Positions 1 to 64,000 of a DNA stretch of 64,000 nucleotides are shown here, in pieces. The DNA is taken from assembly GCA_030697795.1 (NCBI GenBank), contig JAUYOV010000004.1:11831-75830 (forward strand), read 5' to 3'. The number at the start of each line of letters is the position of its first letter. Positions within the stretch are counted from its first letter, which is position 1. The stretch is from a bacterium. Lineage in GTDB: Bacteria; Patescibacteriota; Minisyncoccia; JACQLN01. Below the pieces are notes generated by a model. The model had not been told where the DNA came from and made no database searches. It saw only the letters and a program-made list of their open reading frames with translations. The position numbers and the translations under genes are program-made.

Positions 1-167
1 AAGTTAAATTCCGGAACTTCATCCTGAAATTCAATATCTTCTTCGTAATTTTTTTCCCAAACTTTAGCCGATAATTTTTTAACTTTAAAACGGCCCGACT
101 TAGCTGGTTTAACCGATCGGCGTGGAGGAATTTTATTAGGGTCTATAAAAACAAAATCCGAGCTCAT
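1..167 (-). CDS. N-terminal fragment of a minus-strand gene that runs off the window start (MSSDFVFIDPNKIPPRRSVKPAK...); product unknown
   Basis: Reverse-complement ATG at 165-167 opens a frame with no stop before position 1. No ORF-track entry, as it is truncated. Confidence 0.3.
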   Translation of the reverse strand, partial: MSSDFVFIDPNKIPPRRSVKPAKSGRFKVKKLSAKVWEKNYEEDIEFQDEVPEFN

Positions 168-280
168 TTAGTAAGGAAAATAAAAGAAATACGTCTTAAG
201 TTTATCAGTAACGCCTTAATAAAAACAATACCCAGCTTGCCTAGAAAGCTGGGTATTGTTATGCCACGTTTTGCGTGGGT

Positions 281-975
281 CAAGAAAGCCGTAAGCCGAA
301 TTCTGTTCCAATTTTGTTTGAGCAATAGCGAAATTACAAAATTGAGAACCCTGCGAAGCCCGTTAGGGCGAAGTAGGGTAGTCCGCCTTTGCTAAAGCTA
401 CGGCGGATCTCAATTTTTTATCTGTTCGCTACGCTCACAGAAAAAATTGGAGATAATCATCTGTCTGGGATTGTTATTGCTAACAACCTCTGGCGACTCT
501 TCCTTAATAATTTAGATTACTAAGGACACGGTCTTGCACCAAGTGGGGTTTACAACTACCTAGTATTGCTACTAAATAGAATCGCGTTTGACGCGACACT
601 TTTCACCTTTAGACTCAATTTGCATTGAGCTTAGTATAGTCTCTGTTGCATAGGCTCACGGAATCAGCTGTCATCAATGAACCTATATCCAATAAAGGAC
701 ACTTTCCCTGGGCTTGAACCTAATTTTCATTAGATCTGCTCCCGGTTGCATTTCGCAACCACTTGTTTTGCCAATTTAATCTGAGTTTACGAAGCTATTA
801 AATTGAGCACCCTGCGAAGCTTGTTAGAGCGAAGTAGGGCTCCACCGTCGCTAAAGCTATGGTGGATGCTCAACTTTATATTTATTCGCTAAGCTCATAA
901 ATAAAGTTGGCAGGTGTTCGGACTTTCCTCCCCTCGATTACTCTCGGGGCGATTATCTCACTTTCTTGACAATAG
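281..975 (-). ncRNA. rnpB: RNase P RNA (bacterial type A), unusually long (~695 nt) because of two inserted ~115-nt homologous modules
   Basis: On the minus strand: 5' GUCAAGAAAGUGAG...UCGAGGGGAGGAAAGUCCGAACACC (P1/P2/P4 5' strand; compare E. coli GGAGGGGAGGAAAGUCCGGGCUCC) and 3' ACAGAAUUCGGCUUACGGCUUUCUUGACC (compare E. coli ACAGAACCCGGCUUAUCGG). The P1 pairing GUCAAGAAAG/CUUUCUUGAC closes the molecule. No real ORF lies in 170-1000. Confidence 0.7.
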
Positions 976-1006
976 ACATGATAATATTAAAAAAGATAAA
1001 AGTCAA

Positions 1007-1480
1007 TTATAACAAGCTAGCGTTTTTCCCCTTACCATCTAAGGCCTCGTTAACCAATTCATCGGCGCGTTTGTTCTGTTCGCGGGGAATAGATTTAAAA
1101 GATAGTTTTCCGAAATCAAACTTTAAATTCCAAACTTTCATAAAAAGCGCTTGCATTCTTTCTTCGTTAACTTTATATTCCCCACCTAATTGCAAAGCAA
1201 TAAGCTGACTATCCATTCTAAATTCTATATTTAAGTTTTTTGTGCCGTTTTTACCAAAAAGCTGTTTTAGTTTTTTAAGCGCGAAAATCACAGCTTCATA
1301 TTCTGCTTCGTTATTGGTAGAGTCATCCAGAACCTGATTATATTCTTTTATTCTTTTACCAGATTCGTCACAAACCACCACACCCACCGCCGATGGGCCG
1401 GGGTTACCCCTAGAACCTCCATCTGTATAAACAATTACTTTATTAGATTTCATAAAATTAATTCTGCTTGTTGTAATCAA
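1007..1480 (-). CDS. rnhA: Ribonuclease HI
   Basis: VIVYTDGGSRGNPGP...AEYEAVIFAL motifs typical of RNase H type 1. Confidence 0.85.
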   Translation of the reverse strand: MITTSRINFMKSNKVIVYTDGGSRGNPGPSAVGVVVCDESGKRIKEYNQVLDDSTNNEAEYEAVIFALKKLKQLFGKNGTKNLNIEFRMDSQLIALQLGGEYKVNEERMQALFMKVWNLKFDFGKLSFKSIPREQNKRADELVNEALDGKGKNASLL

Positions 1481-3251
1481 TAAGCTTTAATTGTATCTCT
1501 TTATTACCGTTCCATTCGTTAATATCCAACTCATAAACAATATCTAAAGTGTCGCCGATTTTAAAATCTTCAGCAAGCCCAGCTGTGTCGCGTTTGACGC
1601 GATGATTAAAAAATAAAACTGGAAATTCTTTACTTGTTTTTTTATCATGGGCGAAAATTTTCAAATGCTCGGAATTCTTCCCTAAGAAAACAAGTTTTTT
1701 GACTTCAATATTCTTACTTAAAAATTTTGGCTTAAAATTATTCATGCCAAACGGTTCAAACTTTTTAAGTGAATCCATCAAACCCCAATCAATTTCGCCC
1801 AAGTTTATTTCTGCGCTAATTTTTAATTTTTTCTGCAATAACTCTGAAGTTAAAACATTTTTAGCGTATTTATTTAAACCCAATTTTATTTTTTCTGCAT
1901 TAGAAACTTCAAAAGTGCAACCACCGGCCGCAGGATGCCCGCCATACTGTATAAATAAATCTTTAACCGAACCTAAAGCGTCTATTAAATTAAATCCCTC
2001 TATACTACGAAGTGATCCCTTGGCTTTAGTCTCGTCAACACTTTGATAAAGAATTACCGGCCGTTGATAGCGTTCAGCAATTTTAGAAGCCACCAAACCC
2101 AAAAGGTTGACCGACCAATCGGCCGAACCTTCCATAATAAAACTGGGTAATTCTGGATAAGCGTCTATCCGCGAACGGACATCTTTTAAAACTTTCTCTA
2201 CTATCTGCTGGCGCCTACGGTTATTATCGTTGAGCGATAAAACCAATTCATTTATTTTAGATTCGTCGCTACTAGTTAAAAGTTCGTAGGCTAAATTAGC
2301 GTGAGCCATACGGCTGGCCGCGTTAAGGCGCGGGCCTAAAGTAAAACCTAAAGTAAAGCTATCTAAATTAGTAGTAAGGGTTTCTAAGTTATATTTAGCC
2401 TCAACTCCGGCTGACTCCATTAATTTTCTTAGGCCAATTCTTTTGGTTTGAGCCAGAACAATTAAACCATATTTGACCATAACCCTATTTTCATCTAAAA
2501 GCGACACCATATCGGCCACTGTAGCCATAGCCACTAAATCTAAAAGCCATTTTTCTTTACCCTCCGAAGCTTTATGCGTAGGAGGGCTACCTTGAGTTGA
2601 CATCAAAGCACAATAGAGCTTGAACACTAAACCCGCCCCACACAAACCCTTAAACGGATATGTATCGCTTTCTTGATAAGGATTTACAAAAGCCACTGTT
2701 GCTGGGTTTCCTGCCACGGTTTGATGGTGATCTACCACAATCACATCCACACCTTTCTCTTTCGCCCACTCTATTTCTTTAATATTGGTGGTACCGCAAT
2801 CTAAAGTTATTATAAGCTTAGCCCCATTTGAAATTATTGATTCTAAAGCAGTTTGATTAACCCCGTGCCCTTCTTTTTGCCGATCGGGCATATACACCTC
2901 TACTGGATAATTTATGCCTTTAAAATATTCGCCTAAAACCGTGGCTGAACAGACGCCATCTACATCGTAATCAGCGTAGATAACTATTTTTTCCTTGCCC
3001 TGCGAAGCCTTGTGCGAAGCAGGGTTACCATTTATTGCCCGCCTGATTCTCTCACAAGCCTTATCCATATCTTTAAGCAAAAAAGGATCATGCAAACCGC
3101 CATCATATTTTGGATTAAAAAAACTTTCTATTTTTTCTAGCGTATTCAAACCGCGCTCAAACAGCATTTGACTGACCATAGCCGGATACTCCGAAAACTT
3201 AGCTAAAAAATCAGGCCTGGCCTGATCACTAAAAATCCATTTATATTTCAT
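1458..3251 (-). CDS. recJ: Single-stranded-DNA-specific exonuclease RecJ (DHH/DHHA1)
   Basis: DYDVDGVCS and VIVVDHHQ DHH motifs; length 597 aa. Contains two in-frame GC-rich hairpin inserts, both encoding HKAS(Q/E)GKEK. Confidence 0.85.
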   Translation of the reverse strand: MKYKWIFSDQARPDFLAKFSEYPAMVSQMLFERGLNTLEKIESFFNPKYDGGLHDPFLLKDMDKACERIRRAINGNPASHKASQGKEKIVIYADYDVDGVCSATVLGEYFKGINYPVEVYMPDRQKEGHGVNQTALESIISNGAKLIITLDCGTTNIKEIEWAKEKGVDVIVVDHHQTVAGNPATVAFVNPYQESDTYPFKGLCGAGLVFKLYCALMSTQGSPPTHKASEGKEKWLLDLVAMATVADMVSLLDENRVMVKYGLIVLAQTKRIGLRKLMESAGVEAKYNLETLTTNLDSFTLGFTLGPRLNAASRMAHANLAYELLTSSDESKINELVLSLNDNNRRRQQIVEKVLKDVRSRIDAYPELPSFIMEGSADWSVNLLGLVASKIAERYQRPVILYQSVDETKAKGSLRSIEGFNLIDALGSVKDLFIQYGGHPAAGGCTFEVSNAEKIKLGLNKYAKNVLTSELLQKKLKISAEINLGEIDWGLMDSLKKFEPFGMNNFKPKFLSKNIEVKKLVFLGKNSEHLKIFAHDKKTSKEFPVLFFNHRVKRDTAGLAEDFKIGDTLDIVYELDINEWNGNKEIQLKLIDYNKQN

Positions 3252-3258
3252 ACCAATT

Positions 3259-4440
3259 TTATTTATTCTGTGATTCTAACACTTTTATACCCGGCAGTTC
3301 ATCCCCCGCCAAAAATTCTAACATTGCCCCACCGCCAGTAGAAACATACGTCATTTTTTCAATTAAGTTTTGTTCAGCCAAAAAACCAATTAAATCTCCC
3401 CCGCCTATTATTTTTTCGCCTTGGTTTTCGGCTACGGCTTTAGCTATTTCCAACGAACCCTTTCTAAAATCGGACAGTTCAATATAGCCTACCGGACCGT
3501 TCCAAACAATCATTTTAGCTGTTTTAATTATTTCTTTAAAAGAAAAAATTGTTTCTGGCCCAATATCAACCACAAATTCTTCGGGTTTAACATCTTTTAT
3601 CTTTCTTACAGCTACATTCTTAGCTCTGGCTAAAGATTCTGTAACACAAACATCTGCTGGTAAAAATAAATTATTGGAAACAGAACTAATTCTTTTGGCT
3701 TCGGTTAATAACTTTTCTTCTACTAAAGATTTGCCCACGCTTAAACCTTTAGCGTTAAGGATAGTGTTAGCTAAAATACCGCCAAGCAAAATTGCTTCGG
3801 ATTTATTTAAAAATTCCTTAATCAATTTTAACTTTGTATCGGCTTTAGCTCCGCCCATTATAAAAACCAAAGGCTGGCGCGGTTTAGCTCGAACCAGACC
3901 CAACATAGAAACTTCTTTCTCTAAAAGAAAACCGGCGTAAGATTTTAAAAATTTAGGCAGCCCCACCATAGAAGCATGGGCGCGATGGGAATCCGCAAAG
4001 GCATCGTTAACAAAAATATCGCCGTAACTTGCCAATTTTTTAGAAAAATTTTCCTCGTTAGCTTCTTCTTCGGGATGAAACCTTAAATTTTCCAACAACA
4101 AAACCTCGCCTGCTTTAAGGCGCGATATTTTATTTTCCGTTTCTTGGCCAATAACATCTGTACTAAAAAATATTTTGTCCTTAGACCAAAGCTCTTTTAA
4201 CCTGCAAAAAACTGGGTATAAGCTAAAATGCATGTCTCGTCCTTGGGGTCGGCCCAAGTGGGCAATCAATATTATTTTAGCTCCAGCGTCCGAAAGATAA
4301 TTTAGGGTCGGCAAAATCGCGCGAATTCGCCAATCCGCCCCCACTGCGACTTCGCCGTCAACAACAGGCACATTAATGTCGGCTCTTAAAATAACTTTTT
4401 TTCCATTTAGATCGGTTATTTTTTTTAAACTAGGCAACAT
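3259..4440 (-). CDS. pgk: Phosphoglycerate kinase
   Basis: N-terminal KKVILRADINVP; full-length PGK architecture. Confidence 0.9.
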   Translation of the reverse strand: MLPSLKKITDLNGKKVILRADINVPVVDGEVAVGADWRIRAILPTLNYLSDAGAKIILIAHLGRPQGRDMHFSLYPVFCRLKELWSKDKIFFSTDVIGQETENKISRLKAGEVLLLENLRFHPEEEANEENFSKKLASYGDIFVNDAFADSHRAHASMVGLPKFLKSYAGFLLEKEVSMLGLVRAKPRQPLVFIMGGAKADTKLKLIKEFLNKSEAILLGGILANTILNAKGLSVGKSLVEEKLLTEAKRISSVSNNLFLPADVCVTESLARAKNVAVRKIKDVKPEEFVVDIGPETIFSFKEIIKTAKMIVWNGPVGYIELSDFRKGSLEIAKAVAENQGEKIIGGGDLIGFLAEQNLIEKMTYVSTGGGAMLEFLAGDELPGIKVLESQNK

Positions 4441-4443
4441 TGG

Positions 4444-5181
4444 TTATGATTTTTTTATTATTTCATAAAATTCACTACTTTTTAAAGAAGTTCCTCCCAC
4501 CAAAGCACCGTCAATATATGGTTCACTTAAAAACTTACTTGCATTTTCGGCATTAACAGAACCGCCATATAAAAATTTTATCTTTTTAGAATCTTCGCCA
4601 AATATCTTAAAGGCCACGTGCTTGAGTTCGCCTATTATTTGATTTGAGCGCGCTGGGTTATCGGGCTTAGCGTTGGGTGTGGTACTTATAGCCCACACGG
4701 GCTCGTAAGCTACAATTAATTTTTCTAAGTTTGATTTGTCGGCGCCTGTAATACTTTTTTTAAAACTTTTTATAACTTCATCCAAGCGATCATCTTTCTG
4801 AAGTTCACCCACCGCAACTATTACATTAAAATCGGCTGCTAAAGCTGCTTTCATTTTTCTGTTAATGTCTTCGTCGGTTTCACCAAAAATTAAACGGCGC
4901 TCGGAATGACCCACCAAAACCCATGCCACTCCAACGCCTTTTAGCATGGGCAAAGAAACCTCGCCGGTATAAGCCCCTCTTTTTTCCCAAAAAACATCTT
5001 GGGCGCCCCATTTAAAGTGCTTAAAACGTTTTACCAATTCTTCTAAAAAAATAAATGGCGGCAAAAGAACAACCCTTTCAAATTCCTCCACTTTCATTGA
5101 ATGCACCAAACCAGCAGCCAAAGTGATGGCTTCGTTTAAAGTGGTTGGATTTAATTTCCAATTACCTACGATTAGCTTCAT
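4444..5181 (-). CDS. tpiA: Triosephosphate isomerase
   Basis: MKLIVGNWKLNPT..., GHSERR, AYEPVWAIGTG-like motifs. Confidence 0.9.
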   Translation of the reverse strand: MKLIVGNWKLNPTTLNEAITLAAGLVHSMKVEEFERVVLLPPFIFLEELVKRFKHFKWGAQDVFWEKRGAYTGEVSLPMLKGVGVAWVLVGHSERRLIFGETDEDINRKMKAALAADFNVIVAVGELQKDDRLDEVIKSFKKSITGADKSNLEKLIVAYEPVWAISTTPNAKPDNPARSNQIIGELKHVAFKIFGEDSKKIKFLYGGSVNAENASKFLSEPYIDGALVGGTSLKSSEFYEIIKKS

Positions 5182-5191
5182 ATATTAATAA

Positions 5192-5273
5192 ATATATCAT
5201 CCCGAGTAGCATCATGGAGAAGACTATTTATATAAATAAAGAGGCTCCATGTCGTCTGCGAGGGGTGATATAT
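5192..5273. repeat. Copy A of the ~80-nt intergenic hairpin element, a candidate REP-doublet (REPIN-like; core CCGAGCAGCATTATGGAGAAGACT...AGGCTCCATATCGTCTGCGAGG)
   Basis: One of 4 copies sharing a ~60-nt core (about 80-90% identity by eye), with terminal inverted arms (ATATATCATCCC/GGGTGATATAT) that covary between copies. Confidence 0.8.
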
Positions 5274-5289
5274 TTACGCCAATAAACAC

Positions 5290-6282
5290 TTAAATTTTTA
5301 TACTTCTCAAATACTCGGCCACTTCGTCGGGATCAGTATTTATAACTTCACCACCCGTACCTAATTCAAAACCGCCCCAAACACCTACTCTGGGGTTTAT
5401 TTCTAAATGCCAATGGTAAAAACTGTAATCGTGTTCGGCATCGGTGGGCGGAGTATGTATAAAAAAGTTATACGAGGGATTATTTAAACCATGAAAAATT
5501 TTGGCTAAAGAAACTTTTAAAGCTTCGGCCAAATCTTTTAATTCTAAAGTATTTGCTTCTTCAAAAAAAACTTGATGTTTTTTAGGAAAAATTCTTATTT
5601 CGTAAGAAAATCTTGGCACGTAAGGCACTAGAACCACAAAATTATCGTTTTCGAATATTACTCTTTTCTGTTCTTTAAGCTCCCATTCTATAATATCGCA
5701 ATGGACACAGCGTTTTCTTTCTATTTTATATATAGCCGAACCCGATAAACTTCGGCTAATATCCGATGGTATAAAAGGTATGGCCAATATTTGAGAATGC
5801 GGGTGCGACACCGAGGCGCCAGCCTCACGGCCGTGATTATGTATTATTAAAATATAATTAGCGCATTCTTTATTTTTAAGATTATTGTATCTATCGTGAT
5901 AAGCCGAAACAATTTGCCAAACATTTTCGTTATCTAATTCCGCTATACTTTTTTTATGATCTTTAAAAATTACAACTTCGTGATACCCCGCCGAATCTTT
6001 TATTAAATATGGGCCATATCTTTTTTCTGAATTACAAGCCTCGCCTTTTATTATGGGGAACTTATTATTAACAACTTTTATGCCAGAAGAGTAATTTTTT
6101 ATAATTTCGTTGCCGTGAGCTTTGGGGTCTTCGAAGGGACAAAGATTAATTAGGGTTTCTTCGTGGAAATTTTTGTTCAACCCAAAAAAATCCGGCCTTT
6201 TGGATCTGCCAGAAGAAATTATTATCCAATCGCGACTGACCGGATCTTGGCGAAGTTCTGAAGTTTCTTTTTTATTCTCCAT
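5290..6282 (-). CDS. galT: Galactose-1-phosphate uridylyltransferase (HIT-like GalT family)
   Basis: CPF...HPHSQ(I) His-Pro-His active-site motif; ~330 aa. Confidence 0.7.
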   Translation of the reverse strand: MENKKETSELRQDPVSRDWIIISSGRSKRPDFFGLNKNFHEETLINLCPFEDPKAHGNEIIKNYSSGIKVVNNKFPIIKGEACNSEKRYGPYLIKDSAGYHEVVIFKDHKKSIAELDNENVWQIVSAYHDRYNNLKNKECANYILIIHNHGREAGASVSHPHSQILAIPFIPSDISRSLSGSAIYKIERKRCVHCDIIEWELKEQKRVIFENDNFVVLVPYVPRFSYEIRIFPKKHQVFFEEANTLELKDLAEALKVSLAKIFHGLNNPSYNFFIHTPPTDAEHDYSFYHWHLEINPRVGVWGGFELGTGGEVINTDPDEVAEYLRSIKI

Positions 6283-6399
6283 TTTTGACTAAATAGAACA
6301 GAATCGTTTCGAGCGATTTCAAGGAGGTTCAATTTATTTATAAAGAGGGAGGATGTAAGTGCTCCTCCTTGCAGGAGCGAGAAATGATTCTGCGACCAC

Positions 6400-7146
6400 T
6401 TAATTATATTTTCCCCTCCACAAATTTAATCTTACTTTTATAGTATCACGTAACACGCCTAAATAACCTGATAACTTTACATGGCTCTCGGCATCGTTTT
6501 CCCAATAAATAGGAATGATGCTAATTTTATACTTGAATTTTCTAGCCAGAGCCAACACCTCTACATCAAAACCCCAACGATTTATGGTTGCCTTAGAAAA
6601 TATTTTATTAGCAGCTTCAGCCGAAAAACCCTTAAAGCCATTCTGCGTATCCCAGATGCCAAAAACAGCCACCACCTGAATAAAAATATTGCCCATATTG
6701 CCCAGCAAACGCTTAAAGGCTGGTTGCGGTATGGCTTGCGTAGCCCCGATGGCATCTTTATAATCACGCGAGCCAATAACAACATGGAAGCCCTCTTTGA
6801 ATTTGGAAATCATTTTTTCTAGATGCTTGATATCTGTAGAATTATCGGCATCGGTAAAAACCCTGTACTCACCCTTGGCTTCTAGCATGCCTTGCTTAAC
6901 CACAAAACCTTTGCCGTGGTTTTGCTTATTACTGATTACTTTTAACTGGGGCCAATCTTTGGCCAATTTTTGAGCTACCTCGGCCGTGGTATCTTTGGCG
7001 CCATCTACCACAACCAAAACTTCATATGTATAATCTTGAGCAGATAAATATTCCTTGACTCTTTGGAGGGTTTTAGCGATTCTTTTTTCTTCGTTATAAG
7101 AGGGAATTATTATAGATATATATGGATCCATATTGTTTTGATTCAA
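6400..7146 (-). CDS. Family 2 glycosyltransferase (dolichyl-phosphate sugar transferase-like)
   Basis: ISIIIPSYNEE...DADNS GT2 motifs (DxD). Confidence 0.75.
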   Translation of the reverse strand: MNQNNMDPYISIIIPSYNEEKRIAKTLQRVKEYLSAQDYTYEVLVVVDGAKDTTAEVAQKLAKDWPQLKVISNKQNHGKGFVVKQGMLEAKGEYRVFTDADNSTDIKHLEKMISKFKEGFHVVIGSRDYKDAIGATQAIPQPAFKRLLGNMGNIFIQVVAVFGIWDTQNGFKGFSAEAANKIFSKATINRWGFDVEVLALARKFKYKISIIPIYWENDAESHVKLSGYLGVLRDTIKVRLNLWRGKYN

Positions 7147-7204
7147 TTATAGCAAATCCCGTTAGAAACAGCCCGCCCGTGGCGGGCGCGATTTCTAACG
7201 GGAC

Positions 7205-7238
7205 ATAAAAAAACGGCTCCGTTTTTTGTACGGAGCCA
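7205..7238 (-). terminator. Rho-independent terminator after the 7247..7594 gene
   Basis: GGCTCCG-loop-CGGAGCC hairpin followed on the minus strand by a U-run (plus-strand AAAAAAA at 7207-7213). Confidence 0.6.
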
Positions 7239-7246
7239 TAACACCA

Positions 7247-7594
7247 CTATTCGATCTTACCCAATTCGAGCTTAAGCTCTTGCGTCAACTCAGCTAGCTC
7301 ATCTTCATGTTCGCTTGGCTTTTCTGTTTGTTGTACTAACAAACTTAATTGGATCTCTTCACGGACATCTTCTGCTATGCATGCTTTCATTTCTTCTTCT
7401 TGTTTATCTGAAAGAGGCATTGTACCAACAACCAAAGTGAACTTAGCCGGGTTTGTAAAAACAATAGAGCACTTTGTACATATGTAAAGTGGCGACTTGT
7501 TGAAAGTGTCATCAGTTATAAGATCTTGTGAATGACCTATAGATTCATAATCTCTATTGCCACAAACCGCACACTTAAAAGAAACTTTATCCAT
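7247..7594 (-). CDS. Hypothetical protein with N-terminal CxxC...CxxC zinc-ribbon and acidic C-terminus
   Basis: ORF only; CAVCGN...CTKCS. Confidence 0.4.
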   Translation of the reverse strand: MDKVSFKCAVCGNRDYESIGHSQDLITDDTFNKSPLYICTKCSIVFTNPAKFTLVVGTMPLSDKQEEEMKACIAEDVREEIQLSLLVQQTEKPSEHEDELAELTQELKLELGKIE

Positions 7595-7612
7595 TTTTGC
7601 CTCCTTTTTGAT

Positions 7613-7837
7613 TTAGTTAGCCATAGTTAACATTTTTTGCAACGAAATTTCTCCTGTGTAGTAATCCTTATACTTTACGTAGTCTGTGATAAAAATATAA
7701 GCCAAGGAAAAAATAGATCCAAAATGTAAAGAAAGCCAGCTTACTAATCCGTTTTGAAATTGGTGAAAGAACCAAAACGAGGTAAGACCCCAAATCAAAA
7801 TCCCAACACAAGCATGCTGCCTATCGGAAAGTTGCAT
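7613..7837 (-). CDS. Small hypothetical membrane protein
   Basis: Hydrophobic 74-aa ORF in a gene-dense minus-strand run. Confidence 0.3.
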   Translation of the reverse strand: MQLSDRQHACVGILIWGLTSFWFFHQFQNGLVSWLSLHFGSIFSLAYIFITDYVKYKDYYTGEISLQKMLTMAN

Positions 7838-7885
7838 AAATAACCTCCTTTTTAAAGGTACAAAGCTTGAACTAAAATACCAGAA

Positions 7886-8257
7886 TTACGCTATGCGGTC
7901 AAGATAGGTCTGTAAAATAAGCGCGGCGGACGATTCGTCTATTTTTGTAGAATTTTCCGCAGCCATTTTAGAAGAAAATATTTCGTTAATAGTTTCCACC
8001 GAAACATCGGTGCGGGCTTCTAGATCTTCGGAAAATTCAATAATTTTTTGGGCAAACTCATTTACTTCGCCGTTAAAACTTACAGGAATTCCGACAATTA
8101 TTTTTTCTACAGCTTCCGTATTAACAATATCGGCGAGTTCGTTTAAAACGCCTTCGCTATTTAAAATAGTTTTTAAAGGTGTCGCTATTTTTAATAAACT
8201 ATCCCCCTTGGCTAAACCTATTCTTTTTTCACCATAATCAATTCCTAAATAAATCAT
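7886..8257 (-). CDS. ruvX: Holliday junction resolvase-like RuvX/YqgF
   Basis: MIYLGIDYGEKRIGLAKGD N-terminus. Confidence 0.85.
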   Translation of the reverse strand: MIYLGIDYGEKRIGLAKGDSLLKIATPLKTILNSEGVLNELADIVNTEAVEKIIVGIPVSFNGEVNEFAQKIIEFSEDLEARTDVSVETINEIFSSKMAAENSTKIDESSAALILQTYLDRIA

Positions 8258-8267
8258 AAACTAAATA

Positions 8268-8354
8268 CAATCGCATCATTCCGAGCAGCATTATGGAGAA
8301 GACTAAATTATAAATAAAGAGGCTCCATATCGTCTGCGAGGAGTGATGCGATTG
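8268..8354. repeat. Copy B of the ~80-nt hairpin element
   Basis: Same core; terminal arms CAATCGCATCA/TGATGCGATTG. Confidence 0.8.
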
Positions 8355-8359
8355 GAAAA

Positions 8360-8917
8360 TTATATAAAATATATCAAAACCACCAGTGCCAACACAAGAA
8401 CAATAAATTCAAAAATAGCTATAGGATGAAGTTTAAGATAATATTTTCTAAACCAATGATCATGGCCATATCTACTGACAACATTTCTAAGTTCGTTAGG
8501 CGACCATGAGACCATAAAACTATGACCGAATAAACTGCCGTTGATGTCGGAAAAAAACTTATAAGCTCTGTTAGAAAACGGCCACCACCATTTTATGCCC
8601 CAACCCATGCCAACACTATCATGCAAAAAATGGGCTAATAAATTAAGGCCGATAATAAAAGCCCAAAATTGACCAAAGAAATAATAAACTGCCCAAACCA
8701 AAGGAGTAAAAGTTAAAGGAAAATGGGTTAGTTCGCGATGATGACCTTGAACTCTGCCACCAATCCTGCCCCTTTTGGCGAGTTCAACAAAAACATCTAA
8801 ATCGGGAATTAGGTTAGCCAACACGCTCATGATCGTCAACTTCAACGACAAATCAATCTCATAAATATGAGAGGCTAAAATAGAAATCAATATTCCAATT
8901 CCAATATCAAAAGGCAT
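8360..8917 (-). CDS. Membrane-bound metal-dependent hydrolase-like protein (YdjM/DUF457-like)
   Basis: Polytopic membrane protein with a GHHRELTH motif. Confidence 0.45.
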   Translation of the reverse strand: MPFDIGIGILISILASHIYEIDLSLKLTIMSVLANLIPDLDVFVELAKRGRIGGRVQGHHRELTHFPLTFTPLVWAVYYFFGQFWAFIIGLNLLAHFLHDSVGMGWGIKWWWPFSNRAYKFFSDINGSLFGHSFMVSWSPNELRNVVSRYGHDHWFRKYYLKLHPIAIFEFIVLVLALVVLIYFI

Positions 8918-8926
8918 TACGGGGCA

Positions 8927-9691
8927 TTACGACTTTGTTAAAACTTCCGCACCTTTTTTTGTAACAACAACTGTGTGTTCAAAATGCGCAGCTAAACTTT
9001 TGTCTTTTGTCTGATAAACAAAACCATCTAAGCCTAATTCTACCGCAGATTTACCAATTGTTACCATTGGTTCAATTGCTAGAACCATGCCTTCTTTTAA
9101 CAGTGGTTCATCGCCTTTACTGCCATAGTTAGGCAAAAACGGATCTTCCTGTAAATTTTTGCCTACACCATGCCCTGTTAAATCTTTTACCACCGAAAAC
9201 TTGGCCGCTTCCACATGGCGTTGCATTTCCCAAGCGATATCACCCCAATAAATATTGGGCTTTATCATACTAATAGCTAAATCCAGAGCGCCTTCGGTTA
9301 CCAATATAAGTTGTGTAGCTTTTTCAGAAATTTCACCCATGCCAAAAGTTACAGCGCTATCGGTATGATAACCGTTATAAAAAACTCCTAAGTCTAAACT
9401 AATAATATCTCCATTTTTTAAAACCCTATCATCGGGTACGCCATGCACAACTTCATAATTTAAAGAAGCGCATAAAGCAGACGGATAGGCTTTTTTAGCG
9501 CCAGCAGGTTTGTAACCCTTAAAAGAAGATTTAGCTCCATAACCCAAAATAAGCTTCTCGGCCAAATTATCCAAATAACCTAAACTAACACCTTCTTTTA
9601 CTTCTAAAGAAAGCTCTTGTAAAACACGCGCCAGGATTTTTCCTCCTTGGCGCATGATTTCTATTTCTTCTGGTGTTTTGATTTGTATCAT
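8927..9691 (-). CDS. map: Methionine aminopeptidase type I; true start MIQIKTPEE, not the ORF-track start
   Basis: MAP type I fold motifs. The ORF-track start at 9733 is an ATG inside repeat copy C. Confidence 0.9.
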   Translation of the reverse strand: MIQIKTPEEIEIMRQGGKILARVLQELSLEVKEGVSLGYLDNLAEKLILGYGAKSSFKGYKPAGAKKAYPSALCASLNYEVVHGVPDDRVLKNGDIISLDLGVFYNGYHTDSAVTFGMGEISEKATQLILVTEGALDLAISMIKPNIYWGDIAWEMQRHVEAAKFSVVKDLTGHGVGKNLQEDPFLPNYGSKGDEPLLKEGMVLAIEPMVTIGKSAVELGLDGFVYQTKDKSLAAHFEHTVVVTKKGAEVLTKS

Positions 9692-9713
9692 GGTAATGGT
9701 AAAAAATTTAAAA

Positions 9714-9793
9714 AACATTGTCCCGAGCAGCATTATGGAGAAGACTATTTTATAAAATAAAGAGGCTCTATATCGTCTGCGAGGGATAATGTT
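9714..9793. repeat. Copy C of the ~80-nt hairpin element; fills the whole adk-map spacer
   Basis: Same core; arms AACATTGTCCC/GGGATAATGTT. Confidence 0.8.
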
Positions 9794-9795
9794 TT

Positions 9796-10362
9796 TTATA
9801 ACCCCAGTACCTGTTTAATTCGCAAATGAATTTCCTCTATACTACCCATACCATCAACCTTAATCAACCTATTCGATTTTTCGTAATATTCTATAGCTGG
9901 CATTGCATCGGTATTAAACCATTCCAAACGATGACGAATTGATTCTTCGGTATCATCTTTGCGTCCGCGTTTTAAAAGCCTTGTTACTGCTTCGTCTTCT
10001 GTAATATCTATTAAAACAACTTTAATATCTACTCTACCCAACCAACTTAAAACTTCGTCTATTTCTTTGGCTTCATCTAAACGACGAGGTGAGCCGTCAA
10101 AAATTATATTTTCTCCATCTTTTAATTTATAAACTAGTTCCTTCTGCCATAAAAAAGCGGCAATCCACTCTGGGGGCAGACCACCAGAATCCACAACTTC
10201 TTTAACTTTTTTACCAGCTAAAGTCTCTTCTTTTTCTAATAAACGAAAAAGATCGCCGGCGTAAATATAAAGACAGGGTTCTATAAGCTTTTTTAAAAGC
10301 TTAACCTGCGTGCCCTTACCCGACCCCGATCTGCCTAAAACGATTATGGTTTTACTAGACAT
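9796..10362 (-). CDS. adk: Adenylate kinase
   Basis: GRSGSGKGTQ P-loop and DGSPRRLDEA; start taken at MSSKT. Confidence 0.8.
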   Translation of the reverse strand: MSSKTIIVLGRSGSGKGTQVKLLKKLIEPCLYIYAGDLFRLLEKEETLAGKKVKEVVDSGGLPPEWIAAFLWQKELVYKLKDGENIIFDGSPRRLDEAKEIDEVLSWLGRVDIKVVLIDITEDEAVTRLLKRGRKDDTEESIRHRLEWFNTDAMPAIEYYEKSNRLIKVDGMGSIEEIHLRIKQVLGL

Positions 10363-10447
10363 AATAGATCTATAATAGCACAGCAAGATATCTTAAGAAA
10401 AAGCTCCCTTAATGGGAGCTTTTATAACTTTGAGGACTTGAAATCAG

Positions 10448-11062
10448 TCAGTCATCACAGGGTGTAGAACGCCTATAATCTTCGAATCTACTTCCTGTAA
10501 AAAAATACTGCATCGCAAGTTCTTTTAAAACACTTCTATCGCCTTCACAAAAAAGAACAAAGTACTCTGCTATTTTTTCCACTTCTTCTTTTTTCCTTGG
10601 GCAAGACATTCCTCCATCTAATAAATCAAAAAGACGGCCGCGAAGTAAACTGTAACTATCAAGACTTTCTACCAATCTCATTTCATGGAAATCTTCGCTA
10701 TGTTTTCCATGCCTATCCCAAAAAATACAACTAGCCTGCTTGAGAGCTTCGACTATACTTTCAAGATCTTCAACTTTTACTTCTGGAAATAAAAACGCAT
10801 AATTTCCAAAAATATCTGCTATTGATACTCCCAAGAGTCTTATTACTTCCTTGGGCAAAGAAATATCTTTATATGATTTGTTTGATTCTTCTGCACTCGT
10901 AACTCCGTACTCCCTCAACCAGTGTCCCAAGTGAGCTGTATAATATATTGGGTCATTGCCCAACTTAACTTTTTCAAACCCAACATACATCTCAATGACC
11001 TGCGGTGGCTTTTCCAAAGAAAGAAGAGATTCTCTCTTCTTTGATTCTACAGCCTTTTTCAT
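10448..11062 (-). CDS. Hypothetical protein
   Basis: ORF only; no confident family. Confidence 0.4.
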   Translation of the reverse strand: MKKAVESKKRESLLSLEKPPQVIEMYVGFEKVKLGNDPIYYTAHLGHWLREYGVTSAEESNKSYKDISLPKEVIRLLGVSIADIFGNYAFLFPEVKVEDLESIVEALKQASCIFWDRHGKHSEDFHEMRLVESLDSYSLLRGRLFDLLDGGMSCPRKKEEVEKIAEYFVLFCEGDRSVLKELAMQYFFTGSRFEDYRRSTPCDD

Positions 11063-11173
11063 ACAAAACCCCTTTCTTTTTTTAAAAAATGAATGATTTA
11101 AAGAACGACAAGAGTATACTATAAATAAATATAAATATCAAATACGTGCGCATAGAACAGACAGATCAACTAC

Positions 11174-11211
11174 TTGTCCACTTTTCAGGCGATCACATTA
11201 AAAATGGACAA
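11174..11211. repeat. 38-nt palindromic repeat TTGTCCA-N24-TGGACAA, downstream copy flanking the PaaX-like gene
   Basis: Near-identical to the copy at 11786-11823, including the internal ATCACATT. Confidence 0.7.
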
Positions 11212-11231
11212 CTTACTATTATTCTAATTTT

Positions 11232-11786
11232 CTAATTTAAACCAAATCTACTGCGTAAAAAATTGTCATTGGTTATACTTTTGGTAACAATATAATGAAC
11301 ATACTTACCTACTCCAAAAACTTCAGCGATAAAATCAACTTCGTTTTGGCAATTGTATGGATAAATCCAAACACTTTTCTGGAAAGGTATTAAACCCAAA
11401 TTTTTCATTTTTTCTCCCAAAGCATTGCGAGCCGATTTTTTATTTTCTGGAATATCAAAAACGACAATATGCCAATCGCCATCCCATTTTTTAGCTTTTT
11501 TTATAACCAGGCTATCAAACCTATATTCTAAAATCTTTTTCTTGCCTTGTTCGGTAAGAATAATTTTGACTTTATCATCACCCTCCTCTAAAAATTCTAA
11601 AACCTTGGTTTGACGTAACCGCCATAACACCTTTGAAACTTTCCTGGAACTAACACCTTTAACCTTAATATTATAATTAAAACCTCTACCCGATCTAGTG
11701 GTCTTGACCATTGGAATGTAAAACGGATCAAAAAAATATTTGCCAAATATGGTTTTGAGAATAATTTTGGTGATTGTATAAGCCAT
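11232..11786 (-). CDS. PaaX-like winged-helix regulator with Cas2-fold C-terminal domain (paralog 1)
   Basis: W(H/R)IV(V/L)FDIPE...QKSVWIYP PaaX_C/Cas2-like signature; paralog at 50272..50844. Confidence 0.55.
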   Translation of the reverse strand: MAYTITKIILKTIFGKYFFDPFYIPMVKTTRSGRGFNYNIKVKGVSSRKVSKVLWRLRQTKVLEFLEEGDDKVKIILTEQGKKKILEYRFDSLVIKKAKKWDGDWHIVVFDIPENKKSARNALGEKMKNLGLIPFQKSVWIYPYNCQNEVDFIAEVFGVGKYVHYIVTKSITNDNFLRSRFGLN

Positions 11787-11823
11787 TGTCCACTTTTAAT
11801 GCTATCACATTTTTTATGGACAA
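11786..11823. promoter_or_regulatory. Second copy of the TTGTCCA-N24-TGGACAA palindrome, in the divergent promoter region between the PaaX-like gene and the helicase gene
   Basis: Overlaps the PaaX-like start codon; candidate operator. Confidence 0.45.
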
Positions 11824-11884
11824 TTAAGTTTATCTTTTAATACTTCGTATATATAGATTGTAACGACCATCTAAAAATGATTAA

Positions 11885-14806
11885 ATGGTAACCAATATGG
11901 ATCTCTCTAGATTTAAAAAAGAACTAGGCGCCTTAAACCCCGAACAACGCCAAGCGGTGGAGACAATTGAGGGACCGGTTATGGTTATAGCCGGCCCTGG
12001 TACGGGAAAAACACAAATTTTAACTTTGCGGATTGCTAATATTTTAAACAAAACCGACACCAACCCCGAAAATATTCTAGCTTTAACTTTTACTGAATCT
12101 GCTACCGCCAACATGAGGCGTCGTCTAACCAGTTTGATCGGTACGCCTAGCTACTACATTAATATCCATACTTTTCACGGTTTTTGTAACAAGCTTATCC
12201 AAGATTACCCAGAAAACTTTCCAAAAATAATTGGCTCCACCAATGCTAATCAAGTAGATCAAATACAAATTATTAGAAAGATTATAGACGAGCATGGTTT
12301 TAAGAATTTGAAGCCATTCGGTAGTAAGTATTATTACGTTACCGAAATACTAAAAAACATCCGCCAATTAAAAAGCGAAGGTATTGGTCCTGTTGAATTT
12401 AAAAATATAACTTCTAAAATAAATCTCGAAGACCCCAAAGAGGAAAAAAATACCGAACGCTTAAAAGAACTATCTTTGGTATATAAAAAATATCAAGCCG
12501 AACTTTCAAAAAGAAAGCTATACGATTTTGAAGATATGATTTTGGAAACCATAAATTCGCTCAAAAAAGATAAGGATTTTTTGTTAGACCTTCAAGAAAA
12601 ATACCAATACATATTAGTAGACGAACACCAAGACACCAACGGCGCCCAAAATAAAGCCTTAGAGCTTTTAACCAATTATGATGAGAACCCAAACTTGTTT
12701 GTGGTAGGCGACGAAAAACAAGCTATTTACCGTTTTCAAGGCGCTAGTTTAGAAAACTTTTTATATTTTAAAGAAAAGTTTAAAAAAGCGAAATTAGTAG
12801 AATTAAAACAAAATTATCGCTCTACCCAAAAAATATTGGATGCCTCACATAGCTTAATAAAAAAAAATATAGCTGTCTTGGCTTTAACCAAACTCCAAGC
12901 CCAAAAAGGCAGGACCGACCTTCCTAGAAGGTCGGTCCTGCAGGTGGCAACCTGCGCTACACCCGAAATAGAATACCTTTTTATAACTCAAAAAATAAAA
13001 GAACTTCTAAGGCAAAAGGTTGAAGCTAGCAAAATTGCAATCTTATATAGAGAAAATAAAGATGCTTTTTCTGTTTCCGACTTTTTAACTAAACAGAATA
13101 TAAAACACGGCATAGAATCCGATGAAAACATATTAGAAGATATGGATATTAAAAAACTAAATATTCTTTTTGATGCCATAGAAAACTTTCCTTCTTTAGA
13201 ATTTTTAGCTCCAGCCTTACACCTAGATTTTTTAAATATAAACCCCTTAGAAGCTTATAAAGCCATAGAATCAAAAGATTTTAATAGTTCGCCTAATGTG
13301 TCTAACCTATTTAAAAAAATAGGTGAGCTTAAAAAATATAGCCGTAATAATGTTTTTGTTAAATTTTTTGAAAAAGTAATAAACGATACTGGTTTTTTAA
13401 AAAACATACTGGCCGAGGCCAATTACAACGAAAGATTAAATAAACTTCATGCTTTGTTTAGCGAAGTTAAAAAAATAAATTTTGCTAACCACAATTTTTC
13501 TTTACCAAACTATCTAAATCATTTAGAAATTTTAAGGGAACATAACTTGCCTATTCAAATTAAAACAAAAACATTACCCGCAAATGTTCGCTTAATGACG
13601 GCTCACCGAGCCAAAGGCCTAGAATTTGATTATGTATTTATTATAGGCGCCTACAATGGCCATTGGGGCAATAAAAGAAATATGAGCCATATAAAACTCC
13701 CCATAAAAACAAGCTTTGATGCTGATAAAATAGAAAAAAACGAGGATGAGCGCAGATTGTTTTATATGGCCATCACTCGAGCCAAAAAAGAAGCTTACAT
13801 AAGTTATTCCACTTCTTCGTTTGACGGCAAAGAGCAAGTGCCTAGCCAATTTATAAACGAAATCGATCCCGCCTTAAAAGAAGAACATATAATTGAGCAA
13901 AATCCAGAAATTAAAAAAATTGTACTAGCTTCAATTTCTAATAACAAAGCACCAAAAACAAATGAAAAAACTTTTGTGGTAGATATATTTTTGCGCCGTG
14001 GCTTCTCGCCTACCTCGCTAAATAATTATTTAACCTGCCCCTGGAATTTTTTCTATAACAATCTGCTTCGCATACCCAAAGCCCAAGCCAACTATTTAAT
14101 TTATGGCAACGCCAAGCACAAGGCCTTACAGCTTTTTTTTGATGAGAAAGAAAAAAATAAAAAAATAGGCTCTAAATTTATAATAGAAAAATTTATAGAA
14201 GATTTACGAAATTACCCTTTAATACCGAAGGATCATGAAACCTTGCTTAAAAAAGGAATAGAAAGTTTAACCGCCTATTATAATTTTTATAAAGATTCTT
14301 GGCCCGAAAAAACAGTAAACGAATACAACATTAAAGGAGTTAGTTTTAACTTAGGCGCGCAAGAAATAAAACTAAGCGGAAAACTAGATCGCTTAGAACT
14401 AAAACCAAATAGCCCAGCTGTTACAGTAGTAGATTACAAAACTGGAGCCGCCAAAAGCCGAAACGAAATTTTAGGCAACACCAAAAACGCCGATGGTAAT
14501 TATTTTAGACAACTTGTTTTCTACAAATTGCTTTTAGATATGTTACCCAACAAAAAATATAATATGCTGGCTGGTGCAATTGACTTCACTGAACCCCTCG
14601 ACTCCGCTCGACAAGGCTCGGGGCAAGCCGCTCGGGGCAAGCCTGCCTTTAAAAGAGAGGTTTTTGAAATTTCTAACGAAGAAACAAAAGCACTTAAAGA
14701 AACTATCACTAAATGCGCAAATGAAATTTTAAACTTAAAATTTTGGAACAAACTCTGCGGTGAAAAAGATTGTGAATATTGCGAGTTAAGAAAGTTAGTT
14801 TCTTAA
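11885..14806 (+). CDS. UvrD/PcrA-family SF1 helicase fused to a C-terminal PD-(D/E)xK nuclease domain with a Cas4/AddB-like Cys cluster
   Basis: AGPGTGKT Walker A, DEHQDTN motif II, DRLELK...VVDYKTG nuclease core, C...CGEKDCEYC. Contains two in-frame GC-rich inserts. Confidence 0.8.
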   Translation: MVTNMDLSRFKKELGALNPEQRQAVETIEGPVMVIAGPGTGKTQILTLRIANILNKTDTNPENILALTFTESATANMRRRLTSLIGTPSYYINIHTFHGFCNKLIQDYPENFPKIIGSTNANQVDQIQIIRKIIDEHGFKNLKPFGSKYYYVTEILKNIRQLKSEGIGPVEFKNITSKINLEDPKEEKNTERLKELSLVYKKYQAELSKRKLYDFEDMILETINSLKKDKDFLLDLQEKYQYILVDEHQDTNGAQNKALELLTNYDENPNLFVVGDEKQAIYRFQGASLENFLYFKEKFKKAKLVELKQNYRSTQKILDASHSLIKKNIAVLALTKLQAQKGRTDLPRRSVLQVATCATPEIEYLFITQKIKELLRQKVEASKIAILYRENKDAFSVSDFLTKQNIKHGIESDENILEDMDIKKLNILFDAIENFPSLEFLAPALHLDFLNINPLEAYKAIESKDFNSSPNVSNLFKKIGELKKYSRNNVFVKFFEKVINDTGFLKNILAEANYNERLNKLHALFSEVKKINFANHNFSLPNYLNHLEILREHNLPIQIKTKTLPANVRLMTAHRAKGLEFDYVFIIGAYNGHWGNKRNMSHIKLPIKTSFDADKIEKNEDERRLFYMAITRAKKEAYISYSTSSFDGKEQVPSQFINEIDPALKEEHIIEQNPEIKKIVLASISNNKAPKTNEKTFVVDIFLRRGFSPTSLNNYLTCPWNFFYNNLLRIPKAQANYLIYGNAKHKALQLFFDEKEKNKKIGSKFIIEKFIEDLRNYPLIPKDHETLLKKGIESLTAYYNFYKDSWPEKTVNEYNIKGVSFNLGAQEIKLSGKLDRLELKPNSPAVTVVDYKTGAAKSRNEILGNTKNADGNYFRQLVFYKLLLDMLPNKKYNMLAGAIDFTEPLDSARQGSGQAARGKPAFKREVFEISNEETKALKETITKCANEILNLKFWNKLCGEKDCEYCELRKLVS

Positions 14807-15988
14807 TTAATACTCCCTCAACTTATGAATCCTCTCGTGGCCACGTATTTTGTCTAAGGCTTTCGCTTCTATTTGACGTATGCGTTCGCGAGTTACGCCA
14901 AATTCTTTGCCTACTTCTTCTAAAGTATGCGTCGCCCCATCTTCCAAACCAAAACGCATTTGTAATATTTTTTGTTCGCGGGGCGAAAGATCGTCTATTA
15001 TAGATTTAATTTGATCGCGCAATAACTGTTGAGCTGCCACTTGCGAAGGCAATAAAGTTTTTTCGTCTTCTATAAGTTCGCCCAAAGTGCTGTCTTCATC
15101 GCTATCACCCACTGGCGACTCCAAAGAAACCGCTTCTTGCGTAATTTTTTGAATATGCCTAACTTTGGTTACGTCCATATCCATTTCTTGAGCAATTTCT
15201 TCGGCTAAAGGTTCACGGCCCAAATCTTGAAGCAGTCTTCTTTTAACTTGAGTATATTTAGAAATTGTTTCCACCATATGCACCGGAATACGAATAGTGC
15301 GCGCTTGGTCGGCCAGAGCTCTCGTGACTGCTTGGCGAATCCACCATGTAGCATAAGTAGAAAATTTATAACCCTTAGTATAATCAAATTTTTCTACGGC
15401 TTTAGTTAAACCAATATTTCCTTCTTGAATTAAATCAAGCAAGGTTAAATGCGAACTCCTACCCACGTATTTTTTGGCAATCGAAACCACCAAGCGCAAA
15501 TTCGCTTGGGTTAATTTTTGCCTAGCTTCTTGATCGCCTTTTTCTATTCTTTTAGCAAGTTCAACTTCCTCTGGACCGCGTAAAAGTGGAACCCTGCCTA
15601 TTTCGCGTAAATAAATTTGAACCGAATCAAATAATGGCCCTAAACCTGTATGAGAATCTGATTTTTTTGTTTTTTCTTTGCCGGGTACCAAATTTAACCT
15701 TTCTTGCGCACTGATTATCTTTATGTTTATAGATTCTAAGTGGCGATAAAGATGTTCCAAACCAGAAATATCTTGCTCGATGTTGGGAAAAGTTTGAATA
15801 ATTTCCGATTCGGTAATAAAACCCCGGCTTTTGCCACGCCTAACTAAATCGGCTAGTTTTTCTTCGGTCACAACTGGCACCTTAACTTTAGTTTTTGAGC
15901 GGCGCTTTTTAAACTTAACTCGTTTCTTAGAGATCTTTCTTGGTTTGACTTTTCTTTTGGACTTTTTAGATTTATTTTTTTTTGCCAT
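14807..15988 (-). CDS. rpoD: Primary sigma factor RpoD (sigma-70) with lysine-rich N-terminus
   Basis: Regions 2-4 strongly conserved ([13 protein letters not shown]..., [23 protein letters not shown]). Confidence 0.9.
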
Positions 15989-16023
15989 ATTTTTCTATGA
16001 ATTAAATGAATAGTTAAAAATAT

Positions 16024-16187
16024 GTGTCCGCAGTAGCCTTGCTTGGTTCTTTATCGTTACTTGATAAATGCGGGCGAAGGCGGGCCATAAATTTTTCTAA
16101 ATTTGGATGCAAATTCAGCTAAAAATATGAACACCTGCCGAACCTGCCTGCCGGCAGGCAGGGCTCCTAGGGAGCGAAGGCGGACAT
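16024..16187. repeat. GC-rich inverted-repeat element between dnaG and rpoD with central perfect palindrome CCTGCCTGCCGGCAGGCAGG
   Basis: Ends ATGTGTCCGC...GCGGACAT are inverted; GC far above flanking sequence. Confidence 0.55.
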
Positions 16188-16197
16188 CATAAGTTAG

Positions 16198-17949
16198 CTA
16201 CAAATTTAATAATTTTTGAGTAAGTTCACTAAACTCTATAAGCAAAAGATTCAAAGCCTGGCTGTCGCCATCGGCTTCAGCTTTTTTTATATCGGCTTGA
16301 ATAACTTTAAGCTTGGATTGCAAACTTTGTTTTTTTAAACTAACAAGAGTTCTGGCAAATTCGTCTGCCGGATCTATATTAAAATCGGCTATTAGCTCGC
16401 TCATAGCAATTAAGCGAGAATCAGCCGAGTCCGGAATTTTAGCGTCGTTATTTGCCAGCAGACTTTGGGCCAGCGAAAATAAATTTGGCTGGGAGAATAA
16501 TTCTAGCTCCTCATTGCCAAGGCGGCCTTTTAAGTCTGGATATCTTAGTATTAAAGATAACAGATACTCTTCTTGACGTAAACCCGGCAAATCTTTGGGA
16601 GAAATAATAGCTTTAGATAAAGCAATATTTGGAACCTGCGGTTTTTGATTAAAATCCTGAATAACTAACTGTCTTAACTCTAAATTTAAAACGTCTCTAG
16701 CTATACCGGCCTTGTGAGAAAGTTCTTCCAACCAATAATCCCTATCTAATGGCGAAATAATACTTTTTATAAATGGCAAAACATTGGCTAAAACATTTTT
16801 CTTAGATTCCAAAGTTCCAGAAAAATCTTTTAAAGATCTATTTATAATATGCGCTAAATACGGCACCGGTTTTAAAACCGATTCACTCCAAAGTTTTGGA
16901 TTTTCCTTTACAGTATCGGCCGTGTCTTTGCCCGAAGGAATAGAAACTACCGAAACATTTAAACCCGAAGCTATCGCCATATTAACGCCCTTTTTTAAAG
17001 CACTATCCCCCGCTTCATCGGCATCAAACGCCAACATTAATTTTTCGGTGTATCTTTTTATTATGCGCGCGTGGCTTCCGCCAAAAGCCGTACCACAAGT
17101 AGCCACCACATTTTTTACACCAGCCTGATGCGACATAAGCACATCCATTGTGCCTTCGAGAAGTATACAACCTTCGTTTCTAATATACGTTCTAGATTTA
17201 TCTAAACCATAAAGCGCTTGCGATTTGTCGTATAAAATGGTGCTTGGAGTATTTACATATTTTCCGGCATCTTCGTGCACAGTCTTACCTTTTACTTTTT
17301 CGAAAATTCTGCCCGTAAAGCCAATCACCTGCCCTTGACTATCGGCTATAGGAAACATTATGCGGTGTCTAAACCTATCGTGATATTCACGCGTGGTTTC
17401 GCTTTTTACAGCCAGCCCCGATTTATCTATTTCATCGTTGGTATAACCTTCGGAACTTAAAAAATTATGTAACGATTGCCAAGTATCAGGCGCCCAACCA
17501 ATTCTAAAGTTAGTTAAAGATTCTTTAGTTACTCCTCTTTCTTTTAAATATTCTACTGCCCCTAAACCTGGGCGAGATAATAACTGGCGTTCAAAAAACT
17601 TTGTAGCAAGTTCGCAAACTTCGTAAATTCTTTTTCGTTGCGAGCCTAACTGCACATCTTGATCGCGTTTTATTAATTTAACTCCGGCTTTCTCGGCCAG
17701 CATTTTTAACACATCGTAAAATTCCAAACCCTCCATTTTTTGCACAAAAGAAAAAATGTCTCCTCCTTCACCGCAACCAAAACAATGCCAAATCTGTCGA
17801 GCGGGCGTTACCACAAACGAAGGTGTCTTTTCGTGATGAAAAGGACACGAGCCCTTCCAGTTAGCACCAGCTTTTTGCAACTTTAAATAGCCCTGAATAA
17901 CTTCGGCAATATCTAAACGACTTTTTATGTCTTCAACTTGAGAGGTCAT
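16198..17949 (-). CDS. dnaG: DNA primase; true start MTSQVED rather than the ORF-track start
   Basis: CPFHHEKTPSF zinc-binding motif, TOPRIM region. Confidence 0.9.
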   Translation of the reverse strand: MTSQVEDIKSRLDIAEVIQGYLKLQKAGANWKGSCPFHHEKTPSFVVTPARQIWHCFGCGEGGDIFSFVQKMEGLEFYDVLKMLAEKAGVKLIKRDQDVQLGSQRKRIYEVCELATKFFERQLLSRPGLGAVEYLKERGVTKESLTNFRIGWAPDTWQSLHNFLSSEGYTNDEIDKSGLAVKSETTREYHDRFRHRIMFPIADSQGQVIGFTGRIFEKVKGKTVHEDAGKYVNTPSTILYDKSQALYGLDKSRTYIRNEGCILLEGTMDVLMSHQAGVKNVVATCGTAFGGSHARIIKRYTEKLMLAFDADEAGDSALKKGVNMAIASGLNVSVVSIPSGKDTADTVKENPKLWSESVLKPVPYLAHIINRSLKDFSGTLESKKNVLANVLPFIKSIISPLDRDYWLEELSHKAGIARDVLNLELRQLVIQDFNQKPQVPNIALSKAIISPKDLPGLRQEEYLLSLILRYPDLKGRLGNEELELFSQPNLFSLAQSLLANNDAKIPDSADSRLIAMSELIADFNIDPADEFARTLVSLKKQSLQSKLKVIQADIKKAEADGDSQALNLLLIEFSELTQKLLNL

Positions 17950-18119
17950 GCTGGAATTATGTATCAGAAATCGGGAATTAGGAAGTCTAATTTGACATAA
18001 ATAGCTAATCAAGCACTCTCTTATGTTAAACATCCAGTGTTTAACATTGAGGTACATGATAATCCCTTTCAACTCGCAGACTCTGTTCAGGGTATTTATT
18101 CAACACTTAGTGTTGAATA

Positions 18120-18153
18120 AATAAAAGAGAGGCTCCTGTTTAGAAACCTCTCT
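18120..18153 (-). terminator. Rho-independent terminator after the GC-rich gene
   Basis: AGAGAGG...CCTCTCT hairpin followed by a minus-strand U-run. Confidence 0.55.
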
Positions 18154-18173
18154 AGGTACTACTTACTTCTTGT

Positions 18174-18995
18174 TCAGTTGGTGCCGACCAACTCGGCCTC
18201 TTCTTCTGCTTCGAGATGGCCATTGCCGACGGGATCACCATCAACCCCGATCTCGCCTTCAGCGAGGTCTTCGACCACCTCGGCAGTGGTATTGCTGTCG
18301 ACGAGGCCTTTGACAACCCCGATCCCACCGAAGTTGATGTTCACCAGCAGGGCTTTCACTCCGAAACACACGGAGACGAAGTCCCTACCGGTTTCGGTCG
18401 GAGGCTCGAAACCGATGTGGTCGAGAACACTGCGAAAGTCCTCTTCCACGAATTTCCCCGCGCCTTTGAAGACGAAAGTGAGAAGATTCCTCACCACACT
18501 TCCTCCGCCCTGCATCTGGAGCGCATTCGCGAGCCAGACGACGGAGGGGAGTATTAACCCCACGCGGGTTGCCATCTTGAGCGTCTTGATGGCGTCGTCG
18601 CCGAGACCATGCCTCTTGAGTCCCGCCATTTCCATGCTCTCGTCTTGGATCCGCTCTCTCCGCGCTTTTTGCGTGGCATCATCACGGCTATACCGCGCAC
18701 AGCCGTTATGATCGAGGTAGCACGTAATCCAGCACTCGAGCTGGTGACCACCACTTCCTTCCTTGTAGCGGAAGATCTGGCCGGGAGCGAGAACCATTCC
18801 ACTGGCTTTCGCCTGAGTGTAGAGGAAAGTCAAAATCTTATCTCCCGGACAAAGAACACCGTACCCTCCAGTCTCTTCGTCTCTCAGGACCATGACCTCC
18901 TCTTTTCCGATGGCCGTCTGGCGCATATGCACGAACTGCTTGCGCTCGTTCGCAACATCCGCCTGGCGAACTATCTTGTTCGTCTTGGCACTCAT
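18174..18995 (-). CDS. Compositionally foreign (GC ~57%) orphan protein of 273 aa; start at second Met
   Basis: Abrupt GC jump confined to this ORF. Perfect SD AAGGAGG sits 8 nt upstream of the ATG at 18993-18995. Plus-strand ORFs here are high-GC artefacts. Confidence 0.6.
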   Translation of the reverse strand: MSAKTNKIVRQADVANERKQFVHMRQTAIGKEEVMVLRDEETGGYGVLCPGDKILTFLYTQAKASGMVLAPGQIFRYKEGSGGHQLECWITCYLDHNGCARYSRDDATQKARRERIQDESMEMAGLKRHGLGDDAIKTLKMATRVGLILPSVVWLANALQMQGGGSVVRNLLTFVFKGAGKFVEEDFRSVLDHIGFEPPTETGRDFVSVCFGVKALLVNINFGGIGVVKGLVDSNTTAEVVEDLAEGEIGVDGDPVGNGHLEAEEEAELVGTN

Positions 18996-19079
18996 AGCAA
19001 AAACCTCCTTATTGAAAAACCCCTGAATCGCGACCGTCATAGGCCGTCGCCGCCTATATTAAGAACAATTATGTTTATA

Positions 19080-19135
19080 AGTATAGTCTATATCATAACT
19101 CTTGTCAAGAGCCACCCTTAAAATCTCAAGGGTGG
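19080..19135 (-). promoter_or_regulatory. Conserved hairpin (CCACCCTTAAAATCTCAAGGGTGG) plus TTGACA-N18-TATACT promoter upstream of the GC-rich gene
   Basis: The same element recurs upstream of the second GC-rich gene (35935-35990). Confidence 0.5.
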
Positions 19136-19192
19136 GGTTGAAATCACTCATTTTTATTGACTATACTCAACAAAACTGATAAACTCTCGTCA

Positions 19193-19654
19193 ATGAAACT
19201 ATACGAACTATATACTGTTTTAAAACCATCTTTAAACGAAGATGGTCTCAATAAATTTGTTTCCGAAACAACCGAGGCCATGGCTAAAGGCGGTTTTGGA
19301 ATCACATTTTCTAAAATAAAATTGGGAGAATATTTGCCGTACCCTATAAAGCACTGTATTCAAGGTCATACCGTAGATCTGGAACTTTCCGGCGCAGAAG
19401 AAAGTGTTTTTCCTCCAGAAATTGAAATTAAATTACGCCACAGCGAAAATATTTTGCGCTACCTGCTTTTAGCTAAATCAGAAAAAATGTTAAAGAAAAC
19501 AAAACCCTTGCCTGTTTTTGAAGCACGCCCATACAGAACCGAAAGAAGACAATTACCTGTTTTAGAAACTGCTCCGATAGTTGTACAAAAAGAACCGCCG
19601 GTAGAAATTAATACAGAAGAAGTTGATAAAAAAATAGAAGAATTACTTAAATAG
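19193..19654 (+). CDS. rpsF: 30S ribosomal protein S6
   Basis: MKLYELYTVLKP start; rpsF-ssb-rpsR synteny. Confidence 0.85.
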   Translation: MKLYELYTVLKPSLNEDGLNKFVSETTEAMAKGGFGITFSKIKLGEYLPYPIKHCIQGHTVDLELSGAEESVFPPEIEIKLRHSENILRYLLLAKSEKMLKKTKPLPVFEARPYRTERRQLPVLETAPIVVQKEPPVEINTEEVDKKIEELLK

Positions 19655-19699
19655 CAAGATTAGCTTATTAGATCGTTAGCTTCCTAGAAAATTCCTAGA

Positions 19700-19729
19700 A
19701 AGCTAAAAGCTAAAAGCTAAAAGCTAAAA
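19700..19729 (+). repeat. (GCTAAAA)x4 microsatellite directly abutting the ssb start codon
   Basis: Perfect heptamer tandem; no SD present. Confidence 0.8.
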
Positions 19730-20227
19730 ATGAATCTTAACAAAATATTTGTCCTGGGCAATTTAACCCGAGACCCCGAGGTGCGTTCTCTGCCATCGGG
19801 CGGAAGCGTGGCCAGTTTTGCGGTAGCCACCAATAGAGTTTGGAATGATAAAAACGGGCAAAAACAACAAGACACCCAATTTCATAATGTTGTTGTATTT
19901 GGCAAAATGGCCGACATCTGCGCTAAATATCTTAACAAAGGCAAAATGGTTTTGGTGGAAGGCAGAATCCAAAACCGCAGTTGGGATGCGCCAGATGGCA
20001 CAAAAAAATATAGAACCGAAATCGTCGCCGAAGGCATTCAATTAGGGCCAAAAACAGCTGGCGAAACAAGCGGAGCAAGTTTTACATCTAATAGGCCAGA
20101 TACTCCCGTAGCCAATAAACCACAAGGACAAAACCAAAAAGCCGCCTCGCAGAATGCGCGGGAAGAAAATATACCTATAATAGAACAGGATGCGGAAGAA
20201 GTTGATATTTCGGATATACCATTTTAA
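19730..20227 (+). CDS. ssb: Single-stranded DNA-binding protein
   Basis: OB-fold N-terminus, Gly/Gln-rich tail, C-terminal DIPF. Confidence 0.9.
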   Translation: MNLNKIFVLGNLTRDPEVRSLPSGGSVASFAVATNRVWNDKNGQKQQDTQFHNVVVFGKMADICAKYLNKGKMVLVEGRIQNRSWDAPDGTKKYRTEIVAEGIQLGPKTAGETSGASFTSNRPDTPVANKPQGQNQKAASQNAREENIPIIEQDAEEVDISDIPF

Positions 20228-20322
20228 ACTGGATACTGGAAAGTAGAAGATGGTAGGTAGAGAATGTGGGGGTCAAAGATTTTCTCTGACTATAATCTGC
20301 TTTCTACACTCTAAAAATCTAA

Positions 20323-20565
20323 ATGTATAAACCACATACCAAAAAACAAAAGGTAGAAAAAAAACAGTGCTATTTTTGCACCAACGATATTGACGTTGTG
20401 GATTTTAAAGAAGCGGCTGGGCTTAAAAGTTTTTTAACCCATCAATATAAAATCGCTTCTAGAACTCGTACCGGCAACTGTTCTAAGCACCAACGCCGAG
20501 TGGCTAATGCCATTAAGCGGGCTCGCATCGCCGGCTTACTGCCGTTTACGCAACATAAAAGGTAA
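20323..20565 (+). CDS. rpsR: 30S ribosomal protein S18
   Basis: CYFC...KHQRRVANAIKRAR. Confidence 0.9.
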   Translation: MYKPHTKKQKVEKKQCYFCTNDIDVVDFKEAAGLKSFLTHQYKIASRTRTGNCSKHQRRVANAIKRARIAGLLPFTQHKR

Positions 20566-20576
20566 GCTTAATAAGT

Positions 20577-20617
20577 AAAATCCCGCATCTTTTTTAGTTA
20601 AAAAGGTGCGGGATTTG
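20577..20617. terminator. Bidirectional terminator hairpin shared by convergent rpsR and the sigma gene
   Basis: CCCGCATCTTTTTT/AAAAAGGTGCGGG stem with T/A runs on both sides; near-identical copy at 32749-32786. Confidence 0.6.
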
Positions 20618-20628
20618 TTTACACGAGA

Positions 20629-21495
20629 TTAAAAAAGAACTTCTAATTTATTTCTAGCAAAATGAGATCGAAGTTTACCTAAAGCACGTTCTTTTAGTTG
20701 CCGAATTCTTTCCCTTGTCAGATTTATATTTTCGCCTATTTTTTCCAAAGTTTGAGGCTCGGCGCCGTCCAAACCATGATAACGTTTTATTATATAATAT
20801 TCTCTGTCGTTTAAACACTCTCTTACAGCAACAAGAATGGCATGGCTTCTCTCCTTAATTTCAATACTTTCATCTGGCAAAGGGTCATCATCTATCAGGT
20901 TATCCAAAAAAGTCATGTTGCCATCATCATTTACTTCGTAATTTAGAGAAATGGGTTTCTGTGATATTTCTCTTAGGTCATCTATATCTTCTTTAGTTTT
21001 TAGTTCGCTTTCCGAAAGAATTTCTTCTATTTTAGGAATCCGACCTAATACCTGAACCAAACTCGCTTCAAGTTTATTTAATCTGTCTAATTCACCAATC
21101 TTATTTAACGGCAAACGAACAATGCGCGCATGCTCCGCAAGAGTTTGGAGAATTCCTTGCCTTATCCACCAAACTGCGTAAGAAATAAACTTAAAGCCTT
21201 TGTTACCGTCAAACCTTTGAGCAGCTGTAATCAAACCGCTATTACCAGCTTGAATTAGATCGCTAAGAGGCAAACCCTTGTTAATATATTTCTTGGCCAC
21301 ATCCACCACAAAACGAAGATTATTCTTAATTAGTTCGTTTAAAGCCTCTTCATCTCCAAGCTTTATAAGCTTGGCAAGTTCTTGTTCCCTTTCCGCTGGA
21401 AGACCTCCAGAGTTTTCTATATCACGAAAATATATATGAAGAAGATCAGAATTACCATCAAAAACACCCTCAATTGGATCGTCCCCACGAGACAT
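20629..21495 (-). CDS. Alternative sigma-70 family sigma factor
   Basis: Regions 2 and 4 (YAVWWIRQGILQ..., LEKIGENINLTRERIRQLKERAL). Confidence 0.8.
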   Translation of the reverse strand: MSRGDDPIEGVFDGNSDLLHIYFRDIENSGGLPAEREQELAKLIKLGDEEALNELIKNNLRFVVDVAKKYINKGLPLSDLIQAGNSGLITAAQRFDGNKGFKFISYAVWWIRQGILQTLAEHARIVRLPLNKIGELDRLNKLEASLVQVLGRIPKIEEILSESELKTKEDIDDLREISQKPISLNYEVNDDGNMTFLDNLIDDDPLPDESIEIKERSHAILVAVRECLNDREYYIIKRYHGLDGAEPQTLEKIGENINLTRERIRQLKERALGKLRSHFARNKLEVLF

Positions 21496-21601
21496 ATTAA
21501 CCTCCTTTTATTAAAGAACTATCTTTGGAAACAATGCCTGCATCTTAAAATAAAATCAAGCTATAGTCAAAAGCCCTGATTATTCTCGGAGCTTTTTTGC
21601 T

Positions 21602-22633
21602 TTAGGCTATTTGAGTTTCTATAGACTTCTTTTTTATTTCTTCCACTATTTCACTCGAGATTTTAATATTTTCTTTTAAATAAGCTACCGAGGCTTCGGT
21701 GCCTTGCCCTATTTTTTGCCCAGCATATTGATACCACGAACCAGATTTATCTAAAACGCCCAAGCGAACGCCGGTATGCAAAATGTCGGCTAAAGAAGCA
21801 ATACCTTGATTATACATAAGGTCAAATTCGGCCTGCCTAAACGGCGCTGCCACTTTATTTTTTACTACTTTCACGCGCACGCGGTTGCCCACAATTTCTT
21901 CTTTACTTTTTAATTGAGCAATACGGCGAATATCCATTCTTATAGAAGAAAAAAACTTTAAAGCGTTGCCGCCCGGCGTGGTTTCGGGGTTGCCAAACAT
22001 AACACCAAGCTTCATACGAATTTGGTTTGTAAATATAACAGTGGTACCGCTTTTAGCCGCAATGTTCGTAAGCTTGCGTAGTGCTTTAGACATTAACCTG
22101 GCTTGCAAACCCATCTGCATATCGCCCATCTCGCCATCTATTTCGGCTTGTGGCGTTAAAGCCGCCACCGAATCTACCACCACCACGCCTACTCTGCCCG
22201 ATTTTACTAAAGCCTCTACTATATCCAGAGCCTGCTCACCATTATCCGGCTGTGAAATCAAAAGGTTATCTGTATTAACCCCAATTTTTTTGGCGTAGTC
22301 TGGATCAAGCGCATGTTCCGCATCCACGAAAGCTGTTAAACTGCCGCGCTTTTGGGCTTCGGCCACTATGTGCAAAGTTAAAGTTGTTTTGCCAGAACTT
22401 TCAGGGCCATAAATTTCTACTATTCTGCCTTTGGGTATGCCACCTACACCTAATGCTAAATCTAAAGATATGGAACCAGTTGGTATGGCTTCCACATCTA
22501 CTTTAGGCGCGTCGCCCAAAGCCATTATGGCACCCTCGCCAAAACGCTCTCTAATTTCTTTGACTGTTTCCTGCAAACCTTTAATTGATGATTTTACTGA
22601 AATATTTTCCTCTTGAGTTATTTTTTTAGCCAT
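21602..22633 (-). CDS. recA: Recombinase RecA
   Basis: GPESSGKTT Walker A, full-length RecA. Confidence 0.95.
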
Positions 22634-22791
22634 ACTTACTAAATTTCGAAATTCGAATATCGAAATCCGAAACCCTACTTCGCTAAAGCTTCGTAGGGCA
22701 CAGCAATATCACTTATTTGGATTTGCTTGCCCGCCGTAGTTTTAACAGAGGCGGGTTTCGAATTTCTGATTTCGTGCTTCGAATTTTATTT

Positions 22792-23451
22792 TTAAGGATT
22801 ATAAGTTACGCGTTTAATTTCTTTATTTTCTTTTCCAAATCTGCTAACTGCTTTTATTTCGAATGTATTAATACCATTGAGCAACTCTATCTCTTTAACG
22901 AACGAGCCGTCTTCACCCGCAAAAATCGTTTCATTATTTATTGTTAAAACCGAATCCCGCGAAACCTTACCCTTAAATTCTAGCTTGGGATTATCCACAA
23001 TAGTATCGCTTTCAGTAGGATAGTTCAAATTTAAATCTGGTTTTTCTAGAATAACTTTAAACTGCCAGCCAATATAAAATAGCACAAAAACACCGACAGT
23101 ACCCAAAACAAGCCATCTAAAAGAAACTTGTTTTAAGAAATTTAGGCGGTTTAATATTTTATTTTTTGGTTTAGGCAAATCAACATAGCAAATTTGCTGC
23201 CACTCGTTTTCATAACGCAAAGCTAGCTCGTTTTCGTCTAGACCCACCACTTGAGCATATTTTTTTAAAAAACCTTTTACATAAACTCCCGAAGGCAAAT
23301 CGCACCACTCGCCTTTTTCAATTTTTTTTAAGTGCTTGGCCGGAATACCGGTCCTGGCTACTAAATCGCCAAAGCGAATTTTTAAAAACAGCCTACGTTC
23401 TGTAAGATAATCATTTAGTTTAAGATTGTCTTTGGTATAAGCGATGGGCAC
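22792..23451 (-). CDS. RodZ-like HTH (XRE) membrane protein
   Basis: N-terminal Cro/C1-type HTH, single TM, C-terminal beta-rich domain. Confidence 0.5.
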   Translation of the reverse strand: MPIAYTKDNLKLNDYLTERRLFLKIRFGDLVARTGIPAKHLKKIEKGEWCDLPSGVYVKGFLKKYAQVVGLDENELALRYENEWQQICYVDLPKPKNKILNRLNFLKQVSFRWLVLGTVGVFVLFYIGWQFKVILEKPDLNLNYPTESDTIVDNPKLEFKGKVSRDSVLTINNETIFAGEDGSFVKEIELLNGINTFEIKAVSRFGKENKEIKRVTYNP

Positions 23452-23604
23452 GTTACAAAATTAAAATTTAAATATAAAAATTAAAAATTATCGAGAAACT
23501 ATAAGATCAGACTAGCATCACAGAGACTAAGTATCAAGATAAACCTTATAAACTTTTCAAATATATTGTTAACACTTTTTGCCCGATCGAGGGGTGGTTG
23601 TTAA

Positions 23605-23645
23605 CAATAAAAAACCACTCTTCGATTAGACTCAGAGTGGTTTTA
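23605..23645 (-). terminator. Rho-independent terminator after ftsK
   Basis: AAAACCACTCT...AGAGTGGTTTT hairpin plus U-run. Confidence 0.55.
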
Positions 23646-23653
23646 AAAAACTA

Positions 23654-26044
23654 TTAGGAAAAATTTTCTTTGTTTTCCTCTTCTGTGTGTATATCTATAG
23701 CTTCTGGTGGAACTTCTGATTTTACTAAAACCTCTCTAGGTTTAGCCCCTTCACCGGGACCAATCATGCCTTGAGCTTCTAGAATATCGAGTAATCTTGC
23801 GGCGCGGGCGTAGCCGACTCTTAATCGTCTCTGGAGTAAAGAAGCCGAAGCTTTACCAGCCTGCATAATAGCTTCTTTGGCTTGGAGTAAAAGTTCATCT
23901 TCGTCACTAGAATCCATTTTATCAAAACTTACACCGGTAAGTATTGGTCTATGATCTGAGACAGCTTTTTCCAAACCAAGCGCTTCTTCTGGATTAGCAT
24001 CAGGCGCGTCTTCGGGTAGATTAGATCTTATAAACGAAACAACTTTTTTAACTTCTTTTTCCGAAACAAAAGTGCCTTGAATACGTTTGGGCTTGGGCGA
24101 ATCAGAAGTTACAAAAAGCATATCGCCCATGCCTAAAAGTTTTTCGGCGCCAGCCGAATCTATAATTGTCCGTGAATCTATTTGCGAAGCCACCGCAAAA
24201 GCTATGCGCGTGGTAATGTTAGCTTTAATTAAACCCGTAATAACTTCTACCGAGGGCCGCTGTGTGGCTAAAACCAAATGTATGCCCACCGCCCGCGCCA
24301 TCTGCGCTAAACGCACTACTGTAGCTTCTATTTCACGCCCGTAAGTAGACATTAAGTCGGCCAGTTCATCTATAATGATAACCAAATAAGGCATTAAATC
24401 GTCGCCTTTTTTAGCATCAACTTGAGAATTAAAACCGCCAATATCTCTAACTTTTTTTTCGGAAAGCAGGCTATATCTTCTTTCCATTTCTGAAGTCGCC
24501 CATTTTAAAGCCGACACCGCTTTTTTAGGCTCTACTATAACTGGGGTTAAAAGATGCGGAATACCATTATACAAAGTTAATTCAACTCTTTTAGGATCAA
24601 TCATTATAAAGCGTAAAATTTCTGGCGAATGTTGATACAGCAAATTAACAATTAACGAATTTATGGCTACGCTTTTACCCGAACCCGTGGCGCCCGCAAT
24701 AAGCAGATGAGGCATTCTGGTTAAAGCCGACCACATCGACCGGCCAGAAACATCTTTGCCTAAACCAATATTTAAAAAGTTTTTATGCTCCGAAGCCTCA
24801 AAACCCTGAAGCAAAGCTTTTAAACGCACCACCATAGATTTTTGATTGGGTATTTCTATGCCCACTAAAGATTTTCCCGGAATCGGCGCTTCTATTCTTA
24901 AAGATTCTCCGCCTAGGGCTAAAGATAAATCTTTTTGCAAAGCTAATATGCTAGCCAGTTTGACTCCAGTGGCTGGTTTTAAAGTAAACTGGGTTACCGC
25001 AGGGCCAATATTAACTTCCGACATTTCTACCGGAATATTAAAATTCTCTAAAGTTTTCTGAATAATTATGGCATTGCCCTTAATGTCGCCCGTCACCGGC
25101 ATAGAGCCTTCGTCTTCTAATAAATCTAATGGTGGAAATTTATAGTTAACGGAAAGTGGCAACACACTAAATCCGCTCGCCATATTTTCTTGTTTCTTTT
25201 TTGAAACCTCATCTGACTTGGCCATTACTGACGTACCTTGAGGAGAATTTATAGTGACAGTGTCTTCAGCCGGTTTGGGCGCTTCAACTTTTTTAGCGGT
25301 TTGAGGTAGTTTAGCTTTGCTGGCTAACGTTGCAATTTTAGTTACTAAACCTTTTTCTAAAACTAATTTTTTTTCTGGAATCATTTCGCCATTTTCGTCC
25401 GCCTTAAAAACAAATTTTTCTTTTATTTGATCTTTCAAAGGCAAACGAAAAACAATCAACATAGCCGAAAAGAAAAACGCCACAAAAAATATTAAAGAAC
25501 CCCAAAAACCAAACATCTGCCTAAACGGCCAGCCAAAATAATAACCCATTTTACCGCCAGCCTGATTTTGCGAAAATATTTCCATCAAGCCCAAAAAACT
25601 TAAAATTAGAACACTGCCCCCGATTATAGTGGAACCTAATATTTTTTTCTTGTCGGAAGTTAAAATAAAAAACGACATTAAAAACATCGTTAAAGGCACA
25701 AAGAAACTACCGGAACCAAACATATAATCGGCACCGGCTGTAATGGCTTCGGAAAAAGATCCCGACAAGCCAAAGAAAGCTAAGGTAGTTACCAAAGCCA
25801 CAGCCAGCAAAAGAACGCCCACTACGCTTCTTTTAACGCTTGATTCTAAATGGAGCCAAGAAGTTGTTCTTTTTGGCTTTTTTACTTGAGATTTTTTAAG
25901 ATTTTTAATATCCTCCTTTTCTTTTTCAGCAGGCATTAGGTTTAATCTATTACTAGAAAATAATAACATACAAAAAAGCCAAATAACAACAACGTTTTTC
26001 AGGAAGGGCGGTCCTTCCGATAGATTTCCTGCTATTTTTGGCAA
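23654..26044 (-). CDS. ftsK: DNA translocase FtsK/SpoIIIE; true start downstream of the ORF-track start, whose first codons overlap a REP
   Basis: GATGSGKS Walker A, C-terminal gamma wHTH domain, N-terminal TM segments. Confidence 0.9.
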   Translation of the reverse strand: MPKIAGNLSEGPPFLKNVVVIWLFCMLLFSSNRLNLMPAEKEKEDIKNLKKSQVKKPKRTTSWLHLESSVKRSVVGVLLLAVALVTTLAFFGLSGSFSEAITAGADYMFGSGSFFVPLTMFLMSFFILTSDKKKILGSTIIGGSVLILSFLGLMEIFSQNQAGGKMGYYFGWPFRQMFGFWGSLIFFVAFFFSAMLIVFRLPLKDQIKEKFVFKADENGEMIPEKKLVLEKGLVTKIATLASKAKLPQTAKKVEAPKPAEDTVTINSPQGTSVMAKSDEVSKKKQENMASGFSVLPLSVNYKFPPLDLLEDEGSMPVTGDIKGNAIIIQKTLENFNIPVEMSEVNIGPAVTQFTLKPATGVKLASILALQKDLSLALGGESLRIEAPIPGKSLVGIEIPNQKSMVVRLKALLQGFEASEHKNFLNIGLGKDVSGRSMWSALTRMPHLLIAGATGSGKSVAINSLIVNLLYQHSPEILRFIMIDPKRVELTLYNGIPHLLTPVIVEPKKAVSALKWATSEMERRYSLLSEKKVRDIGGFNSQVDAKKGDDLMPYLVIIIDELADLMSTYGREIEATVVRLAQMARAVGIHLVLATQRPSVEVITGLIKANITTRIAFAVASQIDSRTIIDSAGAEKLLGMGDMLFVTSDSPKPKRIQGTFVSEKEVKKVVSFIRSNLPEDAPDANPEEALGLEKAVSDHRPILTGVSFDKMDSSDEDELLLQAKEAIMQAGKASASLLQRRLRVGYARAARLLDILEAQGMIGPGEGAKPREVLVKSEVPPEAIDIHTEEENKENFS
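26000..26032. repeat. REP1 palindrome CAGGAAGGGCGGTCCTTCCGATAGATTTCCTGC at the 3' end of RAYT-1
   Basis: Further copies at 26526-26542 (inside RAYT-1), 26735-26750, 59691-59722; related sequence inside the helicase CDS at 12909-12941. Confidence 0.8.
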
Positions 26045-26706
26045 TCTTTATAGGAAAGCCAATCAAGAATAAAATCATCAAAGTCCTTTACACCGTCGAA
26101 ATAATCTGGAAAAGCTTTTTTGTTGATAATTTTTTGCTCTAATCTTTGAACACCTACATAATCAAGATAACTGGAATAATTATAACCATTTAAAAAATTT
26201 TGGGCCGCTAATTTATTTTTAATACCAGTTTCTTTCCAGTTAGGTTCAATCAACTTAATAGAATTTAAGTGTGTATAGGCAAAAATATATTTCAGATATT
26301 CATCTCTTTCAATATGTTTTGCTTGAAACCTTCCCTGAAATAAAGAACCGCTACGATCATGTCTTTTATTGAAATACATGGAATAACCGGTGGATACTTT
26401 TCCCATAAATTTAGAGAGTCCACCTTCTACAGTTTCTCTTGCAAGTAAATGGAAATGATTCGGCATTAATACATGTGCGCCTAAAGCAGTAATATCATCG
26501 CCAGTATTTACATCAAAAATATCTGGGAAGGACCGCCCTTCCAAAAGAAGCTCATTGATATCTACACGGTCATTGTTATTACAAAGATAAAGGAGCATCA
26601 AAAAACGTCTATATTCGCCTGTAGATTCAAATATAGTCCTCTTATCCACACCTCGATTGTAGATATGATAATATTCCCCTACAGAGAAAGTGAATTTACG
26701 TTGCAT
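26032..26706 (-). CDS. REP-associated tyrosine transposase (RAYT; IS200-like HuH Y1 transposase), copy 1
   Basis: GEYYHIYNRGV, HuH motif LMPNHFHLL, catalytic-Tyr helix region; flanked by REP1 palindromes. Confidence 0.7.
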   Translation of the reverse strand: MQRKFTFSVGEYYHIYNRGVDKRTIFESTGEYRRFLMLLYLCNNNDRVDINELLLEGRSFPDIFDVNTGDDITALGAHVLMPNHFHLLARETVEGGLSKFMGKVSTGYSMYFNKRHDRSGSLFQGRFQAKHIERDEYLKYIFAYTHLNSIKLIEPNWKETGIKNKLAAQNFLNGYNYSSYLDYVGVQRLEQKIINKKAFPDYFDGVKDFDDFILDWLSYKDCQK

Positions 26707-26766
26707 TCAATAATTATAATTCCTTAGGGTATTTATCGGAAGGGCGGTCCTTTTTAGGCCTAGGGT

Positions 26767-26795
26767 TTGACACAGGATTGGCTATGGTTTAGACT
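26767..26795 (+). promoter_or_regulatory. Putative sigma-70 promoter (TTGACA-N17-TAGACT) for the tRNA cluster, followed by a 15-nt tandem direct repeat at 26806-26835
   Basis: Hexamer match only; weak -10. Confidence 0.3.
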
Positions 26796-26840
26796 GATTT
26801 TTACTGTTCTTCATGATAAAGTTCTTCATGATAAATAAGT

Positions 26841-26918
26841 GTCGGGGGTAGCTCAATTGGTCAGAGCGGCTGACTGTGGATCAGACTGTGTCGGTTCAAA
26901 CCCGGCTCCCCGGCACCA
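26841..26918 (+). tRNA. tRNA-His (anticodon GTG) with G-1:C73
   Basis: Manual cloverleaf: G-1, acceptor TCGGGGG/TCCCCGG, D-arm GCTC/GAGC, anticodon loop CTGTGGA, T-arm GTCGG-TTCAAAC-CCGGC. Confidence 0.7.
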
Positions 26919-26927
26919 AAATTTAAT

Positions 26928-27013
26928 GGGCGTGCGGCTGAAAGGACTCCTCTGGACAGTTGGAGAAATCCGATTGAAGCTGGTGTCAGGAAATCCAGTC
27001 ACGCCCACCAATC
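26928..27013 (+). other. tRNA-like element (perfect 7-bp acceptor-type stem GGGCGTG/CACGCCC, terminal ACCA) with no canonical cloverleaf
   Basis: 86 nt between the two tRNAs. Possible degenerate class-II tRNA or tRNA-derived structured RNA; identity unresolved. Confidence 0.3.
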
Positions 27014-27017
27014 GTGT

Positions 27018-27123
27018 TCCGCGGTAACTCAGAGTGCTGACTTAAGGGCCGCAAGCCCCGGCCGGTTAGAGTGCCTAGCTGATAACTAGGAGGTCGTTGG
27101 TTCGAATCCAACCCGCGGAGCCA
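27018..27123 (+). tRNA. tRNA-Ile (anticodon GAT) carrying a ~31-nt hairpin insertion in the D-loop
   Basis: Acceptor TCCGCGG/CCGCGGA, D-stem ACTC/GAGT, anticodon arm CCTAG-CTGATAA-CTAGG, T-arm GTTGG-TTCGAAT-CCAAC, G73-CCA. Insert 27033-27063 AGTGCTGACTTAAGGGCCGCAAGCCCCGGCC. Confidence 0.5.
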
Positions 27124-27127
27124 AAAA

Positions 27128-27162
27128 CAAATCCCGCTTAGGCAAAAACGCCAAGCGGGATT
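27128..27162 (+). terminator. Rho-independent terminator after the tRNA cluster
   Basis: AAATCCCGCTTAGGC...GCCAAGCGGGATTT hairpin plus T-run. Confidence 0.6.
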
Positions 27163-27621
27163 TTATATTTTTTCTAACCATTTTTCTTTACCACAAACTA
27201 GGCAGATGACTCCGTGCAAAGCCTCTGATTGATTTTCTACTTCCCAAATCACAGATCTTGATACTGGAAGATTTATCTTTGCCGTATAACCTAAAAGTAG
27301 GGTCTGATTCTGTCTAACAAAATCAACTATACTCATAACACCAAGCTTAATCGCTTCAAAAAAGAATCCAGAAATAAAATCGGTGCGTGCGCCATAATTA
27401 ACTTCAGATTCCCAAACAAAGACATTCTCTTTTAGTTGAAAAAAAATAAGAGGTAATGAGTCTTTAAAAATAACTGCTCCTGGCGGAGCATCTTCTGGAG
27501 TATTTGCTATAAAAGTAAAAACCCTATTAACTATATCCATCTCCGGAAAATTAATAATGATCACGCCAGTATATTCTCTAGATATTTTTGTAACAGTAGA
27601 AATGTCCAGCAATAGAGACAT
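27163..27621 (-). CDS. Hypothetical protein
   Basis: ORF only. Confidence 0.4.
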   Translation of the reverse strand: MSLLLDISTVTKISREYTGVIIINFPEMDIVNRVFTFIANTPEDAPPGAVIFKDSLPLIFFQLKENVFVWESEVNYGARTDFISGFFFEAIKLGVMSIVDFVRQNQTLLLGYTAKINLPVSRSVIWEVENQSEALHGVICLVCGKEKWLEKI

Positions 27622-27657
27622 GGCCTGCCTTCTTTCTTTTTGTTTTAAAGAACAAAA

Positions 27658-28128
27658 TTATTTGTACACTTTTATAAACTTTAAAATTCTGGCTTCGTCG
27701 TAATAATCAAATTTATCTAACCTACCCCAAGCTGTTAAAGCAATAAGCTTGTCGTTGTTCGTTCTTGGGGTCAAAACCACACCTGTTTTGTATTTGGCCA
27801 CAATATTTTTTAAACTATCAATAATTTCTGGCGGGGCATCAGGGTGATAAGAAATCCAAACACCGCCAGCCACCAAGTTAGCTATTAAAGTTTGATCCGG
27901 CAATTCCTCGGTATAAACCCCCCAGTTAGCTTTATCGGCATAATGCCAACCAGAAACAGGCGGGCTGGTAAGATATATTCCCGGTAAAGGTTCGCCCGGT
28001 TTTATAACTTCGTTAGGTTGAATAGGTACAGCTTCGCCTGGTTTTTCTGAAGGTGATTTGATAAACCAAAAAATACCTAGGCCGGTTAATAAAACTATTA
28101 CTAAAATTGTGATTCTTTTTCTGCTCAC
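27658..28128 (-). CDS. Membrane-anchored DUF3105-like protein
   Basis: N-terminal TM; domain resemblance only. Confidence 0.45.
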   Translation of the reverse strand: MSRKRITILVIVLLTGLGIFWFIKSPSEKPGEAVPIQPNEVIKPGEPLPGIYLTSPPVSGWHYADKANWGVYTEELPDQTLIANLVAGGVWISYHPDAPPEIIDSLKNIVAKYKTGVVLTPRTNNDKLIALTAWGRLDKFDYYDEARILKFIKVYK

Positions 28129-28132
28129 TAAA

Positions 28133-28828
28133 TTATTTTAAATATTTATCTATAGCAACCTTAAACTGAGCAAATGGGTTTGATCTATCCACCCCCACAA
28201 CTAACTCTCCATTTATAAACGTTGCTGGCGTACCAGAAACACCAACTGAACGACCATAATCTGTATCATCTTTAACGGCTTGGGTATATTTTCCAGTATC
28301 CAAACAAGAATCAAATTCCTCGCTGTTAAAACCTAACTCGCTCGCAAATTTTTTTAAATTTTCTTTACTAAAAGCGCCCTCGTTTTCGCCTTTTTGCCTA
28401 TTTAATAATAGGTCGTGATATTGCCAAAACTTGCCTTGATCGTTAGCGCATCTAGCCGCTTCAGCCGCCCAAAAAGATTCTGGACCCAAAAAAGCGAAAT
28501 CGCGCCATTGCATCTTGGCTTGGCCATTCTTTATATATTGTTCGCGTAATATGGGTTCTACATCCTTAAAAAAGAATCCGCAAAAAGGGCACTGATAATC
28601 GGCAAATTCAATAATAGTTATCTTGGCTTTTTCGTCTCCCAATACAGGCAAATTGCCTAATTCAACTTTAACCGGTTTTGCGCCAATTTGGGCTGTAGTA
28701 TCAACATTACCCGTACCCCTAAACCAAACCGCGCCAGCCACCAAAAGACCGGCTACTACAATAGATATGGGAATAGATAAAGAACTTTTTAAAGGAGATG
28801 TGTTGTTTGTTTCTTGTTGTGGTTCCAT
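28133..28828 (-). CDS. DsbA-family thiol:disulfide oxidoreductase
   Basis: CPFCGFF CxxC thioredoxin fold, N-terminal TM. Confidence 0.75.
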   Translation of the reverse strand: MEPQQETNNTSPLKSSLSIPISIVVAGLLVAGAVWFRGTGNVDTTAQIGAKPVKVELGNLPVLGDEKAKITIIEFADYQCPFCGFFFKDVEPILREQYIKNGQAKMQWRDFAFLGPESFWAAEAARCANDQGKFWQYHDLLLNRQKGENEGAFSKENLKKFASELGFNSEEFDSCLDTGKYTQAVKDDTDYGRSVGVSGTPATFINGELVVGVDRSNPFAQFKVAIDKYLK

Positions 28829-28886
28829 ATTAATGAAATATTTTAATTATTTAGAAATCTTAGCAGGAAAAAATATAAATAAGCAA

Positions 28887-29681
28887 CTATTCGGAAATAA
28901 CTATAAAAACCTGTTTTAAATCCTTGGTATTAAAAAAGGGTCGCACTAAAGCTTTTTTAAAAGGAGCAGAATCACTGCTACTGACCTTGGTAACTTCTCC
29001 TACTAAAAAACCTCTTTCAAAAAAACCATCAAGCCCGGAACTCAAAAGAACTTGTCCGCTCCTTAATTCTGATTCTTTTAATACTAAATCTAAATTGAGA
29101 GCTCCGCTGGCCGAACCCGTTATCACACCCTTGGCTCCACCATCTTCCGAAACAGCCGTAACCTTGCTTTGGGCCGATGTTATTAAAATAATTCGACTTT
29201 CTTTAGCCAGAGCTTCTTTAACACGCCCCACCAAAATATTTCCCGAAAGAATAACCGAGTTGCCAACCTTAACACCATCTTTAGCGCCTTTGTTTACTAA
29301 TAAAGAATCTCCGGCTTGAAACGGATCCAGAGACAGGGTATCGGCCAAGATTATTTTTTTAGATTCTTTCTGGCCCAAACTTAAAGCTTTTCGCAAAAAA
29401 TCATTTTCTTCTTTTAACTGCAAAATTTTAAAATATTCTCCCCTGAAAAAATCCTTTTCACTTTTTAAAAAAATATTTTCTTTTATTAAATTTCTTACCC
29501 CAAAAACATTTTTAAATAAAAAACTGCTTTCTTCACCTATATAAAAAACTGATTTGGTGATGGGCGCCACGCCAAATCGGTTTAGCAAGTTTACTGAAAA
29601 ACTAAAGAAACCAGCTTTATCTAAAAAAAATAAGATGGTCGCCGTAAAAAGAGTTATAACAATTTTCTGCCAACTAGACAT
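28887..29681 (-). CDS. mreC: Rod shape-determining protein MreC
   Basis: Immediately downstream of mreB; N-terminal TM plus coiled-coil and beta domains. Confidence 0.65.
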   Translation of the reverse strand: MSSWQKIVITLFTATILFFLDKAGFFSFSVNLLNRFGVAPITKSVFYIGEESSFLFKNVFGVRNLIKENIFLKSEKDFFRGEYFKILQLKEENDFLRKALSLGQKESKKIILADTLSLDPFQAGDSLLVNKGAKDGVKVGNSVILSGNILVGRVKEALAKESRIILITSAQSKVTAVSEDGGAKGVITGSASGALNLDLVLKESELRSGQVLLSSGLDGFFERGFLVGEVTKVSSSDSAPFKKALVRPFFNTKDLKQVFIVISE

Positions 29682-29683
29682 AA

Positions 29684-30745
29684 TTAATCTTTCGGCGCAG
29701 TAGTGTAGTCCTTTGAGACTAAAAGTTCTCTATATTTTTCTGTATCTTCTAAAACTATACCCGTACCACGAGCCACCGCGGTTAAAGGATCATCGGCCAC
29801 TTTAACCGCAATGCCTGTTTCCTTGTTTATTAATTCATCTATGCCGCGCAGTAAACTGCCGCCGCCCGCTAAAACTATACCCCGCTTCATAATATCACCC
29901 AAAAGTTCGGGCGGAGTCTTTTCTACAATTTCCCTAACCATATCCACAATAGTTTTAACGGATGGTAATATAGCTTTTTTAACGTCTTTGGAAGTTATAA
30001 TAACCTCCTTGGGTAAGCCAGTTATTAAATCGCGCCCGCGCATAGTGGTTTCAAGTTTTTCACTTAAATCTATAACGCTACCCACTGCTATTTTTACCTC
30101 TTCGGCCGAACGAGGTCCTAAAAGTAAATTGTGGTCGTCGCGCGCCAATTGAATAATATCTTCATTTAGTTTTTCGCCCGCTATTCTTAAACTTCGCCCC
30201 GCCACTAAACCACCTAAAGAAATAACCGCTACCTCCGTGGTGCCACCGCCGATATCTACAATCATATTGCCCAAAGCTTCCTGAACAGGCAATCTGGCGC
30301 CTAAAGCCGCCGCCACAGGCTCTTCTATCAACATAACTTCTCTAGCGCCGGCATTGCGCGCCGCTTCTTCTACCGCTCTTTTTTCTACTTCGGTTACACC
30401 CGATGGAATTCCAATAACTACCCGAGGCCGAGGCACCATATAAAAAGACTCACCGTGAACTTTTTGGAAAAAATGCTTAAGCATCTGCTCGGTCACTTCA
30501 AAATCAGAAATAACGCCATTAGCCAAAGGTTTAATCGCTACAATATGATTAGGTGTTCGGCCCAACATTTTTTGGGCTTCTCGGCCAATAGCTAAAACCT
30601 GCCCTGTTTTTTTATTAACCGCAACTAAAGAAGGTTCGTTAACCACAATGCCACGATCCTTAACATAAATAAGGGTGTTGACTGTTCCCAGATCAACACC
30701 TATATCTTTAGCAAAATGACCAAAAAATTTATTCAGTAAATACAT
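29684..30745 (-). CDS. mreB: Rod shape-determining actin homolog MreB
   Basis: DLGTVNTLIYV..., full actin-fold motifs. Confidence 0.9.
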   Translation of the reverse strand: MYLLNKFFGHFAKDIGVDLGTVNTLIYVKDRGIVVNEPSLVAVNKKTGQVLAIGREAQKMLGRTPNHIVAIKPLANGVISDFEVTEQMLKHFFQKVHGESFYMVPRPRVVIGIPSGVTEVEKRAVEEAARNAGAREVMLIEEPVAAALGARLPVQEALGNMIVDIGGGTTEVAVISLGGLVAGRSLRIAGEKLNEDIIQLARDDHNLLLGPRSAEEVKIAVGSVIDLSEKLETTMRGRDLITGLPKEVIITSKDVKKAILPSVKTIVDMVREIVEKTPPELLGDIMKRGIVLAGGGSLLRGIDELINKETGIAVKVADDPLTAVARGTGIVLEDTEKYRELLVSKDYTTAPKD

Positions 30746-30841
30746 AACACAGAATTTCTAATTTCCAATATCTAAATCCTAAACAATTTCTAAATTCTAA
30801 TTTTCCAGAATATATTTGGAGCATTGTGATTTGAGATTTGT

Positions 30842-32128
30842 TTAGAGTTTAGTGCTTAGGATTTGGAGTTCGATTAGAAATTTTTCTAACTCTTTTAGTT
30901 TAACCATCTCCACTTTCTCGCTGGCGCGATTTTTGACCTCCACACTTTCTTGCGCCAAAGTTTTATCGCTAACTATTATCCGATATGGAATACCAATTAA
31001 ATCAGCATCCGACAACTTTACACCGGCCGATTCTTCGCGATCATCCCATAAGACGTCAAACGTCTTTAAAGATTGATACAGCTTCTCGGCTTCTTTCTTG
31101 GTATCGCCCAATGAAACTAAATGAATTAAAAACGGAGCCACGCTCTTTGGCCACTTCATTCCAGCCTCATCGTTAAAAACTTCGGCCAGCACTCCAACTA
31201 AACGGCTCATACCTATACCATAACTGCCTAAGTATGGCGGTTTATCTTTACCATCGGAATCTTTAAAATTAATCCCCATTTTTTCGGAATAAACTGTGCC
31301 AAATCTAAATATATTTCCAATTTCAACGGAACTAGCTTCTTCAACTTGTCCACCGCATTTTGGACAAGGATCCCCAATCTTGTGAGTATAAATTTCTTTG
31401 TTTTGCGCCCAATCACATTCGCCAGCCGGCGAATTGCAGAAATAAATATTATCTTCACCTACTGGGCTTACTAACTGAAATTCATGTGTATGACCCGAAG
31501 TAAACACACCGCCCGAAGCTTCAACCACCTTAACATCTTTTAATCCAACCCTGTTAAACACTCGTAAATAAGCATCTTTAACTTCCCAGTAAAATTTGTC
31601 TAGATCTTCCCCTGTGGTATGCAAACTATATAAATCTTTCATCATAAACTCCCGCCCGCGCAATAGGCCTGACTTAGCCCGAGCCTCGTTTCTAAACTTG
31701 GTAGAAAAGTGATAAAGCTTAATCGGTAAATTTTTATAGCTTAAAGAATTTTTCCTAACTACATCTAAAAATATTTCCTCGTGTGTAAAAGAAAGTCCAT
31801 ATTCTTTTTCGTCTACCGATTTAAACTGATACATTATCTGTTTAACATTTGGATCTGCCCAACGGCCGGTTTCATTCCAAACATCGCGAGGATGAAGTAA
31901 TGGCATTAAAACTTCGGCACTGCCAATAGCATTCATTTCTTCACGCACGATTTGTTCTATTTTTTGATAAACCCGCCAACCTAAAGGCAAAAAGGTGTAT
32001 GAACCCGCCATAAGCTTGTCTACAAAACCCCCACGCAAAAGCAACCTAGCATTAGTAGCTGTTTCGTCCTTTGGATCATCCCTGCGAGTGTTTATAAACG
32101 ATTGAGAGTAACGCATAAGAGTTATCAC
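30842..32128 (-). CDS. proS: Prolyl-tRNA synthetase (short form lacking the INS editing domain)
   Basis: MRYSQSF..LLRGG..YTFLPLGWRV..IVREEMN..G..EVLMP, closely paralleling E. coli ProRS motifs. Confidence 0.85.
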   Translation of the reverse strand: MITLMRYSQSFINTRRDDPKDETATNARLLLRGGFVDKLMAGSYTFLPLGWRVYQKIEQIVREEMNAIGSAEVLMPLLHPRDVWNETGRWADPNVKQIMYQFKSVDEKEYGLSFTHEEIFLDVVRKNSLSYKNLPIKLYHFSTKFRNEARAKSGLLRGREFMMKDLYSLHTTGEDLDKFYWEVKDAYLRVFNRVGLKDVKVVEASGGVFTSGHTHEFQLVSPVGEDNIYFCNSPAGECDWAQNKEIYTHKIGDPCPKCGGQVEEASSVEIGNIFRFGTVYSEKMGINFKDSDGKDKPPYLGSYGIGMSRLVGVLAEVFNDEAGMKWPKSVAPFLIHLVSLGDTKKEAEKLYQSLKTFDVLWDDREESAGVKLSDADLIGIPYRIIVSDKTLAQESVEVKNRASEKVEMVKLKELEKFLIELQILSTKL

Positions 32129-32316
32129 TAATATAGCTAATCGACGCTAATATAGCGAATTAATTTTTATTAGCTATATTCGCTTTCAATTCGCCATATT
32201 CGCGAAAAGTATTGATAGATTTTAACACCCCATTCAATGTCTGACAATTATTTTGACAAAAAACTATCTAGGTGTTAATTTATTAAAGTTCTTTAAACCT
32301 ATAAAAAGGAGAGGTT

Positions 32317-32745
32317 ATGCTTACCACTAGGCATGTAATAGGCTCAATGACATTGGAGTTGTGTCGGCTTTTGATTGAGTTAGACAGACTGTTTGTAGGC
32401 AATCTGGACGGATGGTTGCCCATAACTAGAATCGAATTAGAGTATATAAGACCAAAAAAGATACGCAGTCATACCAAAGACCTAAAAGTTAAGCTTCTGC
32501 CCGAAAATTGGCCAGTTGAATCGGAAATCTTCTGTAAATTATGTAAAACTGGAAATATCTGGAATGTTTGTGAGGTAACAATAAAAGCGCCTCATGTGCA
32601 CAGCTCGGAAATAGGCGGCATAGATATAGTTCTGCCGGTAATCGGTGGAAATATACTCTTGCCAAATGAGGTAGGATCCCCGAGTTCTGACGTGATAACA
32701 AACATAATGATTCAATCAAAACTCCGGAATAAGTTATACTCCTAA
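32317..32745 (+). CDS. Hypothetical protein
   Basis: ORF only; followed by a terminator. Confidence 0.4.
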   Translation: MLTTRHVIGSMTLELCRLLIELDRLFVGNLDGWLPITRIELEYIRPKKIRSHTKDLKVKLLPENWPVESEIFCKLCKTGNIWNVCEVTIKAPHVHSSEIGGIDIVLPVIGGNILLPNEVGSPSSDVITNIMIQSKLRNKLYS

Positions 32746-32748
32746 AAT

Positions 32749-32786
32749 GATCCCGCACCTTTTTAATTAAAAAGGTGCGGAATTTT
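32749..32786. terminator. Second copy of the CCCGCACCTTTTT/AAAAAGGTGCGG terminator hairpin
   Basis: Same stem as 20577-20617. Confidence 0.55.
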
Positions 32787-32789
32787 ATT

Positions 32790-32823
32790 TAGCATGAGCC
32801 ATGCGATCGCATGACTCATGCTA
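32790..32823. repeat. GCGATCGC-core palindrome TAGCATGAGCCATGCGATCGCATGACTCATGCTA (REP3 family)
   Basis: Family members at 50245-50280, 50896-50929, 52902-52931. Confidence 0.7.
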
Positions 32824-32862
32824 TTTTTTAAAAAAAGAAGAATATTTCTTCTTTTTTTAAAA

Positions 32863-33942
32863 TCAGAAAAATTTAACTATATCTTTCCAAGTTACAAAAA
32901 ACATTAGCGCGAGCAACAAAAGAAACCCTCCTATATTTACAGTATTTTCAAATTTTTGGCTTAAGGGCGAACCCTTAATTTTTTCTACTATTAAAAACAC
33001 TAATCTGCCGCCATCCAGCGCTGGAAAAGGCATAATATTTAGTATGGCCAAATTAACAGATAGTATGGCTACTAAATTTAATAAATAAACCATGCCCATG
33101 TTGTAAGCTTCGCCCGTCAAAGAAGCTATGCCAATGGGGCCAGTAATTTCACCCATAACTCTGCCTTCAATAAGTAAGGTTTTAAAAAACAAAAACAAAG
33201 CCGAGCCAATCACCCAAACCATAAAACCTAAATCTTTTAAACCACTCCATAAAAATAAATACCAGGGCGATTTAACTAAACCTGTTTTGGCCAGAGCCAC
33301 GCCCAAAGCGCCTTCACTTTGTGGAGGATTAACACGCGGGGTTATTTTAATATCTACATTTTCTTTGCCTCTTAATAAAACTAAATTTATTTCTTGACCA
33401 GCTTCGCCTTCTACAAAAGATTTAAATTCCGAAATTTCGGAAAATGTTTTTAAGGTGCCATCTGACAATTTTATGCCACTAATAGCATCGCCCATTTTAA
33501 TGTCTGCGTTTGACGCGGGAGAATTTTCAGCCAGAGCCGTAATTTGAATTTTAATATTTGTGGCCTTGGCACTATTGGTTTCGTCTAAAACCATCGGCCG
33601 GCCCATTAAATTTCCAAAACTTAAAAGCACATAGGCCAAAACTAAATTCATAAAAACACCAGCGCAAACTATCTTAACTCTTTTGGATATTTTAAGCGAA
33701 GAAAAACTACCGGCTTCGTTTCTGTGTTCGCCCGATTCACCAAATATTTTTACAAAACCACCAAACGGAATTAAATTAAAAGAAAAAACCGTCTCGCCTC
33801 TTTTTATAGAAAAAACCTTTGGCGGAAAGCCAAAGCCAAATTCTTCCACCTTGGCACCGGCCTTTTTGGCGGTTATGTAATGACCGTATTCGTGAACCAA
33901 AACCAAAGCAGATAATACGATAAAAAATACTAGGATAGTCAT
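32863..33942 (-). CDS. rseP: RseP-like site-2 zinc metalloprotease (M50) with PDZ
   Basis: HEYGHY HExxH motif, LDGG motif. Confidence 0.8.
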   Translation of the reverse strand: MTILVFFIVLSALVLVHEYGHYITAKKAGAKVEEFGFGFPPKVFSIKRGETVFSFNLIPFGGFVKIFGESGEHRNEAGSFSSLKISKRVKIVCAGVFMNLVLAYVLLSFGNLMGRPMVLDETNSAKATNIKIQITALAENSPASNADIKMGDAISGIKLSDGTLKTFSEISEFKSFVEGEAGQEINLVLLRGKENVDIKITPRVNPPQSEGALGVALAKTGLVKSPWYLFLWSGLKDLGFMVWVIGSALFLFFKTLLIEGRVMGEITGPIGIASLTGEAYNMGMVYLLNLVAILSVNLAILNIMPFPALDGGRLVFLIVEKIKGSPLSQKFENTVNIGGFLLLLALMFFVTWKDIVKFF

Positions 33943-34099
33943 AAATGTCTAATATCCAATTACTAATATCGAATCAATGACTAATTTATAAATGCCTAAT
34001 TTTGAATTTAGTTATTAGACATTGGGATTTGATTAGAAATTATCCCTCGATTGGGCTCGGGATCCTGAGCCTGTCGAAGGAGGTATTAGAAATTGGAAA

Positions 34100-34654
34100 T
34101 TAACTCATAAGCTCTTTTTCTTTTTTATTTTTTAAATCTTCCAACGCCTGATTATTTTCTTTCATCGCCTTTTCTATTTCATCCTTTTTTCTAAACTTAA
34201 TATCTTCCGATTTTTCTTGCTGAGCGCTTTTTACAGCCTCATCCCGCAACCTACGAGTTCTTATTTTTGCTTCTTCCAATTTTTGAGAAACAAGCTTTAT
34301 AAGTTCTTGCCTGCGTTCTTGAGTTAACTGGGGCAAACTTATTCTAATACTTTTACTGTCGGCAATTGGTTGAGCGCCAATATTAGCGTTAGTAATAGCT
34401 TTGGCTATCGGTTCTAAAGCGCTTTTATCCCAAGGCTCTACAACCAAAGTTCTGGCATCCAGCGAACTTATGCTGGCCATACCTTTTATTGGAGTTTTAT
34501 TGCCAAAATAATCAACCAAAATATCTTCCACCAAAGCCGGCGAGGCTCGGTTACTGCGTATTTTTGATAGTTCGCCCGTCAAAAATGTGGTGGCTTCTTT
34601 TAGCTTATTTTTAAAATCTTGCGTCTCCATAACAATAAAACCAGCATAACACAA
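34100..34654 (-). CDS. frr: Ribosome recycling factor
   Basis: Full-length RRF. Confidence 0.9.
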   Translation of the reverse strand: MCYAGFIVMETQDFKNKLKEATTFLTGELSKIRSNRASPALVEDILVDYFGNKTPIKGMASISSLDARTLVVEPWDKSALEPIAKAITNANIGAQPIADSKSIRISLPQLTQERRQELIKLVSQKLEEAKIRTRRLRDEAVKSAQQEKSEDIKFRKKDEIEKAMKENNQALEDLKNKKEKELMS

Positions 34655-34691
34655 AAAAGTCTAGATTATAAACCCTCTCGATTTATTCCCC

Positions 34692-34720
34692 ACATGTTCA
34701 ACATTCAATGTTGAACATGT
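34692..34720. repeat. REP2 palindrome ACATGTTCAACATTCAATGTTGAACATGT, left flank of RAYT-2
   Basis: Perfect palindrome; copies at 34901-34925 (inside the CDS) and 35390-35418. Confidence 0.85.
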
Positions 34721-34734
34721 TATAATTTTGATAT

Positions 34735-35391
34735 ATGAGAAAAACAATTTTGGCCGAAGGCGAATATTATCATATCTATAATCGTGGTGTAGAGAAAAGA
34801 AACATATTTTTAAACGATAACGATAAGTGGCGATTTATGACCCTCTTACTAATATTTCAAGGCAAGGGTCATATTGATAATATGCAACGTATTGTTAAAC
34901 TTGTTCAACATTCAATGTTGAACAAAGAACCATTTGACGACATCCTTTTGAATAAAAAGGTTGAACTGATATGTTTCTGTCTGATGCCAAATCATTATCA
35001 CCTTATATTAAAAGAAATTAAAAATGGAGGAATTTCTAGTTTTGGGCAAAGATTAGGTAACAGTTATACAAAATATTTCAACACTAAATATAAACGCACT
35101 GGACACTTATTTGGTGGAAGATTTCAAACGGTTCACATAACTCAAAATACATATCTCAAACATTTATCTTCTTATATACACAATAATCTAACAGAACTAA
35201 ATAATTGGAAAAAATTGGAAAACGAATATTTTTGGTCAAGTCTGCCAGATTATGTAAATAAAAACCGATGGGATAAGTTTCTAAACCCGGAAATAATTCT
35301 AAACCAGTTTAGGGGTAAAAATGATTATCTAAATTACATCAAAAATAATCGAAACAAAATTAAAAAACTAGATGGTTACTATATAGATTAA
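34735..35391 (+). CDS. REP-associated tyrosine transposase (RAYT), copy 2
   Basis: GEYYHIYNRGV, LMPNHYHLIL HuH motif; paralog of 26032..26706. Confidence 0.7.
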   Translation: MRKTILAEGEYYHIYNRGVEKRNIFLNDNDKWRFMTLLLIFQGKGHIDNMQRIVKLVQHSMLNKEPFDDILLNKKVELICFCLMPNHYHLILKEIKNGGISSFGQRLGNSYTKYFNTKYKRTGHLFGGRFQTVHITQNTYLKHLSSYIHNNLTELNNWKKLENEYFWSSLPDYVNKNRWDKFLNPEIILNQFRGKNDYLNYIKNNRNKIKKLDGYYID

Positions 35392-35418
35392 TTGTTCAAC
35401 ATTCAATGTTGAACAATT
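35390..35418. repeat. REP2 palindrome, right flank of RAYT-2
   Basis: AATTGTTCAACATTCAATGTTGAACAATT. Confidence 0.85.
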
Positions 35419-35431
35419 GGATCAGAGAGAT

Positions 35432-35470
35432 AATAAAAAGAGGCGTTCGATTAAGTCGAACGCCTCGGTG
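35432..35470 (-). terminator. Rho-independent terminator (GAGGCGTTCGA...TCGAACGCCTC plus U-run) ending the GC-rich small-gene transcript
   Basis: Strong 11-bp stem followed by a minus-strand TTTTT. Confidence 0.6.
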
Positions 35471-35647
35471 AGGATCTGCTTCCCCATGGCTCTCCATTTT
35501 TGATTCAATCGGTTCAAAAACGGGGACAAAAGACCTTTTCGTAGTGTGGTTTAAGTTACCAACTTCGTCGCATTCCTCTCACCTCCTTTCGTACACGCCG
35601 CTTGGTTTTCTCCAGAGGCGGCGGCCGAAGTTACCAGCTCACAGAGC

Positions 35648-35872
35648 CTATTTCTTGTTTCCCATCATGGCTTTGGCGGTCAGCAGACCAACGAAACCGG
35701 ATCCCACTCCCACCATCATCCATAACCCCATAGGCACAGGGTCTGGATGGGAATTGAATGAAGCCCCCAAGGCGATGCGTATATCATTCCCGATCTGGAA
35801 ACCAAACTGCACCGCCATTACGCTGAAACCCGCCGTCAGAATCGACGCGAAAAACATGATTACCTTTCTCAT
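35648..35872 (-). CDS. Small glycine-zipper membrane protein (74 aa) in a GC-rich island; start at MRKV
   Basis: GC ~50% island 35430-36000; SD GAAGGGG; two TM helices with GxxxG repeats. Confidence 0.45.
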   Translation of the reverse strand: MRKVIMFFASILTAGFSVMAVQFGFQIGNDIRIALGASFNSHPDPVPMGLWMMVGVGSGFVGLLTAKAMMGNKK

Positions 35873-35934
35873 TTTTTCCCCTTCTAAAGGGTTAAGAGTA
35901 TTTGTTAGTGTACTATCCTTTTCTAGCCTGTCTC

Positions 35935-35990
35935 TATCATAGCATAGTCCAATATGGCTTGTCAACCCCGCTCTTGAAATCTCAAGGGCG
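35935..35990 (-). promoter_or_regulatory. Second copy of the conserved hairpin (CCCCGCTCTTGAAATCTCAAGGGCGGGG) plus TTGACA element, upstream of the GC-rich small gene
   Basis: Aligns with 19080-19135 (ATAGTC...CTTGTCAA...CCnCCCTTnAAATCTCAAGGGnGGGG). Confidence 0.45.
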
Positions 35991-36074
35991 GGGCAAAAAG
36001 CCATACAAAAAACCTCATTTTAAGAGGCTTTTTTCTATCGAAGTGGAACTTCGATAGATTTCTTCGATAGATTT

Positions 36075-37205
36075 TTACTTTGGAAGTATAAAAAGCGAAC
36101 TTTGGTTAGATTTCTTGCCAGAACCGCTGGTTCCGGCAATTATTTTATCTGGGTTTTTAGGATCAACCCATAGAGTCCTAATTTGCCTAGCAGTGCCAAG
36201 TTTTCGTATCTGCCAAAATTTGCCGGCATCTTTGCTAGAATAAATAAAATTGCTAGCTGAAACAAAAATATTCGGCGAACTTCTGCCGCCAAAAGCTATA
36301 TCGGTTACGGGCAAAATGTCGTTAGCAATAACAATGTCCGCCGCCTGCCAGTTTATGCCAAAATCGTAAGACTTTATTAAACCAAACTTGCTAGTTAAAT
36401 AAACTCCGCCATCGGCTGGATTATATAAAACCTTTTCAATAAATTTAGCATTTTTAAAAGATCTTAGACCTTCGGTATCGTCCGTCCAACTTGCGCCACC
36501 ATCTGGCGAGGTAAATATGCTTCCAGAAAAAGTGGTAACCAACATTTGGCTAGAACTACTAGGGTTAATAAGCAAATAATTTATGGCCTTGCCAAATTCT
36601 TGTTGCAACTTCCAAGTTTCGCCGCCATCTTGGCTTTTTAATAAATTGCCCTCGCCCGTGGCCACCCACACAATATTGGGATTATGCGGATCCACCGCCA
36701 CATCAAAAACTGGGAAATTTGCGCGGGAAGTCAAATAAACTTCTTTAAACGAAAGTCCGCCATCTTCGGTTTTTAAAACCTTGCCCGACTTATTTTGATA
36801 CACCGCCAAATAAAATTTATCGGGAATGTCTTTGTTATAATTTGGAAAACGTGGATCGGCCGCTAAGGCAAAAACACTGGCCCGAGGAGCTAATATATTA
36901 TTTTTATCTCCAAGTTTATACCAAACCTCACCGCCATCGACACTTTTTAAAACTCCAGCGCCTAAAGTGGCAGCGTATAAAATTCTGGAATCTTTAGGGT
37001 TAGATTTGATTTCTAAAATATTTAATCTGTTTATACTGCCGCCCGTAGCCAAAGCACCTATCTTTTTCCAGGTAGTGCCCCTATCCACGCTAATAAAAAA
37101 ACCGCCTTGCGGGTTTAAAAATTCGCCAAAATAAACCTGCCCCACAAACAAAGCTATTGAGCCTAATACGGCAATAAAAATTATAAATTTTAATAAACCA
37201 GCCAT
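36075..37205 (-). CDS. BNR/Asp-box repeat beta-propeller protein, membrane-anchored or secreted
   Basis: Repeated S-x-D-G-G-x-(T/S)-W Asp-boxes. Confidence 0.6.
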   Translation of the reverse strand: MAGLLKFIIFIAVLGSIALFVGQVYFGEFLNPQGGFFISVDRGTTWKKIGALATGGSINRLNILEIKSNPKDSRILYAATLGAGVLKSVDGGEVWYKLGDKNNILAPRASVFALAADPRFPNYNKDIPDKFYLAVYQNKSGKVLKTEDGGLSFKEVYLTSRANFPVFDVAVDPHNPNIVWVATGEGNLLKSQDGGETWKLQQEFGKAINYLLINPSSSSQMLVTTFSGSIFTSPDGGASWTDDTEGLRSFKNAKFIEKVLYNPADGGVYLTSKFGLIKSYDFGINWQAADIVIANDILPVTDIAFGGRSSPNIFVSASNFIYSSKDAGKFWQIRKLGTARQIRTLWVDPKNPDKIIAGTSGSGKKSNQSSLFILPK

Positions 37206-37208
37206 TTA

Positions 37209-37967
37209 CTATATTTTAAAAAATAGATTCTCTAAAACCAACCGCGCGTTAACATTTGTAGATATTAAAAGACTTTTTGCCTGGGCCAGATTTTCTATAA
37301 ATTCGGCTTTATCTTTTTTATTAGCGTTAGTTAACAATTCAACTCTTAATTTAATAAGCCAAATATCTAACACTGGAAAGAAATTTTCTTTTTTGGCTAT
37401 TTCTTCGGCTAAATCAATTCTTTCTGCCAAAGTAAGATTTTGAACATTACCAAGCTTGCTAACAATTATATCATCTTTTGGGCTACGGGTTTTATTAAAA
37501 ATATCCTCGTTATAGAAAGGCAGGCTAACTACTCTAGAAATAATAGTTTTTGGTATATTTTTAATATTATTAGCCAGAATAAAAAAAATAGTATTACCCG
37601 TTGGCTCTTCCAGTGTTTTTAAAAGCGCATTCCAAGCTTCTTCGTTTAAATATTCGGCTTCTTTTATAAAGATGCCTTTATATTTAAAGTGGCTAGAGGT
37701 TAACGAGGCAAAATCTTTAAGCTTTCTTATTTGAGCTATGCCTATTTCCTTCTTGCCTTCCTCCCTGCTTATAAAAAGAGTATCGGGGTGAAATTCTTTT
37801 TCTATTTGTTTTTTATCTTCGGCTTTATTTATTTTAACCAAAAAATTCTTGGCTAAATTTATTTGGTATTCAAAATCAGAACCATACAAAAGCAAGGCGT
37901 GGGGAATAGTATTGTTTTTTAAAACTAAATCTAAATATTTTAATTGGCGCGAGTACATAAAATTCAT
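37209..37967 (-). CDS. holB: DNA polymerase III delta-prime subunit; start at MNFMYS, not the ORF-track start
   Basis: PHALLLYG motif. The ORF-track start is an ATG inside repeat copy D. Confidence 0.65.
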   Translation of the reverse strand: MNFMYSRQLKYLDLVLKNNTIPHALLLYGSDFEYQINLAKNFLVKINKAEDKKQIEKEFHPDTLFISREEGKKEIGIAQIRKLKDFASLTSSHFKYKGIFIKEAEYLNEEAWNALLKTLEEPTGNTIFFILANNIKNIPKTIISRVVSLPFYNEDIFNKTRSPKDDIIVSKLGNVQNLTLAERIDLAEEIAKKENFFPVLDIWLIKLRVELLTNANKKDKAEFIENLAQAKSLLISTNVNARLVLENLFFKI

Positions 37968-37969
37968 CA

Positions 37970-38058
37970 GCAGAAATATTATCTTGAGCAGCATTGTGGA
38001 GAAGACTATTTATATAATAAAGAGGCTCCACATCGTCTGCGAGAGATAATGTTTCTGC
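37970..38058. repeat. Copy D of the ~80-nt hairpin element
   Basis: Same core; arms GCAGAAATATTATCT/AGATAATGTTTCTGC. Confidence 0.8.
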
Positions 38059-38069
38059 TAAAACAAAAA

Positions 38070-39074
38070 CTATCTTTTTGCAAATAACGCTCTTTTATAT
38101 AATTCCAAGTTTTCTAAAGCGATGCCCGTACCTTTAACCACACAAAGTATAGGATCATCCGCCACATAACAAGGCACGCCCGTTTCTTGAGTTATTAAAC
38201 TATCTAAATTTCGCAATAAAGCTGTACCGCCGGAAATGATCATACCTTTATCCATAATATCGGCCGAAAGTTCGGGCGGAGTTTCCTGTAAAACCATTTT
38301 TACTGTTTTTATAATTTCCGCCAATGTATCTTTTATAGCTTTAGGAATTTCGTTGGAATGAAGTTCTATGGTTTTAGGCAGGCCTGCCACTAGATCGCGC
38401 CCGCGGATTTCTAATATTTCTTCTTCTTTTTTTGGCACAGCCGAACCAATAGCAATTTTAATCTGCTCGGCCGTACGCTCACCCACAGCTAAATTATGTA
38501 CTTTATGAATATAATTTTGAATAGCTGTATCTATGGCATTGCCACCCACCCGAGCCGAAGCCCACGCCACAATCCCGCCTAAAGATATTACAGCCACCTC
38601 CGTAGTGCCTCCGCCTATATCTATTATCATATTACCCGAAGCCTCGTTTATAGGTATGCCAGCGCCTAAAGCGGCCAGAATCGGTTCCTTAACCACGTAA
38701 GCTGCTTTGGCGCCCGCTTTTAAGGTAGCTTCTATAACAGCGCGCCTTTCGGTTGATGTGACACCAGCCGGAACCGCCACCATAACTTCTGGCCTAAAAA
38801 AACTAAACTTGCCTGTTATTTTTTTAATAAAATGACGAATCATCGCCTCGGTTATGCGGTAATCGGCTATAACCCCATCTCTAACCGGACGCACCGCCAT
38901 AATACTATCGTGGGTGCGGCCAATCATTTCTTTGGCTTCGTGCCCCACCGCCATAATTTTATTTTCATCTAAAGAAACCGCTACCACTGAAGGCTCGTTA
39001 ATAACCACTCCTTTTGACGGAACAAATACCAAAATATTGGCTGTGCCTAAATCTATGCCTATTTTTATGGCCAT
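38070..39074 (-). CDS. Second MreB-like actin homolog
   Basis: MAIKIGIDLGTANILVFV...; paralog of 29684..30745. Confidence 0.85.
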   Translation of the reverse strand: MAIKIGIDLGTANILVFVPSKGVVINEPSVVAVSLDENKIMAVGHEAKEMIGRTHDSIMAVRPVRDGVIADYRITEAMIRHFIKKITGKFSFFRPEVMVAVPAGVTSTERRAVIEATLKAGAKAAYVVKEPILAALGAGIPINEASGNMIIDIGGGTTEVAVISLGGIVAWASARVGGNAIDTAIQNYIHKVHNLAVGERTAEQIKIAIGSAVPKKEEEILEIRGRDLVAGLPKTIELHSNEIPKAIKDTLAEIIKTVKMVLQETPPELSADIMDKGMIISGGTALLRNLDSLITQETGVPCYVADDPILCVVKGTGIALENLELYKRALFAKR

Positions 39075-39269
39075 AATAGTATAAATTACGAAATTCTAAT
39101 ATCTAAATTCGAAACAATATCTAAATATTAAATTATAATTTGGAATTTTGAACATTGTGATTTGTTTAGAATTTAGTGCTTAGTATTTATAATTTTCTGC
39201 CGACTTTATACTAACATCCTAAAACCATTTTTCAAACTAATCAAAGTATGCTAATTTAAAGTCGTTAAA

Positions 39270-40601
39270 ATGACTATAAAAACCAGACGAATTTTGCTTA
39301 GCATGGCCGTGGTTATATTCTTAGCCGCAGGCTCTGTTTTGCTTATGTATGCCCGGGGCTACCGCTGGGATTTTTCCAGCAACAAATTTGTACTTTCGGG
39401 CGCCATATATGTTGAATCGGTCTACCCAAAAGAAACAGAAATTACCTATAACGGCAAAGTTTACAATAAAAATGGATCGGCTTTAATAAAGAATCTTTTG
39501 CCTTCAAAAAAATACAGAGTCAGCGTTTCTAAAGATAGTTTTCAAACTTGGGAAAAAGAATTTCAAGTAACTCCGGGCTTGGTAACAAATACCGAAAATA
39601 TAGTACTTTTCCCCAAACAATTACAAAACCAAATAGTTTGGCCAGAAACATCAGGTTTGAATGACTTTACAATTTCTGTTAACGAAAAAAATATTGCTGT
39701 AAAAATAAATACGGCTAAGGTTTTGGTGCGCGACCTGACCAATATAAACGCCACTTCAACCGAATTAAAATTCCCCGATAAATTAAAAAACAAAAGCGTA
39801 AGTTTTTTAGAAAATAATAAAGGCTGGTCTAAAGATTCACAAAAATTAATTATTTTGAGAGAAACCGCCAAAGCTATTAAAAATTGGTATATTTACGATT
39901 CCTCTAATGATTCATTTACCAATCTAACTACCTTATACGAAAAAAAACTTGTGCTTAAAAACCCCAGCCCCACGCCCTTGCCTACTAAATTTGCAGCCAC
40001 AAAACTAAAATGGTTTGGTGAAAATGGCATAATCGCTTTAATAGACGACAAACTAATTTTATTAGATATAAAAGAAGAAACAGTAACCGATCTTAATTTT
40101 AGCGGTATAGAAAATTTTGACGTTTTTGAAAATAAAATAATCGCCATTAAAAACCCGAATATTCTTTTACTAATGGATTCGGCTGTGCAAAATATTTCGG
40201 CTTTGGGCGAAACCAAATTTGAAAACCCTAACACAATATATTTTTCACCCGAAGGTGATAAAGCGGTTTACAGAGATCTTGGTGGAAAAAATTTAGGCGT
40301 TATTTGGTTAAAAGAAACAACCAAGGGACAGCCCCGCAAGGCAAATAATCAAGAAGTTATATATGTAAATAACGAGAATACGGGAAATATCGATAATGAA
40401 ATCTATTGGCACCACTTTGGCGAATATGTTTTATTTAACGAAGTAGAGTCTCTTAAAACTGCCGAAATAGACACTCGTTCCAATGTAAACATCGCCTCCT
40501 GGCCAGAAAATAAAATTAATAAAACCGTTTATCTACCGAAAGAATCTAGGCTATATATTCTGGAAAACTCTACTGTGAAAGTTGTTGAGGGGAAGTTTTA
40601 A
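39270..40601 (+). CDS. Hypothetical membrane-anchored protein (possible PEGA-like domain)
   Basis: N-terminal TM; weak PEGA-like YRVSVSKDSF. Confidence 0.4.
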   Translation: MTIKTRRILLSMAVVIFLAAGSVLLMYARGYRWDFSSNKFVLSGAIYVESVYPKETEITYNGKVYNKNGSALIKNLLPSKKYRVSVSKDSFQTWEKEFQVTPGLVTNTENIVLFPKQLQNQIVWPETSGLNDFTISVNEKNIAVKINTAKVLVRDLTNINATSTELKFPDKLKNKSVSFLENNKGWSKDSQKLIILRETAKAIKNWYIYDSSNDSFTNLTTLYEKKLVLKNPSPTPLPTKFAATKLKWFGENGIIALIDDKLILLDIKEETVTDLNFSGIENFDVFENKIIAIKNPNILLLMDSAVQNISALGETKFENPNTIYFSPEGDKAVYRDLGGKNLGVIWLKETTKGQPRKANNQEVIYVNNENTGNIDNEIYWHHFGEYVLFNEVESLKTAEIDTRSNVNIASWPENKINKTVYLPKESRLYILENSTVKVVEGKF

Positions 40602-40637
40602 TAATAAATCTCTAATATAAATATAAATAATTAAACT

Positions 40638-40712
40638 CCTCCCCGCACAGAGTGCGGGGTTTCCTATATGGAATTAAAAAGAGCAACATCTCTGTTGCTC
40701 TTTGAGTTTTTT
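40638..40712 (+). terminator. Tandem terminator hairpins (CCCCGCACAGAGTGCGGGG; AGAGCAACATCTCTGTTGCTCT plus T-run)
   Basis: Two stems each followed by T-runs. Confidence 0.6.
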
Positions 40713-40749
40713 ACTGTGGGACTCTGTAAAATTTGATCTGGAATATATA

Positions 40750-41151
40750 TCAAATCTCCGGAATTTTGGTATGAGGCAGTCTATTATAGTCGTAGTGCCT
40801 CCGAACAACCTCGCTTTCTGGACCAGCAAATGCTTCTACTATTCTGAAATCTGGTAACAAAAACTCACTCCCTTTTCCAATAACTCTGAAATATGTCCAC
40901 TTTTCTGGTATTAAACCCTTACATACACAAGGAAAAGAAAATTGCTCTTCTCCTAATTTCTTCTCCGATACCCAGTACTTACTTGACCAATACCAAGGCG
41001 AAAAAACTGCATAAAATAAAGTAACTCCGCCTTTTTCTTTTTTGAGTTCTGACCTTATCAGATCTTCGTGAAAACATACTCCCCGCTCATGAGCGAGAAA
41101 CACAGGGCACCATATTTTAGTGCCATTAGGAAGAACTCGGTGCAACATCAT
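40750..41151 (-). CDS. Hypothetical protein
   Basis: ORF only. Confidence 0.4.
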   Translation of the reverse strand: MMLHRVLPNGTKIWCPVFLAHERGVCFHEDLIRSELKKEKGGVTLFYAVFSPWYWSSKYWVSEKKLGEEQFSFPCVCKGLIPEKWTYFRVIGKGSEFLLPDFRIVEAFAGPESEVVRRHYDYNRLPHTKIPEI

Positions 41152-41239
41152 AATTAAACCCTCCTTAGTTAAGGAACAATCCGTTAAAAATCTGCTCTGA
41201 ACGAGTATACACGCATATTTAATTTACGTCAAGGCAACC

Positions 41240-41275
41240 TAAAAACAGCCACGTTTGACGTGGCTGTTTTTGATG
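41240..41275 (-). terminator. Terminator after rpsI
   Basis: AACAGCCACGTTTGACGTGGCTGTT hairpin plus U-run. Confidence 0.6.
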
Positions 41276-41285
41276 TATCTGAAAA

Positions 41286-41807
41286 TTAACGCTTCGAGAA
41301 TTGCGGAGCTCGTCTTGCTTTTTTCAAACCATACTTGCGGCGTTCTTTTTCGCGTGGATCACGGCGCAACATTCCAGATTTTTTAAGTTTCTTTCTAAAG
41401 TTTAAATCAAATTTAACCAGAGCTCGGGCAATACCTAAACGAATAGACTCGGCCTGCGAATTTGTGCCCCCACCATTCACTTTAACCGAAACCTTAAAAT
41501 GATCGGCAGCTTTTAAACGGTTTAAAGATTCCAAAGCCATTTCTACAAAAGCCGGCGTGCTGCCAAAATAATCTTTTAATGTTTTGCCATTAACCACAAA
41601 ACCACCCTGCGCAGCGGATTCTTTAGGGTTAGTTGTAAAAATTCTAACTCTAGCGATAGATCTTTTCCTGCGCCCAACTGCCTCAAAATATTTTTTAGAA
41701 TCTTTTTTATCGGTATTAAAAACAGTGGCCTCTTCTTTTTCTTCGGCAATTACTTCTTGAACTGGTAACAACACTTCCTTTTTTTTAATTTGAGTTTTAG
41801 TAGCCAT
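41286..41807 (-). CDS. rpsI: 30S ribosomal protein S9 (with N-terminal extension)
   Basis: C-terminal ...GLKKARRAPQFSKR. Confidence 0.9.
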   Translation of the reverse strand: MATKTQIKKKEVLLPVQEVIAEEKEEATVFNTDKKDSKKYFEAVGRRKRSIARVRIFTTNPKESAAQGGFVVNGKTLKDYFGSTPAFVEMALESLNRLKAADHFKVSVKVNGGGTNSQAESIRLGIARALVKFDLNFRKKLKKSGMLRRDPREKERRKYGLKKARRAPQFSKR

Positions 41808-41813
41808 ATTATT

Positions 41814-42188
41814 TTACTCGCCTTTTAAACCTCCTTTTAACAACTTCAAGTTAGCCATAAACTTATTTCGTAATCTATTTTTAGGCAACATGCCATAAAC
41901 CGCCATTTTAAAAACCTCTCTGGAATCTCTGTCCATTTGTTCCTCTAAGGTTCTTGTTCTTATGCCGCTGGGATAACCAGAATAAACATGATATTTTTTA
42001 TCTTCTAATTTATTGCCAGTAAATTTCAACTTGTCGGTATTATAAACAGTTACTTTGCGATTAAGATCTGGCCTATTAAGCGAAAAATCGGCACTGTCTT
42101 TGCCGCGCAAAACCACAGCCACTTGAGTCGCGAGCCGACCGAGTATTTCCCCTTTGGCATCAAATTTATATTCTTTATTTGTATTCAT
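41814..42188 (-). CDS. rplM: 50S ribosomal protein L13; start at MNTNKEY
   Basis: KGEILGRLATQVAVVLRGK. Confidence 0.9.
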   Translation of the reverse strand: MNTNKEYKFDAKGEILGRLATQVAVVLRGKDSADFSLNRPDLNRKVTVYNTDKLKFTGNKLEDKKYHVYSGYPSGIRTRTLEEQMDRDSREVFKMAVYGMLPKNRLRNKFMANLKLLKGGLKGE

Positions 42189-42226
42189 ATTCGTGTATTC
42201 GCGTGCATTCGTATATTGGTGTCGCG

Positions 42227-42577
42227 TTAAACGAATTCTATAAGGCACATCCTAGCGCCATCTTTTCTAACTTCTCCTAGTTTGATTATTCTGGTATAGC
42301 CACCGTTTCTATCTTTATACTTTGGACCAATTTCTTTAACCAATTTATTAACAGCCTGTTCCGACAAAAACTTGGCAATAAGTTTTATATTAGCCAAACC
42401 ACCTTTTTTGGCTTTCGTAACAAACGGAGAAATAACTGTGCCTAATTCTTTAGCTTTGGCTTCGGTTGTTTTTATTCTGCCTCTTAAAATTAAAGCTAAG
42501 CACAGGCTTTTAAGCAAAGCCTTTCTTACTTTCTTTACCCTGCCAAATTTTCTACCTTTCTTAGATACGTGTCGCAT
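42227..42577 (-). CDS. rplQ: 50S ribosomal protein L17
   Basis: MRHVSKKGRKFGR... L17 N-terminus. Confidence 0.9.
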   Translation of the reverse strand: MRHVSKKGRKFGRVKKVRKALLKSLCLALILRGRIKTTEAKAKELGTVISPFVTKAKKGGLANIKLIAKFLSEQAVNKLVKEIGPKYKDRNGGYTRIIKLGEVRKDGARMCLIEFV

Positions 42578-42609
42578 AAATCTTATAAGACCTATCAGTC
42601 CAATCGGAC

Positions 42610-43353
42610 TTATTCTGCTTTCTTAGACTTTTTAGCTGGTTTCTTCGTTACCTCTTCTTCCGTAATTTCTATCTCACCCAAAATTTTAATATGTTCATCC
42701 AAAATATCTACAGCTTTCTTAAAAGCTTCTTCTGGCCTTATGGAGCCATCTGTTTCAATTTCAAAAATTAATTTATTAAAATCAGTTCTATCGCCTACAC
42801 GCATATTCTCGGCACTAAATTTAACCCTTCTAACCGGAGTATAAATAGCATCAAGGGCAATACTGCCGATGGCTATTTTATCTTTCTTGCGTCGTTCTAT
42901 TGGCTCGTAACCTATGCCCGGTGTAATTTCGGCTTCGATTTCTAAGGTAGCTTTTTTGTCGGTCAATGTAGCTATGTAAGCCTCGGTATTTACAATTTCC
43001 ACTTCACCGCCAACTTTTTGAAAGTCTCCCGCCGTAACTTTCCTTTCGCCTTTAACAGATAATTTTATTGTTATAGCTTCTTCTTTAAAAAGCTTAAATC
43101 TTACTTGTTTTAAGTTTAAAAGAATATGGATAACATCTTCCATCACATTGGGAATTGTAGAAAATTCATGGTCCACCCCTGTTATTTTTACAGTAGTAAT
43201 GGCAGCTCCTGGAATGGAAGACAAAAGCACCCTGCGCAAAGCATTACCTAAAGTAGTGCCATAGCCAGGGTAAAGCGAATCAACTTCTATGACCGCCAAA
43301 TTTCCTTCTTTTTTTACGATCTTTGGTGACTGTGGCAGTGAAAATTTTTGCAT
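42610..43353 (-). CDS. rpoA: DNA-directed RNA polymerase alpha subunit, N-terminal domain only (247 aa; no alpha-CTD)
   Basis: Alpha-NTD motifs; ends in a short lysine-rich tail where the CTD would be. Confidence 0.85.
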   Translation of the reverse strand: MQKFSLPQSPKIVKKEGNLAVIEVDSLYPGYGTTLGNALRRVLLSSIPGAAITTVKITGVDHEFSTIPNVMEDVIHILLNLKQVRFKLFKEEAITIKLSVKGERKVTAGDFQKVGGEVEIVNTEAYIATLTDKKATLEIEAEITPGIGYEPIERRKKDKIAIGSIALDAIYTPVRRVKFSAENMRVGDRTDFNKLIFEIETDGSIRPEEAFKKAVDILDEHIKILGEIEITEEEVTKKPAKKSKKAE

Positions 43354-43425
43354 ACTTTTTATTTATAACCGTCCAGGTTGGTCTAGTTTAGCTCGACGAA
43401 GCTGGATCGGAATTATTTAATTATT

Positions 43426-44031
43426 TTATCTTGAATAATATTCCAAAACTTTTGAAACCTCTACCGGTAGTCCAGCCAAAAATTCTTTATCGGGTATGCT
43501 GATTACTTTTCCGGAAAGCTTTTCTCTGTCTAATTCTAACCATCTGGGTGGATTAAATTTCTTTAAAATGGTTCTGGTTTCAGAAAAAGTTTTCTTGGCT
43601 TTGCTGGATTCTTTAATATCAACTAATTCACCGGGACTAACCGAATAAGATGGTGAACTAACTTTCTTACTATTTATTGTAATATGGCCATGCCCAACCA
43701 ACTGTCTGGAAGCGCGCCTAGTTGGTGCCAACCCCAATCTAAAAACTACGTTGTCTAGCCGGCGTTCTAAAAGTTCCATCATTATTTGAGGCGTAACGCC
43801 ACTTTTTTTAGAAGCTGTATCAAAATATTTTCTAAATTGTTTTTCTCTTAAGCCATAAATAAGCTTAAGTTTTTGTTTTTCGGCTTGCTGAACACCATAT
43901 TCCGAAAGACGGCGACGAATATTTTTGCCGTGCTGTCCCGGTGGATAAGGTTTGCGAACCATACCGCATTTAGCGGAATCACATAATTTATAGCCCAAGC
44001 GTCTACATTTTTTACAAGTTGATTGATACAT
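43426..44031 (-). CDS. rpsD: 30S ribosomal protein S4
   Basis: Zinc-ribbon CKKCRR, S4 domain. Confidence 0.9.
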   Translation of the reverse strand: MYQSTCKKCRRLGYKLCDSAKCGMVRKPYPPGQHGKNIRRRLSEYGVQQAEKQKLKLIYGLREKQFRKYFDTASKKSGVTPQIMMELLERRLDNVVFRLGLAPTRRASRQLVGHGHITINSKKVSSPSYSVSPGELVDIKESSKAKKTFSETRTILKKFNPPRWLELDREKLSGKVISIPDKEFLAGLPVEVSKVLEYYSR

Positions 44032-44100
44032 GTTTAGCTTTCTAGCTTCTTAGCTTTCTAGCTTCTTAGGATTTAACTAAAAAGCTAATAAACTAACATC

Positions 44101-44541
44101 CTAGACTCTACGCGGTTTAGGCGGTTTAGGACCATTGTGTGGCACCGGAGTTACGTCTTTTATAGAAGTAACATTTAAGCCCTGTCCCACCAAAGCCCTA
44201 ACGGCGGACTCCCTACCCGAACCAATGCCTTTAACAAAAACCACCACATCCTTTAAGCCAACCTTTTTCATTTTTTCTCCCAAAGTTTCGATTATTCTAT
44301 TAGCAGCGTATGGTGTAGCTTTTCTTGGACCCTTAAAACCCAAAGCACCGGCCGAAGATTGAGCAATTAAATTTCCCCCGGCATCTGTAAAACTAACTAA
44401 AGTATTATTGTAACTAGCTTGAATATAAACTCTACCCTTTTCTACAGCGCCAACTTTACGGCTCTGTACTGGAGCCACTTTAGCTTCGCTAGAAGCCTCA
44501 CCTGTTTTATCTTCTTTTTCTATAATTCTTTTTTTACCCAT
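44101..44541 (-). CDS. rpsK: 30S ribosomal protein S11
   Basis: Conserved S11 core. Confidence 0.9.
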   Translation of the reverse strand: MGKKRIIEKEDKTGEASSEAKVAPVQSRKVGAVEKGRVYIQASYNNTLVSFTDAGGNLIAQSSAGALGFKGPRKATPYAANRIIETLGEKMKKVGLKDVVVFVKGIGSGRESAVRALVGQGLNVTSIKDVTPVPHNGPKPPKPRRV

Positions 44542-44670
44542 CCTTCGCTCCTCGCTTCGCTCAGAGCTACGGATGGCAAGCCATCTTTTTTACTGAAGGA
44601 ATCCAATAGCCTTTTGTGGCGAAGGATGTCCTTCCGTAGCTTTAGCGAAGGAGGACTACATTAATTAATT

Positions 44671-45057
44671 TTATGTCTTCTGCGCTGTTGGTTTTCTGCC
44701 CGAACCCATCGTCTTTCTGGTGTTGCCTCTTCGTGTTCTGTTATTAGTTTTTGTCTGTTGACCACGAACCGGCAAACCGCGCATATGCCTAATACCTTGA
44801 TACGAACCAATTTCTTTCTTTCTTTTTATGTTCTGTGTTATTTCCCTTTTTAGTTCTCCTTCTATCTTAAAATTCTTTTCAATATACTCTTTAATTTTAT
44901 TGGCTTCATCCGAAGTTAAATCCTTAGCTCTTTTATCTGGATCAATTTTTGTGGATTTTAAAATACCCTTAGCCAAAGTTAAGCCCACGCCAAAAATATA
45001 AGTTAAGGCGACTTCAACTCTTTTATTATCTGGAATATTTATGCCGGCGATTCTCAT
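44671..45057 (-). CDS. rpsM: 30S ribosomal protein S13
   Basis: MRIAGINIP... S13. Confidence 0.9.
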
Positions 45058-45148
45058 TACTTTTCTCTAATATGGCGAATTGACGCGAATATGGCTAATA
45101 ATAAGAATTCATTCGTATATTAGCTTTGATTAGCTATATTGGCGAAAA

Positions 45149-45265
45149 CTATGCGCCTTGGCGCTGTTTATGTTTAGGATTCGAACAAATAACGTAAATG
45201 CGCCCCTTACGTCGAACGGTCTTACACTTATTACAAATTTTTTTAACTGATGGTTGAACTTTCAC
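45149..45265 (-). CDS. rpmJ: 50S ribosomal protein L36 (GTG start), missed by the ORF track
   Basis: Translation (M)[37 protein letters not shown]; canonical L36 with C-x2-C...C-x-H-x2-C zinc ribbon. Confidence 0.8.
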
Positions 45266-45335
45266 AAATAGCTTTTAGCTTTTAGCTTTTAGCTTCCTAG
45301 GTTTACCCTAAAAAGCTAGTCAGCTAAGAAGCTAA

Positions 45336-45551
45336 CTACCTCCCCCTATAAACAATCCTGCCTCTTTTAGGGTCGTATGGAGAAAATTCCATAGCAACTT
45401 TATCTCCCGGAAGAATGCGAATAAAATTTAGCCTCATCTTACCTGAAAGATGGGCTAGTACCTCCATGCCATCGTCTAATTTAACCTTAAACATGGCGCT
45501 GGGAAGAGCCTCTAATACGACTCCTTCCTTTCGGATAGCATCCTTTTTCAT
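45336..45551 (-). CDS. infA: Translation initiation factor IF-1
   Basis: Full-length S1-like IF-1. Confidence 0.9.
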
Positions 45552-45660
45552 TATTTAGTAACTGCCAGAGTATAACAAATAGAATTATACCCGTCAAATG
45601 GCTTAAAATCAAGTAAATATAGCTACAAATATAGCTACATTGACACCTGAAATGAGTCTG

Positions 45661-46173
45661 CTATATAATTGAACTATTGCCGTTAGGCACTCGAGGACCC
45701 TTAATCGGGTCCGTTTTCGTTAAGGCCATAACCGAATCTTTAAGAGAAATAAACTGTTTATCGCTTATCTTACCTAAACGGCGAATCAATCTCTTGCTAC
45801 TCCAAAGGCGTAATTGCGATAATATTGCCGATCTTTCCAATCCATGCAAAATGAAAAAGTAATGAAATTTATCCTCTTTTTTCTTAGAAGTTAGAGGCAA
45901 ACCCCAAAACATTTCTTTATTAAACTTGCGCAAAACAAGAATTGGTCTTTCAAAAAATTCGTTCTTGCCATCTTCTTCTACACCAATATTCGCGCCCAAA
46001 GAACACCACCAAATTTCTTGCTCACGGAAAAGAGGCGGTTTATTATGTTCCTCTATATTTGATTTTAATGCATGCCACTTTTGAAAATCCTTTTTCATGC
46101 TTATATATATTTTACCAGCCCAACCACAATTAAAAAACCGCCCCGACTTTCCTTGGAAAGATTTTAATTTCAA
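45661..46173 (-). CDS. MazF/PemK/EndoA-family endoribonuclease toxin-like protein
   Basis: EIWWCSLGANIGVEEDG...RPILVLRK...LPLTSKK parallels the MazF/EndoA core; no adjacent antitoxin. Confidence 0.5.
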   Translation of the reverse strand: MKLKSFQGKSGRFFNCGWAGKIYISMKKDFQKWHALKSNIEEHNKPPLFREQEIWWCSLGANIGVEEDGKNEFFERPILVLRKFNKEMFWGLPLTSKKKEDKFHYFFILHGLERSAILSQLRLWSSKRLIRRLGKISDKQFISLKDSVMALTKTDPIKGPRVPNGNSSII

Positions 46174-46262
46174 GGATACTTATAATAAAAGCCCCTGACT
46201 TTCGTCGGGGACATATACCAAGGTTTAACCTTGATAGACTATTTCAAGAGATGATTTTGGAT

Positions 46263-46514
46263 TCATATAAATTTATTTTTAGATTTATATTTTAAGTACA
46301 TTAAATCTATAAGTGAAGATACTATATAACTGATAACTACTGAGATAATGGAGAAAAAAATAAATCCAGAAAAATAGAAATATTTTTGAGATATACCATA
46401 TTCTGGCGCATATTCAAGGACTATAAAACTTTTAAAATATATTAAAATTTCAAGGATCACAAATACAATTATAAATGATAAAATTTTTATTTTTGTTAAT
46501 TTGAAAAAATTCAT
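46263..46514 (-). CDS. Small hypothetical membrane protein in an extremely AT-rich (~22% GC) segment
   Basis: ORF only; composition outlier. Confidence 0.3.
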   Translation of the reverse strand: MNFFKLTKIKILSFIIVFVILEILIYFKSFIVLEYAPEYGISQKYFYFSGFIFFSIISVVISYIVSSLIDLMYLKYKSKNKFI

Positions 46515-46556
46515 CTTAATACTCTACTCCTTGAGATATTGGACTTACAAAGCTTT

Positions 46557-48284
46557 CTAAAGCCCTATGATGCTTACATTTACTCTATCTGGGTTGGATG
46601 GAATTGAGCGTACCCAGAACGGCCAAAGGTTAACTTCTATACGATCAGCCTTGTAATCGGCAATGTCTATATCCTTTTTTTTCTTATTTAAAACGCTTTT
46701 CTTGAAAGTTTCCATATTAAATTCGTCCATTACGTCGTATTTGACGTTTAGAGTTGCTGAAACAGTTCCTTTTTGGTAATCAACTAAGGGTTGCTTCAAA
46801 AAAGAAACATCTTTAGAACTAGTTAAAAGAGTTTTGCTTTCATCTATATCGTTAGAAATTCTTTTATTTATATAGGCATCTAAATCATCATTTTTAAAAA
46901 CTATGGCTCTAGCCACCATTTTTACCGTAGCTGTAAATTTTTCGCTGGCCACGCCAACCTCCGGCGAAACAGAACTTGAAGCTAACTCTTCGTTATAAGC
47001 TTCGGGCCAAAATTTGAAACCTTGTGGTAAGTTTTGTTTAAACAAATCAAACTCGGGTTTTATTTTTTCTTTCAAACTATCGTAGGCATTGGTAGCGTCA
47101 TCGTTGGAAACAATTTTGGCTCCTTGGGCACCGCCGCCTGTCATGGCTTCTTTAGAAACAGCATAAATTTTATTTCCTTTGGCAGTACCTTTAAATGCGG
47201 GCATCGTAAACTTAGAGGGGGCAATATTATAAGAATCCCCGCCTTCGGCCGCAATAACATTGGTTGTAATCTCTCCGGGAACTATTTTCCCACTCTTTGT
47301 TGTGTACCCTGGCACATTAACACTGGCTGTTGTCCAGAATATTTTGCCTGCCCCGACTCCTGTGGAGGGGCTGCTTTCGGATTGAAATCTAGAAGGCACA
47401 AATTTTTGCACCTGCGTTGAATAAGTATTATATATAGTTATCTTCCCCTTGGCTTTATCAGAAGAACTTTGCGTACCCGAAGCCACAAATTCACTGCTTG
47501 CCATTTTTTCGCTCGTTAAAAGTTCGCCCGGTATTAAACCTTTTTCCAAGTTTATTTTAGAATCTTTACCGGAAACAAAAACATCGACACTGCCATTTTT
47601 AGCTTCGCGTGTTGGGTAAATTAAAATATCGGCTTTAGGCAACACCCTGCTAAAAACAGCAAAAGAAACAGCCAGAGCCACAACTACCACCAAACCAACA
47701 AAAGCGCTGGGGCTTAAAAACTTTTTACGATTTATTTTTCTTAATTCGTTAAAAACACCCGCTTTAGAACGTTCCTCTCTGTATGATTTTAAAAAACTAG
47801 CGCCGTTTTCACCTTTATTTTTCTTTAAATAAAAATCTTCGGCTTTTTTATCGCTTGATTTACTAATATGTGAAGACCTCGGCATGGCCTTGGTTTTAGC
47901 AGTTAAAACAGCTTGCTGTTTTTTTTGAGAAGATATCCCTATGGGTATTCCTCTTTTTCTTGGAATAATATCGCTTATTCTGCCTGTAGTAGCAATTGCT
48001 GGCGAAGCCATAACGCCAGATTCATCATCACCATTCAAACCAGCTACGGCCAGCCCCGCCCGTTCGGCAAAAATCTTACCCATTAGATCGCTTGTGATCA
48101 CAGTCAAGTCTTTGCCGTATTCTTCGGCAATATCTTTTATAAGATGGGCATCTACTATATTTTGTAAGATTCTAGCGCCTGTGGGAATTACTAGATCTAT
48201 GGTATCGGCTTCGGCAGACTGTATTTTTTCCATGGCCGATTGGATATCTTCGTGGAGTTCTATATATATATTTTCTTTTGACAT
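46557..48284 (-). CDS. Hypothetical bitopic membrane protein (cytoplasmic N-domain, one TM, large extracytoplasmic domain)
   Basis: ORF only; TM near residue 190. Confidence 0.45.
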   Translation of the reverse strand: MSKENIYIELHEDIQSAMEKIQSAEADTIDLVIPTGARILQNIVDAHLIKDIAEEYGKDLTVITSDLMGKIFAERAGLAVAGLNGDDESGVMASPAIATTGRISDIIPRKRGIPIGISSQKKQQAVLTAKTKAMPRSSHISKSSDKKAEDFYLKKNKGENGASFLKSYREERSKAGVFNELRKINRKKFLSPSAFVGLVVVVALAVSFAVFSRVLPKADILIYPTREAKNGSVDVFVSGKDSKINLEKGLIPGELLTSEKMASSEFVASGTQSSSDKAKGKITIYNTYSTQVQKFVPSRFQSESSPSTGVGAGKIFWTTASVNVPGYTTKSGKIVPGEITTNVIAAEGGDSYNIAPSKFTMPAFKGTAKGNKIYAVSKEAMTGGGAQGAKIVSNDDATNAYDSLKEKIKPEFDLFKQNLPQGFKFWPEAYNEELASSSVSPEVGVASEKFTATVKMVARAIVFKNDDLDAYINKRISNDIDESKTLLTSSKDVSFLKQPLVDYQKGTVSATLNVKYDVMDEFNMETFKKSVLNKKKKDIDIADYKADRIEVNLWPFWVRSIPSNPDRVNVSIIGL

Positions 48285-48425
48285 ATTTGCCTATGAACGT
48301 TAGTGACTAGCTGAAAAAAATGCCCTCCAAAGTTTGAGCGTTTAGCCTTCGTAGCCGAAGTTACTTCGGCGGAGTAGGCAAGGAGGGTTACAATATTATT
48401 TATTATATACTATATTTGATAAAAT

Positions 48426-50144
48426 CTATTCCACAGTAGCTCTGATTCTACGAATACCTGCACTTGAACTCTCTTCTTTAACTATACGAAACTTTCCTAT
48501 CTCACCAGTACTAGAAACATGTGGACCGCCACATAGTTCGCGAGAAAAATCGGCTATTGAATAAACCTTAACTTGATCGGGATAATTTCCCTGATAGAAA
48601 AACAAAGCTCCAGATTTTTTAGCTTCTGCCAGTGGCATAGTTTTTATCTTAACTGGATAATTTGCGGCAATGGCTTCGTTAACCAAATTTTCTACTTTTT
48701 TAATTTCTTCGTCTGTTAACTTACGATTAAAAACAAAATCAAAGCGAGTTCTTTCTATGGTTATGTCCGACCCACGTTGAGAAACTTCGTCGCCCAAAAC
48801 TTTATGCAAAGCGGCGTTTAGCAAATGCGTGGCCGTGTGCAAACGAGTTTTTATTTTCATCTCTTCGGCGTTGGCCGCGGTTAAGTCGCCTTCTGTGATT
48901 CCATGACCGCCAAATTTCTTCTCCGCCCCCGCCCGCGAAATTTCTTGGTGTTTTTTAAACTTTTCTTCAAAATCTTTTTCGTCTATACTCCTGCCAGATT
49001 TTATTGAAAGATCTTTGGTCAAATCAAAAGGAAATCCGTATGTAGTGTGTAATATAAATGGATCTACACCTTTCTCAAATTGTTTTAGACCCGAATATAA
49101 AGTTTCTCTAAATTTGTCTTCTTCTTTCTTAATTTCCTCTAAAATAAGGATTTTTTTTGTTTTCAGTTCCTGATAAAAGTTTCCATAACTCTCAATAACT
49201 GTTTCGGCTATAGGTATCTGAGATTTATCCGGATGAGTTATCCTGCGAATTAAACGCCTTAAAATATAACCTCTATCTGTATTAGATGGCACGACATCAT
49301 CGCTGATCATAAACACAGAAGCTCTAATGTGGTCGGCTATTATTCTTTTCGATCTCTGATCCTTCTCGGGTGTATTTTCCTCTATTTTTTTAAAAATAAA
49401 CTCAAACAAATCCGTCTCAAAAATATTTTGTTTCTCTTGAACTGCAACAGCTAACCTTTCTAAACCCATACCAGTGTCAACTCCCTTGATAGCCAAAGGT
49501 TCTAGAGTCTTATCGGCCTTACAGTAGTATTCGTTAAACACTATATTCCAAACCTCTACTGCCGCTTGACCTGAGCTTGTCGAAGGTTTAACGTATATTT
49601 CTGTAGTAGGTCCACACGGACCTTCCGCGCCGGTTGGACCCCAAAAATTATCTTTTCTACCAAACTTTTCTATTTTAGTAATTCCTAAAGATCTCCAAAT
49701 TTCTTCGGATTCCGTATCGGCAGGAACAATTAGACCAAAGCCCTCTTGCCCTGAGTCCATCGAAGGGTCAAAAACACTAACGTAATCAATCGCAAGATCC
49801 ATTTCTTTGGTTATAAATTCGTAAGCGTATTTAATAGCATCGGACTTAAAATAACCGCCAAAACTAAAATTCCCTAACATTTCAAAAAATGTTAGGTGGG
49901 TTTCATCGCCAACTTCATCTATATCAGAAGTGCGAAAAGATTTTTGAACAGAAACAGTATTTTTAGAACCAAAATCTTTTACTGGGTCTTTTTGACCTAT
50001 AAAGTAAGGCTTAAACTGCTGCATACCTGCGGTTGTTAAAAGAACCGAAGGATCGGTTGGCACAAGCGAACTAGACGGCACCACCTTATGCCCCCTTTCT
50101 TCAAAGAATTTTAAAAACCTTTGCCGAATCTCTTGAGAATCCAT
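48426..50144 (-). CDS. alaS: Alanyl-tRNA synthetase (short form, 572 aa); start at MDSQEIRQ
   Basis: Class II motifs, FLKFFEERGHK, editing-domain HxxxH region. Carries in-frame GC-rich inserts. Confidence 0.85.
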   Translation of the reverse strand: MDSQEIRQRFLKFFEERGHKVVPSSSLVPTDPSVLLTTAGMQQFKPYFIGQKDPVKDFGSKNTVSVQKSFRTSDIDEVGDETHLTFFEMLGNFSFGGYFKSDAIKYAYEFITKEMDLAIDYVSVFDPSMDSGQEGFGLIVPADTESEEIWRSLGITKIEKFGRKDNFWGPTGAEGPCGPTTEIYVKPSTSSGQAAVEVWNIVFNEYYCKADKTLEPLAIKGVDTGMGLERLAVAVQEKQNIFETDLFEFIFKKIEENTPEKDQRSKRIIADHIRASVFMISDDVVPSNTDRGYILRRLIRRITHPDKSQIPIAETVIESYGNFYQELKTKKILILEEIKKEEDKFRETLYSGLKQFEKGVDPFILHTTYGFPFDLTKDLSIKSGRSIDEKDFEEKFKKHQEISRAGAEKKFGGHGITEGDLTAANAEEMKIKTRLHTATHLLNAALHKVLGDEVSQRGSDITIERTRFDFVFNRKLTDEEIKKVENLVNEAIAANYPVKIKTMPLAEAKKSGALFFYQGNYPDQVKVYSIADFSRELCGGPHVSSTGEIGKFRIVKEESSSAGIRRIRATVE

Positions 50145-50244
50145 TGTGGCTTTATTGTAACGGAAAAAGGCTAATAAAATCAAAGTTGCTCAATCGCCCT
50201 ACCATCTAATATTTCGTATATTTAACTTCTTTAATAAAATCCAC

Positions 50245-50280
50245 TTAGCACGAGTCATGCGATAGCAGTTCTCATGCTAA
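50245..50280. repeat. REP3-family palindrome (degenerate) overlapping the 3' end of PaaX-like paralog 2
   Basis: TTAGCACGAGTCATGCGATAGCAGTTCTCATGCTAA. Confidence 0.6.
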
Positions 50281-50844
50281 ATCAAAAATCTTGAGCAAGT
50301 GTAATTCATTATCTAAATCCGTAGCCGTAATAATTCTAACGTAGGAACGAATACTAAAATATTCAATCAAGAAATTGATTTCATCTTGGCAAGGATAAGG
50401 CTGTATCAAAACACTTTTTTGATATTCATAAAAACCTAATCTTTTTAGAGTTTCTCTTAAAGCTTCGCGGGCAGGTTTATGTTTTTCTGGTATATCAAAT
50501 AAAACTATTCGCCATTTTTTATCCCAGACTTTAGGTTTTTTGATTCCCATATTGTCTATATTAAAGGTAATGGCTTTATCCTTGCCTTTGTCTGTTAAAA
50601 TCATAGTTAAAGAACCGTCGGGGTTTTCATGTTCGCGGATAAGTTTGGATTTATACAAGCTGGCTATAGCTCTTTCTAAAGACTGTTTGTTAATTTTTTT
50701 CCATTCTTCAGCCGTGCTTTCTAATACTCGAAAATATTGTTTAGAGGTTCTGGCAAAGCTAAGACCTATTCCAGTAAATAAAAGTAATAATGCTTTTTGT
50801 TGGTTGGGACCTAAGCGTTGAATTTTCTTTTTCAAATTAATCAT
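50272..50844 (-). CDS. PaaX-like winged-helix regulator with Cas2-fold C-terminal domain (paralog 2)
   Basis: WRIVLFDIPEKHKPAREALRETLKRLGFYEYQKSVLIQP. Confidence 0.55.
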   Translation of the reverse strand: MINLKKKIQRLGPNQQKALLLLFTGIGLSFARTSKQYFRVLESTAEEWKKINKQSLERAIASLYKSKLIREHENPDGSLTMILTDKGKDKAITFNIDNMGIKKPKVWDKKWRIVLFDIPEKHKPAREALRETLKRLGFYEYQKSVLIQPYPCQDEINFLIEYFSIRSYVRIITATDLDNELHLLKIFDLA

Positions 50845-50895
50845 TCTTCTGCATTATTTTATTAGTTAGTTATTATATTATAATTATGGTAATTA

Positions 50896-50929
50896 TAGCA
50901 CGAGAACTGCGATCGCAGTTCTCGTGCTA
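50896..50929. promoter_or_regulatory. Perfect 34-nt palindrome TAGCACGAGAACTGCGATCGCAGTTCTCGTGCTA in the promoter region of PaaX-like paralog 2
   Basis: REP3 family; candidate operator. Confidence 0.5.
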
Positions 50930-51039
50930 AGTTGAGGGGAAAAAAAGAAACAAAAAACAGAACAGATCCGATCTAGATTAAATTACTTATCTTATCAGCT
51001 AGCAAAAAGCAAAATAAAGCAAAATAAAAAAGGAGACTG

Positions 51040-51072
51040 CAGTTTTTGCAGTCTCCCTTTTGCTCGGGCGAA
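51040..51072. terminator. Bidirectional terminator hairpin GGAGACTGCAGTTTTTGCAGTCTCC
   Basis: Stem flanked by A-run and T-run. Confidence 0.5.
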
Positions 51073-51155
51073 GGTTGAACCTTCGGGTTTAAAATCAGAG
51101 ATAAAGCAATAAAAAAAGCGCGGAACCCTTTTGTAGGCTCCGCGCGATAAGTCTC

Positions 51156-51635
51156 TTACTTTTCCTTTTCTTTAGAATCTTCTTCGGAAGCCGGGACTGA
51201 AAGCTCAAACTTGAAAAGATCAGAAAAATAAAAAATAGCTACTGTTATAGCCGTCCAAAAACAAACATTGTAAGGATTTGCCTCATATCTAAACATATAA
51301 AAGCCCCCACAAATAATCGGCGTTACTATCGTAAGTGTATAAAAAATACAGATCAAAAACCATGATCGATTCTTCATATCCAAAACATCTATATTTTTCT
51401 TTTCCATATGGCGAGTAGCAAGAACAAGTAAAGGTACAAATGGTGTTACAATAATACTGGCAAAAAACATTGGAATTTTTTCCAAGTCAAATGATCTTGT
51501 TTTGCTTGATGTAGTTACTTTAACAGAAAAAATAAATTCGATTACATAAGAAGAATGGAAAGTGCAAACTATACATCCGACCACATAAAGAAGAAATATT
51601 ACCAAGCACAACCACTCCCATACTTCTGAATACAT
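51156..51635 (-). CDS. Hypothetical polytopic membrane protein
   Basis: ORF only; own terminator at 51120-51155. Confidence 0.4.
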   Translation of the reverse strand: MYSEVWEWLCLVIFLLYVVGCIVCTFHSSYVIEFIFSVKVTTSSKTRSFDLEKIPMFFASIIVTPFVPLLVLATRHMEKKNIDVLDMKNRSWFLICIFYTLTIVTPIICGGFYMFRYEANPYNVCFWTAITVAIFYFSDLFKFELSVPASEEDSKEKEK

Positions 51636-51721
51636 TATGAGTCCTCCTTTTTGGGTAAAGGGTAAAGGATTTTAAATGAACCAATGGTATATTATACCAA
51701 TGCTGTTATTTTGTCAAATTA

Positions 51722-52690
51722 CTTGTAATGTCTCATATCTTATGCATAGGTTTTAGTTAGTATTTGAGCCATCTTTTGAGCAGGGGTTAAACCCTGTAAA
51801 CCTAGATGTGGACGATGGTTGATAAACTTGTCAGTGTAGGTTTTTAAGGAGCTATTCAAGGTGGTTAGAGACTGATTTAAGGATACTTTTCTCCAGAGTT
51901 CTTCGTCAATGGTTCTAATGAATCTCTCTACTATGGAATTGTCTCTAGGTTTTCTGATTCTTGAATAACGATGCAGAATCTTTAACTTGTTTAATTCTTG
52001 AACAAACTCTTTCTGAAACTCGGGACCATTATCTGTTTGAATCATCCCTACTTTAAAAGGTAATCTAGTTAAAGCTGATCGTAAAGCTCGGCTGGCTGAT
52101 GCCATAGAAAGTTTTTCTGTAACAATACAGACTGGATATATATCTGGTAGCCACATCCACGAAAACATACTGGTATCTTCTAGATTGATTTTTAACCATT
52201 AGATGCTTGGTATCTAACAAAACTAGCTTGCCGTCCTCTTGGGGTCTAAAGATGGGAGGTAGTTGTCTGTGTCTCCTTTGGTATCTATGTTTTGATTTAA
52301 TCAGCTGGTTTCTTTTAAGGACGCGGTAGGTTGTTATGTTGGTAATGCTGATACCTTGAGCCTTCAGGTAAAGAACTATCTTTTGATGACACCAACCCTC
52401 GGTTTTTCTTAAATGAATAATCTTTTCTTCTAACTCCAGAGAGGTCTGCTTGGGATGGGCACTTAAAGGCATCGGTCGAAAACTTTGAAGAGTGGGATAC
52501 ATACCCAACCAGCGGCTGATGGTAGATTGGTTGAAACCAAAGTATCTACTGATTCTCGACTGCGACCAACCTAACTCTTTAAGTTGCCAAACTTGGCGTC
52601 TGACTGCGATAATGTTTTTGTGAATGTGCATATATGGTGAGTGTATCATTTGACTACTCACCTATGCATTTTGAATGAAACATTACAATT
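51722..52690 (-). mobile_element. IS481-family-like insertion sequence (~970 bp) with imperfect ~30-bp terminal inverted repeats (TTGTAATGTYTCAT...ATGCATAGGT)
   Basis: Left IR 51722-51752 matches the reverse complement of right IR 52655-52690; encodes an HTH plus DDE (rve) transposase. Confidence 0.7.
51740..52661 (-). pseudogene. IS481-like DDE transposase split into two overlapping ORFs by a frameshift in a T5/A5 homopolymer (~52112-52116)
   Basis: The ORFs 52065..52661 (HTH plus start of rve) and 51740..52168 (DNGPEF...rve core) are related by a +1 shift. IS481 transposases are normally single-ORF. Confidence 0.55.
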
Positions 52691-53876
52691 ACTCTATAAC
52701 TCCTCCGCCTAGCAGTTCTTCACCCTGATAAAATACTACCGATTGGCCAGAGGCGACAGCGCGGACTGGTTTTTCAAAAACCACCTTCCACCGAGCTGAG
52801 CTCGGTCCGCTTTCAAGCTTTGATAACATTGCCGAAATTGGTTCTTGTCTGTAACGAATAGATGCCTGAATTTTAACCAACTTCTCTGATTCCTCTTTTG
52901 TACACCGAGCATACGATCGTATGCTCGGTGTATCATTATTTATAAAACTAACATTAGTAGCAATTAACTCTTTTGATTCTAAAGCCGACATATCTGTAAT
53001 AGGCGAAACGATTAAAGTATTAGTTTCGTAATCTTTTTTAGCAACGTAATACGGCCCAGTACCTCCTATGCCGATTCCTTTTCGTTGGCCAATGGTGTAA
53101 AAATATAAACCGGCATGTGTGCCAATTTTTTGCCCAGAAGTTGTAACAATATCGCCAATTTCTTTTTTAACGTACGGCTTTATAAATTCTTTAATATCCA
53201 CCGGCCCCATAAAACAAATTCCCTGTGAATCCTTTTTATTTGCCGTAGATAAACCCGCACCTTTCGCAAGTTTTCTAACTTCCGCTTTAGAGTCTATTTC
53301 GCCTATGGGGAATAAGCACTTAGCCAGTTGTTTTTGCTTGAGAGTCCAAAGGAAATAGGACTGATCTTTGTCTAAATAGCGAGCACGCAATAGCTTATAG
53401 CTTTTAGCTTTTAGCTTATTAGAATTTGAAAATTGGAAATTAAAAATTGGAAATTCCCGCGCCACGCGAGCATAGTGGCCCGTGGCAATATAATCAGCTC
53501 CAAGAGAAATAGCTTTTTCAAAAAATAAACCAAATTTAATTTCTTTATTACACATTACATCTGGGTTTGGAGTTCGCCCAACTGCATATTCGCGAAGCAT
53601 ATAATCTACCACCAAAGCTTTATATTCTTTTGTAAAATCCCAAGTTTCAAAGGGTATATTTAATTTTAAACAAACCCGCATAGCATCAGCACGATCTTCC
53701 TGCCACAAGCAAGGCCAAGCTGGATCGCTCCAGTTTTTCATAAATACACCGATTACATTATAGCCTTCATTTTTCAATAACAAAGCAGCAACAGAGCTAT
53801 CAACTCCGCCACTCATGCCTACATAAACCTTTCGACTCCGCTCAGGGCAAGTTTTTTGACCAACCGTATTTGACAT
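52689..53876 (-). CDS. mnmA: tRNA-specific 2-thiouridylase MnmA
   Basis: VGMSGGVDSSV PP-loop. Carries three in-frame repeat insertions; the IS abuts its stop codon. Confidence 0.85.
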   Translation of the reverse strand: MSNTVGQKTCPERSRKVYVGMSGGVDSSVAALLLKNEGYNVIGVFMKNWSDPAWPCLWQEDRADAMRVCLKLNIPFETWDFTKEYKALVVDYMLREYAVGRTPNPDVMCNKEIKFGLFFEKAISLGADYIATGHYARVAREFPIFNFQFSNSNKLKAKSYKLLRARYLDKDQSYFLWTLKQKQLAKCLFPIGEIDSKAEVRKLAKGAGLSTANKKDSQGICFMGPVDIKEFIKPYVKKEIGDIVTTSGQKIGTHAGLYFYTIGQRKGIGIGGTGPYYVAKKDYETNTLIVSPITDMSALESKELIATNVSFINNDTPSIRSYARCTKEESEKLVKIQASIRYRQEPISAMLSKLESGPSSARWKVVFEKPVRAVASGQSVVFYQGEELLGGGVIE

Positions 53877-53933
53877 AAACTAATAAATATCATTTTTTGT
53901 CTACTTTGTCATCATTGGGTTACAATTAACCAT

Positions 53934-54383
53934 ATGAAAAAGTTTTTTTTGATTCTAATTCCCTTGGTTTTAATCTGCTTGAGTGTTACTTGGTTTGTTT
54001 TAAAAGAAAAATCAAACTATCAAACAGATTTTAAAATTCTTCGGCTGGGCGATGCCGAATTAAAAGTTGAACTAGCCCAAAGCCAAGGCGCGCGAGCTCA
54101 AGGCTTAGGCGGTAGAAAATCTCTACCGCAAGGCCAAGGTATGCTTTTTATTTTTGATAAACCCGATGTTTATCCTTTCTGGATGCGCGATATGAATTTC
54201 CCTATAGATATTATTTGGCTAGATTCCGATTTTAGAGTTGTAGACCTAGCCGAAGACGTTAAACCAGAAACTTATCCGAATTATTTTGTGCCAACTAAAA
54301 AAGCGCTCTATGTTTTAGAAACTAGCGCCGGTTGGAGCAAAAAAAATAATATTAAAACAGGTTCCAAAGCTATTTTGAGGTAA
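53934..54383 (+). CDS. DUF192-family secreted protein
   Basis: Signal/TM then MLFIF...PFWMRD...IDIIW. Confidence 0.65.
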   Translation: MKKFFLILIPLVLICLSVTWFVLKEKSNYQTDFKILRLGDAELKVELAQSQGARAQGLGGRKSLPQGQGMLFIFDKPDVYPFWMRDMNFPIDIIWLDSDFRVVDLAEDVKPETYPNYFVPTKKALYVLETSAGWSKKNNIKTGSKAILR

Positions 54384-54445
54384 TACAAATATGCCAATAA
54401 ACCATGTTATCCTTAAAAAACCAAAGTTTGATTATAACTTCAATG

Positions 54446-56167
54446 TTAACTGGGTTTTATATCCGAAAGCAGCGAACGTAAACCTTCTATATCGGCTGGA
54501 GGTTCTTTGGTTTTATTTTTCTTTTTAAACGGACGTGCTTGATTGCCCGCGTGGTTAATCACTCCACCCCTTTGTAAAGCGTCTTGCAAACTGGTTGGCT
54601 TAAATTGTTCCGAGATAACTTGCTGCTTAACTTCGTTTAATTTATATAAATGATTCTTGCAATATATGGGGCGCACACCATCGGGTTTAAATGGCACCCA
54701 AACTTTTTCGCCCCCTTCCCAACAAATGGCCTCGAATAAATCTTTATCACTTTTTGGTTTAGCTGAAGATGCCGCGGGCGAAGCTTTGGGAGAACTCTGA
54801 AAAGCCCTATCGTCGTAATCATCTTCCATCCTAGAATCTTTTTTATTAGACGTCATTAACTCTCTAACGCCCGCCCAATCCGCTATTTCATTTTCTACTT
54901 TTTCGCGCGGCGTGCCATAAGTTTCCCTAGAGTGCTTAATAATTTCGTCACGACTACTTACAACTGGTTTGGGATAGGGCGCCAATGTTGTAGCCGAAAA
55001 AGCCCGAGAGGCTACGCCATCTATCATAAGTTTTAAATAAATATTGTACTTAGCCAAATTAACAATGTCAGTGGCCACAAATTCTGGCATAAACTCTTTT
55101 TCTAAAAACTCGGCATCTTCCGCGCCTATTCTAAAAGAAACCAGTGTGCCCACGTTGCCAAATATAGCGTCGCGCACCGCCGTGCTCTTGGAGCCAGCTA
55201 CGTTCTGCACCAATTGAGCAATGTATTGATTGGCCAAAATAAGAGCTAAGCGGTACTTGCGGGCTTCGGAAAGAATATTGCCAAAAGATTCAGTAGCAAA
55301 ATTTTGAAACTCGTCCACATATAAATAAAAATCTCGGCGGTCTTCTTCGGGAATATCTACCCGGCTCATAGCGGCCAGTTGCAATTTAGTAACCAATAAC
55401 CCGCCTAAAAGTTTGGAATTATCTTCGCCAATTTTACCTTTAGAAAGATTCATTATTAAAATCTTGCCTTCGTCCATTACTTTACGCATATCTATAGCGC
55501 TATTGACCTGTCCCACAATATTGCGAATAACCGCGGCCGAAAGAAACTGTCCCACTTTATTTTGAATAGCCGGCGTGGCTTCGGCGGCAAAGCGATCAGT
55601 GTATTTAGCAAATTCATCTACCCAAAAAGATTTAACCATAGGGTCCTTAATTTGATCCACCACTTGCTTTCTGTAATCTTTATTGGACAGCATGCGCATA
55701 ATGCCTAAAACCGTAGCGCCGGGGTAATCTAATAAAGCTAAAATTGTATTATTTAAAATATATTCCATTCTAGCCGACCAAACATCGGGCCAGATTTTTT
55801 TAAATACACCCATCAAACCCGAAGCCACCAAATGTTTTTTCTCGGCCTCCACGTTTTCTATAGCGTTAAAAGCGATGGGCATATCTAAATCGGAAGGGTC
55901 AAAGTAAATTACGTCTTTGATGCGTTCCGGTGGAATAAATTCCAAAATTTTATCGGCCGAATCGCCGTGAGGGTCTATAAAGCCTAAGCCCTTGCCGTGA
56001 ATAATATCGGAAATAATCATATTTTCCAGCATAGTGGTTTTACCCATACCGGTTTTACCGATTATATAGGTGTGCCTTCTGCGATCATCCAGTTTAATGC
56101 CAAACCGCCGCTTTTCATTGCGGAAATTTGTCTCTGCGAACAAAGTTATCTCATTATTATCATTCAT
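54446..56167 (-). CDS. VirD4/TraG/TrwB-like coupling-protein-family P-loop ATPase (FtsK/HerA superfamily)
   Basis: Walker A IIGKTGMGKTT, Walker B LYVDEFQNF, DPHGD motif. Confidence 0.55.
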   Translation of the reverse strand: MNDNNEITLFAETNFRNEKRRFGIKLDDRRRHTYIIGKTGMGKTTMLENMIISDIIHGKGLGFIDPHGDSADKILEFIPPERIKDVIYFDPSDLDMPIAFNAIENVEAEKKHLVASGLMGVFKKIWPDVWSARMEYILNNTILALLDYPGATVLGIMRMLSNKDYRKQVVDQIKDPMVKSFWVDEFAKYTDRFAAEATPAIQNKVGQFLSAAVIRNIVGQVNSAIDMRKVMDEGKILIMNLSKGKIGEDNSKLLGGLLVTKLQLAAMSRVDIPEEDRRDFYLYVDEFQNFATESFGNILSEARKYRLALILANQYIAQLVQNVAGSKSTAVRDAIFGNVGTLVSFRIGAEDAEFLEKEFMPEFVATDIVNLAKYNIYLKLMIDGVASRAFSATTLAPYPKPVVSSRDEIIKHSRETYGTPREKVENEIADWAGVRELMTSNKKDSRMEDDYDDRAFQSSPKASPAASSAKPKSDKDLFEAICWEGGEKVWVPFKPDGVRPIYCKNHLYKLNEVKQQVISEQFKPTSLQDALQRGGVINHAGNQARPFKKKNKTKEPPADIEGLRSLLSDIKPS

Positions 56168-56203
56168 ATTGATATAGGTCTTATAAGACCTATTAGACTT
56201 ATC

Positions 56204-57520
56204 TTAATAGGAAGGAAGCCCTGCTGGCGGTTCGCCTTTTTTGGCCTGAACCCTAGGCAAACTGGGCGCCATAACCACTCGGCCCGGAAAGTGAAATACC
56301 GTTGCTAATTCTTCTATATTCATAACAGACATAACTTTAGGACGTCCTCTAATTCTATATTGATACAATAACCATTTCTTTTTCTGCGCTTCTTTCATTT
56401 TTTTGAAAGGAAATCTGCCGGCAGTTAAAGTGGCATTATTTCTTTTGATAGCATTCAAATTTTGCGTACTAAATTGGTTAAAACCCGAAGATATATGAAA
56501 AAAATTTGGGATGTAAAAAGCATCCTTAGTAGCTATATATACAACTCTTATAACTGTTTCAAAAGCTACTTTAGCAATTTTTCGCTCAATAGCTTCTATA
56601 ATTTCTTTTTCGCCAGAGGTAAGAAACTGCATTAAAGAATGAGGTTTATCGCTTTTAGGCGTGCCCCATTCAAAAGGTTCAAATTCTGGAGTTTTAAACG
56701 GAGCCTGCACCGCGCCTTTAGCATAGTCGGATAATTCTTTTTTTAATAACGCCAACATATATGAACCCTGCGGCACTTCTTTTTTAGGACGGCCCACCAA
56801 TTTTAAAACTGTTTCCATAGCCAGATTTTTCCAAGTGTCATCTGTTGGCCTTATGGCGATTTGGATCCAGCCCTGTTCACCTTTTTTCAACCGAGTTAAT
56901 GTTTCCGTTATACCAGCTAAAGGGTCAACCAACGCAATATTAGAACCGCCTTCTTTGCTCGTTTCTGTTTTTAATTCAAAATCTTTGTAGGTGCGTATGG
57001 GATAGCCGTCCTCACGGCCCAATCTAAATTCAGAGCCAAAAAGATTATGCGTTTCGTTGGGAATTATCATGGGCACATTGGCTGTATAATCTTCGGCATC
57101 AAAAATTTCGGCCTGGGGATATTGAGCATAAATAGCCGCTTCTACTAAATTTCTAAATTGATTTAAGGTGCGAATATAAAAATGCAGTTCGCCTTCGAAA
57201 GAAGTTATTTCTAAACTAAACCATTCTTGGACGCGGCCCTCCACATAACGCTTCCACCAACTACCTTTAAAAAGAGTGCTTTGAATAATTGCCAAAACCT
57301 GCTCCATGGCTAGCGGGCTTTTTTCCACATCTGGCGGCAAGCGGAACTCCAGCATCTCCCATTTAAACTTTTTCATAGTACGAATGCGGATATAATACAA
57401 CCACGCGTCCCATAAAAATGGCGCCAAAAGAATAGGCAAGAAAACCCAGCCCCATAGCCAAATATGGTGCCAGACTATTCCCAAAACATCGAACATTAAA
57501 CTAAACGGATTTTGGATCAT
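56204..57520 (-). CDS. Hypothetical membrane protein (N-terminal TM hairpin), putative partner of the ATPase
   Basis: ORF only. Confidence 0.4.
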   Translation of the reverse strand: MIQNPFSLMFDVLGIVWHHIWLWGWVFLPILLAPFLWDAWLYYIRIRTMKKFKWEMLEFRLPPDVEKSPLAMEQVLAIIQSTLFKGSWWKRYVEGRVQEWFSLEITSFEGELHFYIRTLNQFRNLVEAAIYAQYPQAEIFDAEDYTANVPMIIPNETHNLFGSEFRLGREDGYPIRTYKDFELKTETSKEGGSNIALVDPLAGITETLTRLKKGEQGWIQIAIRPTDDTWKNLAMETVLKLVGRPKKEVPQGSYMLALLKKELSDYAKGAVQAPFKTPEFEPFEWGTPKSDKPHSLMQFLTSGEKEIIEAIERKIAKVAFETVIRVVYIATKDAFYIPNFFHISSGFNQFSTQNLNAIKRNNATLTAGRFPFKKMKEAQKKKWLLYQYRIRGRPKVMSVMNIEELATVFHFPGRVVMAPSLPRVQAKKGEPPAGLPSY

Positions 57521-57704
57521 CTTATTATATATTTTATCATTTTACCCCGTGTAATCCAAAATAAGTTATGCAGTATAAAATAGAGTGATATTATCCAGAA
57601 AATTAAGCGGAATGAACAAGTACGTAAGAAAGGATTTTACGGGACTTTGTAATCTTAATAAAACAAAAAGAGCGAAGCGGTTTTACGCTTCGCTCTAACA
57701 CGAA

Positions 57705-59579
57705 CTACTTCTTTTCCAAAACCTTGACCATGACCGAGCCAAAACCTTCCGGCAAAACCCAATCTAGTTTTTTCTCCAGACTAGTCGTATCGTTGTAGAT
57801 AGTGAGTTCTTCCAGAACAGGCAATAACATCGTCGACACCAACCCCGTTGAGTCTGACTTGGTTGAGTCTATTTTAGCCGCCTCAGAAATAGCGGTCAAC
57901 AAACTATCAACCGATACTTCTGTTGGCAAAGGCTGGCTAAAAGCAAGGATGACTTTCAAAATGGCTTTGGGTTCAGGACCATTCATGAAGTCAAAAACAT
58001 CTTGCAGGTTTCCAAACTCAACCGAACTGGGAGTGTCGTCATAATCAGCATCTTTGCCCAAAGAATACAGTGAGCCCACGGTCAAACTGTAGATGCCGGC
58101 CGCAAATGTATCCGGCACAGCTACTATCACATTGAAATCAGCATCCTTACTTCCTCCGACCCTTAAGCTAAATTTGACCGACAGGTCGCTACCGGCCGTG
58201 ACCACACTATCTGCTTCAAGCGCGATCGGCATAGCAAACAAAGCATCGTCCACTACATCCACGCTCATTTGGATACTACGGAACTCCAAATTGGCGTATC
58301 CGTTGGCCACGGAGTTCAAATAGACGCTAAAGACAAAATCGAACAGTGCCTCACCCAACACGTCTATCACCCCAGAATTGGGAAAAGCATAGATTCTCTC
58401 GCGCTCAACCTTTAAATCGGAATTAGTGAAGCTCGCCTCTGTTCGGACTTTCAGGCTCTTGCCGGTGGAATTATCCAACCGGTTGGCCAATGGCGACAAG
58501 AGCGTAACTCCTGTCATTATAGCCTGATTGAATAAGCCAAAACCGGACAGTTGCGTTCGAGCCATTCGGTGATTCATGCTAAAGGCTTTTTCACCAAAAA
58601 TGGAAGCGCTGAAGACCAGCGGAATCATATCGGGCTCTTGGCCAATCACACCTCCGACTCCGGGCATGCGATCATAAAGAATTGTTCCTAGAACTTTGTT
58701 GCCCAGAGTGGCAAATTTGAAAGGCGAGTTGAGATTACTTATCTCGCCCAGAACCTCGGCGCCGATTATCGGGATCGAAGTCTGACCATTGCCTAAAAAA
58801 GGATGGCCGAAACCGAGAATATTGTTACCCTCAACATAGGTTGCCGTTCCCACGGCTCCGATATTTACTTCATCGCCCGTAAATAAGGCAGCAGCCAAGG
58901 AACTGCCGGGTTTAAATTCTTGTTCGATTTTGCCGCCAACTCCAGCAGAACCGGATGCCGCGAGCAAATTGAGATGACTCTCGTCGCCCAATTTGTCGGC
59001 ATACTTTCGCATAGCCGCATCAAGCAGACGGTTGTTCACACCCGACATCAATAGGGGCAAAGCCAATGGTCTAACAATGTTTCCATTCCAAACCACCGGC
59101 TTACTGGATCTGATTTCCGGGTCGATGATGCCTTTTTGCATCCACTCAATTGGGGTTGCAAAAAAATAGTAAGGTGAGCTGTTCTCCGAATCAAAGCCCA
59201 TGGACAAAGCACCAATCACGCCGTCTTTTGTAAAAACTGGTGAACCCGACTGGCCACGAACCGCAGGACGCGAGGATTTGAACATGACCACTGGCATCGG
59301 TGGGACAAAATCGTCCACCACCGAAACCAATGCAACTTCAAAGTCTTCCATCTCGCCAAAAACAGAAGTTCGCACATACATCTTTGTTCCTGCGGGCATA
59401 GCCCGAACTGAATCCAATGGCACAATCTTGGTGAGATCCCAAGAAGAAGTATCCATATTGTTCGTTTCTACAACCACACCCTCATCTTCTGCGTTCGAGG
59501 ACAACACTGTTTTGCTTTTGCTATCACAGGCCAAAAGGCCAAGAGTGATAGCGAAAAGCCAAGTCAAATGATGAAACAT
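57705..59579 (-). CDS. Lipoprotein with a trypsin-like/SpoIVB-like serine protease motif
   Basis: Lipobox LGLLAC; RGQSGSPVF (GxSGSP serine-protease signature); GC ~45%. Confidence 0.45.
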   Translation of the reverse strand: MFHHLTWLFAITLGLLACDSKSKTVLSSNAEDEGVVVETNNMDTSSWDLTKIVPLDSVRAMPAGTKMYVRTSVFGEMEDFEVALVSVVDDFVPPMPVVMFKSSRPAVRGQSGSPVFTKDGVIGALSMGFDSENSSPYYFFATPIEWMQKGIIDPEIRSSKPVVWNGNIVRPLALPLLMSGVNNRLLDAAMRKYADKLGDESHLNLLAASGSAGVGGKIEQEFKPGSSLAAALFTGDEVNIGAVGTATYVEGNNILGFGHPFLGNGQTSIPIIGAEVLGEISNLNSPFKFATLGNKVLGTILYDRMPGVGGVIGQEPDMIPLVFSASIFGEKAFSMNHRMARTQLSGFGLFNQAIMTGVTLLSPLANRLDNSTGKSLKVRTEASFTNSDLKVERERIYAFPNSGVIDVLGEALFDFVFSVYLNSVANGYANLEFRSIQMSVDVVDDALFAMPIALEADSVVTAGSDLSVKFSLRVGGSKDADFNVIVAVPDTFAAGIYSLTVGSLYSLGKDADYDDTPSSVEFGNLQDVFDFMNGPEPKAILKVILAFSQPLPTEVSVDSLLTAISEAAKIDSTKSDSTGLVSTMLLPVLEELTIYNDTTSLEKKLDWVLPEGFGSVMVKVLEKK

Positions 59580-59690
59580 AAAAACCTCCGCGGATTAAGG
59601 TAAAAAAATCAAAGAACACGAATATGCATTAAAGCAAATATTTGACTAGATGTCAAATAAGTTTGTTTTTATCAGACTTTCTTAAAATAA

Positions 59691-59722
59691 CAGGAAGGGC
59701 GGTCCTTCCGATAAATTTCCTA
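59691..59722. repeat. Distant copy of REP1 (CAGGAAGGGCGGTCCTTCCGATAAATTTCCTAG)
   Basis: About 33 kb from RAYT-1. Confidence 0.75.
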
Positions 59723-59740
59723 GGTTTTTAGCAAATAAAA

Positions 59741-59768
59741 ATCGTCCCCGTTTTATTGGGGACGAAAT
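59741..59768. terminator. Terminator hairpin TCGTCCCCGTTTTATTGGGGACGA
   Basis: 8-bp stem, flanked by A and T runs. Confidence 0.5.
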
Positions 59769-59789
59769 CATAAAGGTAGACTTTTTGAG

Positions 59790-60125
59790 TCATCTCTCGG
59801 CGGTGCAGTCAGGGTCGTGAAGTGGAATACTTACATCATCTTTTATTATTTCTTCTAGATCCTCAATCCAAACCAATCTAGGGAAGACAACAGACATTTT
59901 AGTACCACTACAAGTTGCCTTTGTTGACTCCAAAAGAGATCTACATTTCTTGGCCATTTCTTGCCTAAGAGACAAAAAATGTTCATTCTCGTGAGAAACA
60001 GCTATAGGAACTGATAAACAATCTTTTTCAACTAATTTAAAATCTCCGAATTTATTTTCGGATCTAACATTATACATCAAATACCAAGCCATGACCGACC
60101 TTCCTTTTTTAGAGTTAAAGAACAA
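59790..60125 (-). CDS. Hypothetical protein
   Basis: ORF only. Confidence 0.35.
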   Translation of the reverse strand: MFFNSKKGRSVMAWYLMYNVRSENKFGDFKLVEKDCLSVPIAVSHENEHFLSLRQEMAKKCRSLLESTKATCSGTKMSVVFPRLVWIEDLEEIIKDDVSIPLHDPDCTAER

Positions 60126-60192
60126 ATCCGATAGACTATAATCTACAACATTTCGACTAATAAAATCAAATCCCTAGTGGCTAGTCCCTATT

Positions 60193-61224
60193 TTAGACTA
60201 AATGATATTTGTTATCGTCTTTCTTTTTAAAGCCGTTTAAATTTAGAATAATTGTGCTTGGTTTTACCATTCTTTTATCTAGAACGGATTTAACCACATC
60301 TTCCCGAGTCATTGGGCCTTTAGCTGTGAGCACGCTTTTAATTACATCCTTAACTGTGCCAGCTTCAAAACCCCAATCTTTTAAAGCATATAAACCTCGG
60401 CCCACCAAAACGAACCGGCCGTCTTTTATAAGTTCGTTGTGAACTGTTTGAGGTAAAGCTATGCGTTTAGAAAAACTAGCTTTATTAATTTCGCTGGCAA
60501 CTTCGGTAAAGTGCATCGGCTTTTGCACGCGCTTCATTACCAAATAAGCTTTGTCGCGCACACCCCGAGGCGAAACTTCGGCCCAAGAAATCATGCCCCA
60601 TTCGCCAAAAGAATTTTTAGAAATATTTTTAGCCGAAGTTAAATAGGCCAAAACCATATCTTTGTTTAAAATAGCATTATGTTTCTTAGCCCAATTAATC
60701 ATTTCTTCAAAACCCACCACTTTCTTTTCTTTCTTTAACTGGCTAGTTAAATGTGCCACCAAAGCTTCTTGATTTTTTACATGAGAATTGTCTAAAGCCC
60801 AGCGAGGCCAAAAATTTTCGTCTTCTTTGGTTCGCACAAAACTACCCGCCAAGTTTAAGAAAAACATAGTGGCGCCTTCGTATTTATTGGTGGCTTCTGG
60901 TTTTGTTTCAAAGTGAGTAGAAGCAAAACTGGCCTTTAAATCGTTTTCATCCATAACACCGCCATTAGCTTTAATAAAATCGTTTAAAACTATAATCACT
61001 GGTTTTATAGTAGGTTCGTTGGAAGCGCTTTTAATATGCTTTAAAGCATCGGCTTCTATTTGGCGAACCCTTTCGCGGGTAATGCCATAGCGCTGGCCTA
61101 TGGCCTCTAAAGTTTCGTAATCATCTTTACCAATGCCAAATCGGGACAAAATTATGTCCTTGGAGCGATCCGACAAGTTATCCACTAATCGGCTAACAAT
61201 TTTTTTGATATCAAACTTGACCAT
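60193..61224 (-). CDS. Protein with N-terminal sigma-70 region-4 HTH fused to a ~280-aa domain of unknown function
   Basis: RFGIGKDDYETLEAIGQRYGITRERVRQIEADALKHIK parallels the rpoD region 4 in this window ([27 protein letters not shown]). Confidence 0.55.
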   Translation of the reverse strand: MVKFDIKKIVSRLVDNLSDRSKDIILSRFGIGKDDYETLEAIGQRYGITRERVRQIEADALKHIKSASNEPTIKPVIIVLNDFIKANGGVMDENDLKASFASTHFETKPEATNKYEGATMFFLNLAGSFVRTKEDENFWPRWALDNSHVKNQEALVAHLTSQLKKEKKVVGFEEMINWAKKHNAILNKDMVLAYLTSAKNISKNSFGEWGMISWAEVSPRGVRDKAYLVMKRVQKPMHFTEVASEINKASFSKRIALPQTVHNELIKDGRFVLVGRGLYALKDWGFEAGTVKDVIKSVLTAKGPMTREDVVKSVLDKRMVKPSTIILNLNGFKKKDDNKYHLV

Positions 61225-61352
61225 TTTGGTAAACCCAGTAAAGCACCTCTAGAAACTAGATGCAACCGAGCTAATATTAACTTTTAAGCTTTTATATACT
61301 ATCATTACCCAAAACATATGTCAACTACCCATAGTACCCAAGCAAAACTAGG

Positions 61353-62240
61353 CTATTTATGCTTGGAGCCCGCCCAAAGACTTAATATGGGACTTGCCAA
61401 AAATATAGAGGAATAAGTTCCAAAAAAAACCCCTATAAGCAAGACAAGTGATAGATTTTTAGTGCTGGCCCCACCTAAAAAGTAACTGGCCAAAAGCACT
61501 AAAAACACCGTGAAAGAAGTATTTATAGAACGGGCTAAAGTTTGGTTAACGCTGTTATTTATAGTTGTAGAAAAGTTTTCGGCAGGATTTTTTCTTAAGT
61601 TTTCTCTGATTCTATCAAAAACCACAATGGTATCGTGAACCGAAAAACCTAAAATAGTTAAAATGGCCGTAACAAAATAAGCATCAACTTCTATACCGTA
61701 AAAATGCCCCAGAACAGCAAAGAGGCCCATAGGAATCGTAACATCATGCACCAGCGCAACAATGGCTATAACGCCATACTTCCAAGAAGAAACTGGTTTT
61801 GATACTTTTCTAAAAGCCCAAGCAATATAGGCCACTATCAAGACTAAAACGTAAGCGAGCGCCTTAACAGATTTTTTTTGAAGTTCTTTACCTATAACCG
61901 GTCCAATGGAATCAAATTTTTTCTCTTCTATGGGAAAAGCATCATTAAGATCCCGCTTCATAGCCTCGTGCGTATTTTCATTGACCGATCTAAATTTTAA
62001 AATTAAGCCCTTATCGCCGGTAGGCTGTAAAACAGAACTTTCTAATTTATAAAAAGATAAAGACTTTAAAACATCTTCATTGGCAGGGCGTGTATCTTTA
62101 AATTCAATTTCCCACTGTGAACCGCCCGTAAAATCAATACCAAATTTTAAACCCCAAAACAGCACAGGCAAAATACTAACGACAACCAATATTGCCGAAA
62201 TGGTTAAATATATTTTTCTGTTGGGAATTACAGCGAGCAT
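61353..62240 (-). CDS. secF: Protein translocase subunit SecF
   Basis: FGIDFTGG motif, 6 TM. Confidence 0.9.
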   Translation of the reverse strand: MLAVIPNRKIYLTISAILVVVSILPVLFWGLKFGIDFTGGSQWEIEFKDTRPANEDVLKSLSFYKLESSVLQPTGDKGLILKFRSVNENTHEAMKRDLNDAFPIEEKKFDSIGPVIGKELQKKSVKALAYVLVLIVAYIAWAFRKVSKPVSSWKYGVIAIVALVHDVTIPMGLFAVLGHFYGIEVDAYFVTAILTILGFSVHDTIVVFDRIRENLRKNPAENFSTTINNSVNQTLARSINTSFTVFLVLLASYFLGGASTKNLSLVLLIGVFFGTYSSIFLASPILSLWAGSKHK

Positions 62241-62373
62241 AATTTATAAATTTCTAATATCTAATTTCTAATCAAATTCTAATGCCTAATAACTAAAGTA
62301 TAAATTTTGGCATTAGACCTTTGGTAATTAGTCATTGATTAGGAATTAGTAATTAGATGTTAGTCATTTTTTA

Positions 62374-63702
62374 TTATTGTTTCCACAAAAACTTTACCCT
62401 CTCTAATCTTGTGCCTTCAAAAACTCTTAAAAATGTTCTGGTTAAAGTAATAGCAGAAAACATTGAAATTAAAATACCAATAATAAGCGTTAAGGCAAAA
62501 CCCCTAACCAAACTGGAACCAAAAGTATAAAGCACACCAGCCGTAATTAAACTAGAAACATTAGAATCGCGAATAGATGTCCAGGCTCTGGCAAAACCCT
62601 CTTTGACAGCAAGTCCAAAGGCCTTGCCGCTTCTTAATTCTTCTTTCATCCTTTCAAAGATTAAAACATTAGCATCCACCGCCATACCAATAGAAAGAAT
62701 AAAACCCGTAATGCCTGCCAAAGTTAGGGTAACTGGAATCAATTTAAATATAGCCAGAGAAATTATGGTATAAATTATTAAAGCCAAAACCGCCATAATA
62801 CCAGCCAAGCGATACCATATAATCATAAACAGCACCACTAAAACAAAACCTATAATACCTGCCACCAAACTCTTTTCCAAAGAAGCCTGGCCCAGCGTGG
62901 CGCCTACGCTTTGCTGTGAAATTAATTCTATAGGCACAGGCAAAGCGCCAGAATTTAAACGCTCCACCAAAGTTTTAGCTTCATCTATAGAAAAATTACC
63001 AGTTATTTGAGCGCTACCGTCTAAAATTTCCTGCTGAACCACTGGAGCCGATATGGGCAAACCATCTAAATAGATAGCTAACTGCTTACCCACGTTCTTT
63101 TTGGTTATTTCGGCAAAAAGTTGCTTGCCAATATCGTCAAATTCTAATAAAACTTCTGGACGAGTTGTTTGAGAATCAAAAGCCAAGCTAGCTTTTTTAA
63201 TATAACGGCCACTTAAACCGGAAGAAACAAAGTAAGGATCGGCTTGGGACAAATCTGGCTCTTTACCGCCTAGCAAATCAAGAGCTTTTTTTACTTCTTC
63301 TTCGCTACGCTGTTCTTTAAATTCTAAAAATGGAGTTTGGCCAATCAGTTTTATGGCTTGATTGATATCTTTTACGCCCGCGAGTTCCACAATCAGCCTC
63401 CAATTTTCGCCCGAATGATTTACAGTTATGGCAGGCTCCGAAACTCCAAAAAAATTAACTCGGCGTTCCACCACATCTTTTAAGCCATTCATATAAGAAT
63501 CTTTCTCGCTTTCTTCTACTTGAGAAAGATCAGCCTGATAAACCAAATGCGTGCCCCCCAAAAGATCTAAACCCAAACGAAATGGTTTTAGAAAAAAGTT
63601 TGGATAAAAACTATCAGTATCATTATTACCTGCTGGATAAATAAAAAGACCAGCTATAATAGCTAAAACTAATATAAGAGGTATAACAATTCTCGGAGAC
63701 AT
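62374..63702 (-). CDS. secD: Protein translocase subunit SecD
   Basis: LGLDLLGGTHLVYQ motif, RND-like TM bundle. Confidence 0.9.
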   Translation of the reverse strand: MSPRIVIPLILVLAIIAGLFIYPAGNNDTDSFYPNFFLKPFRLGLDLLGGTHLVYQADLSQVEESEKDSYMNGLKDVVERRVNFFGVSEPAITVNHSGENWRLIVELAGVKDINQAIKLIGQTPFLEFKEQRSEEEVKKALDLLGGKEPDLSQADPYFVSSGLSGRYIKKASLAFDSQTTRPEVLLEFDDIGKQLFAEITKKNVGKQLAIYLDGLPISAPVVQQEILDGSAQITGNFSIDEAKTLVERLNSGALPVPIELISQQSVGATLGQASLEKSLVAGIIGFVLVVLFMIIWYRLAGIMAVLALIIYTIISLAIFKLIPVTLTLAGITGFILSIGMAVDANVLIFERMKEELRSGKAFGLAVKEGFARAWTSIRDSNVSSLITAGVLYTFGSSLVRGFALTLIIGILISMFSAITLTRTFLRVFEGTRLERVKFLWKQ

Positions 63703-63852
63703 TGAATTTATTTATTTAACATCATGTATAACAGCTAAAAAATATTTTGGCAAGTCAAAACAACCAAACTAACAATGTTAACGCAATCAACGATCGTTTA
63801 TTATATTAACATTGTGTTGGGTATTGATTTATTTCAGGTATAACTAAAAAAT

Positions 63853-64000
63853 TATAAAATCTTCAATTGTTTCAAGGCCTTTTCGTAAGTATCGTAAACA
63901 TCGCGGGCTTGGTTGTAAGAAAGCCTGTAAGTGGCATCGTGCACCAGAGAATTTCTAACTTTGTGCACGCGCCAAACATCGTTAATATTGGGCAAATGTT
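63853..64000 (-). CDS. C-terminal fragment of a gene running off the window end; carries an Rx4-6H HEPN-like motif (VRNSLVHD)
   Basis: Frame ...HLPNINDVWRVHKVRNSLVHDATYRLSYNQARDVYDTYEKALKQLKIL* with TAA at 63853-63855. Confidence 0.3.

Follow-up and report, generated by a model that had tools for sequence, protein, structure and literature searches.

The ERIC (IRU) sequences of enterobacteria are imperfect palindromes of ~127 bp that form one long hairpin around a conserved centre, lie in the short transcribed intergenic regions of operons, vary in presence or absence between related genomes and, where copies are orthologous, are conserved above the neutral level. The Correia elements of Neisseria and the Rickettsia palindromic elements are likewise small non-autonomous palindromes of compact genomes, co-transcribed with their neighbors; those of Neisseria are bounded by terminal inverted repeats of 26 bp and duplicate a TA, and those of Rickettsia integrate into genes without breaking the reading frame. 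Roles of certain E. coli REP sequences as 3′ hairpins in termination, message protection and translational coupling have been described. REP hairpins undergo compensatory changes (PMC3116915) and are defined by a guide tetranucleotide, GTAG or GTGG, located 0–2 nt 5′ of the hairpin foot (PMC6006769).

The window analyzed here, a 64,000-nt stretch of contig JAUYOV010000004.1 from a member of the Patescibacteriota, contains a 90-nt element (Table 1) that resembles these systems in part. The first-pass annotation of this DNA had reported four copies of a hairpin element, and all four were recovered as near-identical + strand copies (type 1), with exactly four occurrences of the core motifs in the window where chance would give ~0–0.2. 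It had missed a fifth, diverged copy (type 2; 29 bits, E ~3e-4), which retains the P1 and GA/GA architecture of type 1 (see below) and has CAAGGAGG:CCTCCTTG as its P3 stem. The genes flanking all window copies are on the − strand, as had been stated. The suggestion that the element creates false N-terminal extensions was correct for map, whose open reading frame begins at 9733 within copy 3 whereas homology supports a start at 9691, and is plausible for holB, whose frame begins at 37994 within copy 4. The P1 foot of copy 3 overlaps the adk stop codon.

Table 1. Positions in the window of the hairpin element, the structural parts of copy 1, and the Y1 transposase gene with its palindrome.
Feature	Coordinates	Strand	Context or remarks
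Copy 1 (type 1)	5189–5276	+	Junction of galT (5290–6282, −) and tpiA (4444–5181, −)
Copy 1, P1	5189–5203 with 5262–5276		
Copy 1, GA/GA loop	5204–5205 with 5260–5261		
Copy 1, P2	5206–5210 with 5254 and 5256–5259		T5255 bulged
Copy 1, P3	5213–5219 with 5245–5251		
Copy 1, loop	5220–5244		
Copy 5 (type 2)	6299–6392	+	GAGCGATTTCAAGGAGG...CCTCCTTGCAGGAGCGAG; junction of GT2 glycosyltransferase gene (6400–7146, −) and galT
Copy 2 (type 1)	8268–8354	+	Junction of ydjM (8360–8917, −) and ruvX (7886–8257, −)
Copy 3 (type 1)	9709–9798	+	Junction of adk (9796–10386, −) and map (8927–9691, −)
Copy 4 (type 1)	37970–38058	+	Junction of mreB (38070–39074, −) and holB (37209 to ~37960, −)
21-nt perfect palindrome GTTCAACATTCAATGTTGAAC	34696–34716	+	Upstream of Y1 gene
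Y1 (HUH) IS200-like/RAYT-like transposase gene	34735–35391	+	Motifs NHYHLIL and SYIHNN

The element folds, from its foot inwards, into a variable closing stem of 12–19 bp (P1), a tandem G·A/A·G internal loop that is nearly invariant across copies, a 5-bp stem with a bulged T/U (P2), a 7-bp GGAG/CUCC stem (P3) and a purine-rich loop of 25 nt (AAGAC...AAUAAAGAGG). Each of the four type 1 copies forms this hairpin with a z-score of −5.8 to −8.5 relative to shuffled sequences. In the covariation test 97.1% of cells were paired and both sides had changed in 14 pairs, a result equalled by none of 500 shuffles, and only 34–47% of cells were paired in the slid controls; RNAalifold independently found the same structure. 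The covariation that had been noticed in the closing stem is therefore real, and it extends into the core, where pair 26–65 is U-A or C-G, pair 27–64 is A-U or G-C, and pair 29–62 includes one G·U. The accompanying claim that the arms differ between copies stands for the outer 2–8 bp of P1, which are copy-specific, but not for the inner 8–13 bp, which have a common consensus, (A)AAAYATCRYYCC...GGRRYGATRTTTT. The tandem G·A loop and the loop sequences are nearly invariant even across subfamilies with differing stems, and in some copies extra hairpins have been inserted without disturbing P1, P2 or P3.

The wobble pairs identify which strand this fold is maintained on. Among 38 unique copies, the + (pattern) strand has 60 G·U and 8 A·C pairs, and the reverse strand 2 and 21, respectively. 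Folding of the + strand is better by 4–11 kcal/mol as RNA and by 1–4 kcal/mol as DNA; − strand RNA still folds at −21 to −36 kcal/mol and carries A·C and UC/UC mismatches. Of the ~43 copies found in this and related genomes, 39 of 43 run antisense to a gene whose end is a median of 6 nt away from the element, and the next start codon in the sense direction of the flanking genes lies a median of ~14 nt past it. What the operon mRNAs contain, 1–13 nt past the upstream stop codon, is the weaker reverse complement. In the window the folded + strand serves as template for transcription of the flanking genes, and GC skew marks it as the leading-strand template; its G·U excess runs against the mutation bias that the skew implies. 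Stem substitutions between orthologous copies comprised 20 exchanges of Watson-Crick and G·U pairs, 11 compensatory changes and 4 exchanges of Watson-Crick and A·C pairs, all 4 of the latter in misaligned pairs. Both orthologs that the window shares with contig L018 (Map 70% identical) illustrate this conservation: P1 of copy 2 is identical, and in P2 of copy 3 a G-C pair is replaced by A-U in the L018 ortholog, a compensatory change. There is, then, post-insertion selection on the fold of one particular strand, which in this window is the + strand. When the window is compared with L018, identity reaches its maximum of 90–95% on the elements, over a coding background of 65–80%, making them the best-conserved segments of the region. 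Part of this conservation could reflect recent recombination instead of selection, a reading that fits the mosaic similarity in which the flanks near the elements resemble L018 and the remainder resembles L030.

The element belongs to a wider family, with ~43 copies on 25 contigs from related Patescibacteria MAGs and metagenomes. These elements are ~85–130 nt long and fall into several subfamilies, namely types 1 and 2, a long version of type 1 distinguished by two additional GC hairpins, and further ones whose covarying P2 stems differ. Some copies contain nested hairpins and some are deletion derivatives, and head-to-head type 2/type 1 doublets occur in L012 and L014 only. In the closest relative, L030 (Map 91% identical), all four junctions are empty, with genes that overlap by 4–11 nt, and a long-variant copy is found at another locus; in L032 and L033 other subfamilies occupy junctions that are filled in the window. 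This presence/absence polymorphism at orthologous sites is reciprocal, as L030, L032, L033 and L035 lack the element at sites that are filled in the window and L018, and there are also sites of the opposite kind. With the closest relative empty and more distant ones carrying the same or other subfamilies, these sequence comparisons indicate that the element undergoes gain and loss at the tight junctions of housekeeping genes that run in one direction, in keeping with the dispersed-repeat behavior proposed earlier. Neither the feet of the element nor the comparisons of filled with empty sites revealed a direct repeat indicative of a target-site duplication, within the power that flank divergence allows, and no terminal inverted repeats conserved among copies were found, as the termini differ and only inner P1 is common. 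The lack of a duplication and of conserved terminal sequence is what would be expected of HUH-type, not DDE-type, movement.

The element resembles ERIC in having a long single hairpin, a conserved centre, a location in operon gaps, presence/absence polymorphism and conserved orthologous copies. However, it is unrelated in sequence, comes from another phylum, has variable termini instead of conserved inverted repeats, shows no TA duplication, is near-uniformly antisense in orientation (39/43) and has its wobble pairs on the strand outside the mRNA. Strand-specific covariation of this sort is not known for either the Correia or the Rickettsia palindromic elements. With REP, BIME and REPIN sequences the element shares the character of an extragenic multi-copy hairpin near stop codons without target duplication, and with the REP/RAYT system compensatory hairpin changes and a single-copy RAYT-type Y1 HUH transposase in element-bearing genomes. 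Its assignment to the REPINs was not supported, since no GTAG or GTGG was found at the 5′ foot, where the flanks are A-rich and hold no conserved 4-mer, and there is no REP doublet architecture; in addition, conservation in REPINs lies at the ends and variation in the middle, whereas the present element shows the reverse pattern. The palindrome-associated elements derived from IS200/IS605 (PATEs) are similar in their strand-specific folded DNA, lack of inverted terminal repeats or duplications, and orientation bias, but the present element has no conserved target or cleavage tetranucleotide, forms a single hairpin of 90 nt where PATEs have a pair of small subterminal ones, and has its folded strand on the leading-strand, not the lagging-strand, template.

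The Y1 gene of the window was matched by PF01797 (39 bits, cut-off 23), and its best NCBIfam model was REP_Tyr_transpos at only 31.7 bits against a cut-off of 80. It lies on the folded strand of all five elements, and in the window, L040 and L042 it is always opposite to the surrounding gene run. A second element-bearing MAG with a Y1 gene is CAYJTN01 (on L042 the gene occurs together with two further copies; copies are present on L001 and L005 as well). Unlike the arrangement in a REPtron, the RAYT-like gene is flanked not by copies of the element but by GTTCAACATTCAATGTTGAAC, of which identical copies lie within the gene (34903–34923) and downstream of it (35394–35414). The homologs in L040 and L042 are flanked by versions of this palindrome that covary between genomes, as hairpins of 21–25 nt, and the covariance model identified no 90-nt element beside the Y1 genes of the window, L040 or L042.

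Several other explanations were weighed. It is possible, though on balance unlikely, that the element is a structured antisense RNA, its + strand transcribed by read-through or by divergent transcription near the 5′ end of the downstream gene, with repeat-like spread being secondary and with a host role, for example as a protein-binding site or in halting or tagging antisense transcripts ahead of the upstream gene. The restriction of wobble and compensatory changes to the + strand, including in orthologous copies, the near-invariant G·A and loop sequences despite differing subfamily stems, the intact P1, P2 and P3 in copies with extra hairpins, and the conservation of the elements relative to the region all agree with such an RNA. 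Yet −10-like hexamers showed no positional enrichment upstream on the + strand, and a U-rich stretch (at least 5 U within the 8 nt past the hairpin foot) follows the + strand hairpin in only 1 of 36 copies. Rfam 15 also yielded no match to the element: only tRNA hits reached the gathering score, and at E<=10 there were chance matches only (rescanned for copy 1 of the window, at 5150–5320, and a long-variant copy in L003). Homogeneous subfamilies across genomes, empty sites, nesting and deletions further point to a repeat element and not to a vertically inherited RNA gene. We consider it quite improbable that the element functions on the − strand, as the first-pass annotation had implied, as a 3′ hairpin past the stop codon that terminates or attenuates transcription, shields the upstream message from exonucleases or holds stop and start codons near each other for translational coupling. 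The stereotyped position between stop and start codons, the stable folding of the − strand RNA and a U-rich stretch in the sense direction in 18 of 36 copies are consistent with this function, but the pairing is maintained on the strand antisense to the mRNAs, and the sense strand has almost no wobble pairs and bears mismatches. Nor does the element have the short-looped, GC-rich stem with a directly following U-tract that defines an intrinsic terminator: its stem foot is A-U rich and its loop 25 nt, unlike canonical terminators elsewhere in the genome (e.g., 7239–7213), and scanning both strands for terminators gave no call at the elements. A role in termination is not supported. The position may merely be the sole insertion-tolerant spot in compact operons.

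An origin by insertion of a conserved core into the loops of pre-existing terminator hairpins, leaving arms that are target-site remnants, would account for the outer base pairs of P1 being unique to each copy, but we regard it as hardly credible. At the empty adk/map, ydjM/ruvX and GT2/galT sites of relatives the stop and start codons overlap and there is no hairpin, therefore no insertion into older terminators took place there, and the hairpin at the empty galT-tpiA site is AT-rich and unrelated; moreover, the G·U pairs of the arms are on the antisense strand, the wrong one for remnants of sense terminators. Very unlikely, too, is an attC-like site that folds as a single strand, with a recombinogenic strand that, like that of chromosomal integrons, is antisense to ORFs and belongs to the leading-strand template. 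Its polarity and anatomy do resemble attC: a structure-defined hairpin in the 60–140 nt range directly past ORFs, in which an "R-box-like" closing stem is followed by an unpaired internal spacer, then by a second stem bearing an extrahelical base, and the terminal structure is variable, homogeneous in sequence within a lineage and conserved in structure between lineages. However, the AAC/GTT core triplets are not conserved (pair 8–84 is C-G in only 7 of 16 copies), a scan of 60 ORFs of the window detected no integrase, and the flanking genes are syntenic housekeeping genes and not cassettes.

Our preferred explanation, held tentatively and at a little short of even confidence, is that the element represents a previously undescribed family of non-autonomous palindromic repeats in Parcubacteria-like Patescibacteria, of the REP/BIME, ERIC and Correia kind, in which a folded single strand is selected. 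Under this explanation a trans-acting protein would recognize the folded strand, most economically as single-stranded DNA handled by a hairpin-specific enzyme, and the only candidate partner seen is the RAYT-like Y1 transposase, whose chromosomal polarity is the same in three genomes. The uniform orientation may result from a replication-linked rule of insertion or retention, or from counter-selection of the strongly folding strand in mRNAs. In the operon mRNAs the reverse-complement element is probably only a tolerated spacer or 3′ hairpin.

Some observations sit uneasily with this repeat-family explanation. Y1 substrates are normally short hairpins, and the Y1 gene is flanked by hairpins of its own, unrelated to the 90-nt element. 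No conserved tetranucleotide of the GTAG or TTAC type is present at the element feet. A functional RNA would account just as well for the strong in-place conservation and for the invariant non-Watson-Crick motifs. The strand that folds well is the leading-strand template, whereas in the IS608 paradigm activity resides, conversely, in the strand on the lagging-strand template (PMC6006769).

What these data describe is a ~90-base hairpin repeat spread between the housekeeping genes of tiny uncultured CPR/Patescibacteria bacteria. A broader proposition, which we consider rather doubtful, is that the element is more than one further selfish repeat and exemplifies a class of strand-specific folded nucleic-acid sites kept at operon junctions by minimal-genome bacteria, as an antisense structured RNA or a single-stranded DNA site. 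As an RNA, it could be a domesticated family in which the tandem G·A motif and purine loop form a protein-binding platform; as a DNA site, it could follow an attC-like logic, handled by an HUH or other recombinase and deliberately retained on the template of the leading strand. The in-place maintenance of pairing on the strand absent from the mRNA would be explained in both cases.

The first-pass annotation had placed four hairpin repeats in the window, and these were borne out at their coordinates, all on the + strand. Two core motifs, TCGTCTGCGAG and AATAAAGAGGCTC, occur exactly four times each in the 64 kb (0.2 occurrences expected for TCGTCTGCGAG), and every one of the four copies folds as a single long hairpin, with z-scores of -5.8 to -8.5. 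A search with a covariance model trained on 16 copies recovered a fifth, diverged copy and, with filters off, no others in the window; four of the five are clustered within 5189-9798. On both sides the elements are bordered by - strand housekeeping genes, in the orders pgk, tpiA, element, galT, type 2 element, GT2 glycosyltransferase; ruvX, element, ydjM, map, element, adk; and holB, element, mreB. The top homologues of Map are found in Parcubacteria, Sungbacteria and Minisyncoccia MAGs. Two full-length MreB paralogs lie less than 9 kb apart, at 29684-30745 (-), which is followed by mreC, and at 38070-39074 (-). A look-up of the window's MreB found no record of that exact protein.

Hairpin copies in the window and anatomy of copy 1
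Feature	Position	Strand
Copy 1, type 1	5189-5276	+
Copy 2, type 1	8268-8354	+
Copy 3, type 1	9709-9798	+
Copy 4, type 1	37970-38058	+
Fifth copy, diverged type 2 (model match 6295-6395)	6299-6392	+
P1 closing stem, copy 1	5189-5203 with 5262-5276	+
Symmetric GA/GA internal loop, copy 1	5204-5205 with 5260-5261	+
P2, copy 1 (GYAGC pairing with G-[U]-CUGC; U5255 bulged)	5206-5210 with 5254 and 5256-5259	+
2x2 loop separating P2 from P3, copy 1		+
P3, copy 1 (YRUGGAG with CUCCAYR)	5213-5219 with 5245-5251	+
25-nt loop, copy 1 (conserved AAGACYA and AAUAAAGAGG flanking a variable AU stretch)	5220-5244	+

In a set of 16 type-1 copies drawn from both the window and public contigs, pairing is kept in 97.1% of cells and both sides have changed in 14 of 28 pairs; the covariation values were matched by 0 of 500 shuffles, a control with slid partners gave only 34-47% pairing, and RNAalifold independently returned the same structure. 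The suggestion that the terminal arms differ between copies holds for the outer 2-8 bp of P1, which are private to each copy, but not for the inner 8-13 bp, which have the common consensus (A)AAAYAUCRYYCC / GGRRYGAURUUUU. The most constant feature over all subfamilies is the tandem GA/GA loop with its adjoining G-C pairs.

When one genome of each species was scanned for the exact pattern, 6 copies turned up in 3 Patescibacteria MAGs, and a metagenome scan added 13 true loci along with 10 high-GC matches (contigs L009-L011, L015, L019, L021, L023, L024, L027, and L029) that we rejected as chance matches to the search pattern. Model searches of the scan loci and of syntenic loci raised the total to ~43 copies, which comprise type 1, long type 1, type 2 and further P2 variants. 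Long type 1 (L002, L003, and L030, all contigs of related genomes) carries two extra GC hairpins, CCCGCC..GGCGGG and CCUGCC..GGCAGG, which branch off the P2-P3 loop and the terminal loop and leave P1, P2, and P3 intact; type 2 has the form GAGCGAYUUCAAGGAGG...CCUCCUUGCAGGAGCGAG, and in the further variants P2 is GCUGCC/GGCUGC, GCGGC/GUCCGC or ACUGCC/GGCAGU. Some copies have internal deletions or nested CUUGC-NNNN-GCAAG hairpins. The latter, perfect hairpins with a common CTTGC-NNNN-GCAAG center (L033 13141-13253 and 4288-4404, L022 5700-5807, L037 12912-13049), are another small palindromic repeat of the related genomes. A stand-alone GC hairpin in the window, GCCCGCCACGGGCGGGC at 7171-7187 (-), is similar to the hairpin of form CCCGCC-NNN-GGCGGG that the long variants carry internally, and these small GC hairpins may constitute a separate mini-repeat.

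The gene order adk-map-ydjM-ruvX...GT2-galT-tpiA-pgk-recJ-rnhA is kept in relatives, which enabled an empty-site analysis. L030 is the closest relative (Map 91% identical) and has no element at any of the four junctions: the gene pairs adk/map, ydjM/ruvX, and GT2/galT overlap there by 4-11 nt, and galT and tpiA are separated by 65 nt that contain an AT hairpin unrelated to the element. These empty sites contradict the proposal that the element inserts into pre-existing terminator hairpins. The long-variant copy of L030 sits instead between dnaG and rpoD. The more distant L018 (Map 70%) has copies at adk-map and ydjM-ruvX, as in the window, and these are orthologous, since both their private P1 and their spacer agree with those of the window. 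The galT-tpiA junction holds type 1 in the window and L028, a hybrid in L018, and type 2 in L032, L033, and L034; the GT2-galT junction holds type 2 in the window, a type-1-like copy with a nested hairpin in L033, another palindrome in L032, and nothing in L030 or L018. The element thus behaves as a repeat that comes and goes. We looked for a target-site duplication or a conserved foot motif at the copies and found neither. Over 3000-11500 the window is nearest to L030 overall, but next to each of the two elements it has in common with L018, out to ~50 nt and taking in the C-terminal codons of adk and of ydjM, identity to L018 is 90-95%; recombination has therefore probably carried filled alleles between lineages.

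Unexpectedly, pairing is conserved on one strand specifically. Among the modeled pairs of 38 unique copies, the + strand has 60 G.U vs. 8 A.C, and the reverse strand of the same loci 2 G.U vs. 21 A.C. The + strand also folds better, by 4-11 kcal/mol as RNA and 1-4 kcal/mol as DNA, and where a given pair alternates between C-G and U-A the intermediate is always U.G and never C.A. Stem substitutions between orthologous copies comprise 20 WC<->G.U changes, 11 compensatory changes (e.g., G19-C73 to A-U, window copy 3 vs. L018), and 4 WC<->A.C changes, all of the last in pairs disturbed by nested insertions. We infer that this asymmetry is not a mutational by-product, because the mutation pressure to be expected on the + strand from its GC skew, G->A or T->C, would generate A.C there. 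This skew stays negative throughout the window, including over + strand genes, indicating that the - strand, which carries ~85% of the genes, is the leading strand. Orientation is near-uniform: 39 of the 43 copies lie antisense to a gene, with its stop codon a median of 6 nt from the element's 3' end and, usually, the next gene's start at a median of ~14 nt. Exceptions occur in L002 and L003, whose copies lie between divergent genes, and in L012 (its type 2 copy) and L014 (its type 1 copy), where the two types stand head to head. Use of per-locus GC skew to separate replication from transcription was confounded, as skew follows gene direction.

A search of 60 window ORFs against Pfam revealed a candidate partner of the element, a RAYT-like Y1 HUH transposase gene (218 aa, 34735-35391, +) matching PF01797 at 39 bits (cut-off 23), with the motifs NHYHLIL and SYIHNN. 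Its top NCBIfam model is "REP-associated tyrosine transposase," at a score under that model's cut-off, and a PDB sequence search gave insignificant matches only (ISDra2 TnpA, E=0.23). On either side of the gene stands a perfect 21-nt palindrome, GTTCAACATTCAATGTTGAAC (34696-34716 and 35394-35414), and a third identical copy lies in frame within the coding sequence (34903-34923, encoding ...VQHSMLN...); all three have the same orientation, and the window has no further copy. Y1 homologs are widespread in Parcubacteria, and in both that we inspected (L040 and L042) the flanking hairpin is a covarying version of GTTCAACATTCAATGTTGAAC. L042 is part of the MAG CAYJTN01, which has two type-1 elements on this contig and others on L001 and L005. 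The Y1 gene of the window, like those of L040 and L042, runs opposite to the surrounding genes, which is the polarity of the elements' folded strand. The link between transposase and 90-nt element is nevertheless circumstantial, because, unlike in REP systems, the elements do not flank the gene and have no GTAG-type foot motif, and their polarity is opposite to that expected under the IS608 rule (active strand on the lagging-strand template, PMC6006769). Directly after the Y1 gene, 35420-35950 is GC-rich relative to its 38% GC surroundings and is possibly foreign DNA; neither of the overlapping ORFs that it contains, 35544-35942 (+) and 35648-36004 (-), matches a Pfam or NCBIfam model.

Several other features of the window were noted. 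Imperfect palindromes made up of TCTAATATCTAAT-like units (62248-62369, 39091-39188, 33944-34023, and 44032-44106) form a second, AT-rich intergenic family that is unrelated to the element; a 149-nt imperfect palindrome (22640-22788; arms of 61 nt, 70% complementary) lies between two genes, and a perfect 34-nt palindrome, TAGCACGAGAACTGCGATCGCAGTTCTCGTGCTA, is at 50896-50929. Rfam identified a second tRNA at 27049-27119 (+), just over the gathering score (30.1 bits) and not called by ARAGORN, adjoining tRNA-His (26841-26918). Paralogous genes with a PaaX central/Cas2-like domain (11232-11786 and 50272-50844, both -) occupy variable positions in the window and relatives, including L032-L037 and L042, and DNA at 11172-11500 is 82-85% identical to L018 and L033, exceeding the local background. 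Genes for a TrwB/TraG-like type IV coupling protein (54446-56167, -) and a PemK/MazF-like toxin (45661-46173, -) lie amid housekeeping genes.

The best classification of the family is among the intergenic palindromic repeats of bacteria (the REP, ERIC, and Correia kind), of which it is a new variant with a structure of its own. In this reading an enzyme acting in trans would recognize the folded + strand in the form of single-stranded DNA, and the orientation may stem either from a rule tied to replication or from counter-selection in mRNAs. That the element is maintained in place and has invariant non-canonical motifs keeps a functional antisense RNA a serious rival. As to its transcription, -10-like hexamers upstream on the + strand have no positional enrichment, which led us to reject an external promoter, and a -10-like TAnAAT lies inside the loop, 2 nt before AGAGG, from which a transcript would exclude the 5' half of the hairpin. 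A U-rich stretch follows the element in only 1 of 36 copies on the + strand, and in 18 of 36 in the sense direction. A role in the sense mRNA is disfavored by the wobble asymmetry. A terminator scan that detects canonical sense-strand terminators elsewhere (e.g., 7239-7213) calls none of the elements on either strand.

Other candidates were also rejected. Known self-cleaving ribozymes and riboswitches were suggested by the conserved loops, and no model matched; Rfam 15, at gathering and permissive thresholds, returned no family for the element, only tRNAs and chance snoRNA- or miRNA-like matches, and full-text literature searches found no paper describing it. Both core halves are absent from IMG/VR, speaking against a viral origin. 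A small ORF is not conserved: indels in the loop, and a P3 that reads CAUG or UAUA, make ATGs and reading frames vary between copies. The element creates false N-terminal extensions, and its masking in gene calling is advisable for such genomes.

CPR/Patescibacteria genomes are small and tightly packed, and their repeats, non-coding RNAs, and mobile DNA are little known. The family shows that ~100-nt insertions can separate housekeeping genes, even ones that overlap and are translationally coupled, and are then retained. It also raises the puzzle of why selection keeps the fold of the antisense, leading-strand-template strand; its answer would tell CPR single-strand DNA transposition in an unusual polarity from a widespread antisense structured RNA.

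Follow-up and report, generated by a model that had tools for sequence, protein, structure and literature searches.

The 64-kb stretch of DNA analysed here, referred to as the window, comes from an uncultured groundwater CPR (Patescibacteria) bacterium and has a G+C content of 38%. It contains a small gene, called mini-PaaX paralog 1, that lies between two copies of a 38-bp palindrome, one upstream (U) and one downstream (D) of the gene (Table 1). The pattern TTGTCCA-N(20-28)-TGGACAA occurs exactly twice in the window, both times with a spacer of 24 nt, and in none of 100 dinucleotide-preserving shuffles (0 expected), so that the bracketing of the gene by TTGTCCA-N24-TGGACAA copies, claimed in an original prediction, is borne out; a search for further copies covered the window sequence only and returned none beyond these two. 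U and D are direct repeats (repeat search, family D19), both 38 nt long with 7-bp inverted ends as had been stated, but "near-identical" was a generous wording for copies that agree at 31 of 38 positions (82%). The last base of U is the A of the ATG start codon, and D ends 20 nt past the stop codon.

Table 1. Features of the two mini-PaaX loci and of other palindrome-bearing sites in the window.
Feature	Position	Strand	Description
U palindrome of paralog 1, 38 bp	11786..11823		gene orientation TTGTCCATAAAAAATGTGA / TAGCATTAAAAGTGGACAA
mini-PaaX paralog 1 gene, 184 aa	11232..11786	-	ORF between U and D
D palindrome of paralog 1, 38 bp	11174..11211		gene orientation TTGTCCATTTTTAATGTGA / TCGCCTGAAAAGTGGACAA
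UvrD-type helicase fused to PD-(D/E)XK nuclease, 973 aa	11885..14806	+	divergent neighbour of paralog 1
Hypothetical gene, 204 aa	10448..11062	-	downstream of paralog 1 D
mini-PaaX paralog 2 gene, 190 aa	50272..50844	-	39% identical to paralog 1
U palindrome of paralog 2, 34 nt	50896..50929		TAGCACGAGAACTGCGA / TCGCAGTTCTCGTGCTA, centre GCGATCGC
D palindrome of paralog 2, 34 nt	50246..50279		centre GCGATAGC on + strand
Orphan palindrome	32790..32823		arms TAGCATGAG...CTCATGCTA, paralog-2-like; centre GCGATCGC
Y1_Tnp (RAYT/IS200-like) gene	34735..35391		flanking palindromes
Y1_Tnp (RAYT/IS200-like) gene	26032..26706		flanking palindromes

The neighbourhood of paralog 1 consists of the helicase-nuclease, the hypothetical gene, adk, map, ydjM and ruvX; paa genes are absent. 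Paralog 1 and the helicase-nuclease are separated by a divergent intergenic region of 98 nt, and U is located there. A promoter scan of the locus gave sigma-70 consensus matches of only 9/12; we know of no characterised CPR promoter. A promoter-like site for the helicase, TGGACA(11817)-16-AATACT(11844), is a weak match that overlaps the right arm of U, and a promoter-like site for the 204-aa gene lies at 11141-11113(-), 33 nt beyond D. For the paralog 1 gene itself the sigma-70 scan gave only weak matches; a possible extended -10 element, TGATAGCAT, can be read by eye inside the centre of U, where the scan gave it no support.

The protein is best described as a "mini-PaaX", predicted to join a winged-helix DNA-binding domain to a Cas2-fold dimerisation domain without the ligand-binding PaaX_C domain. 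In Pfam it matches PaaX_M ("PaaX central Cas2-like domain") with an E-value of 4.5e-22. In its AlphaFold2 model (pLDDT 88), an N-terminal winged helix with a recognition helix at about residues 46-58 and a wing at 62-76 is followed by a C-terminal domain (about 99-184) of beta-alpha-beta-beta-alpha-beta ferredoxin fold, PaaX_M/Cas2-like, and the closest structural matches of the model are E. coli PaaX and Cas2. The chain stops after the Cas2-like domain, at 184 aa against about 305-316 aa in PaaX chains; the earlier assignment to a PaaX/Cas2-fold winged-helix protein thus holds for both domains that are present but not for PaaX_C, which is absent. Paralog 1 scores 18.0 bits against Cas2 PF09827 (threshold 23.8) and 20.2 bits against the NCBIfam Cas2 model TIGR01573 (threshold 24.5), and the PaaX equivalog TIGR02277 (cut-off 264.55) gives 23.6 bits for paralog 1 and 31.7 bits for paralog 2; since its scores lie under both NCBIfam cut-offs, paralog 1 is neither a true PaaX nor a Cas2. 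The Cas2-like domain carries the motifs FDIPE and QKSVW, and the residues invariant among 23 aligned homologs include FD110IP, R119, Q135-K136-S137 and E148. On a reading of this alignment, FDIP and QKSVW would correspond to the Cas2 signature, with the conserved Asp at the end of beta-1, a Cas2 feature, present in paralog 1.

The closest proteins to paralog 1 come from Candidatus Sungbacteria/Parcubacteria MAGs. The mini-PaaX family comprises 1078 clusters at 50% identity (E <= 1e-30), nearly all of 180-230 aa, and in species-representative genomes at least 591 relatives were confirmed among the 600 pattern matches listed. The best 80 of these at least 591 loci are mostly in Patescibacteria MAGs, often several per MAG, a distribution that sets the family apart from PaaX. 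Searches against defence and phage families gave only weak Cas2 matches in PADLOC and none in PHROGs, and 2.9 million viral contigs are essentially free of the family, with one truncated, unbracketed match.

Six orthologs of paralog 1, 54-87% identical, all lie between a helicase-nuclease and adk. All six keep both U and D, and the U centre, ATGTGATAGCAT, is identical in all of them. Among the related loci compared with the window (L001, L005, L055, L088, L089 and L091), the 87% identical ortholog in L001 keeps TTGTCCA...TGGACAA in both copies, and the 82% identical one in L005 has TTATCCA...TGGATAA in both arms of both copies, a symmetric four-fold change. More distant orthologs have other arms, TGTCCAC in L089, TAGTCAC in L091 and GGTCTTAA in L088. 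The gene position downstream of D, like the gene content beside the cassette in general, is variable among relatives: a PP2C-like gene stands upstream of the cassette in L001 and downstream in L089, the window and L091 carry a gene of 204 and 211 aa beside the cassette, and L005 has a convergent Band_7 gene. No cas genes were found among the called neighbours in those related loci where genes were called. The helicase-nuclease is adjacent and divergent in five of the six orthologous loci, which makes it a candidate co-regulated neighbour and its co-repression by paralog 1 plausible.

The bracketing extends far beyond this orthogroup. When the flank upstream of a family gene was aligned locally with the one downstream and the best score set against a cross-locus null, 84 of 89 genes exceeded the 95th percentile of the null and 67 the 99th, with a mean score of 46.7 versus 21.6. 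A flank score of at least 36 was reached by 75% of family genes; of 229 other genes in these loci only 4 did so, all of them unrelated genes with low-complexity repeats around them. Lineage-specific palindromes thus bracket the homologs in related genomes, as had been anticipated, and the palindrome-gene-palindrome layout is common to most sampled members of the family. The repeats around one gene are palindromes of about 30-45 bp. In 538 kb of sequence, 85 of 90 palindromes of the centre type described below lie within 200 nt of the end of a family gene, and none occurs in shuffled sequence; together with the neighbour control this rules out generic CPR intergenic repeats or terminators. From the stop codon to the D centre the median distance is 40 nt (IQR 31-52), the U centre precedes the start codon by a few tens of nt, and from centre to centre the median is 653 bp; helical phasing of these distances, sought as evidence for looping, was not significant (best p ~0.09). 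The upstream neighbours of family genes are co-directional in 56 of 79 cases and not so in 23, and the downstream ones are co-directional in 43 and convergent in 37. With upstream genes mostly co-directional and downstream genes facing either way, the bracket is a property of the enclosed gene, not of the adjacent ones. By the same counts, D as the operator of the next gene is rejected as a general rule, and the divergent promoter that the original prediction had paralog 1 share with the helicase-nuclease, correct as to the divergent region and the position of U within it, is particular to the paralog 1 orthogroup.

The family palindromes follow a common plan. Among 81 non-redundant genes, the best palindromes are centred on C[G/T]AT[C/A]G in 67 upstream and 58 downstream cases, and the centres of these 125 aligned palindromes read CGATCG (66), CTATCG (29), CTATAG (17) or CGATAG (8). 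The pair flanking the centre is mostly G...C, giving a near-universal GC[G/T]AT[C/A]GC with GCGATCGC as the commonest 8-mer. Outside the centre sequence information is low and the arms are lineage-specific, yet complementarity is high at offsets 1-4, low (about 0.6) at offsets 5-7 and 0.7-0.9 at offsets 8-20, so that the site is tripartite: the arm varies, the core is conserved, and the short segment that separates them is unconstrained. In the paralog 1 repeat, which also has these three parts, the core is degenerate (GTGATAGC/GTGATCGC) and the non-complementary segments are unusually long. Paralog 2 is flanked in the same way, as had been noted, and its D overlaps the last 8 nt of the gene; its palindromes had been assigned to a different family, a view overturned by the tripartite architecture and the centre GC[G/T]AT[C/A]GC common to both paralogs. 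Judged by sequence, the paralog 2 palindromes are the paralog 1 architecture with other arms, and with their GCGATCGC core a textbook case of it.

The closest relative of the window by both flanks is L091. In a collinear alignment of the two, flank identity is 0.7-0.9 and falls to 0.35-0.77 over 11862-11118, an interval that covers U, gene and D and extends about 40-55 nt past either palindrome. The helicase N-terminus is 92% identical at the protein level (third-position identity 0.70) and ADK 83% (0.66), whereas identity is only 56% (0.48) between the mini-PaaX proteins, and the arms differ. Against L001, a distant genome, the pattern is the opposite: the cassette is 87% identical, with a third-codon-position identity of 0.74, versus 72-77% (0.51-0.54) for the flanks, and identity exceeds 80% in a single block, whose ends lie 8 nt outside U and 2 nt outside D. 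Because the identity pattern of the cassettes in the window, L091 and L001 is incongruent with that of the flanks, repressor and operators appear to have been exchanged together, and the palindrome-gene-palindrome unit can be taken as real, with a history apart from its flanks and horizontal exchange as a unit, whatever the mechanism.

Several known systems bear on how such a unit might work. PaaX is the phenylacetyl-CoA-responsive repressor of the paa operons of E. coli and Pseudomonas (PDB 8a39, 3l09), and it is the best structural match of mini-PaaX, with an N-terminal winged helix followed by a Cas2-like PaaX_M dimerisation domain. Unlike PaaX, mini-PaaX has no PaaX_C effector domain and no paa genes nearby; we know of no PaaX that is bracketed by two operator copies or whose operator has a conserved GCGATCGC-type centre. 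The E. coli PaaX operator is TGATTC-N27-GAATCA, and PaaX represses its own promoter (PMC9493321). In E. coli K-12 the Pa region contains TGATTC-N27-GAATCG around a TTAATTAA centre, and an exact TGATTC-N-GAATCA had no match in the paaZ-paaA region. Both sites combine short inverted half-sites with a long spacer, 6-N27-6 (39 bp) for PaaX versus 7-N24-7 (38 bp) for paralog 1, with half-site centres about 33 bp and about 31 bp apart, respectively. As a PaaX-type operator would, U of paralog 1, a putative operator, stands at the regulator's own 5' end, where it ends at the ATG.

Proteins of the Cas2 and VapD type share the ferredoxin fold of mini-PaaX, in which the FDIP Asp at the end of beta-1 and QxSVW are retained. 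Mini-PaaX differs in scoring below the Cas2 thresholds and in having this domain fused to a winged helix, and the 64-kb window has neither cas1 nor a CRISPR array; we know of no nuclease activity of PaaX_M domains. Within Cas1-Cas2, the Cas2 dimer serves as a ruler along a duplex of about 23 bp; by analogy, the Cas2-like core of mini-PaaX could span the middle of the 38-bp site. In the immunity region of lambdoid phages the repressor gene is flanked by OL and OR, which are linked by looping, and the region is swapped as a module. Mini-PaaX likewise sits between its own proposed operators in a module exchanged between collinear flanks, but its module is chromosomal, not in phage contigs, and consists of a single gene with one palindrome per side and a protein of unrelated fold; looping, known for the phage, is a hypothesis for mini-PaaX.

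Based on these observations, a model is proposed, with a probability of about 0.6, in which mini-PaaX and its palindromes form a self-contained autoregulatory repressor/operator module, with D serving as both a second operator and a 3' hairpin. The 38-bp palindrome is most likely the binding site of mini-PaaX itself. A mini-PaaX dimer would bind it as double-stranded DNA, with the two winged helices reading the outer arms TTGTCCA/TGGACAA, whose centres are about 31 bp apart, and the Cas2-like dimer core spanning the conserved centre, which in paralog 1 has the degenerate form TGTGAT[A/C]GC; if a Cas2-like core holds the two halves of the dimer apart, half-sites separated by a long spacer would be expected. 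Binding at U would repress the mini-PaaX gene and probably also the promoter of the helicase-nuclease. Ordinary autoregulation does not account for a second copy past the stop codon; D would close the module as a second operator, possibly as a loop anchor or a transcriptional roadblock, and as RNA would also form a 3' hairpin. Repressor and both operators together would then be a specificity module that is swapped between lineages as a unit. Operators co-vary with the repressor in that an arm change appears symmetrically and in U as well as D, and the covariation of arms with the protein is only weak: arm similarity correlates with N-terminal and winged-helix identity with a rho of about 0.1 (Mantel 1/500 and 3/500), and more weakly with linker and Cas2-domain identity (Mantel 45/500 and 22/500). 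This contrast, in statistics that are modest, is matched by a division within site and protein alike: the arms and the N-terminal half vary, and the centre and the Cas2-like domain are conserved. Taken together, these observations suggest that the arms are read by the winged helices and that the centre faces the dimer core.

The palindromes could also act mainly as RNA hairpins, D as a 3' terminator or stabiliser and U as a hairpin in the 5'-UTR or a terminator of the upstream gene, an account considered unlikely; their conserved apical loop, GAUC/UAUC, may then be a target that the Cas2-like (RNase-like) domain binds or cuts in post-transcriptional autoregulation. This account draws on several properties of D, which belongs to the 3' region of the sense transcript unless transcription ends before it. 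Mismatches on the sense strand of D favour G-T over A-C by 35:11 (p 5e-4), palindromy is closer to perfect in D than in U, and the asymmetric centre is oriented CTATCG versus CGATAG in a ratio of 14:1 in D versus 15:7 in U. As RNA, the sense strands fold well (z -3.9 to -8.7), that of paralog 1 D with a stem of about 12 bp including G-U pairs; the left flank of the palindromes is A-rich and the right flank T-rich, and palindromy is kept without sequence conservation. Differences between U and D that affect both sides are compensated within a copy in 59 cases versus 32 uncompensated, besides 170 one-sided changes, and the compensated ones are more frequent than chance would suggest. Against an RNA role throughout, U has no strand bias (41:37), the segments between arms and centre of paralog 1 U are not complementary, only about 14% of palindromes are followed by five or more T in the next 8 nt, so that they are not canonical intrinsic terminators, and Rfam has no match. 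For terminators there would be no need of one centre kept in more than 1000 clusters or of separate arms for each paralog, and the G-T excess could also stem from transcription that biases the non-template strand towards C-to-T changes. The compensation and the mismatch bias of D point to hairpin formation, as RNA or by template switching of DNA, besides or instead of duplex recognition. D is accordingly read as doubling as a 3' RNA hairpin or as shaped by transcription-associated mutation, and template switching may maintain the palindromy; both the hairpin role of D and template switching are compatible with duplex binding at U.

A selfish or mobile cassette, with the palindromes as element ends and a Cas2-fold domain that nicks or cleaves the centre or folds the ends as hairpins for excision, insertion or homing, is likewise improbable. 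The separate history of the unit from both flanks, with the identity drop within about 40-55 nt of the palindromes, would suit it, as would a GC3 of mini-PaaX that stays at 0.24-0.35 while that of ADK ranges over 0.26-0.51. Paralog 2 and its counterpart in L055 are 75% identical, with similar arms, in unrelated genomic contexts; four solo palindromes occur in the window, and each copy keeps its palindromy independently. A small genome has several paralogs, the clusters at 50% identity number more than 1000, and the Cas2 signature residues are invariant, including the Asp of FDIPE as in Cas2 beta-1. However, the presence of the six orthologs at one helicase-adk locus indicates long-term residence, and homologous recombination through conserved flanks would be enough to explain the swapping. 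No multi-copy identical cassettes, empty sites or target-site duplications were found, and a metagenome scan for an empty site or solo palindrome at the helicase-adk locus gave two close relatives, both with the L091-type cassette. Profile searches detected no transposase, HUH, Y1_Tnp or recombinase domain in paralog 1, and the near-absence from viral contigs also speaks against mobility. The likeness to REP/RAYT and IS200/IS605 elements lies in a small gene flanked on both sides by hairpin-capable palindrome copies. Mini-PaaX differs from these in having no Y1_Tnp or HUH domain and in the private arms of each paralog, and, in the 538 kb and the 64-kb window covered, in palindromes that are almost confined to gene flanks instead of dispersed, with two copies of the paralog 1 type in 64 kb. 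For want of a Y1_Tnp/HUH match, identical multi-copy cassettes and empty sites, the suggestion that this Cas2-fold family is itself a nuclease that mobilises hairpins is not supported. A related idea, that the cassettes are a hitherto unrecognised class of self-recognising, horizontally exchanged CPR modules whose protein, besides repressing, nicks, cleaves or pairs with its Asp core the GCGATCGC-like centre of a palindrome of roughly 40 bp, is doubtful as well. If the idea were true, this activity would bring about replacement or homing of the cassette or keep the palindromes perfect, with the arms read by a private winged helix, and the protein would be a free-living relative of Cas2 in its function as a ruler on about 30 bp of DNA beside palindromic repeats. 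Very unlikely, finally, are lox- or dif-like sites for a host recombinase, with the gene as a "floxed" cassette that can be excised or inverted and mini-PaaX as cargo or accessory. Arms of about 13 bp around an 8-bp core do resemble loxP or dif, the repeats around one gene are mostly direct, some loci have flipped copies (the D centre of L088, inverted copies in L044), and cassettes are exchanged between lineages. In sites of tyrosine recombinases, however, the arms bind the enzyme, and a conserved core with variable arms is the reverse of this; moreover, each copy keeps its own internal palindromy, where crossover in the core would give hybrid arms, and no recombinase is linked to the loci examined.

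CPR/Patescibacteria have tiny genomes with few recognisable regulators, and to our knowledge almost nothing is known of transcription control in them. In a limited literature search, no description of the bracketed layout of the mini-PaaX family was found, and nothing on PaaX in Patescibacteria or on PaaX as a Cas2-like protein; a gene placed inside its own putative operators, around an invariant core, therefore appears to be a layout undescribed so far. In this family of more than 1000 clusters at 50% identity, a protein and its putative cognate DNA site can be read directly from sequence. With two sites per sampled gene, several dozen natural protein-operator pairs, all putative, and potentially far more, become available for the study of winged-helix specificity. 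The sequences also give evidence that a regulator and its putative operators are exchanged between lineages as one unit, and a Cas2-fold domain associated with a DNA site outside CRISPR bears on how Cas2 came to act on duplexes of about 30 bp.

Other repeats of the window deserve mention. The two Y1_Tnp genes, both matched by PF01797, which does not match mini-PaaX, have flanking palindromes, in agreement with the RAYT/REP cassettes that had been recognised there. Neither avoidance nor enrichment of CGATCG as a restriction site is seen (8 observed versus 6 expected). A tblastn search gave no third mini-PaaX paralog in the window, and a paralog gene beside the orphan palindrome at 63793 was considered and discarded, as the window end encodes none there. 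The orphan palindrome listed in Table 1 sits between convergent genes and, judging from its arms and centre, may be an extra site for paralog 2.

The interval between the helicase-nuclease gene and adk is a variable hotspot surrounding the mini-PaaX cassette, in which a gene for a winged helix plus PaaX_M/Cas2-fold protein is bracketed by palindromes, since the position of a PP2C_2-like gene relative to the cassette differs between two relatives, being upstream at the orthologous locus L001 and downstream at L089. In one MAG (locus L044), two mini-PaaX genes were found in tandem with one palindrome pair per gene, and the two copies at the first gene are inverted, not direct.

Four orphan palindromes with a conserved CGATCG-type centre were found in the window, none of them adjoining a mini-PaaX gene. 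One carries arms like those of paralog 2 and is situated between convergent genes, and one lies within the mnmA coding region, at about residue 320, between two Pfam domains. TGTTAAC arms are common to two, of which one is upstream of secD and the other has ftsK on one side and an HTH_25 gene on the other; these two may be targets of a third mini-PaaX paralog outside the window.

Other elements occur in the window. Overlapping ORFs with HTH_32/HTH_23 and rve integrase-core fragments, 1 kb from mini-PaaX paralog 2, appear to represent a disrupted IS element. Each of two IS200/RAYT-like Y1_Tnp genes is flanked by palindromes of its own. A weak second tRNA match (Rfam, 30.1 bits vs a gathering score of 29) adjoins tRNA-His and is absent from the ARAGORN predictions.

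At least four copies of an intergenic repeat of 60-86 nt, which contains internal inverted repeats (GAGCAGCATTATGGAGAAGACTA...GAGGCTCCATATCGTCTGCGAG), occur in the window; candidate identities for it are MITE, terminator and small RNA. In a related genome, L005, similar copies that are 83-95% identical occupy intergenic gaps in the same gene block. Low-complexity families, namely TAGCTTn/AAAGCTA runs and AATTTCTAAATnCTAA runs, recur in gaps between window genes, and in other CPR loci (L064, L080 and L013) unrelated genes are flanked by similar GAATAT-type runs.

Coordinates of the cassette-associated and other features (window unless a locus is named)
Feature	Coordinates	Strand
PP2C_2-like gene	L001 3039-3896; L089 1700-2590	
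Tandem mini-PaaX genes	L044 2883-3483; L044 4088-4709	
Orphan palindrome, paralog-2-like arms	32790-32823	
Other orphan palindromes	52901-52932; 63773-63814; 23563-23610	
Overlapping ORFs, HTH and rve fragments	51740..52661	-
Y1_Tnp gene	34735..35391	+
TGTTCAACATTCAATGTTGAACA copies (Y1_Tnp gene 34735..35391)	34692; 34899; 35390	
Y1_Tnp gene	26032..26706	-
GGAAGGGCGGTCCTTCC-type palindrome	near 26000; near 26530; near 59691	
tRNA-His	26841-26918	
Second tRNA match	27049-27119	+
60-86-nt repeat	5190-5275; 8283-8340; 9711-9796; 37986-38043	
60-86-nt repeat, related copies	L005 3295-3383; L005 4729-4802	
Low-complexity repeats, first group	19676-19729; 44034-44103; 45269-45335; 53391-53427	
Low-complexity repeats, second group	30753-30882; 33944-34041; 39084-39206; 62242-62306

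Follow-up and report, generated by a model that had tools for sequence, protein, structure and literature searches.

Two unrelated families of miniature repeats lie in frame within a helicase-nuclease gene of a Patescibacteria genome

Host gene and genomic context

The host gene (11897-14806, + strand) encodes a UvrD/PcrA-type SF1 helicase with a C-terminal PD-(D/E)XK nuclease and lies within the window, the whole 64-kb stretch of DNA that was analysed, which comes from an uncultured, ultra-small CPR bacterium. Matches to Pfam UvrD-helicase, UvrD_C and PDDEXK_1 bear out the initial annotation of the product as a UvrD-Cas4-like helicase-nuclease. The nuclease part is AddB/Cas4-like and Cys-rich, and the nearest solved structure is PcrA (1pjr). 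The open reading frame runs for 973 codons without interruption, with an alternative ATG at 11885, and its translation is 100% identical to protein P0001.

Two in-frame inserts of 65-75% GC (sites 1 and 2) interrupt this gene of 34% GC. A composition contrast this sharp, in a sequence that stems from a metagenome-assembled genome, could point to an assembly or binning artefact in which AT-rich genes received chimeric reads or GC-rich fragments of foreign origin. This origin is considered extremely unlikely, however, as similar in-frame inserts occur in independent ENA, NCBI, JGI and Logan assemblies, protein P0003 is found on four separate contigs, and the copies show graded decay. The window includes 13 perfect stems with 10 bp or more and no less than 50% GC, compared to 0.11 in dinucleotide shuffles, and at least ten short in-frame segments derived from repeats, which are distributed among the helicase-nuclease, AlaRS, MnmA, RecJ, SSB and transposases. 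Sites 1 and 2 belong to two mutually unrelated families of elements.

A palindromic doublet at site 1

Site 1 (12909-12941, + strand) is a perfect 33-nt palindrome composed of two inverted REP1-like units, an arrangement that resembles a REPIN doublet. The palindrome was initially described as in frame and encoding RTDLPRRSVLQ, which holds; the same 33 nt were divided into segments of 16, 3 and 14 nt, while the arms are 15 bp with a 3-nt loop (GCAGGACCGACCTTC-cta-GAAGGTCGGTCCTGC). The translation, (KG)RTDLPRRSVLQ, corresponds to residues 341-353 of the helicase and sits in a loop (residues 310-349) with pLDDT values below 50 in the predicted structure. The 15-bp stem is the longest perfect stem of the window (100 dinucleotide shuffles reach 12 bp at most), and the predicted RNA fold is stable (-35.3 kcal/mol, z = -6.8). 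The two halves are identical at 15/17 and 13/17 positions to the 17-nt REP1 hairpin GGAAGGGCGGTCCTTCC that flanks a Y1 transposase gene of the window, so that the early description of the half-sites as REP1-like is confirmed. A second small hairpin, GCAGGT-ggca-ACCTGC (12940-12955, + strand), abuts the palindrome, is present in the minimum-free-energy fold and forms one GC-rich replaced patch together with it.

Related hairpins occur at this gene in other genomes. The helicase of relative L002 has the doublet AAGGTCTGACCTT-ccacg-AAGGTCAGACCTT, which has 15 nt in common with the REP of a RAYT-like locus (L193). The site 1 hairpin itself is also present in relative L006; thus, the copy either predates the lineage of the window or was imported.

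RAYT-like transposase genes and their cognate hairpins

Two RAYT-like Y1 (HUH) transposase genes are present in the window. Gene 1 (26035-26706, - strand; Pfam Y1_Tnp 25.8 bits, cut-off 23) lies 13 kb from site 1 and has the motifs YHIYNRG, MPNHFHLL and YTHLN. Gene 2 (34735-35391, + strand; Y1_Tnp 39 bits) encodes a protein 36% identical to that of gene 1. Both translations score above the Y1_Tnp cut-off and have HUH and catalytic Tyr motifs (MPNHFHLL/MPNHYHLI and Y-x-H-x-N). The sole NCBIfam match is REP_Tyr_transpos (NF047646), whose cut-off of 80 bits exceeds both scores (37.6 and 31.7).

Both genes are flanked by cognate hairpins. REP1 is found directly downstream of gene 1 (GGAAGGGCGGTCCTTCC, 26002-26018), directly upstream (GGAAGGGCGGTCCTTTT, 26738-26754), in frame within the gene (26526-26542, read as LLEGRSFP), and as a dispersed copy of repeat family D14 at 59693-59709, where a stretch of 46 nt (59691-59736) matches the 26000-26045 copy at 83% identity. 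Gene 2 is associated with a palindrome of its own, TTGTTCAACATtcaATGTTGAACAA, which is located upstream (34692-34720), in frame within the gene (34901-34925) and at the stop codon (35390-35418). REP copies are thus not solely extragenic, as the helicase and both RAYT-like genes contain in-frame copies. Across the 64 kb, REP1 occurs in four copies plus the helicase doublet when up to one mismatch is allowed, and in seven copies compared to 1.6 expected with up to two mismatches; no REP1 was found in the loci of relatives. The linkage of transposase to hairpin extends beyond the window, as a shared, locus-specific palindrome flanks 70 of 73 metagenomic relatives of the RAYT-like gene, at least two AGG-N5-CCT hairpins are noted in 54/80 RAYT-like loci, and an internal cognate REP is kept at a fixed position in RAYT-like genes. 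The GTAG/CGTC tetranucleotide is absent from the REP1 flanks (...tcaGGAAGG...CCTTCCgata).

A nested 24-nt element at site 2

Site 2 (14594-14647) is GC-rich, in frame and encodes PLDSARQGSGQAARGKPA. It consists of a 24-nt element with a second copy in its loop: the left part of the outer element (CCCCTCGACTCC, 14594-14605, + strand) is followed by a complete inner copy (GCTCGACAAGGCTCGGGGCAAGCC, 14606-14629, + strand), detected by covariance model, and by the right part of the outer element (GCTCGGGGCAAG plus CC, 14630-14643, + strand). When 14594-14605 is joined to 14630-14641, the outer copy reads CCCCTCGACTCCGCTCGGGGCAAG and is identical at 24/24 positions to the copies of L164 and L171. 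A covariance model built solely from genomes other than that of the window matches 14600-14631 with 34.8 bits (E = 2e-7). The nested geometry equals that of viral contig L050. Compared to L002, site 2 gains 8 aa (ARQGSGQA), and in the predicted structure the insert forms a turn between strands 893-901 and 924-927 with pLDDT below 50. The predicted peptide LDSARQGSGQAARGKPAFK would span an insert.

The segment had been described as a motif present twice. This is correct for the 14-mer GCTCGGGGCAAGCC, which Tandem Repeats Finder and a repeat search place in tandem at 14616-14643, and for CTCGAC, which is present twice, while the 31-mer as a whole is single. The 14-nt tandem duplication results from the right part of the outer element being read together with the inner copy. 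A perfect duplication of this type could instead arise in place, with no mobile element, if replication slipped or switched template (folded back) in a loop that tolerates such errors. Such an origin would agree with the replacement, rather than mere interruption, of a few native codons at most sites, which blurs the insert boundaries, and with a 12-nt insert of mnmA (GPSSAR) that completes a palindrome using a native CGG codon. By contrast, errors in place do not account for a site 2 sequence that is identical to copies from unrelated phyla and fits a model derived from other genomes, for an apparent duplication that is a nested geometry found elsewhere, or for site 1 halves that resemble the REP flanking a transposase gene. 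An origin in place is therefore judged improbable.

Further copies of the 24-nt element in the window

Recurrence of the site 2 motif in an intergenic region and within alaS, and a related GC-rich insert at the N-terminus of mnmA, were noted at the outset; all are present at somewhat different coordinates. The intergenic copy, first placed at 34055-34085, is a pair in opposite orientations (a degenerate copy at 34042-34063 on the + strand and a second at 34063-34081 on the - strand) that adjoins AT-rich heptamer-like repeats. The alaS gene, for which a single position near 49585-49612 was given, has two copies, both in the sense orientation. Site B (49561-49591, - strand; KPSTSSGQAA; covariance model 30.8 bits) represents a net gain of 24 nt compared to L177 and is absent from most orthologs. 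Site A (49741-49771, - strand; DPSMDSGQ; 20.3 bits) is a clean 24-nt insertion before native GAGGGC, based on DNA alignment to L177 and on ortholog alignment. The mnmA copy, originally at about 53815-53840, spans 53824-53855 (+ strand; 35.3 bits) and lies antisense to the gene, which reads it as TCPERSRK. The motif proper is located at 49565-49587 and 49745-49767 (both - strand) in alaS and at 53828-53851 in mnmA. Compared to orthologs, the copies in alaS and mnmA represent inserts.

The window has six hairpins of this type compared to 0.2 expected, while 100 shuffles give two at most. The covariance model finds five matches in the window with E < 0.01, four of which are in coding sequence, and two matches in 97 kb from relatives (the L002 helicase site and L178 2579-2599).

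Distribution of the 24-nt element across genomes

The consensus of the element, CCCY-TCGAC-N2-3-GCTC-RGGG-CAAG, includes a 4-bp stem, a conserved 11-12-nt loop (TCGAC..GCTC) and a 3' CAAG tail. Clean 24-nt units are seen in L164, at alaS site A and as the nested helicase copy. The element is found at no fewer than 120 genomic loci (at least 12 bacterial phyla and a DPANN archaeon), and 50 viral contigs match it. The matches listed include copies of Nostoc, Nodularia and Anabaena. Among these same matches, the stem is perfect (CCCT..AGGG or CCCC..GGGG) in 93/130 copies, a U-A closing pair is present in 96 copies and a C-G pair in 20, and the loop and CAAG tail are nearly invariant across phyla. 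The observed covariation is reached by none of 500 shuffles, in a test where the search pattern left one pair free to vary. Identical 24-mers are shared by a CPR bacterium, a cyanobacterium and a myxobacterium. Of the CPR copies, 14/20 are in protein-coding genes among the matches listed.

Several loci reveal how the element is arranged. In L164, 24 nt are inserted cleanly in an ATTACCA array, with no target duplication at this one clean site, and the element likewise sits amid tandem heptamer repeats in L163, L071, L133 and L151. Eleven cases of nesting are noted among the matches listed, mainly in two recurrent geometries, and include those of the window and L050. No target-site consensus is evident from the few clean 24-nt insertions.

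A search for a partner gene located a Y1 transposase near one of about 170 loci, and clustering of the neighbouring ORFs returned generic families and related phage genes only. Neither the gathering thresholds nor a limit of E = 5 gave a match to an Rfam covariance model at any element, and a literature search with the 24-nt motif sequence found nothing relevant. The loose 12-mer TCGACAAGGCTC with two mismatches is not enriched alone, and a structured definition is needed. A longer, variable outer stem around the element was also considered and set aside, since enrichment is weak (at least 8 bp in five copies versus none in controls) and most copies have none.

Insert status in orthologs, decay and recombination

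Alignments of helicase, AlaRS and MnmA orthologs reveal insertions that vary by lineage and uphold the initial claim of two GC-rich in-frame inserts. At site 2, 108/120 helicase orthologs have the short form EP[DN]DKGRFK, and the nearest relative, L001 (85% nt identity), lacks both the site 1 hairpin and the site 2 insert. Occupied orthologs at site 2 carry the same GC-rich DNA in variably decayed form, rather than a conserved peptide encoded by unrelated DNA: L002 has CCTC-TCGACAAAGCTC-GAGG-CAAGCC, L179 has CCCC-TCAACTCCGCTC-GGGG-TAAACC, and L178 and L180 have decayed copies of the GC-rich element.

All length changes are multiples of three, with +12 (site 1) and +39 (site 2) in the helicase, +27, +24 and +33 in alaS, and +24, +54, +42 and +12 in mnmA; the remaining inserts that were compared are likewise whole-codon gains. 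Every copy examined inside the helicase, alaS and mnmA is free of stop codons. Yeast mitochondria provide a precedent for a different outcome, as mobile GC clusters and 'byp' elements are GC-rich hairpin mini-elements of an AT-rich genome that also reside inside protein-coding genes. The byp elements of mitochondrial genes were reportedly described by Lang et al. in 2014. Ribosomal bypass or RNA excision of this kind would leave the inserts untranslated, and parallels are found in GC-rich, hairpin-type inserts within essential genes of an AT-rich genome, in their position near catalytic motifs (AlaRS GPCGP...WN) and in the very stable hairpin of site 1. The byp elements, however, break the frame and are bypassed by the ribosome, whereas the inserts described here keep the frame and are stop-free, which is expected only if they are translated. 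Bypass or excision is thus very unlikely, and the inserts are predicted to be translated.

Frame and orientation vary among the copies of the 24-nt element, which are read as LDSARGKP and ARQGSGQA in the helicase, PSTSSGQA in AlaRS and, in antisense, CPERSRK in MnmA; thus, a DNA element is a better fit than a peptide motif. An alternative is that the inserts are selected, either as functional protein loops or as mRNA or DNA hairpins (translational pausing, mRNA stability, DNA-uptake or recombination signals), and that their usefulness explains why the same sites are filled repeatedly. Scattered orthologs are indeed filled in the same loops (the EP|D turn of the helicase and AlaRS sites A and B), and the fixed position of the internal REP in RAYT-like genes and the near-invariant loop and CAAG tail are in keeping with selection. 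Yet most orthologs, the nearest included, lack the inserts, copies decay toward AT, the differing frames and orientations leave no conserved peptide, and folding is not strong compared to shuffles at site 2, alaS and mnmA (z of +1.25 to -1.8). A self-recognition (uptake) signal is also an ill fit with a motif common to many phyla. Selection for function is considered unlikely on these grounds.

Recombination patches are apparent in the helicase gene. In the patch formed by codons 321-380, identity of the window to L001 is 0.49-0.62, and that to L006 is 0.77. The helicase genes of L002 and L004 are 96.7% identical and are filled and empty at site 2, respectively. This pair was rejected as a case of fresh insertion, since the contrast lies in a recombined, diverged 3' tract, the sole difference between the two; no empty/filled pair recent enough for a fresh insertion was found.

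Relationship to known repeat systems

The elements resemble kinds of repeat already known, namely in-frame Rickettsia palindromic elements (RPEs), REP/RAYT systems and small dispersed repeats. RPEs are palindromic repeats located in frame in unrelated housekeeping genes of a reduced genome and are translated as extra segments compatible with the protein fold (PMC10969869). Palindromic repeat DNA has the same type of location here. By contrast, RPEs are about 100-150 bp and form ten Rickettsia families, each with a conserved peptide, while the elements of this study measure 24-33 nt, can be read in either orientation and in several frames, and belong to another phylum, with one family extending across many phyla. 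A literature search for in-frame palindromic elements in CPR found nothing relevant.

A REPIN is defined as an inverted REP doublet that forms a long hairpin (PMC3116915), and classical REPs are extragenic and have a GTAG or CGTC tag (PMC3733652). The window shares with these systems a Y1 HUH transposase gene flanked by cognate short hairpins, a further copy of the hairpin elsewhere in the 64 kb, a distinct REP for each transposase gene, and an inverted doublet at helicase site 1 that is matched in L002. It differs in that its REPs have an AGG-N5-CCT apex in common but no GTAG/CGTC tag, are in frame inside genes (the transposase gene included), and are accompanied by proteins that score under the NCBIfam RAYT threshold. 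None of the papers listed by the literature search combined a RAYT or REPIN with Patescibacteria.

The small dispersed repeats (SDR) of Nostocaceae, reportedly described by Elhai et al. in 2008, are said to be hairpins of 21-27 nt with compensatory changes. They are also said to lie amid tandem heptamer repeats or HIP1 sites and to nest in copies of themselves. The 24-nt element shows the length, hairpin compensation, heptamer embedding and self-nesting of this description and, likened on that basis, behaves like the Nostoc repeats. SDRs are reported to be restricted to Nostocaceae (PMC5861425), whereas the 24-nt element extends to at least 12 phyla, to a DPANN archaeon and to viral contigs, and is mostly intragenic in CPR. 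MITEs (Correia, ERIC, Nezha and similar) are small non-autonomous repeats that are at times intragenic and in frame (PMC10969869). Unlike the 24-nt element, which is a single short hairpin, MITEs exceed 100 bp and have terminal inverted repeats and target-site duplications, both of which are missing from the clean 24-nt insertion of L164.

Proposed origin of the inserts

The helicase inserts are probably passengers from two unrelated families of dispersed repeats, both of them miniature and non-coding, that occupy disordered surface loops and were spread further by recombination. Each insert would have landed in, or recombined into, such a loop and would persist because the reading frame is kept and no stop codon is introduced. 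Site 1 is a REPIN-like doublet of two inverted units of the 'AGG-N5-CCT' hairpin REP family, which the RAYT-like Y1 HUH transposase of the window or its kin may mobilise as single-stranded DNA, a mechanism demonstrated for REP/RAYT systems. Site 2 is a 24-nt element with a second copy inserted into its own loop; putative trans-acting machinery would insert the element without target duplication and with a preference for this loop. Occupied alleles also pass between related lineages by short-patch homologous recombination, and inserted copies later decay toward AT or are trimmed.

A broader reading is possible but doubtful, in which the 24-nt element is a currently active, ultra-small mobile element of prokaryotes at large and one of the smallest known. 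It would insert site-specifically and without target duplication, with a preference for its own loop, by means of a conserved putative host or phage enzyme and, together with RAYT-driven REP doublets, would be a regular source of new loop sequence in essential proteins of CPR. If so, the identity of 24-mers between a CPR bacterium, a cyanobacterium and a myxobacterium would reflect ongoing horizontal spread or tight constraint by the enzyme.

Implications

A widely conserved putative mobilising activity is suggested by the near-invariance of the 24-nt sequence among phyla and viral contigs, and the hairpin-flanked transposase genes would extend REP/RAYT biology to a phylum for which the literature search found no report. 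Inserts of this type account for the GC-rich, low-complexity peptides (PSTSSGQA, LDSARGKP, RTDLPRRS) scattered in the predicted proteins of metagenome-assembled genomes and for length variation among CPR orthologs, and can lead alignments, phylogenies and predicted structures of CPR proteins astray. CPR/Patescibacteria genomes are among the smallest and most streamlined of bacteria, yet have repeat segments inside housekeeping genes. The findings suggest that, in these reduced genomes, miniature repeat DNA repeatedly lengthens essential proteins at their surface loops, a concrete route from selfish mini-elements to insertions and loop diversity.

In-frame inserts of the helicase-nuclease gene

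The gene that carries sites 1 and 2 (11885/11897-14806, plus strand) has an ORF with no break and encodes, according to Pfam, a fusion of a UvrD/PcrA-type helicase with a PD-(D/E)XK nuclease, with PcrA as the closest solved relative. The GC content of the window is 38%, and the top protein matches are to metagenome-assembled Patescibacteria/Parcubacteria, the nearest relatives being from Hainich groundwater assemblies, of wells H41, H43, H51 and H52. Site 1 (12909-12941) is, as the initial annotation described it, a perfect palindrome, with arms of 15 bp, a loop of 3 nt and a folding energy of -35.3 kcal/mol (z = -6.8). The window has 13 GC-rich stems that pair perfectly over 10 bp or more, where dinucleotide shuffles have 0.11; in 100 shuffles, stems reach 12 bp at most. 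Site 2 (14594-14647; GC 65-75%) includes a perfect 14-nt tandem duplication of GCTCGGGGCAAGCC; the doubling noted earlier thus holds for this 14-mer, whereas the 31-mer is single. Peptides predicted to span the inserts include EPLDSARQGSGQAARGKPAFK and IYVKPSTSSGQAAVEVWN. An AlphaFold2 model of the protein has a mean pLDDT of 79, falling below 50 at residues 310-349 (site 1) and 908-921 (site 2), and places site 2 at a beta-hairpin turn of the nuclease domain.

Of 120 aligned orthologs, 108 are short at site 2 (IDF.EP[DN]DKGRFK.E); the window and about 10 scattered orthologs are extended right behind the Glu-Pro by a segment of the type L[DNQG]x[AVD][RQ]GKP. The occupied orthologs have the same DNA element at the same spot in varying states of decay, reading CCTC-TCGACAAAGCTC-GAGG-CAAGCC in the helicase locus L002 and CCCC-TCAACTCCGCTC-GGGG-TAAACC in L179, with the copies of L178 and L180 shifted further toward AT. 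The initial annotation viewed the segments as in-frame inserts, as opposed to a conserved peptide encoded by unrelated DNA; at site 2 the opposite of the latter was found. Retention as a selected peptide is contradicted, since most orthologs have no insert and the element is read in more than one frame. An origin of the segments as assembly artefacts is contradicted by their presence in independent assemblies and by the graded decay of the copies.

An ordinary LKANQKTAGNKIKV loop occupies site 1 in the closest relatives (P0002/L001 and P0004). A hairpin read as RTDL(P/L)(R/G)RSVLQ is common to the window and the distant helicase locus L006, and a different hairpin, read as RSDLPRRSDLG and offset by three codons, lies near the same position in L002 and L004. 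With polarity assigned by parsimony against one close relative, both helicase segments are taken from their sequences to be insertions relative to the orthologs. In the closest relative (L001 and the alaS/mnmA locus L177, from one assembly), all four coding sites of the 24-nt element are empty. In its AlaRS gene (L177, 6300-6400), this relative has a degenerate 24-nt element (GPSLDSGSPSGRP, CCCTCGTTGGACTCGGGA) at a third position, where the window has no copy.

RAYT-like genes and the site 1 hairpin

Two Y1 HUH transposase genes, at 26035-26706 (minus strand) and 34735-35391 (plus strand), match Pfam Y1_Tnp above cut-off and share 36% identity; their sole NCBIfam match is the REP-associated tyrosine transposase, with scores below cut-off. 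The 17-nt hairpin REP1 (GGAAGGGCGGTCCTTCC) flanks gene 1 and has an additional copy at 59693, and gene 2 is flanked by the palindrome TTGTTCAACATtcaATGTTGAACAA. Each gene also holds its own palindrome in frame (26526-26542 in gene 1 and 34901-34925 in gene 2), and these occupy the same aligned residue position (~51-67) though their sequences are unrelated. At least 528 relatives of the two genes were found in JGI and ENA metagenomes, among 600 candidate stretches listed. Where both flanks are present, 70 of 73 relatives are bracketed by one shared, locus-specific palindrome, and 14-18 of the 73 (loci L181-L260) have the layout of upstream, internal and downstream palindromes. Two or more hairpins with a common AGG-N5-CCT apex are found in 54 of 80 loci.

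The halves of site 1 are identical to REP1 at 15/17 and 13/17 positions, in opposite orientations. A REPIN is defined as an inverted REP doublet (PMC3116915), and site 1 is such a doublet. The hairpin of L002/L004 has 15 nt in common with the REP of a RAYT-like locus (L193) and differs from that of the window and L006; thus, different lineages acquired two REP variants in nearly the same loop of the helicase. The linkage of gene and REP, here and in the metagenomic relatives, together with established REP/RAYT biology, suggests that site 1 may have been mobilised by a RAYT-like enzyme. While site 1 has most of the defining features of REP/REPIN-RAYT systems, it has no GTAG/CGTC tag and is not extragenic, and the protein scores below the curated threshold; the system is therefore named "RAYT-like". 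A literature search for RAYT or REPIN with Patescibacteria returned no linking paper among the top matches.

A 24-nt element at site 2 and elsewhere

Without 14606-14629 the window reads CCCCTCGACTCCGCTCGGGGCAAG, and the stretch removed is GCTCGACAAGGCTCGGGGCAAGCC, a second 24-nt copy within the loop of the first; site 2 is accordingly a nested pair of the 24-nt element. The reconstituted outer copy is 24/24 identical to copies in one cyanobacterial and one Polyangiaceae genome. Such identity to copies in other phyla contradicts slippage in place as the origin of the segments. The recurrence of the motif in intergenic DNA, alaS and mnmA is real, with coordinates that needed correction from those first proposed. 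In alaS, the element is in sense orientation at site A (DPSMDSGQ), as a clean 24-nt insertion before a native GAGGGC, and at site B (KPSTSSGQAA), with a net gain of 24 nt. At the mnmA N-terminus (53829-53852) it runs antisense to the gene, which reads it as TCPERSRK, and an intergenic pair lies at 34042-34081. The element would be read in three different frames in sense and in one in antisense, and this variety of frames and orientations indicates that conservation is of the DNA or RNA, not of the peptide. All examined copies in the helicase, alaS and mnmA keep the frame and are stop-free; thus, ribosomal bypass or excision of the inserts is unlikely. A covariance model built solely from other genomes finds five window copies at E < 0.01, of which four are within coding sequence; its two matches on 97 kb from relatives are at the helicase site of L002 and at L178 2579-2599.

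A scan of contigs with one genome per species for the pattern TCGAC-N2-3-GCTC-RGGG-CAAG finds at least 120 loci. The matches listed include Acidobacteriota, Chloroflexota, Cyanobacteria (e.g., Nostoc, Nodularia and Anabaena), many Patescibacteria, Gemmatimonadota, Planctomycetota, Bacteroidota and several proteobacterial classes. At least 50 viral contigs (IMG/VR; loci L007-L056) have the motif, some in tandem or nested arrays (L050, L036 and L044). The motif is also noted in a Nanoarchaeota (DPANN) genome from Hainich well H51 (L159), the same aquifer system as the closest relatives of the window. Of the CPR or DPANN copies, 14/20 are inside long ORFs and mainly read as PSTSSGQ.

The four upstream bases, which lie outside the search pattern, are CCCT with AGGG or CCCC with GGGG in 93 of 130 copies. 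As the closing pair, 96 copies have U-A and 20 have C-G, a covariation that is reached in 0/500 shuffles and collapses in slid controls, and that concerns one free base pair only. The stem is only 4 bp, folding energies are unremarkable, no Rfam family matches the element and no associated gene was found. Nested copies have left halves stacked and then right halves, in two recurrent geometries; that of the window copy is the geometry of viral contig L050. At the cyanobacterial locus with the identical copy, the 24 nt are inserted in phase into an ATTACCA heptamer array with no target duplication. The lack of duplication at this one clean site and the self-insertion into a conserved loop would be compatible with an HUH-type single-strand mechanism. 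Equally compatible would be a route through an RNA intermediate, as has been proposed for the small dispersed repeats (SDRs) of Elhai et al. (2008). The SDRs are said to be small and nested, with a heptamer context and a compensated hairpin; the 24-nt element is alike in these respects, a likeness of behaviour. SDRs are reported to occur only in Nostocaceae (PMC5861425).

Other repeats and features of the window

RecJ, SSB and mnmA have other in-frame inserts specific to the window. Those of RecJ (2997-3026 and 2553-2579) and the SSB tail (20138-20164) are GC-rich, are specific to the window versus syntenic relatives and encode NPASHKASQG, THKASEGKE and KAASQNARE. The first RecJ insert has CCCTGCGAAGCC in common with 50-nt GC-rich direct repeats (329-378 and 790-839; 84% identical), which bracket a bacterial RNase P RNA match (399-739, minus strand) of 68 bits versus an Rfam gathering threshold of 100. 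MnmA (52689-53876, minus strand) exceeds its closest ortholog by 44 residues, owing to four in-frame inserts, each of a different repeat kind. Besides the 24-nt element, these are a heptamer repeat at 53394-53456, AT-rich, read as EFPIFNFQFSNSNKLKAKSYK and of one family with intergenic 45267-45335 and 19660-19726, a perfect palindrome of 32 nt with a CGATCG centre (52901-52932) and a 12-nt GPSSAR palindrome (52790-52806), the last present in three other orthologs.

Long intergenic palindromes (50896-50929, 50240-50279 and 32783-32823; e.g., TAGCACGAGAACTGCgatcGCAGTTCTCGTGCTA) are centred on GCGATCGC, known as the HIP1 octamer in cyanobacteria; related peptides (SMRLLQQSHA) are inserts in other MnmA orthologs. 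Between alaS and mnmA, which are adjacent in L177, a 2.5-kb segment (50184-52688) contains, besides an unknown ORF, a PaaX_M (Cas2-like domain) protein and split ORFs that are IS3-like (HTH_32, 52068-52661; rve_3, 51743-52168). An intergenic repeat family of ~58-86 nt (GAGCAGCATTATGGAGAAGACTA...AAAGAGGCTCCATATCGTCTGCGAG; 5190-5275, 9711-9796, 8283-8340 and 37986-38043) has copies 81-86% identical. Intergenic AT-rich repeats of ~7-nt period (AATTTCT AATTTCC AATATCT ...; 30753-30882, 33944-34041, 39084-39206 and 62242-62377) resemble cyanobacterial tandem heptamer repeats, and one block adjoins the intergenic pair of 24-nt elements. GC is raised (~46% over 2 kb, local peaks of 60%) at 18174-19121 and 57705-59579; these stretches cover two ORFs, one without a Pfam match that relatives conserve, the other of 624 aa with no more than a faint trypsin match. 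A marginal tRNA match (27049-27119; 30.1 bits) adjoins tRNA-His and is not called by ARAGORN, and a GC-rich intergenic hairpin region (40618-40702) has an HgcC-like match below threshold (33.5 versus 50 bits).

Recombination and probable tolerance of the inserts

Over codons ~321-380, around site 1, the window is 0.49-0.62 identical to L001, overall the closest relative, and 0.77 identical to the distant L006; the site 1 hairpin is thus carried on a short mosaic patch. In L002 and L004, the first 2.1 kb of the helicase gene are near-identical and the last 700 nt, with site 2, are diverged. Given this mosaic patch and diverged tail, occupied alleles also move by homologous recombination. In-frame insertion into housekeeping genes is described for the Rickettsia palindromic elements (PMC10969869), which work in the same way; by contrast, the window elements are smaller by a factor of five and have no conserved peptide product. 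In the best-supported explanation, dispersed mini-repeats left both helicase inserts as passenger copies, which the disordered loops tolerate, and allele transfer may explain part of their patchy distribution and the reoccupied loops, beside a selection filter or a putative target preference.
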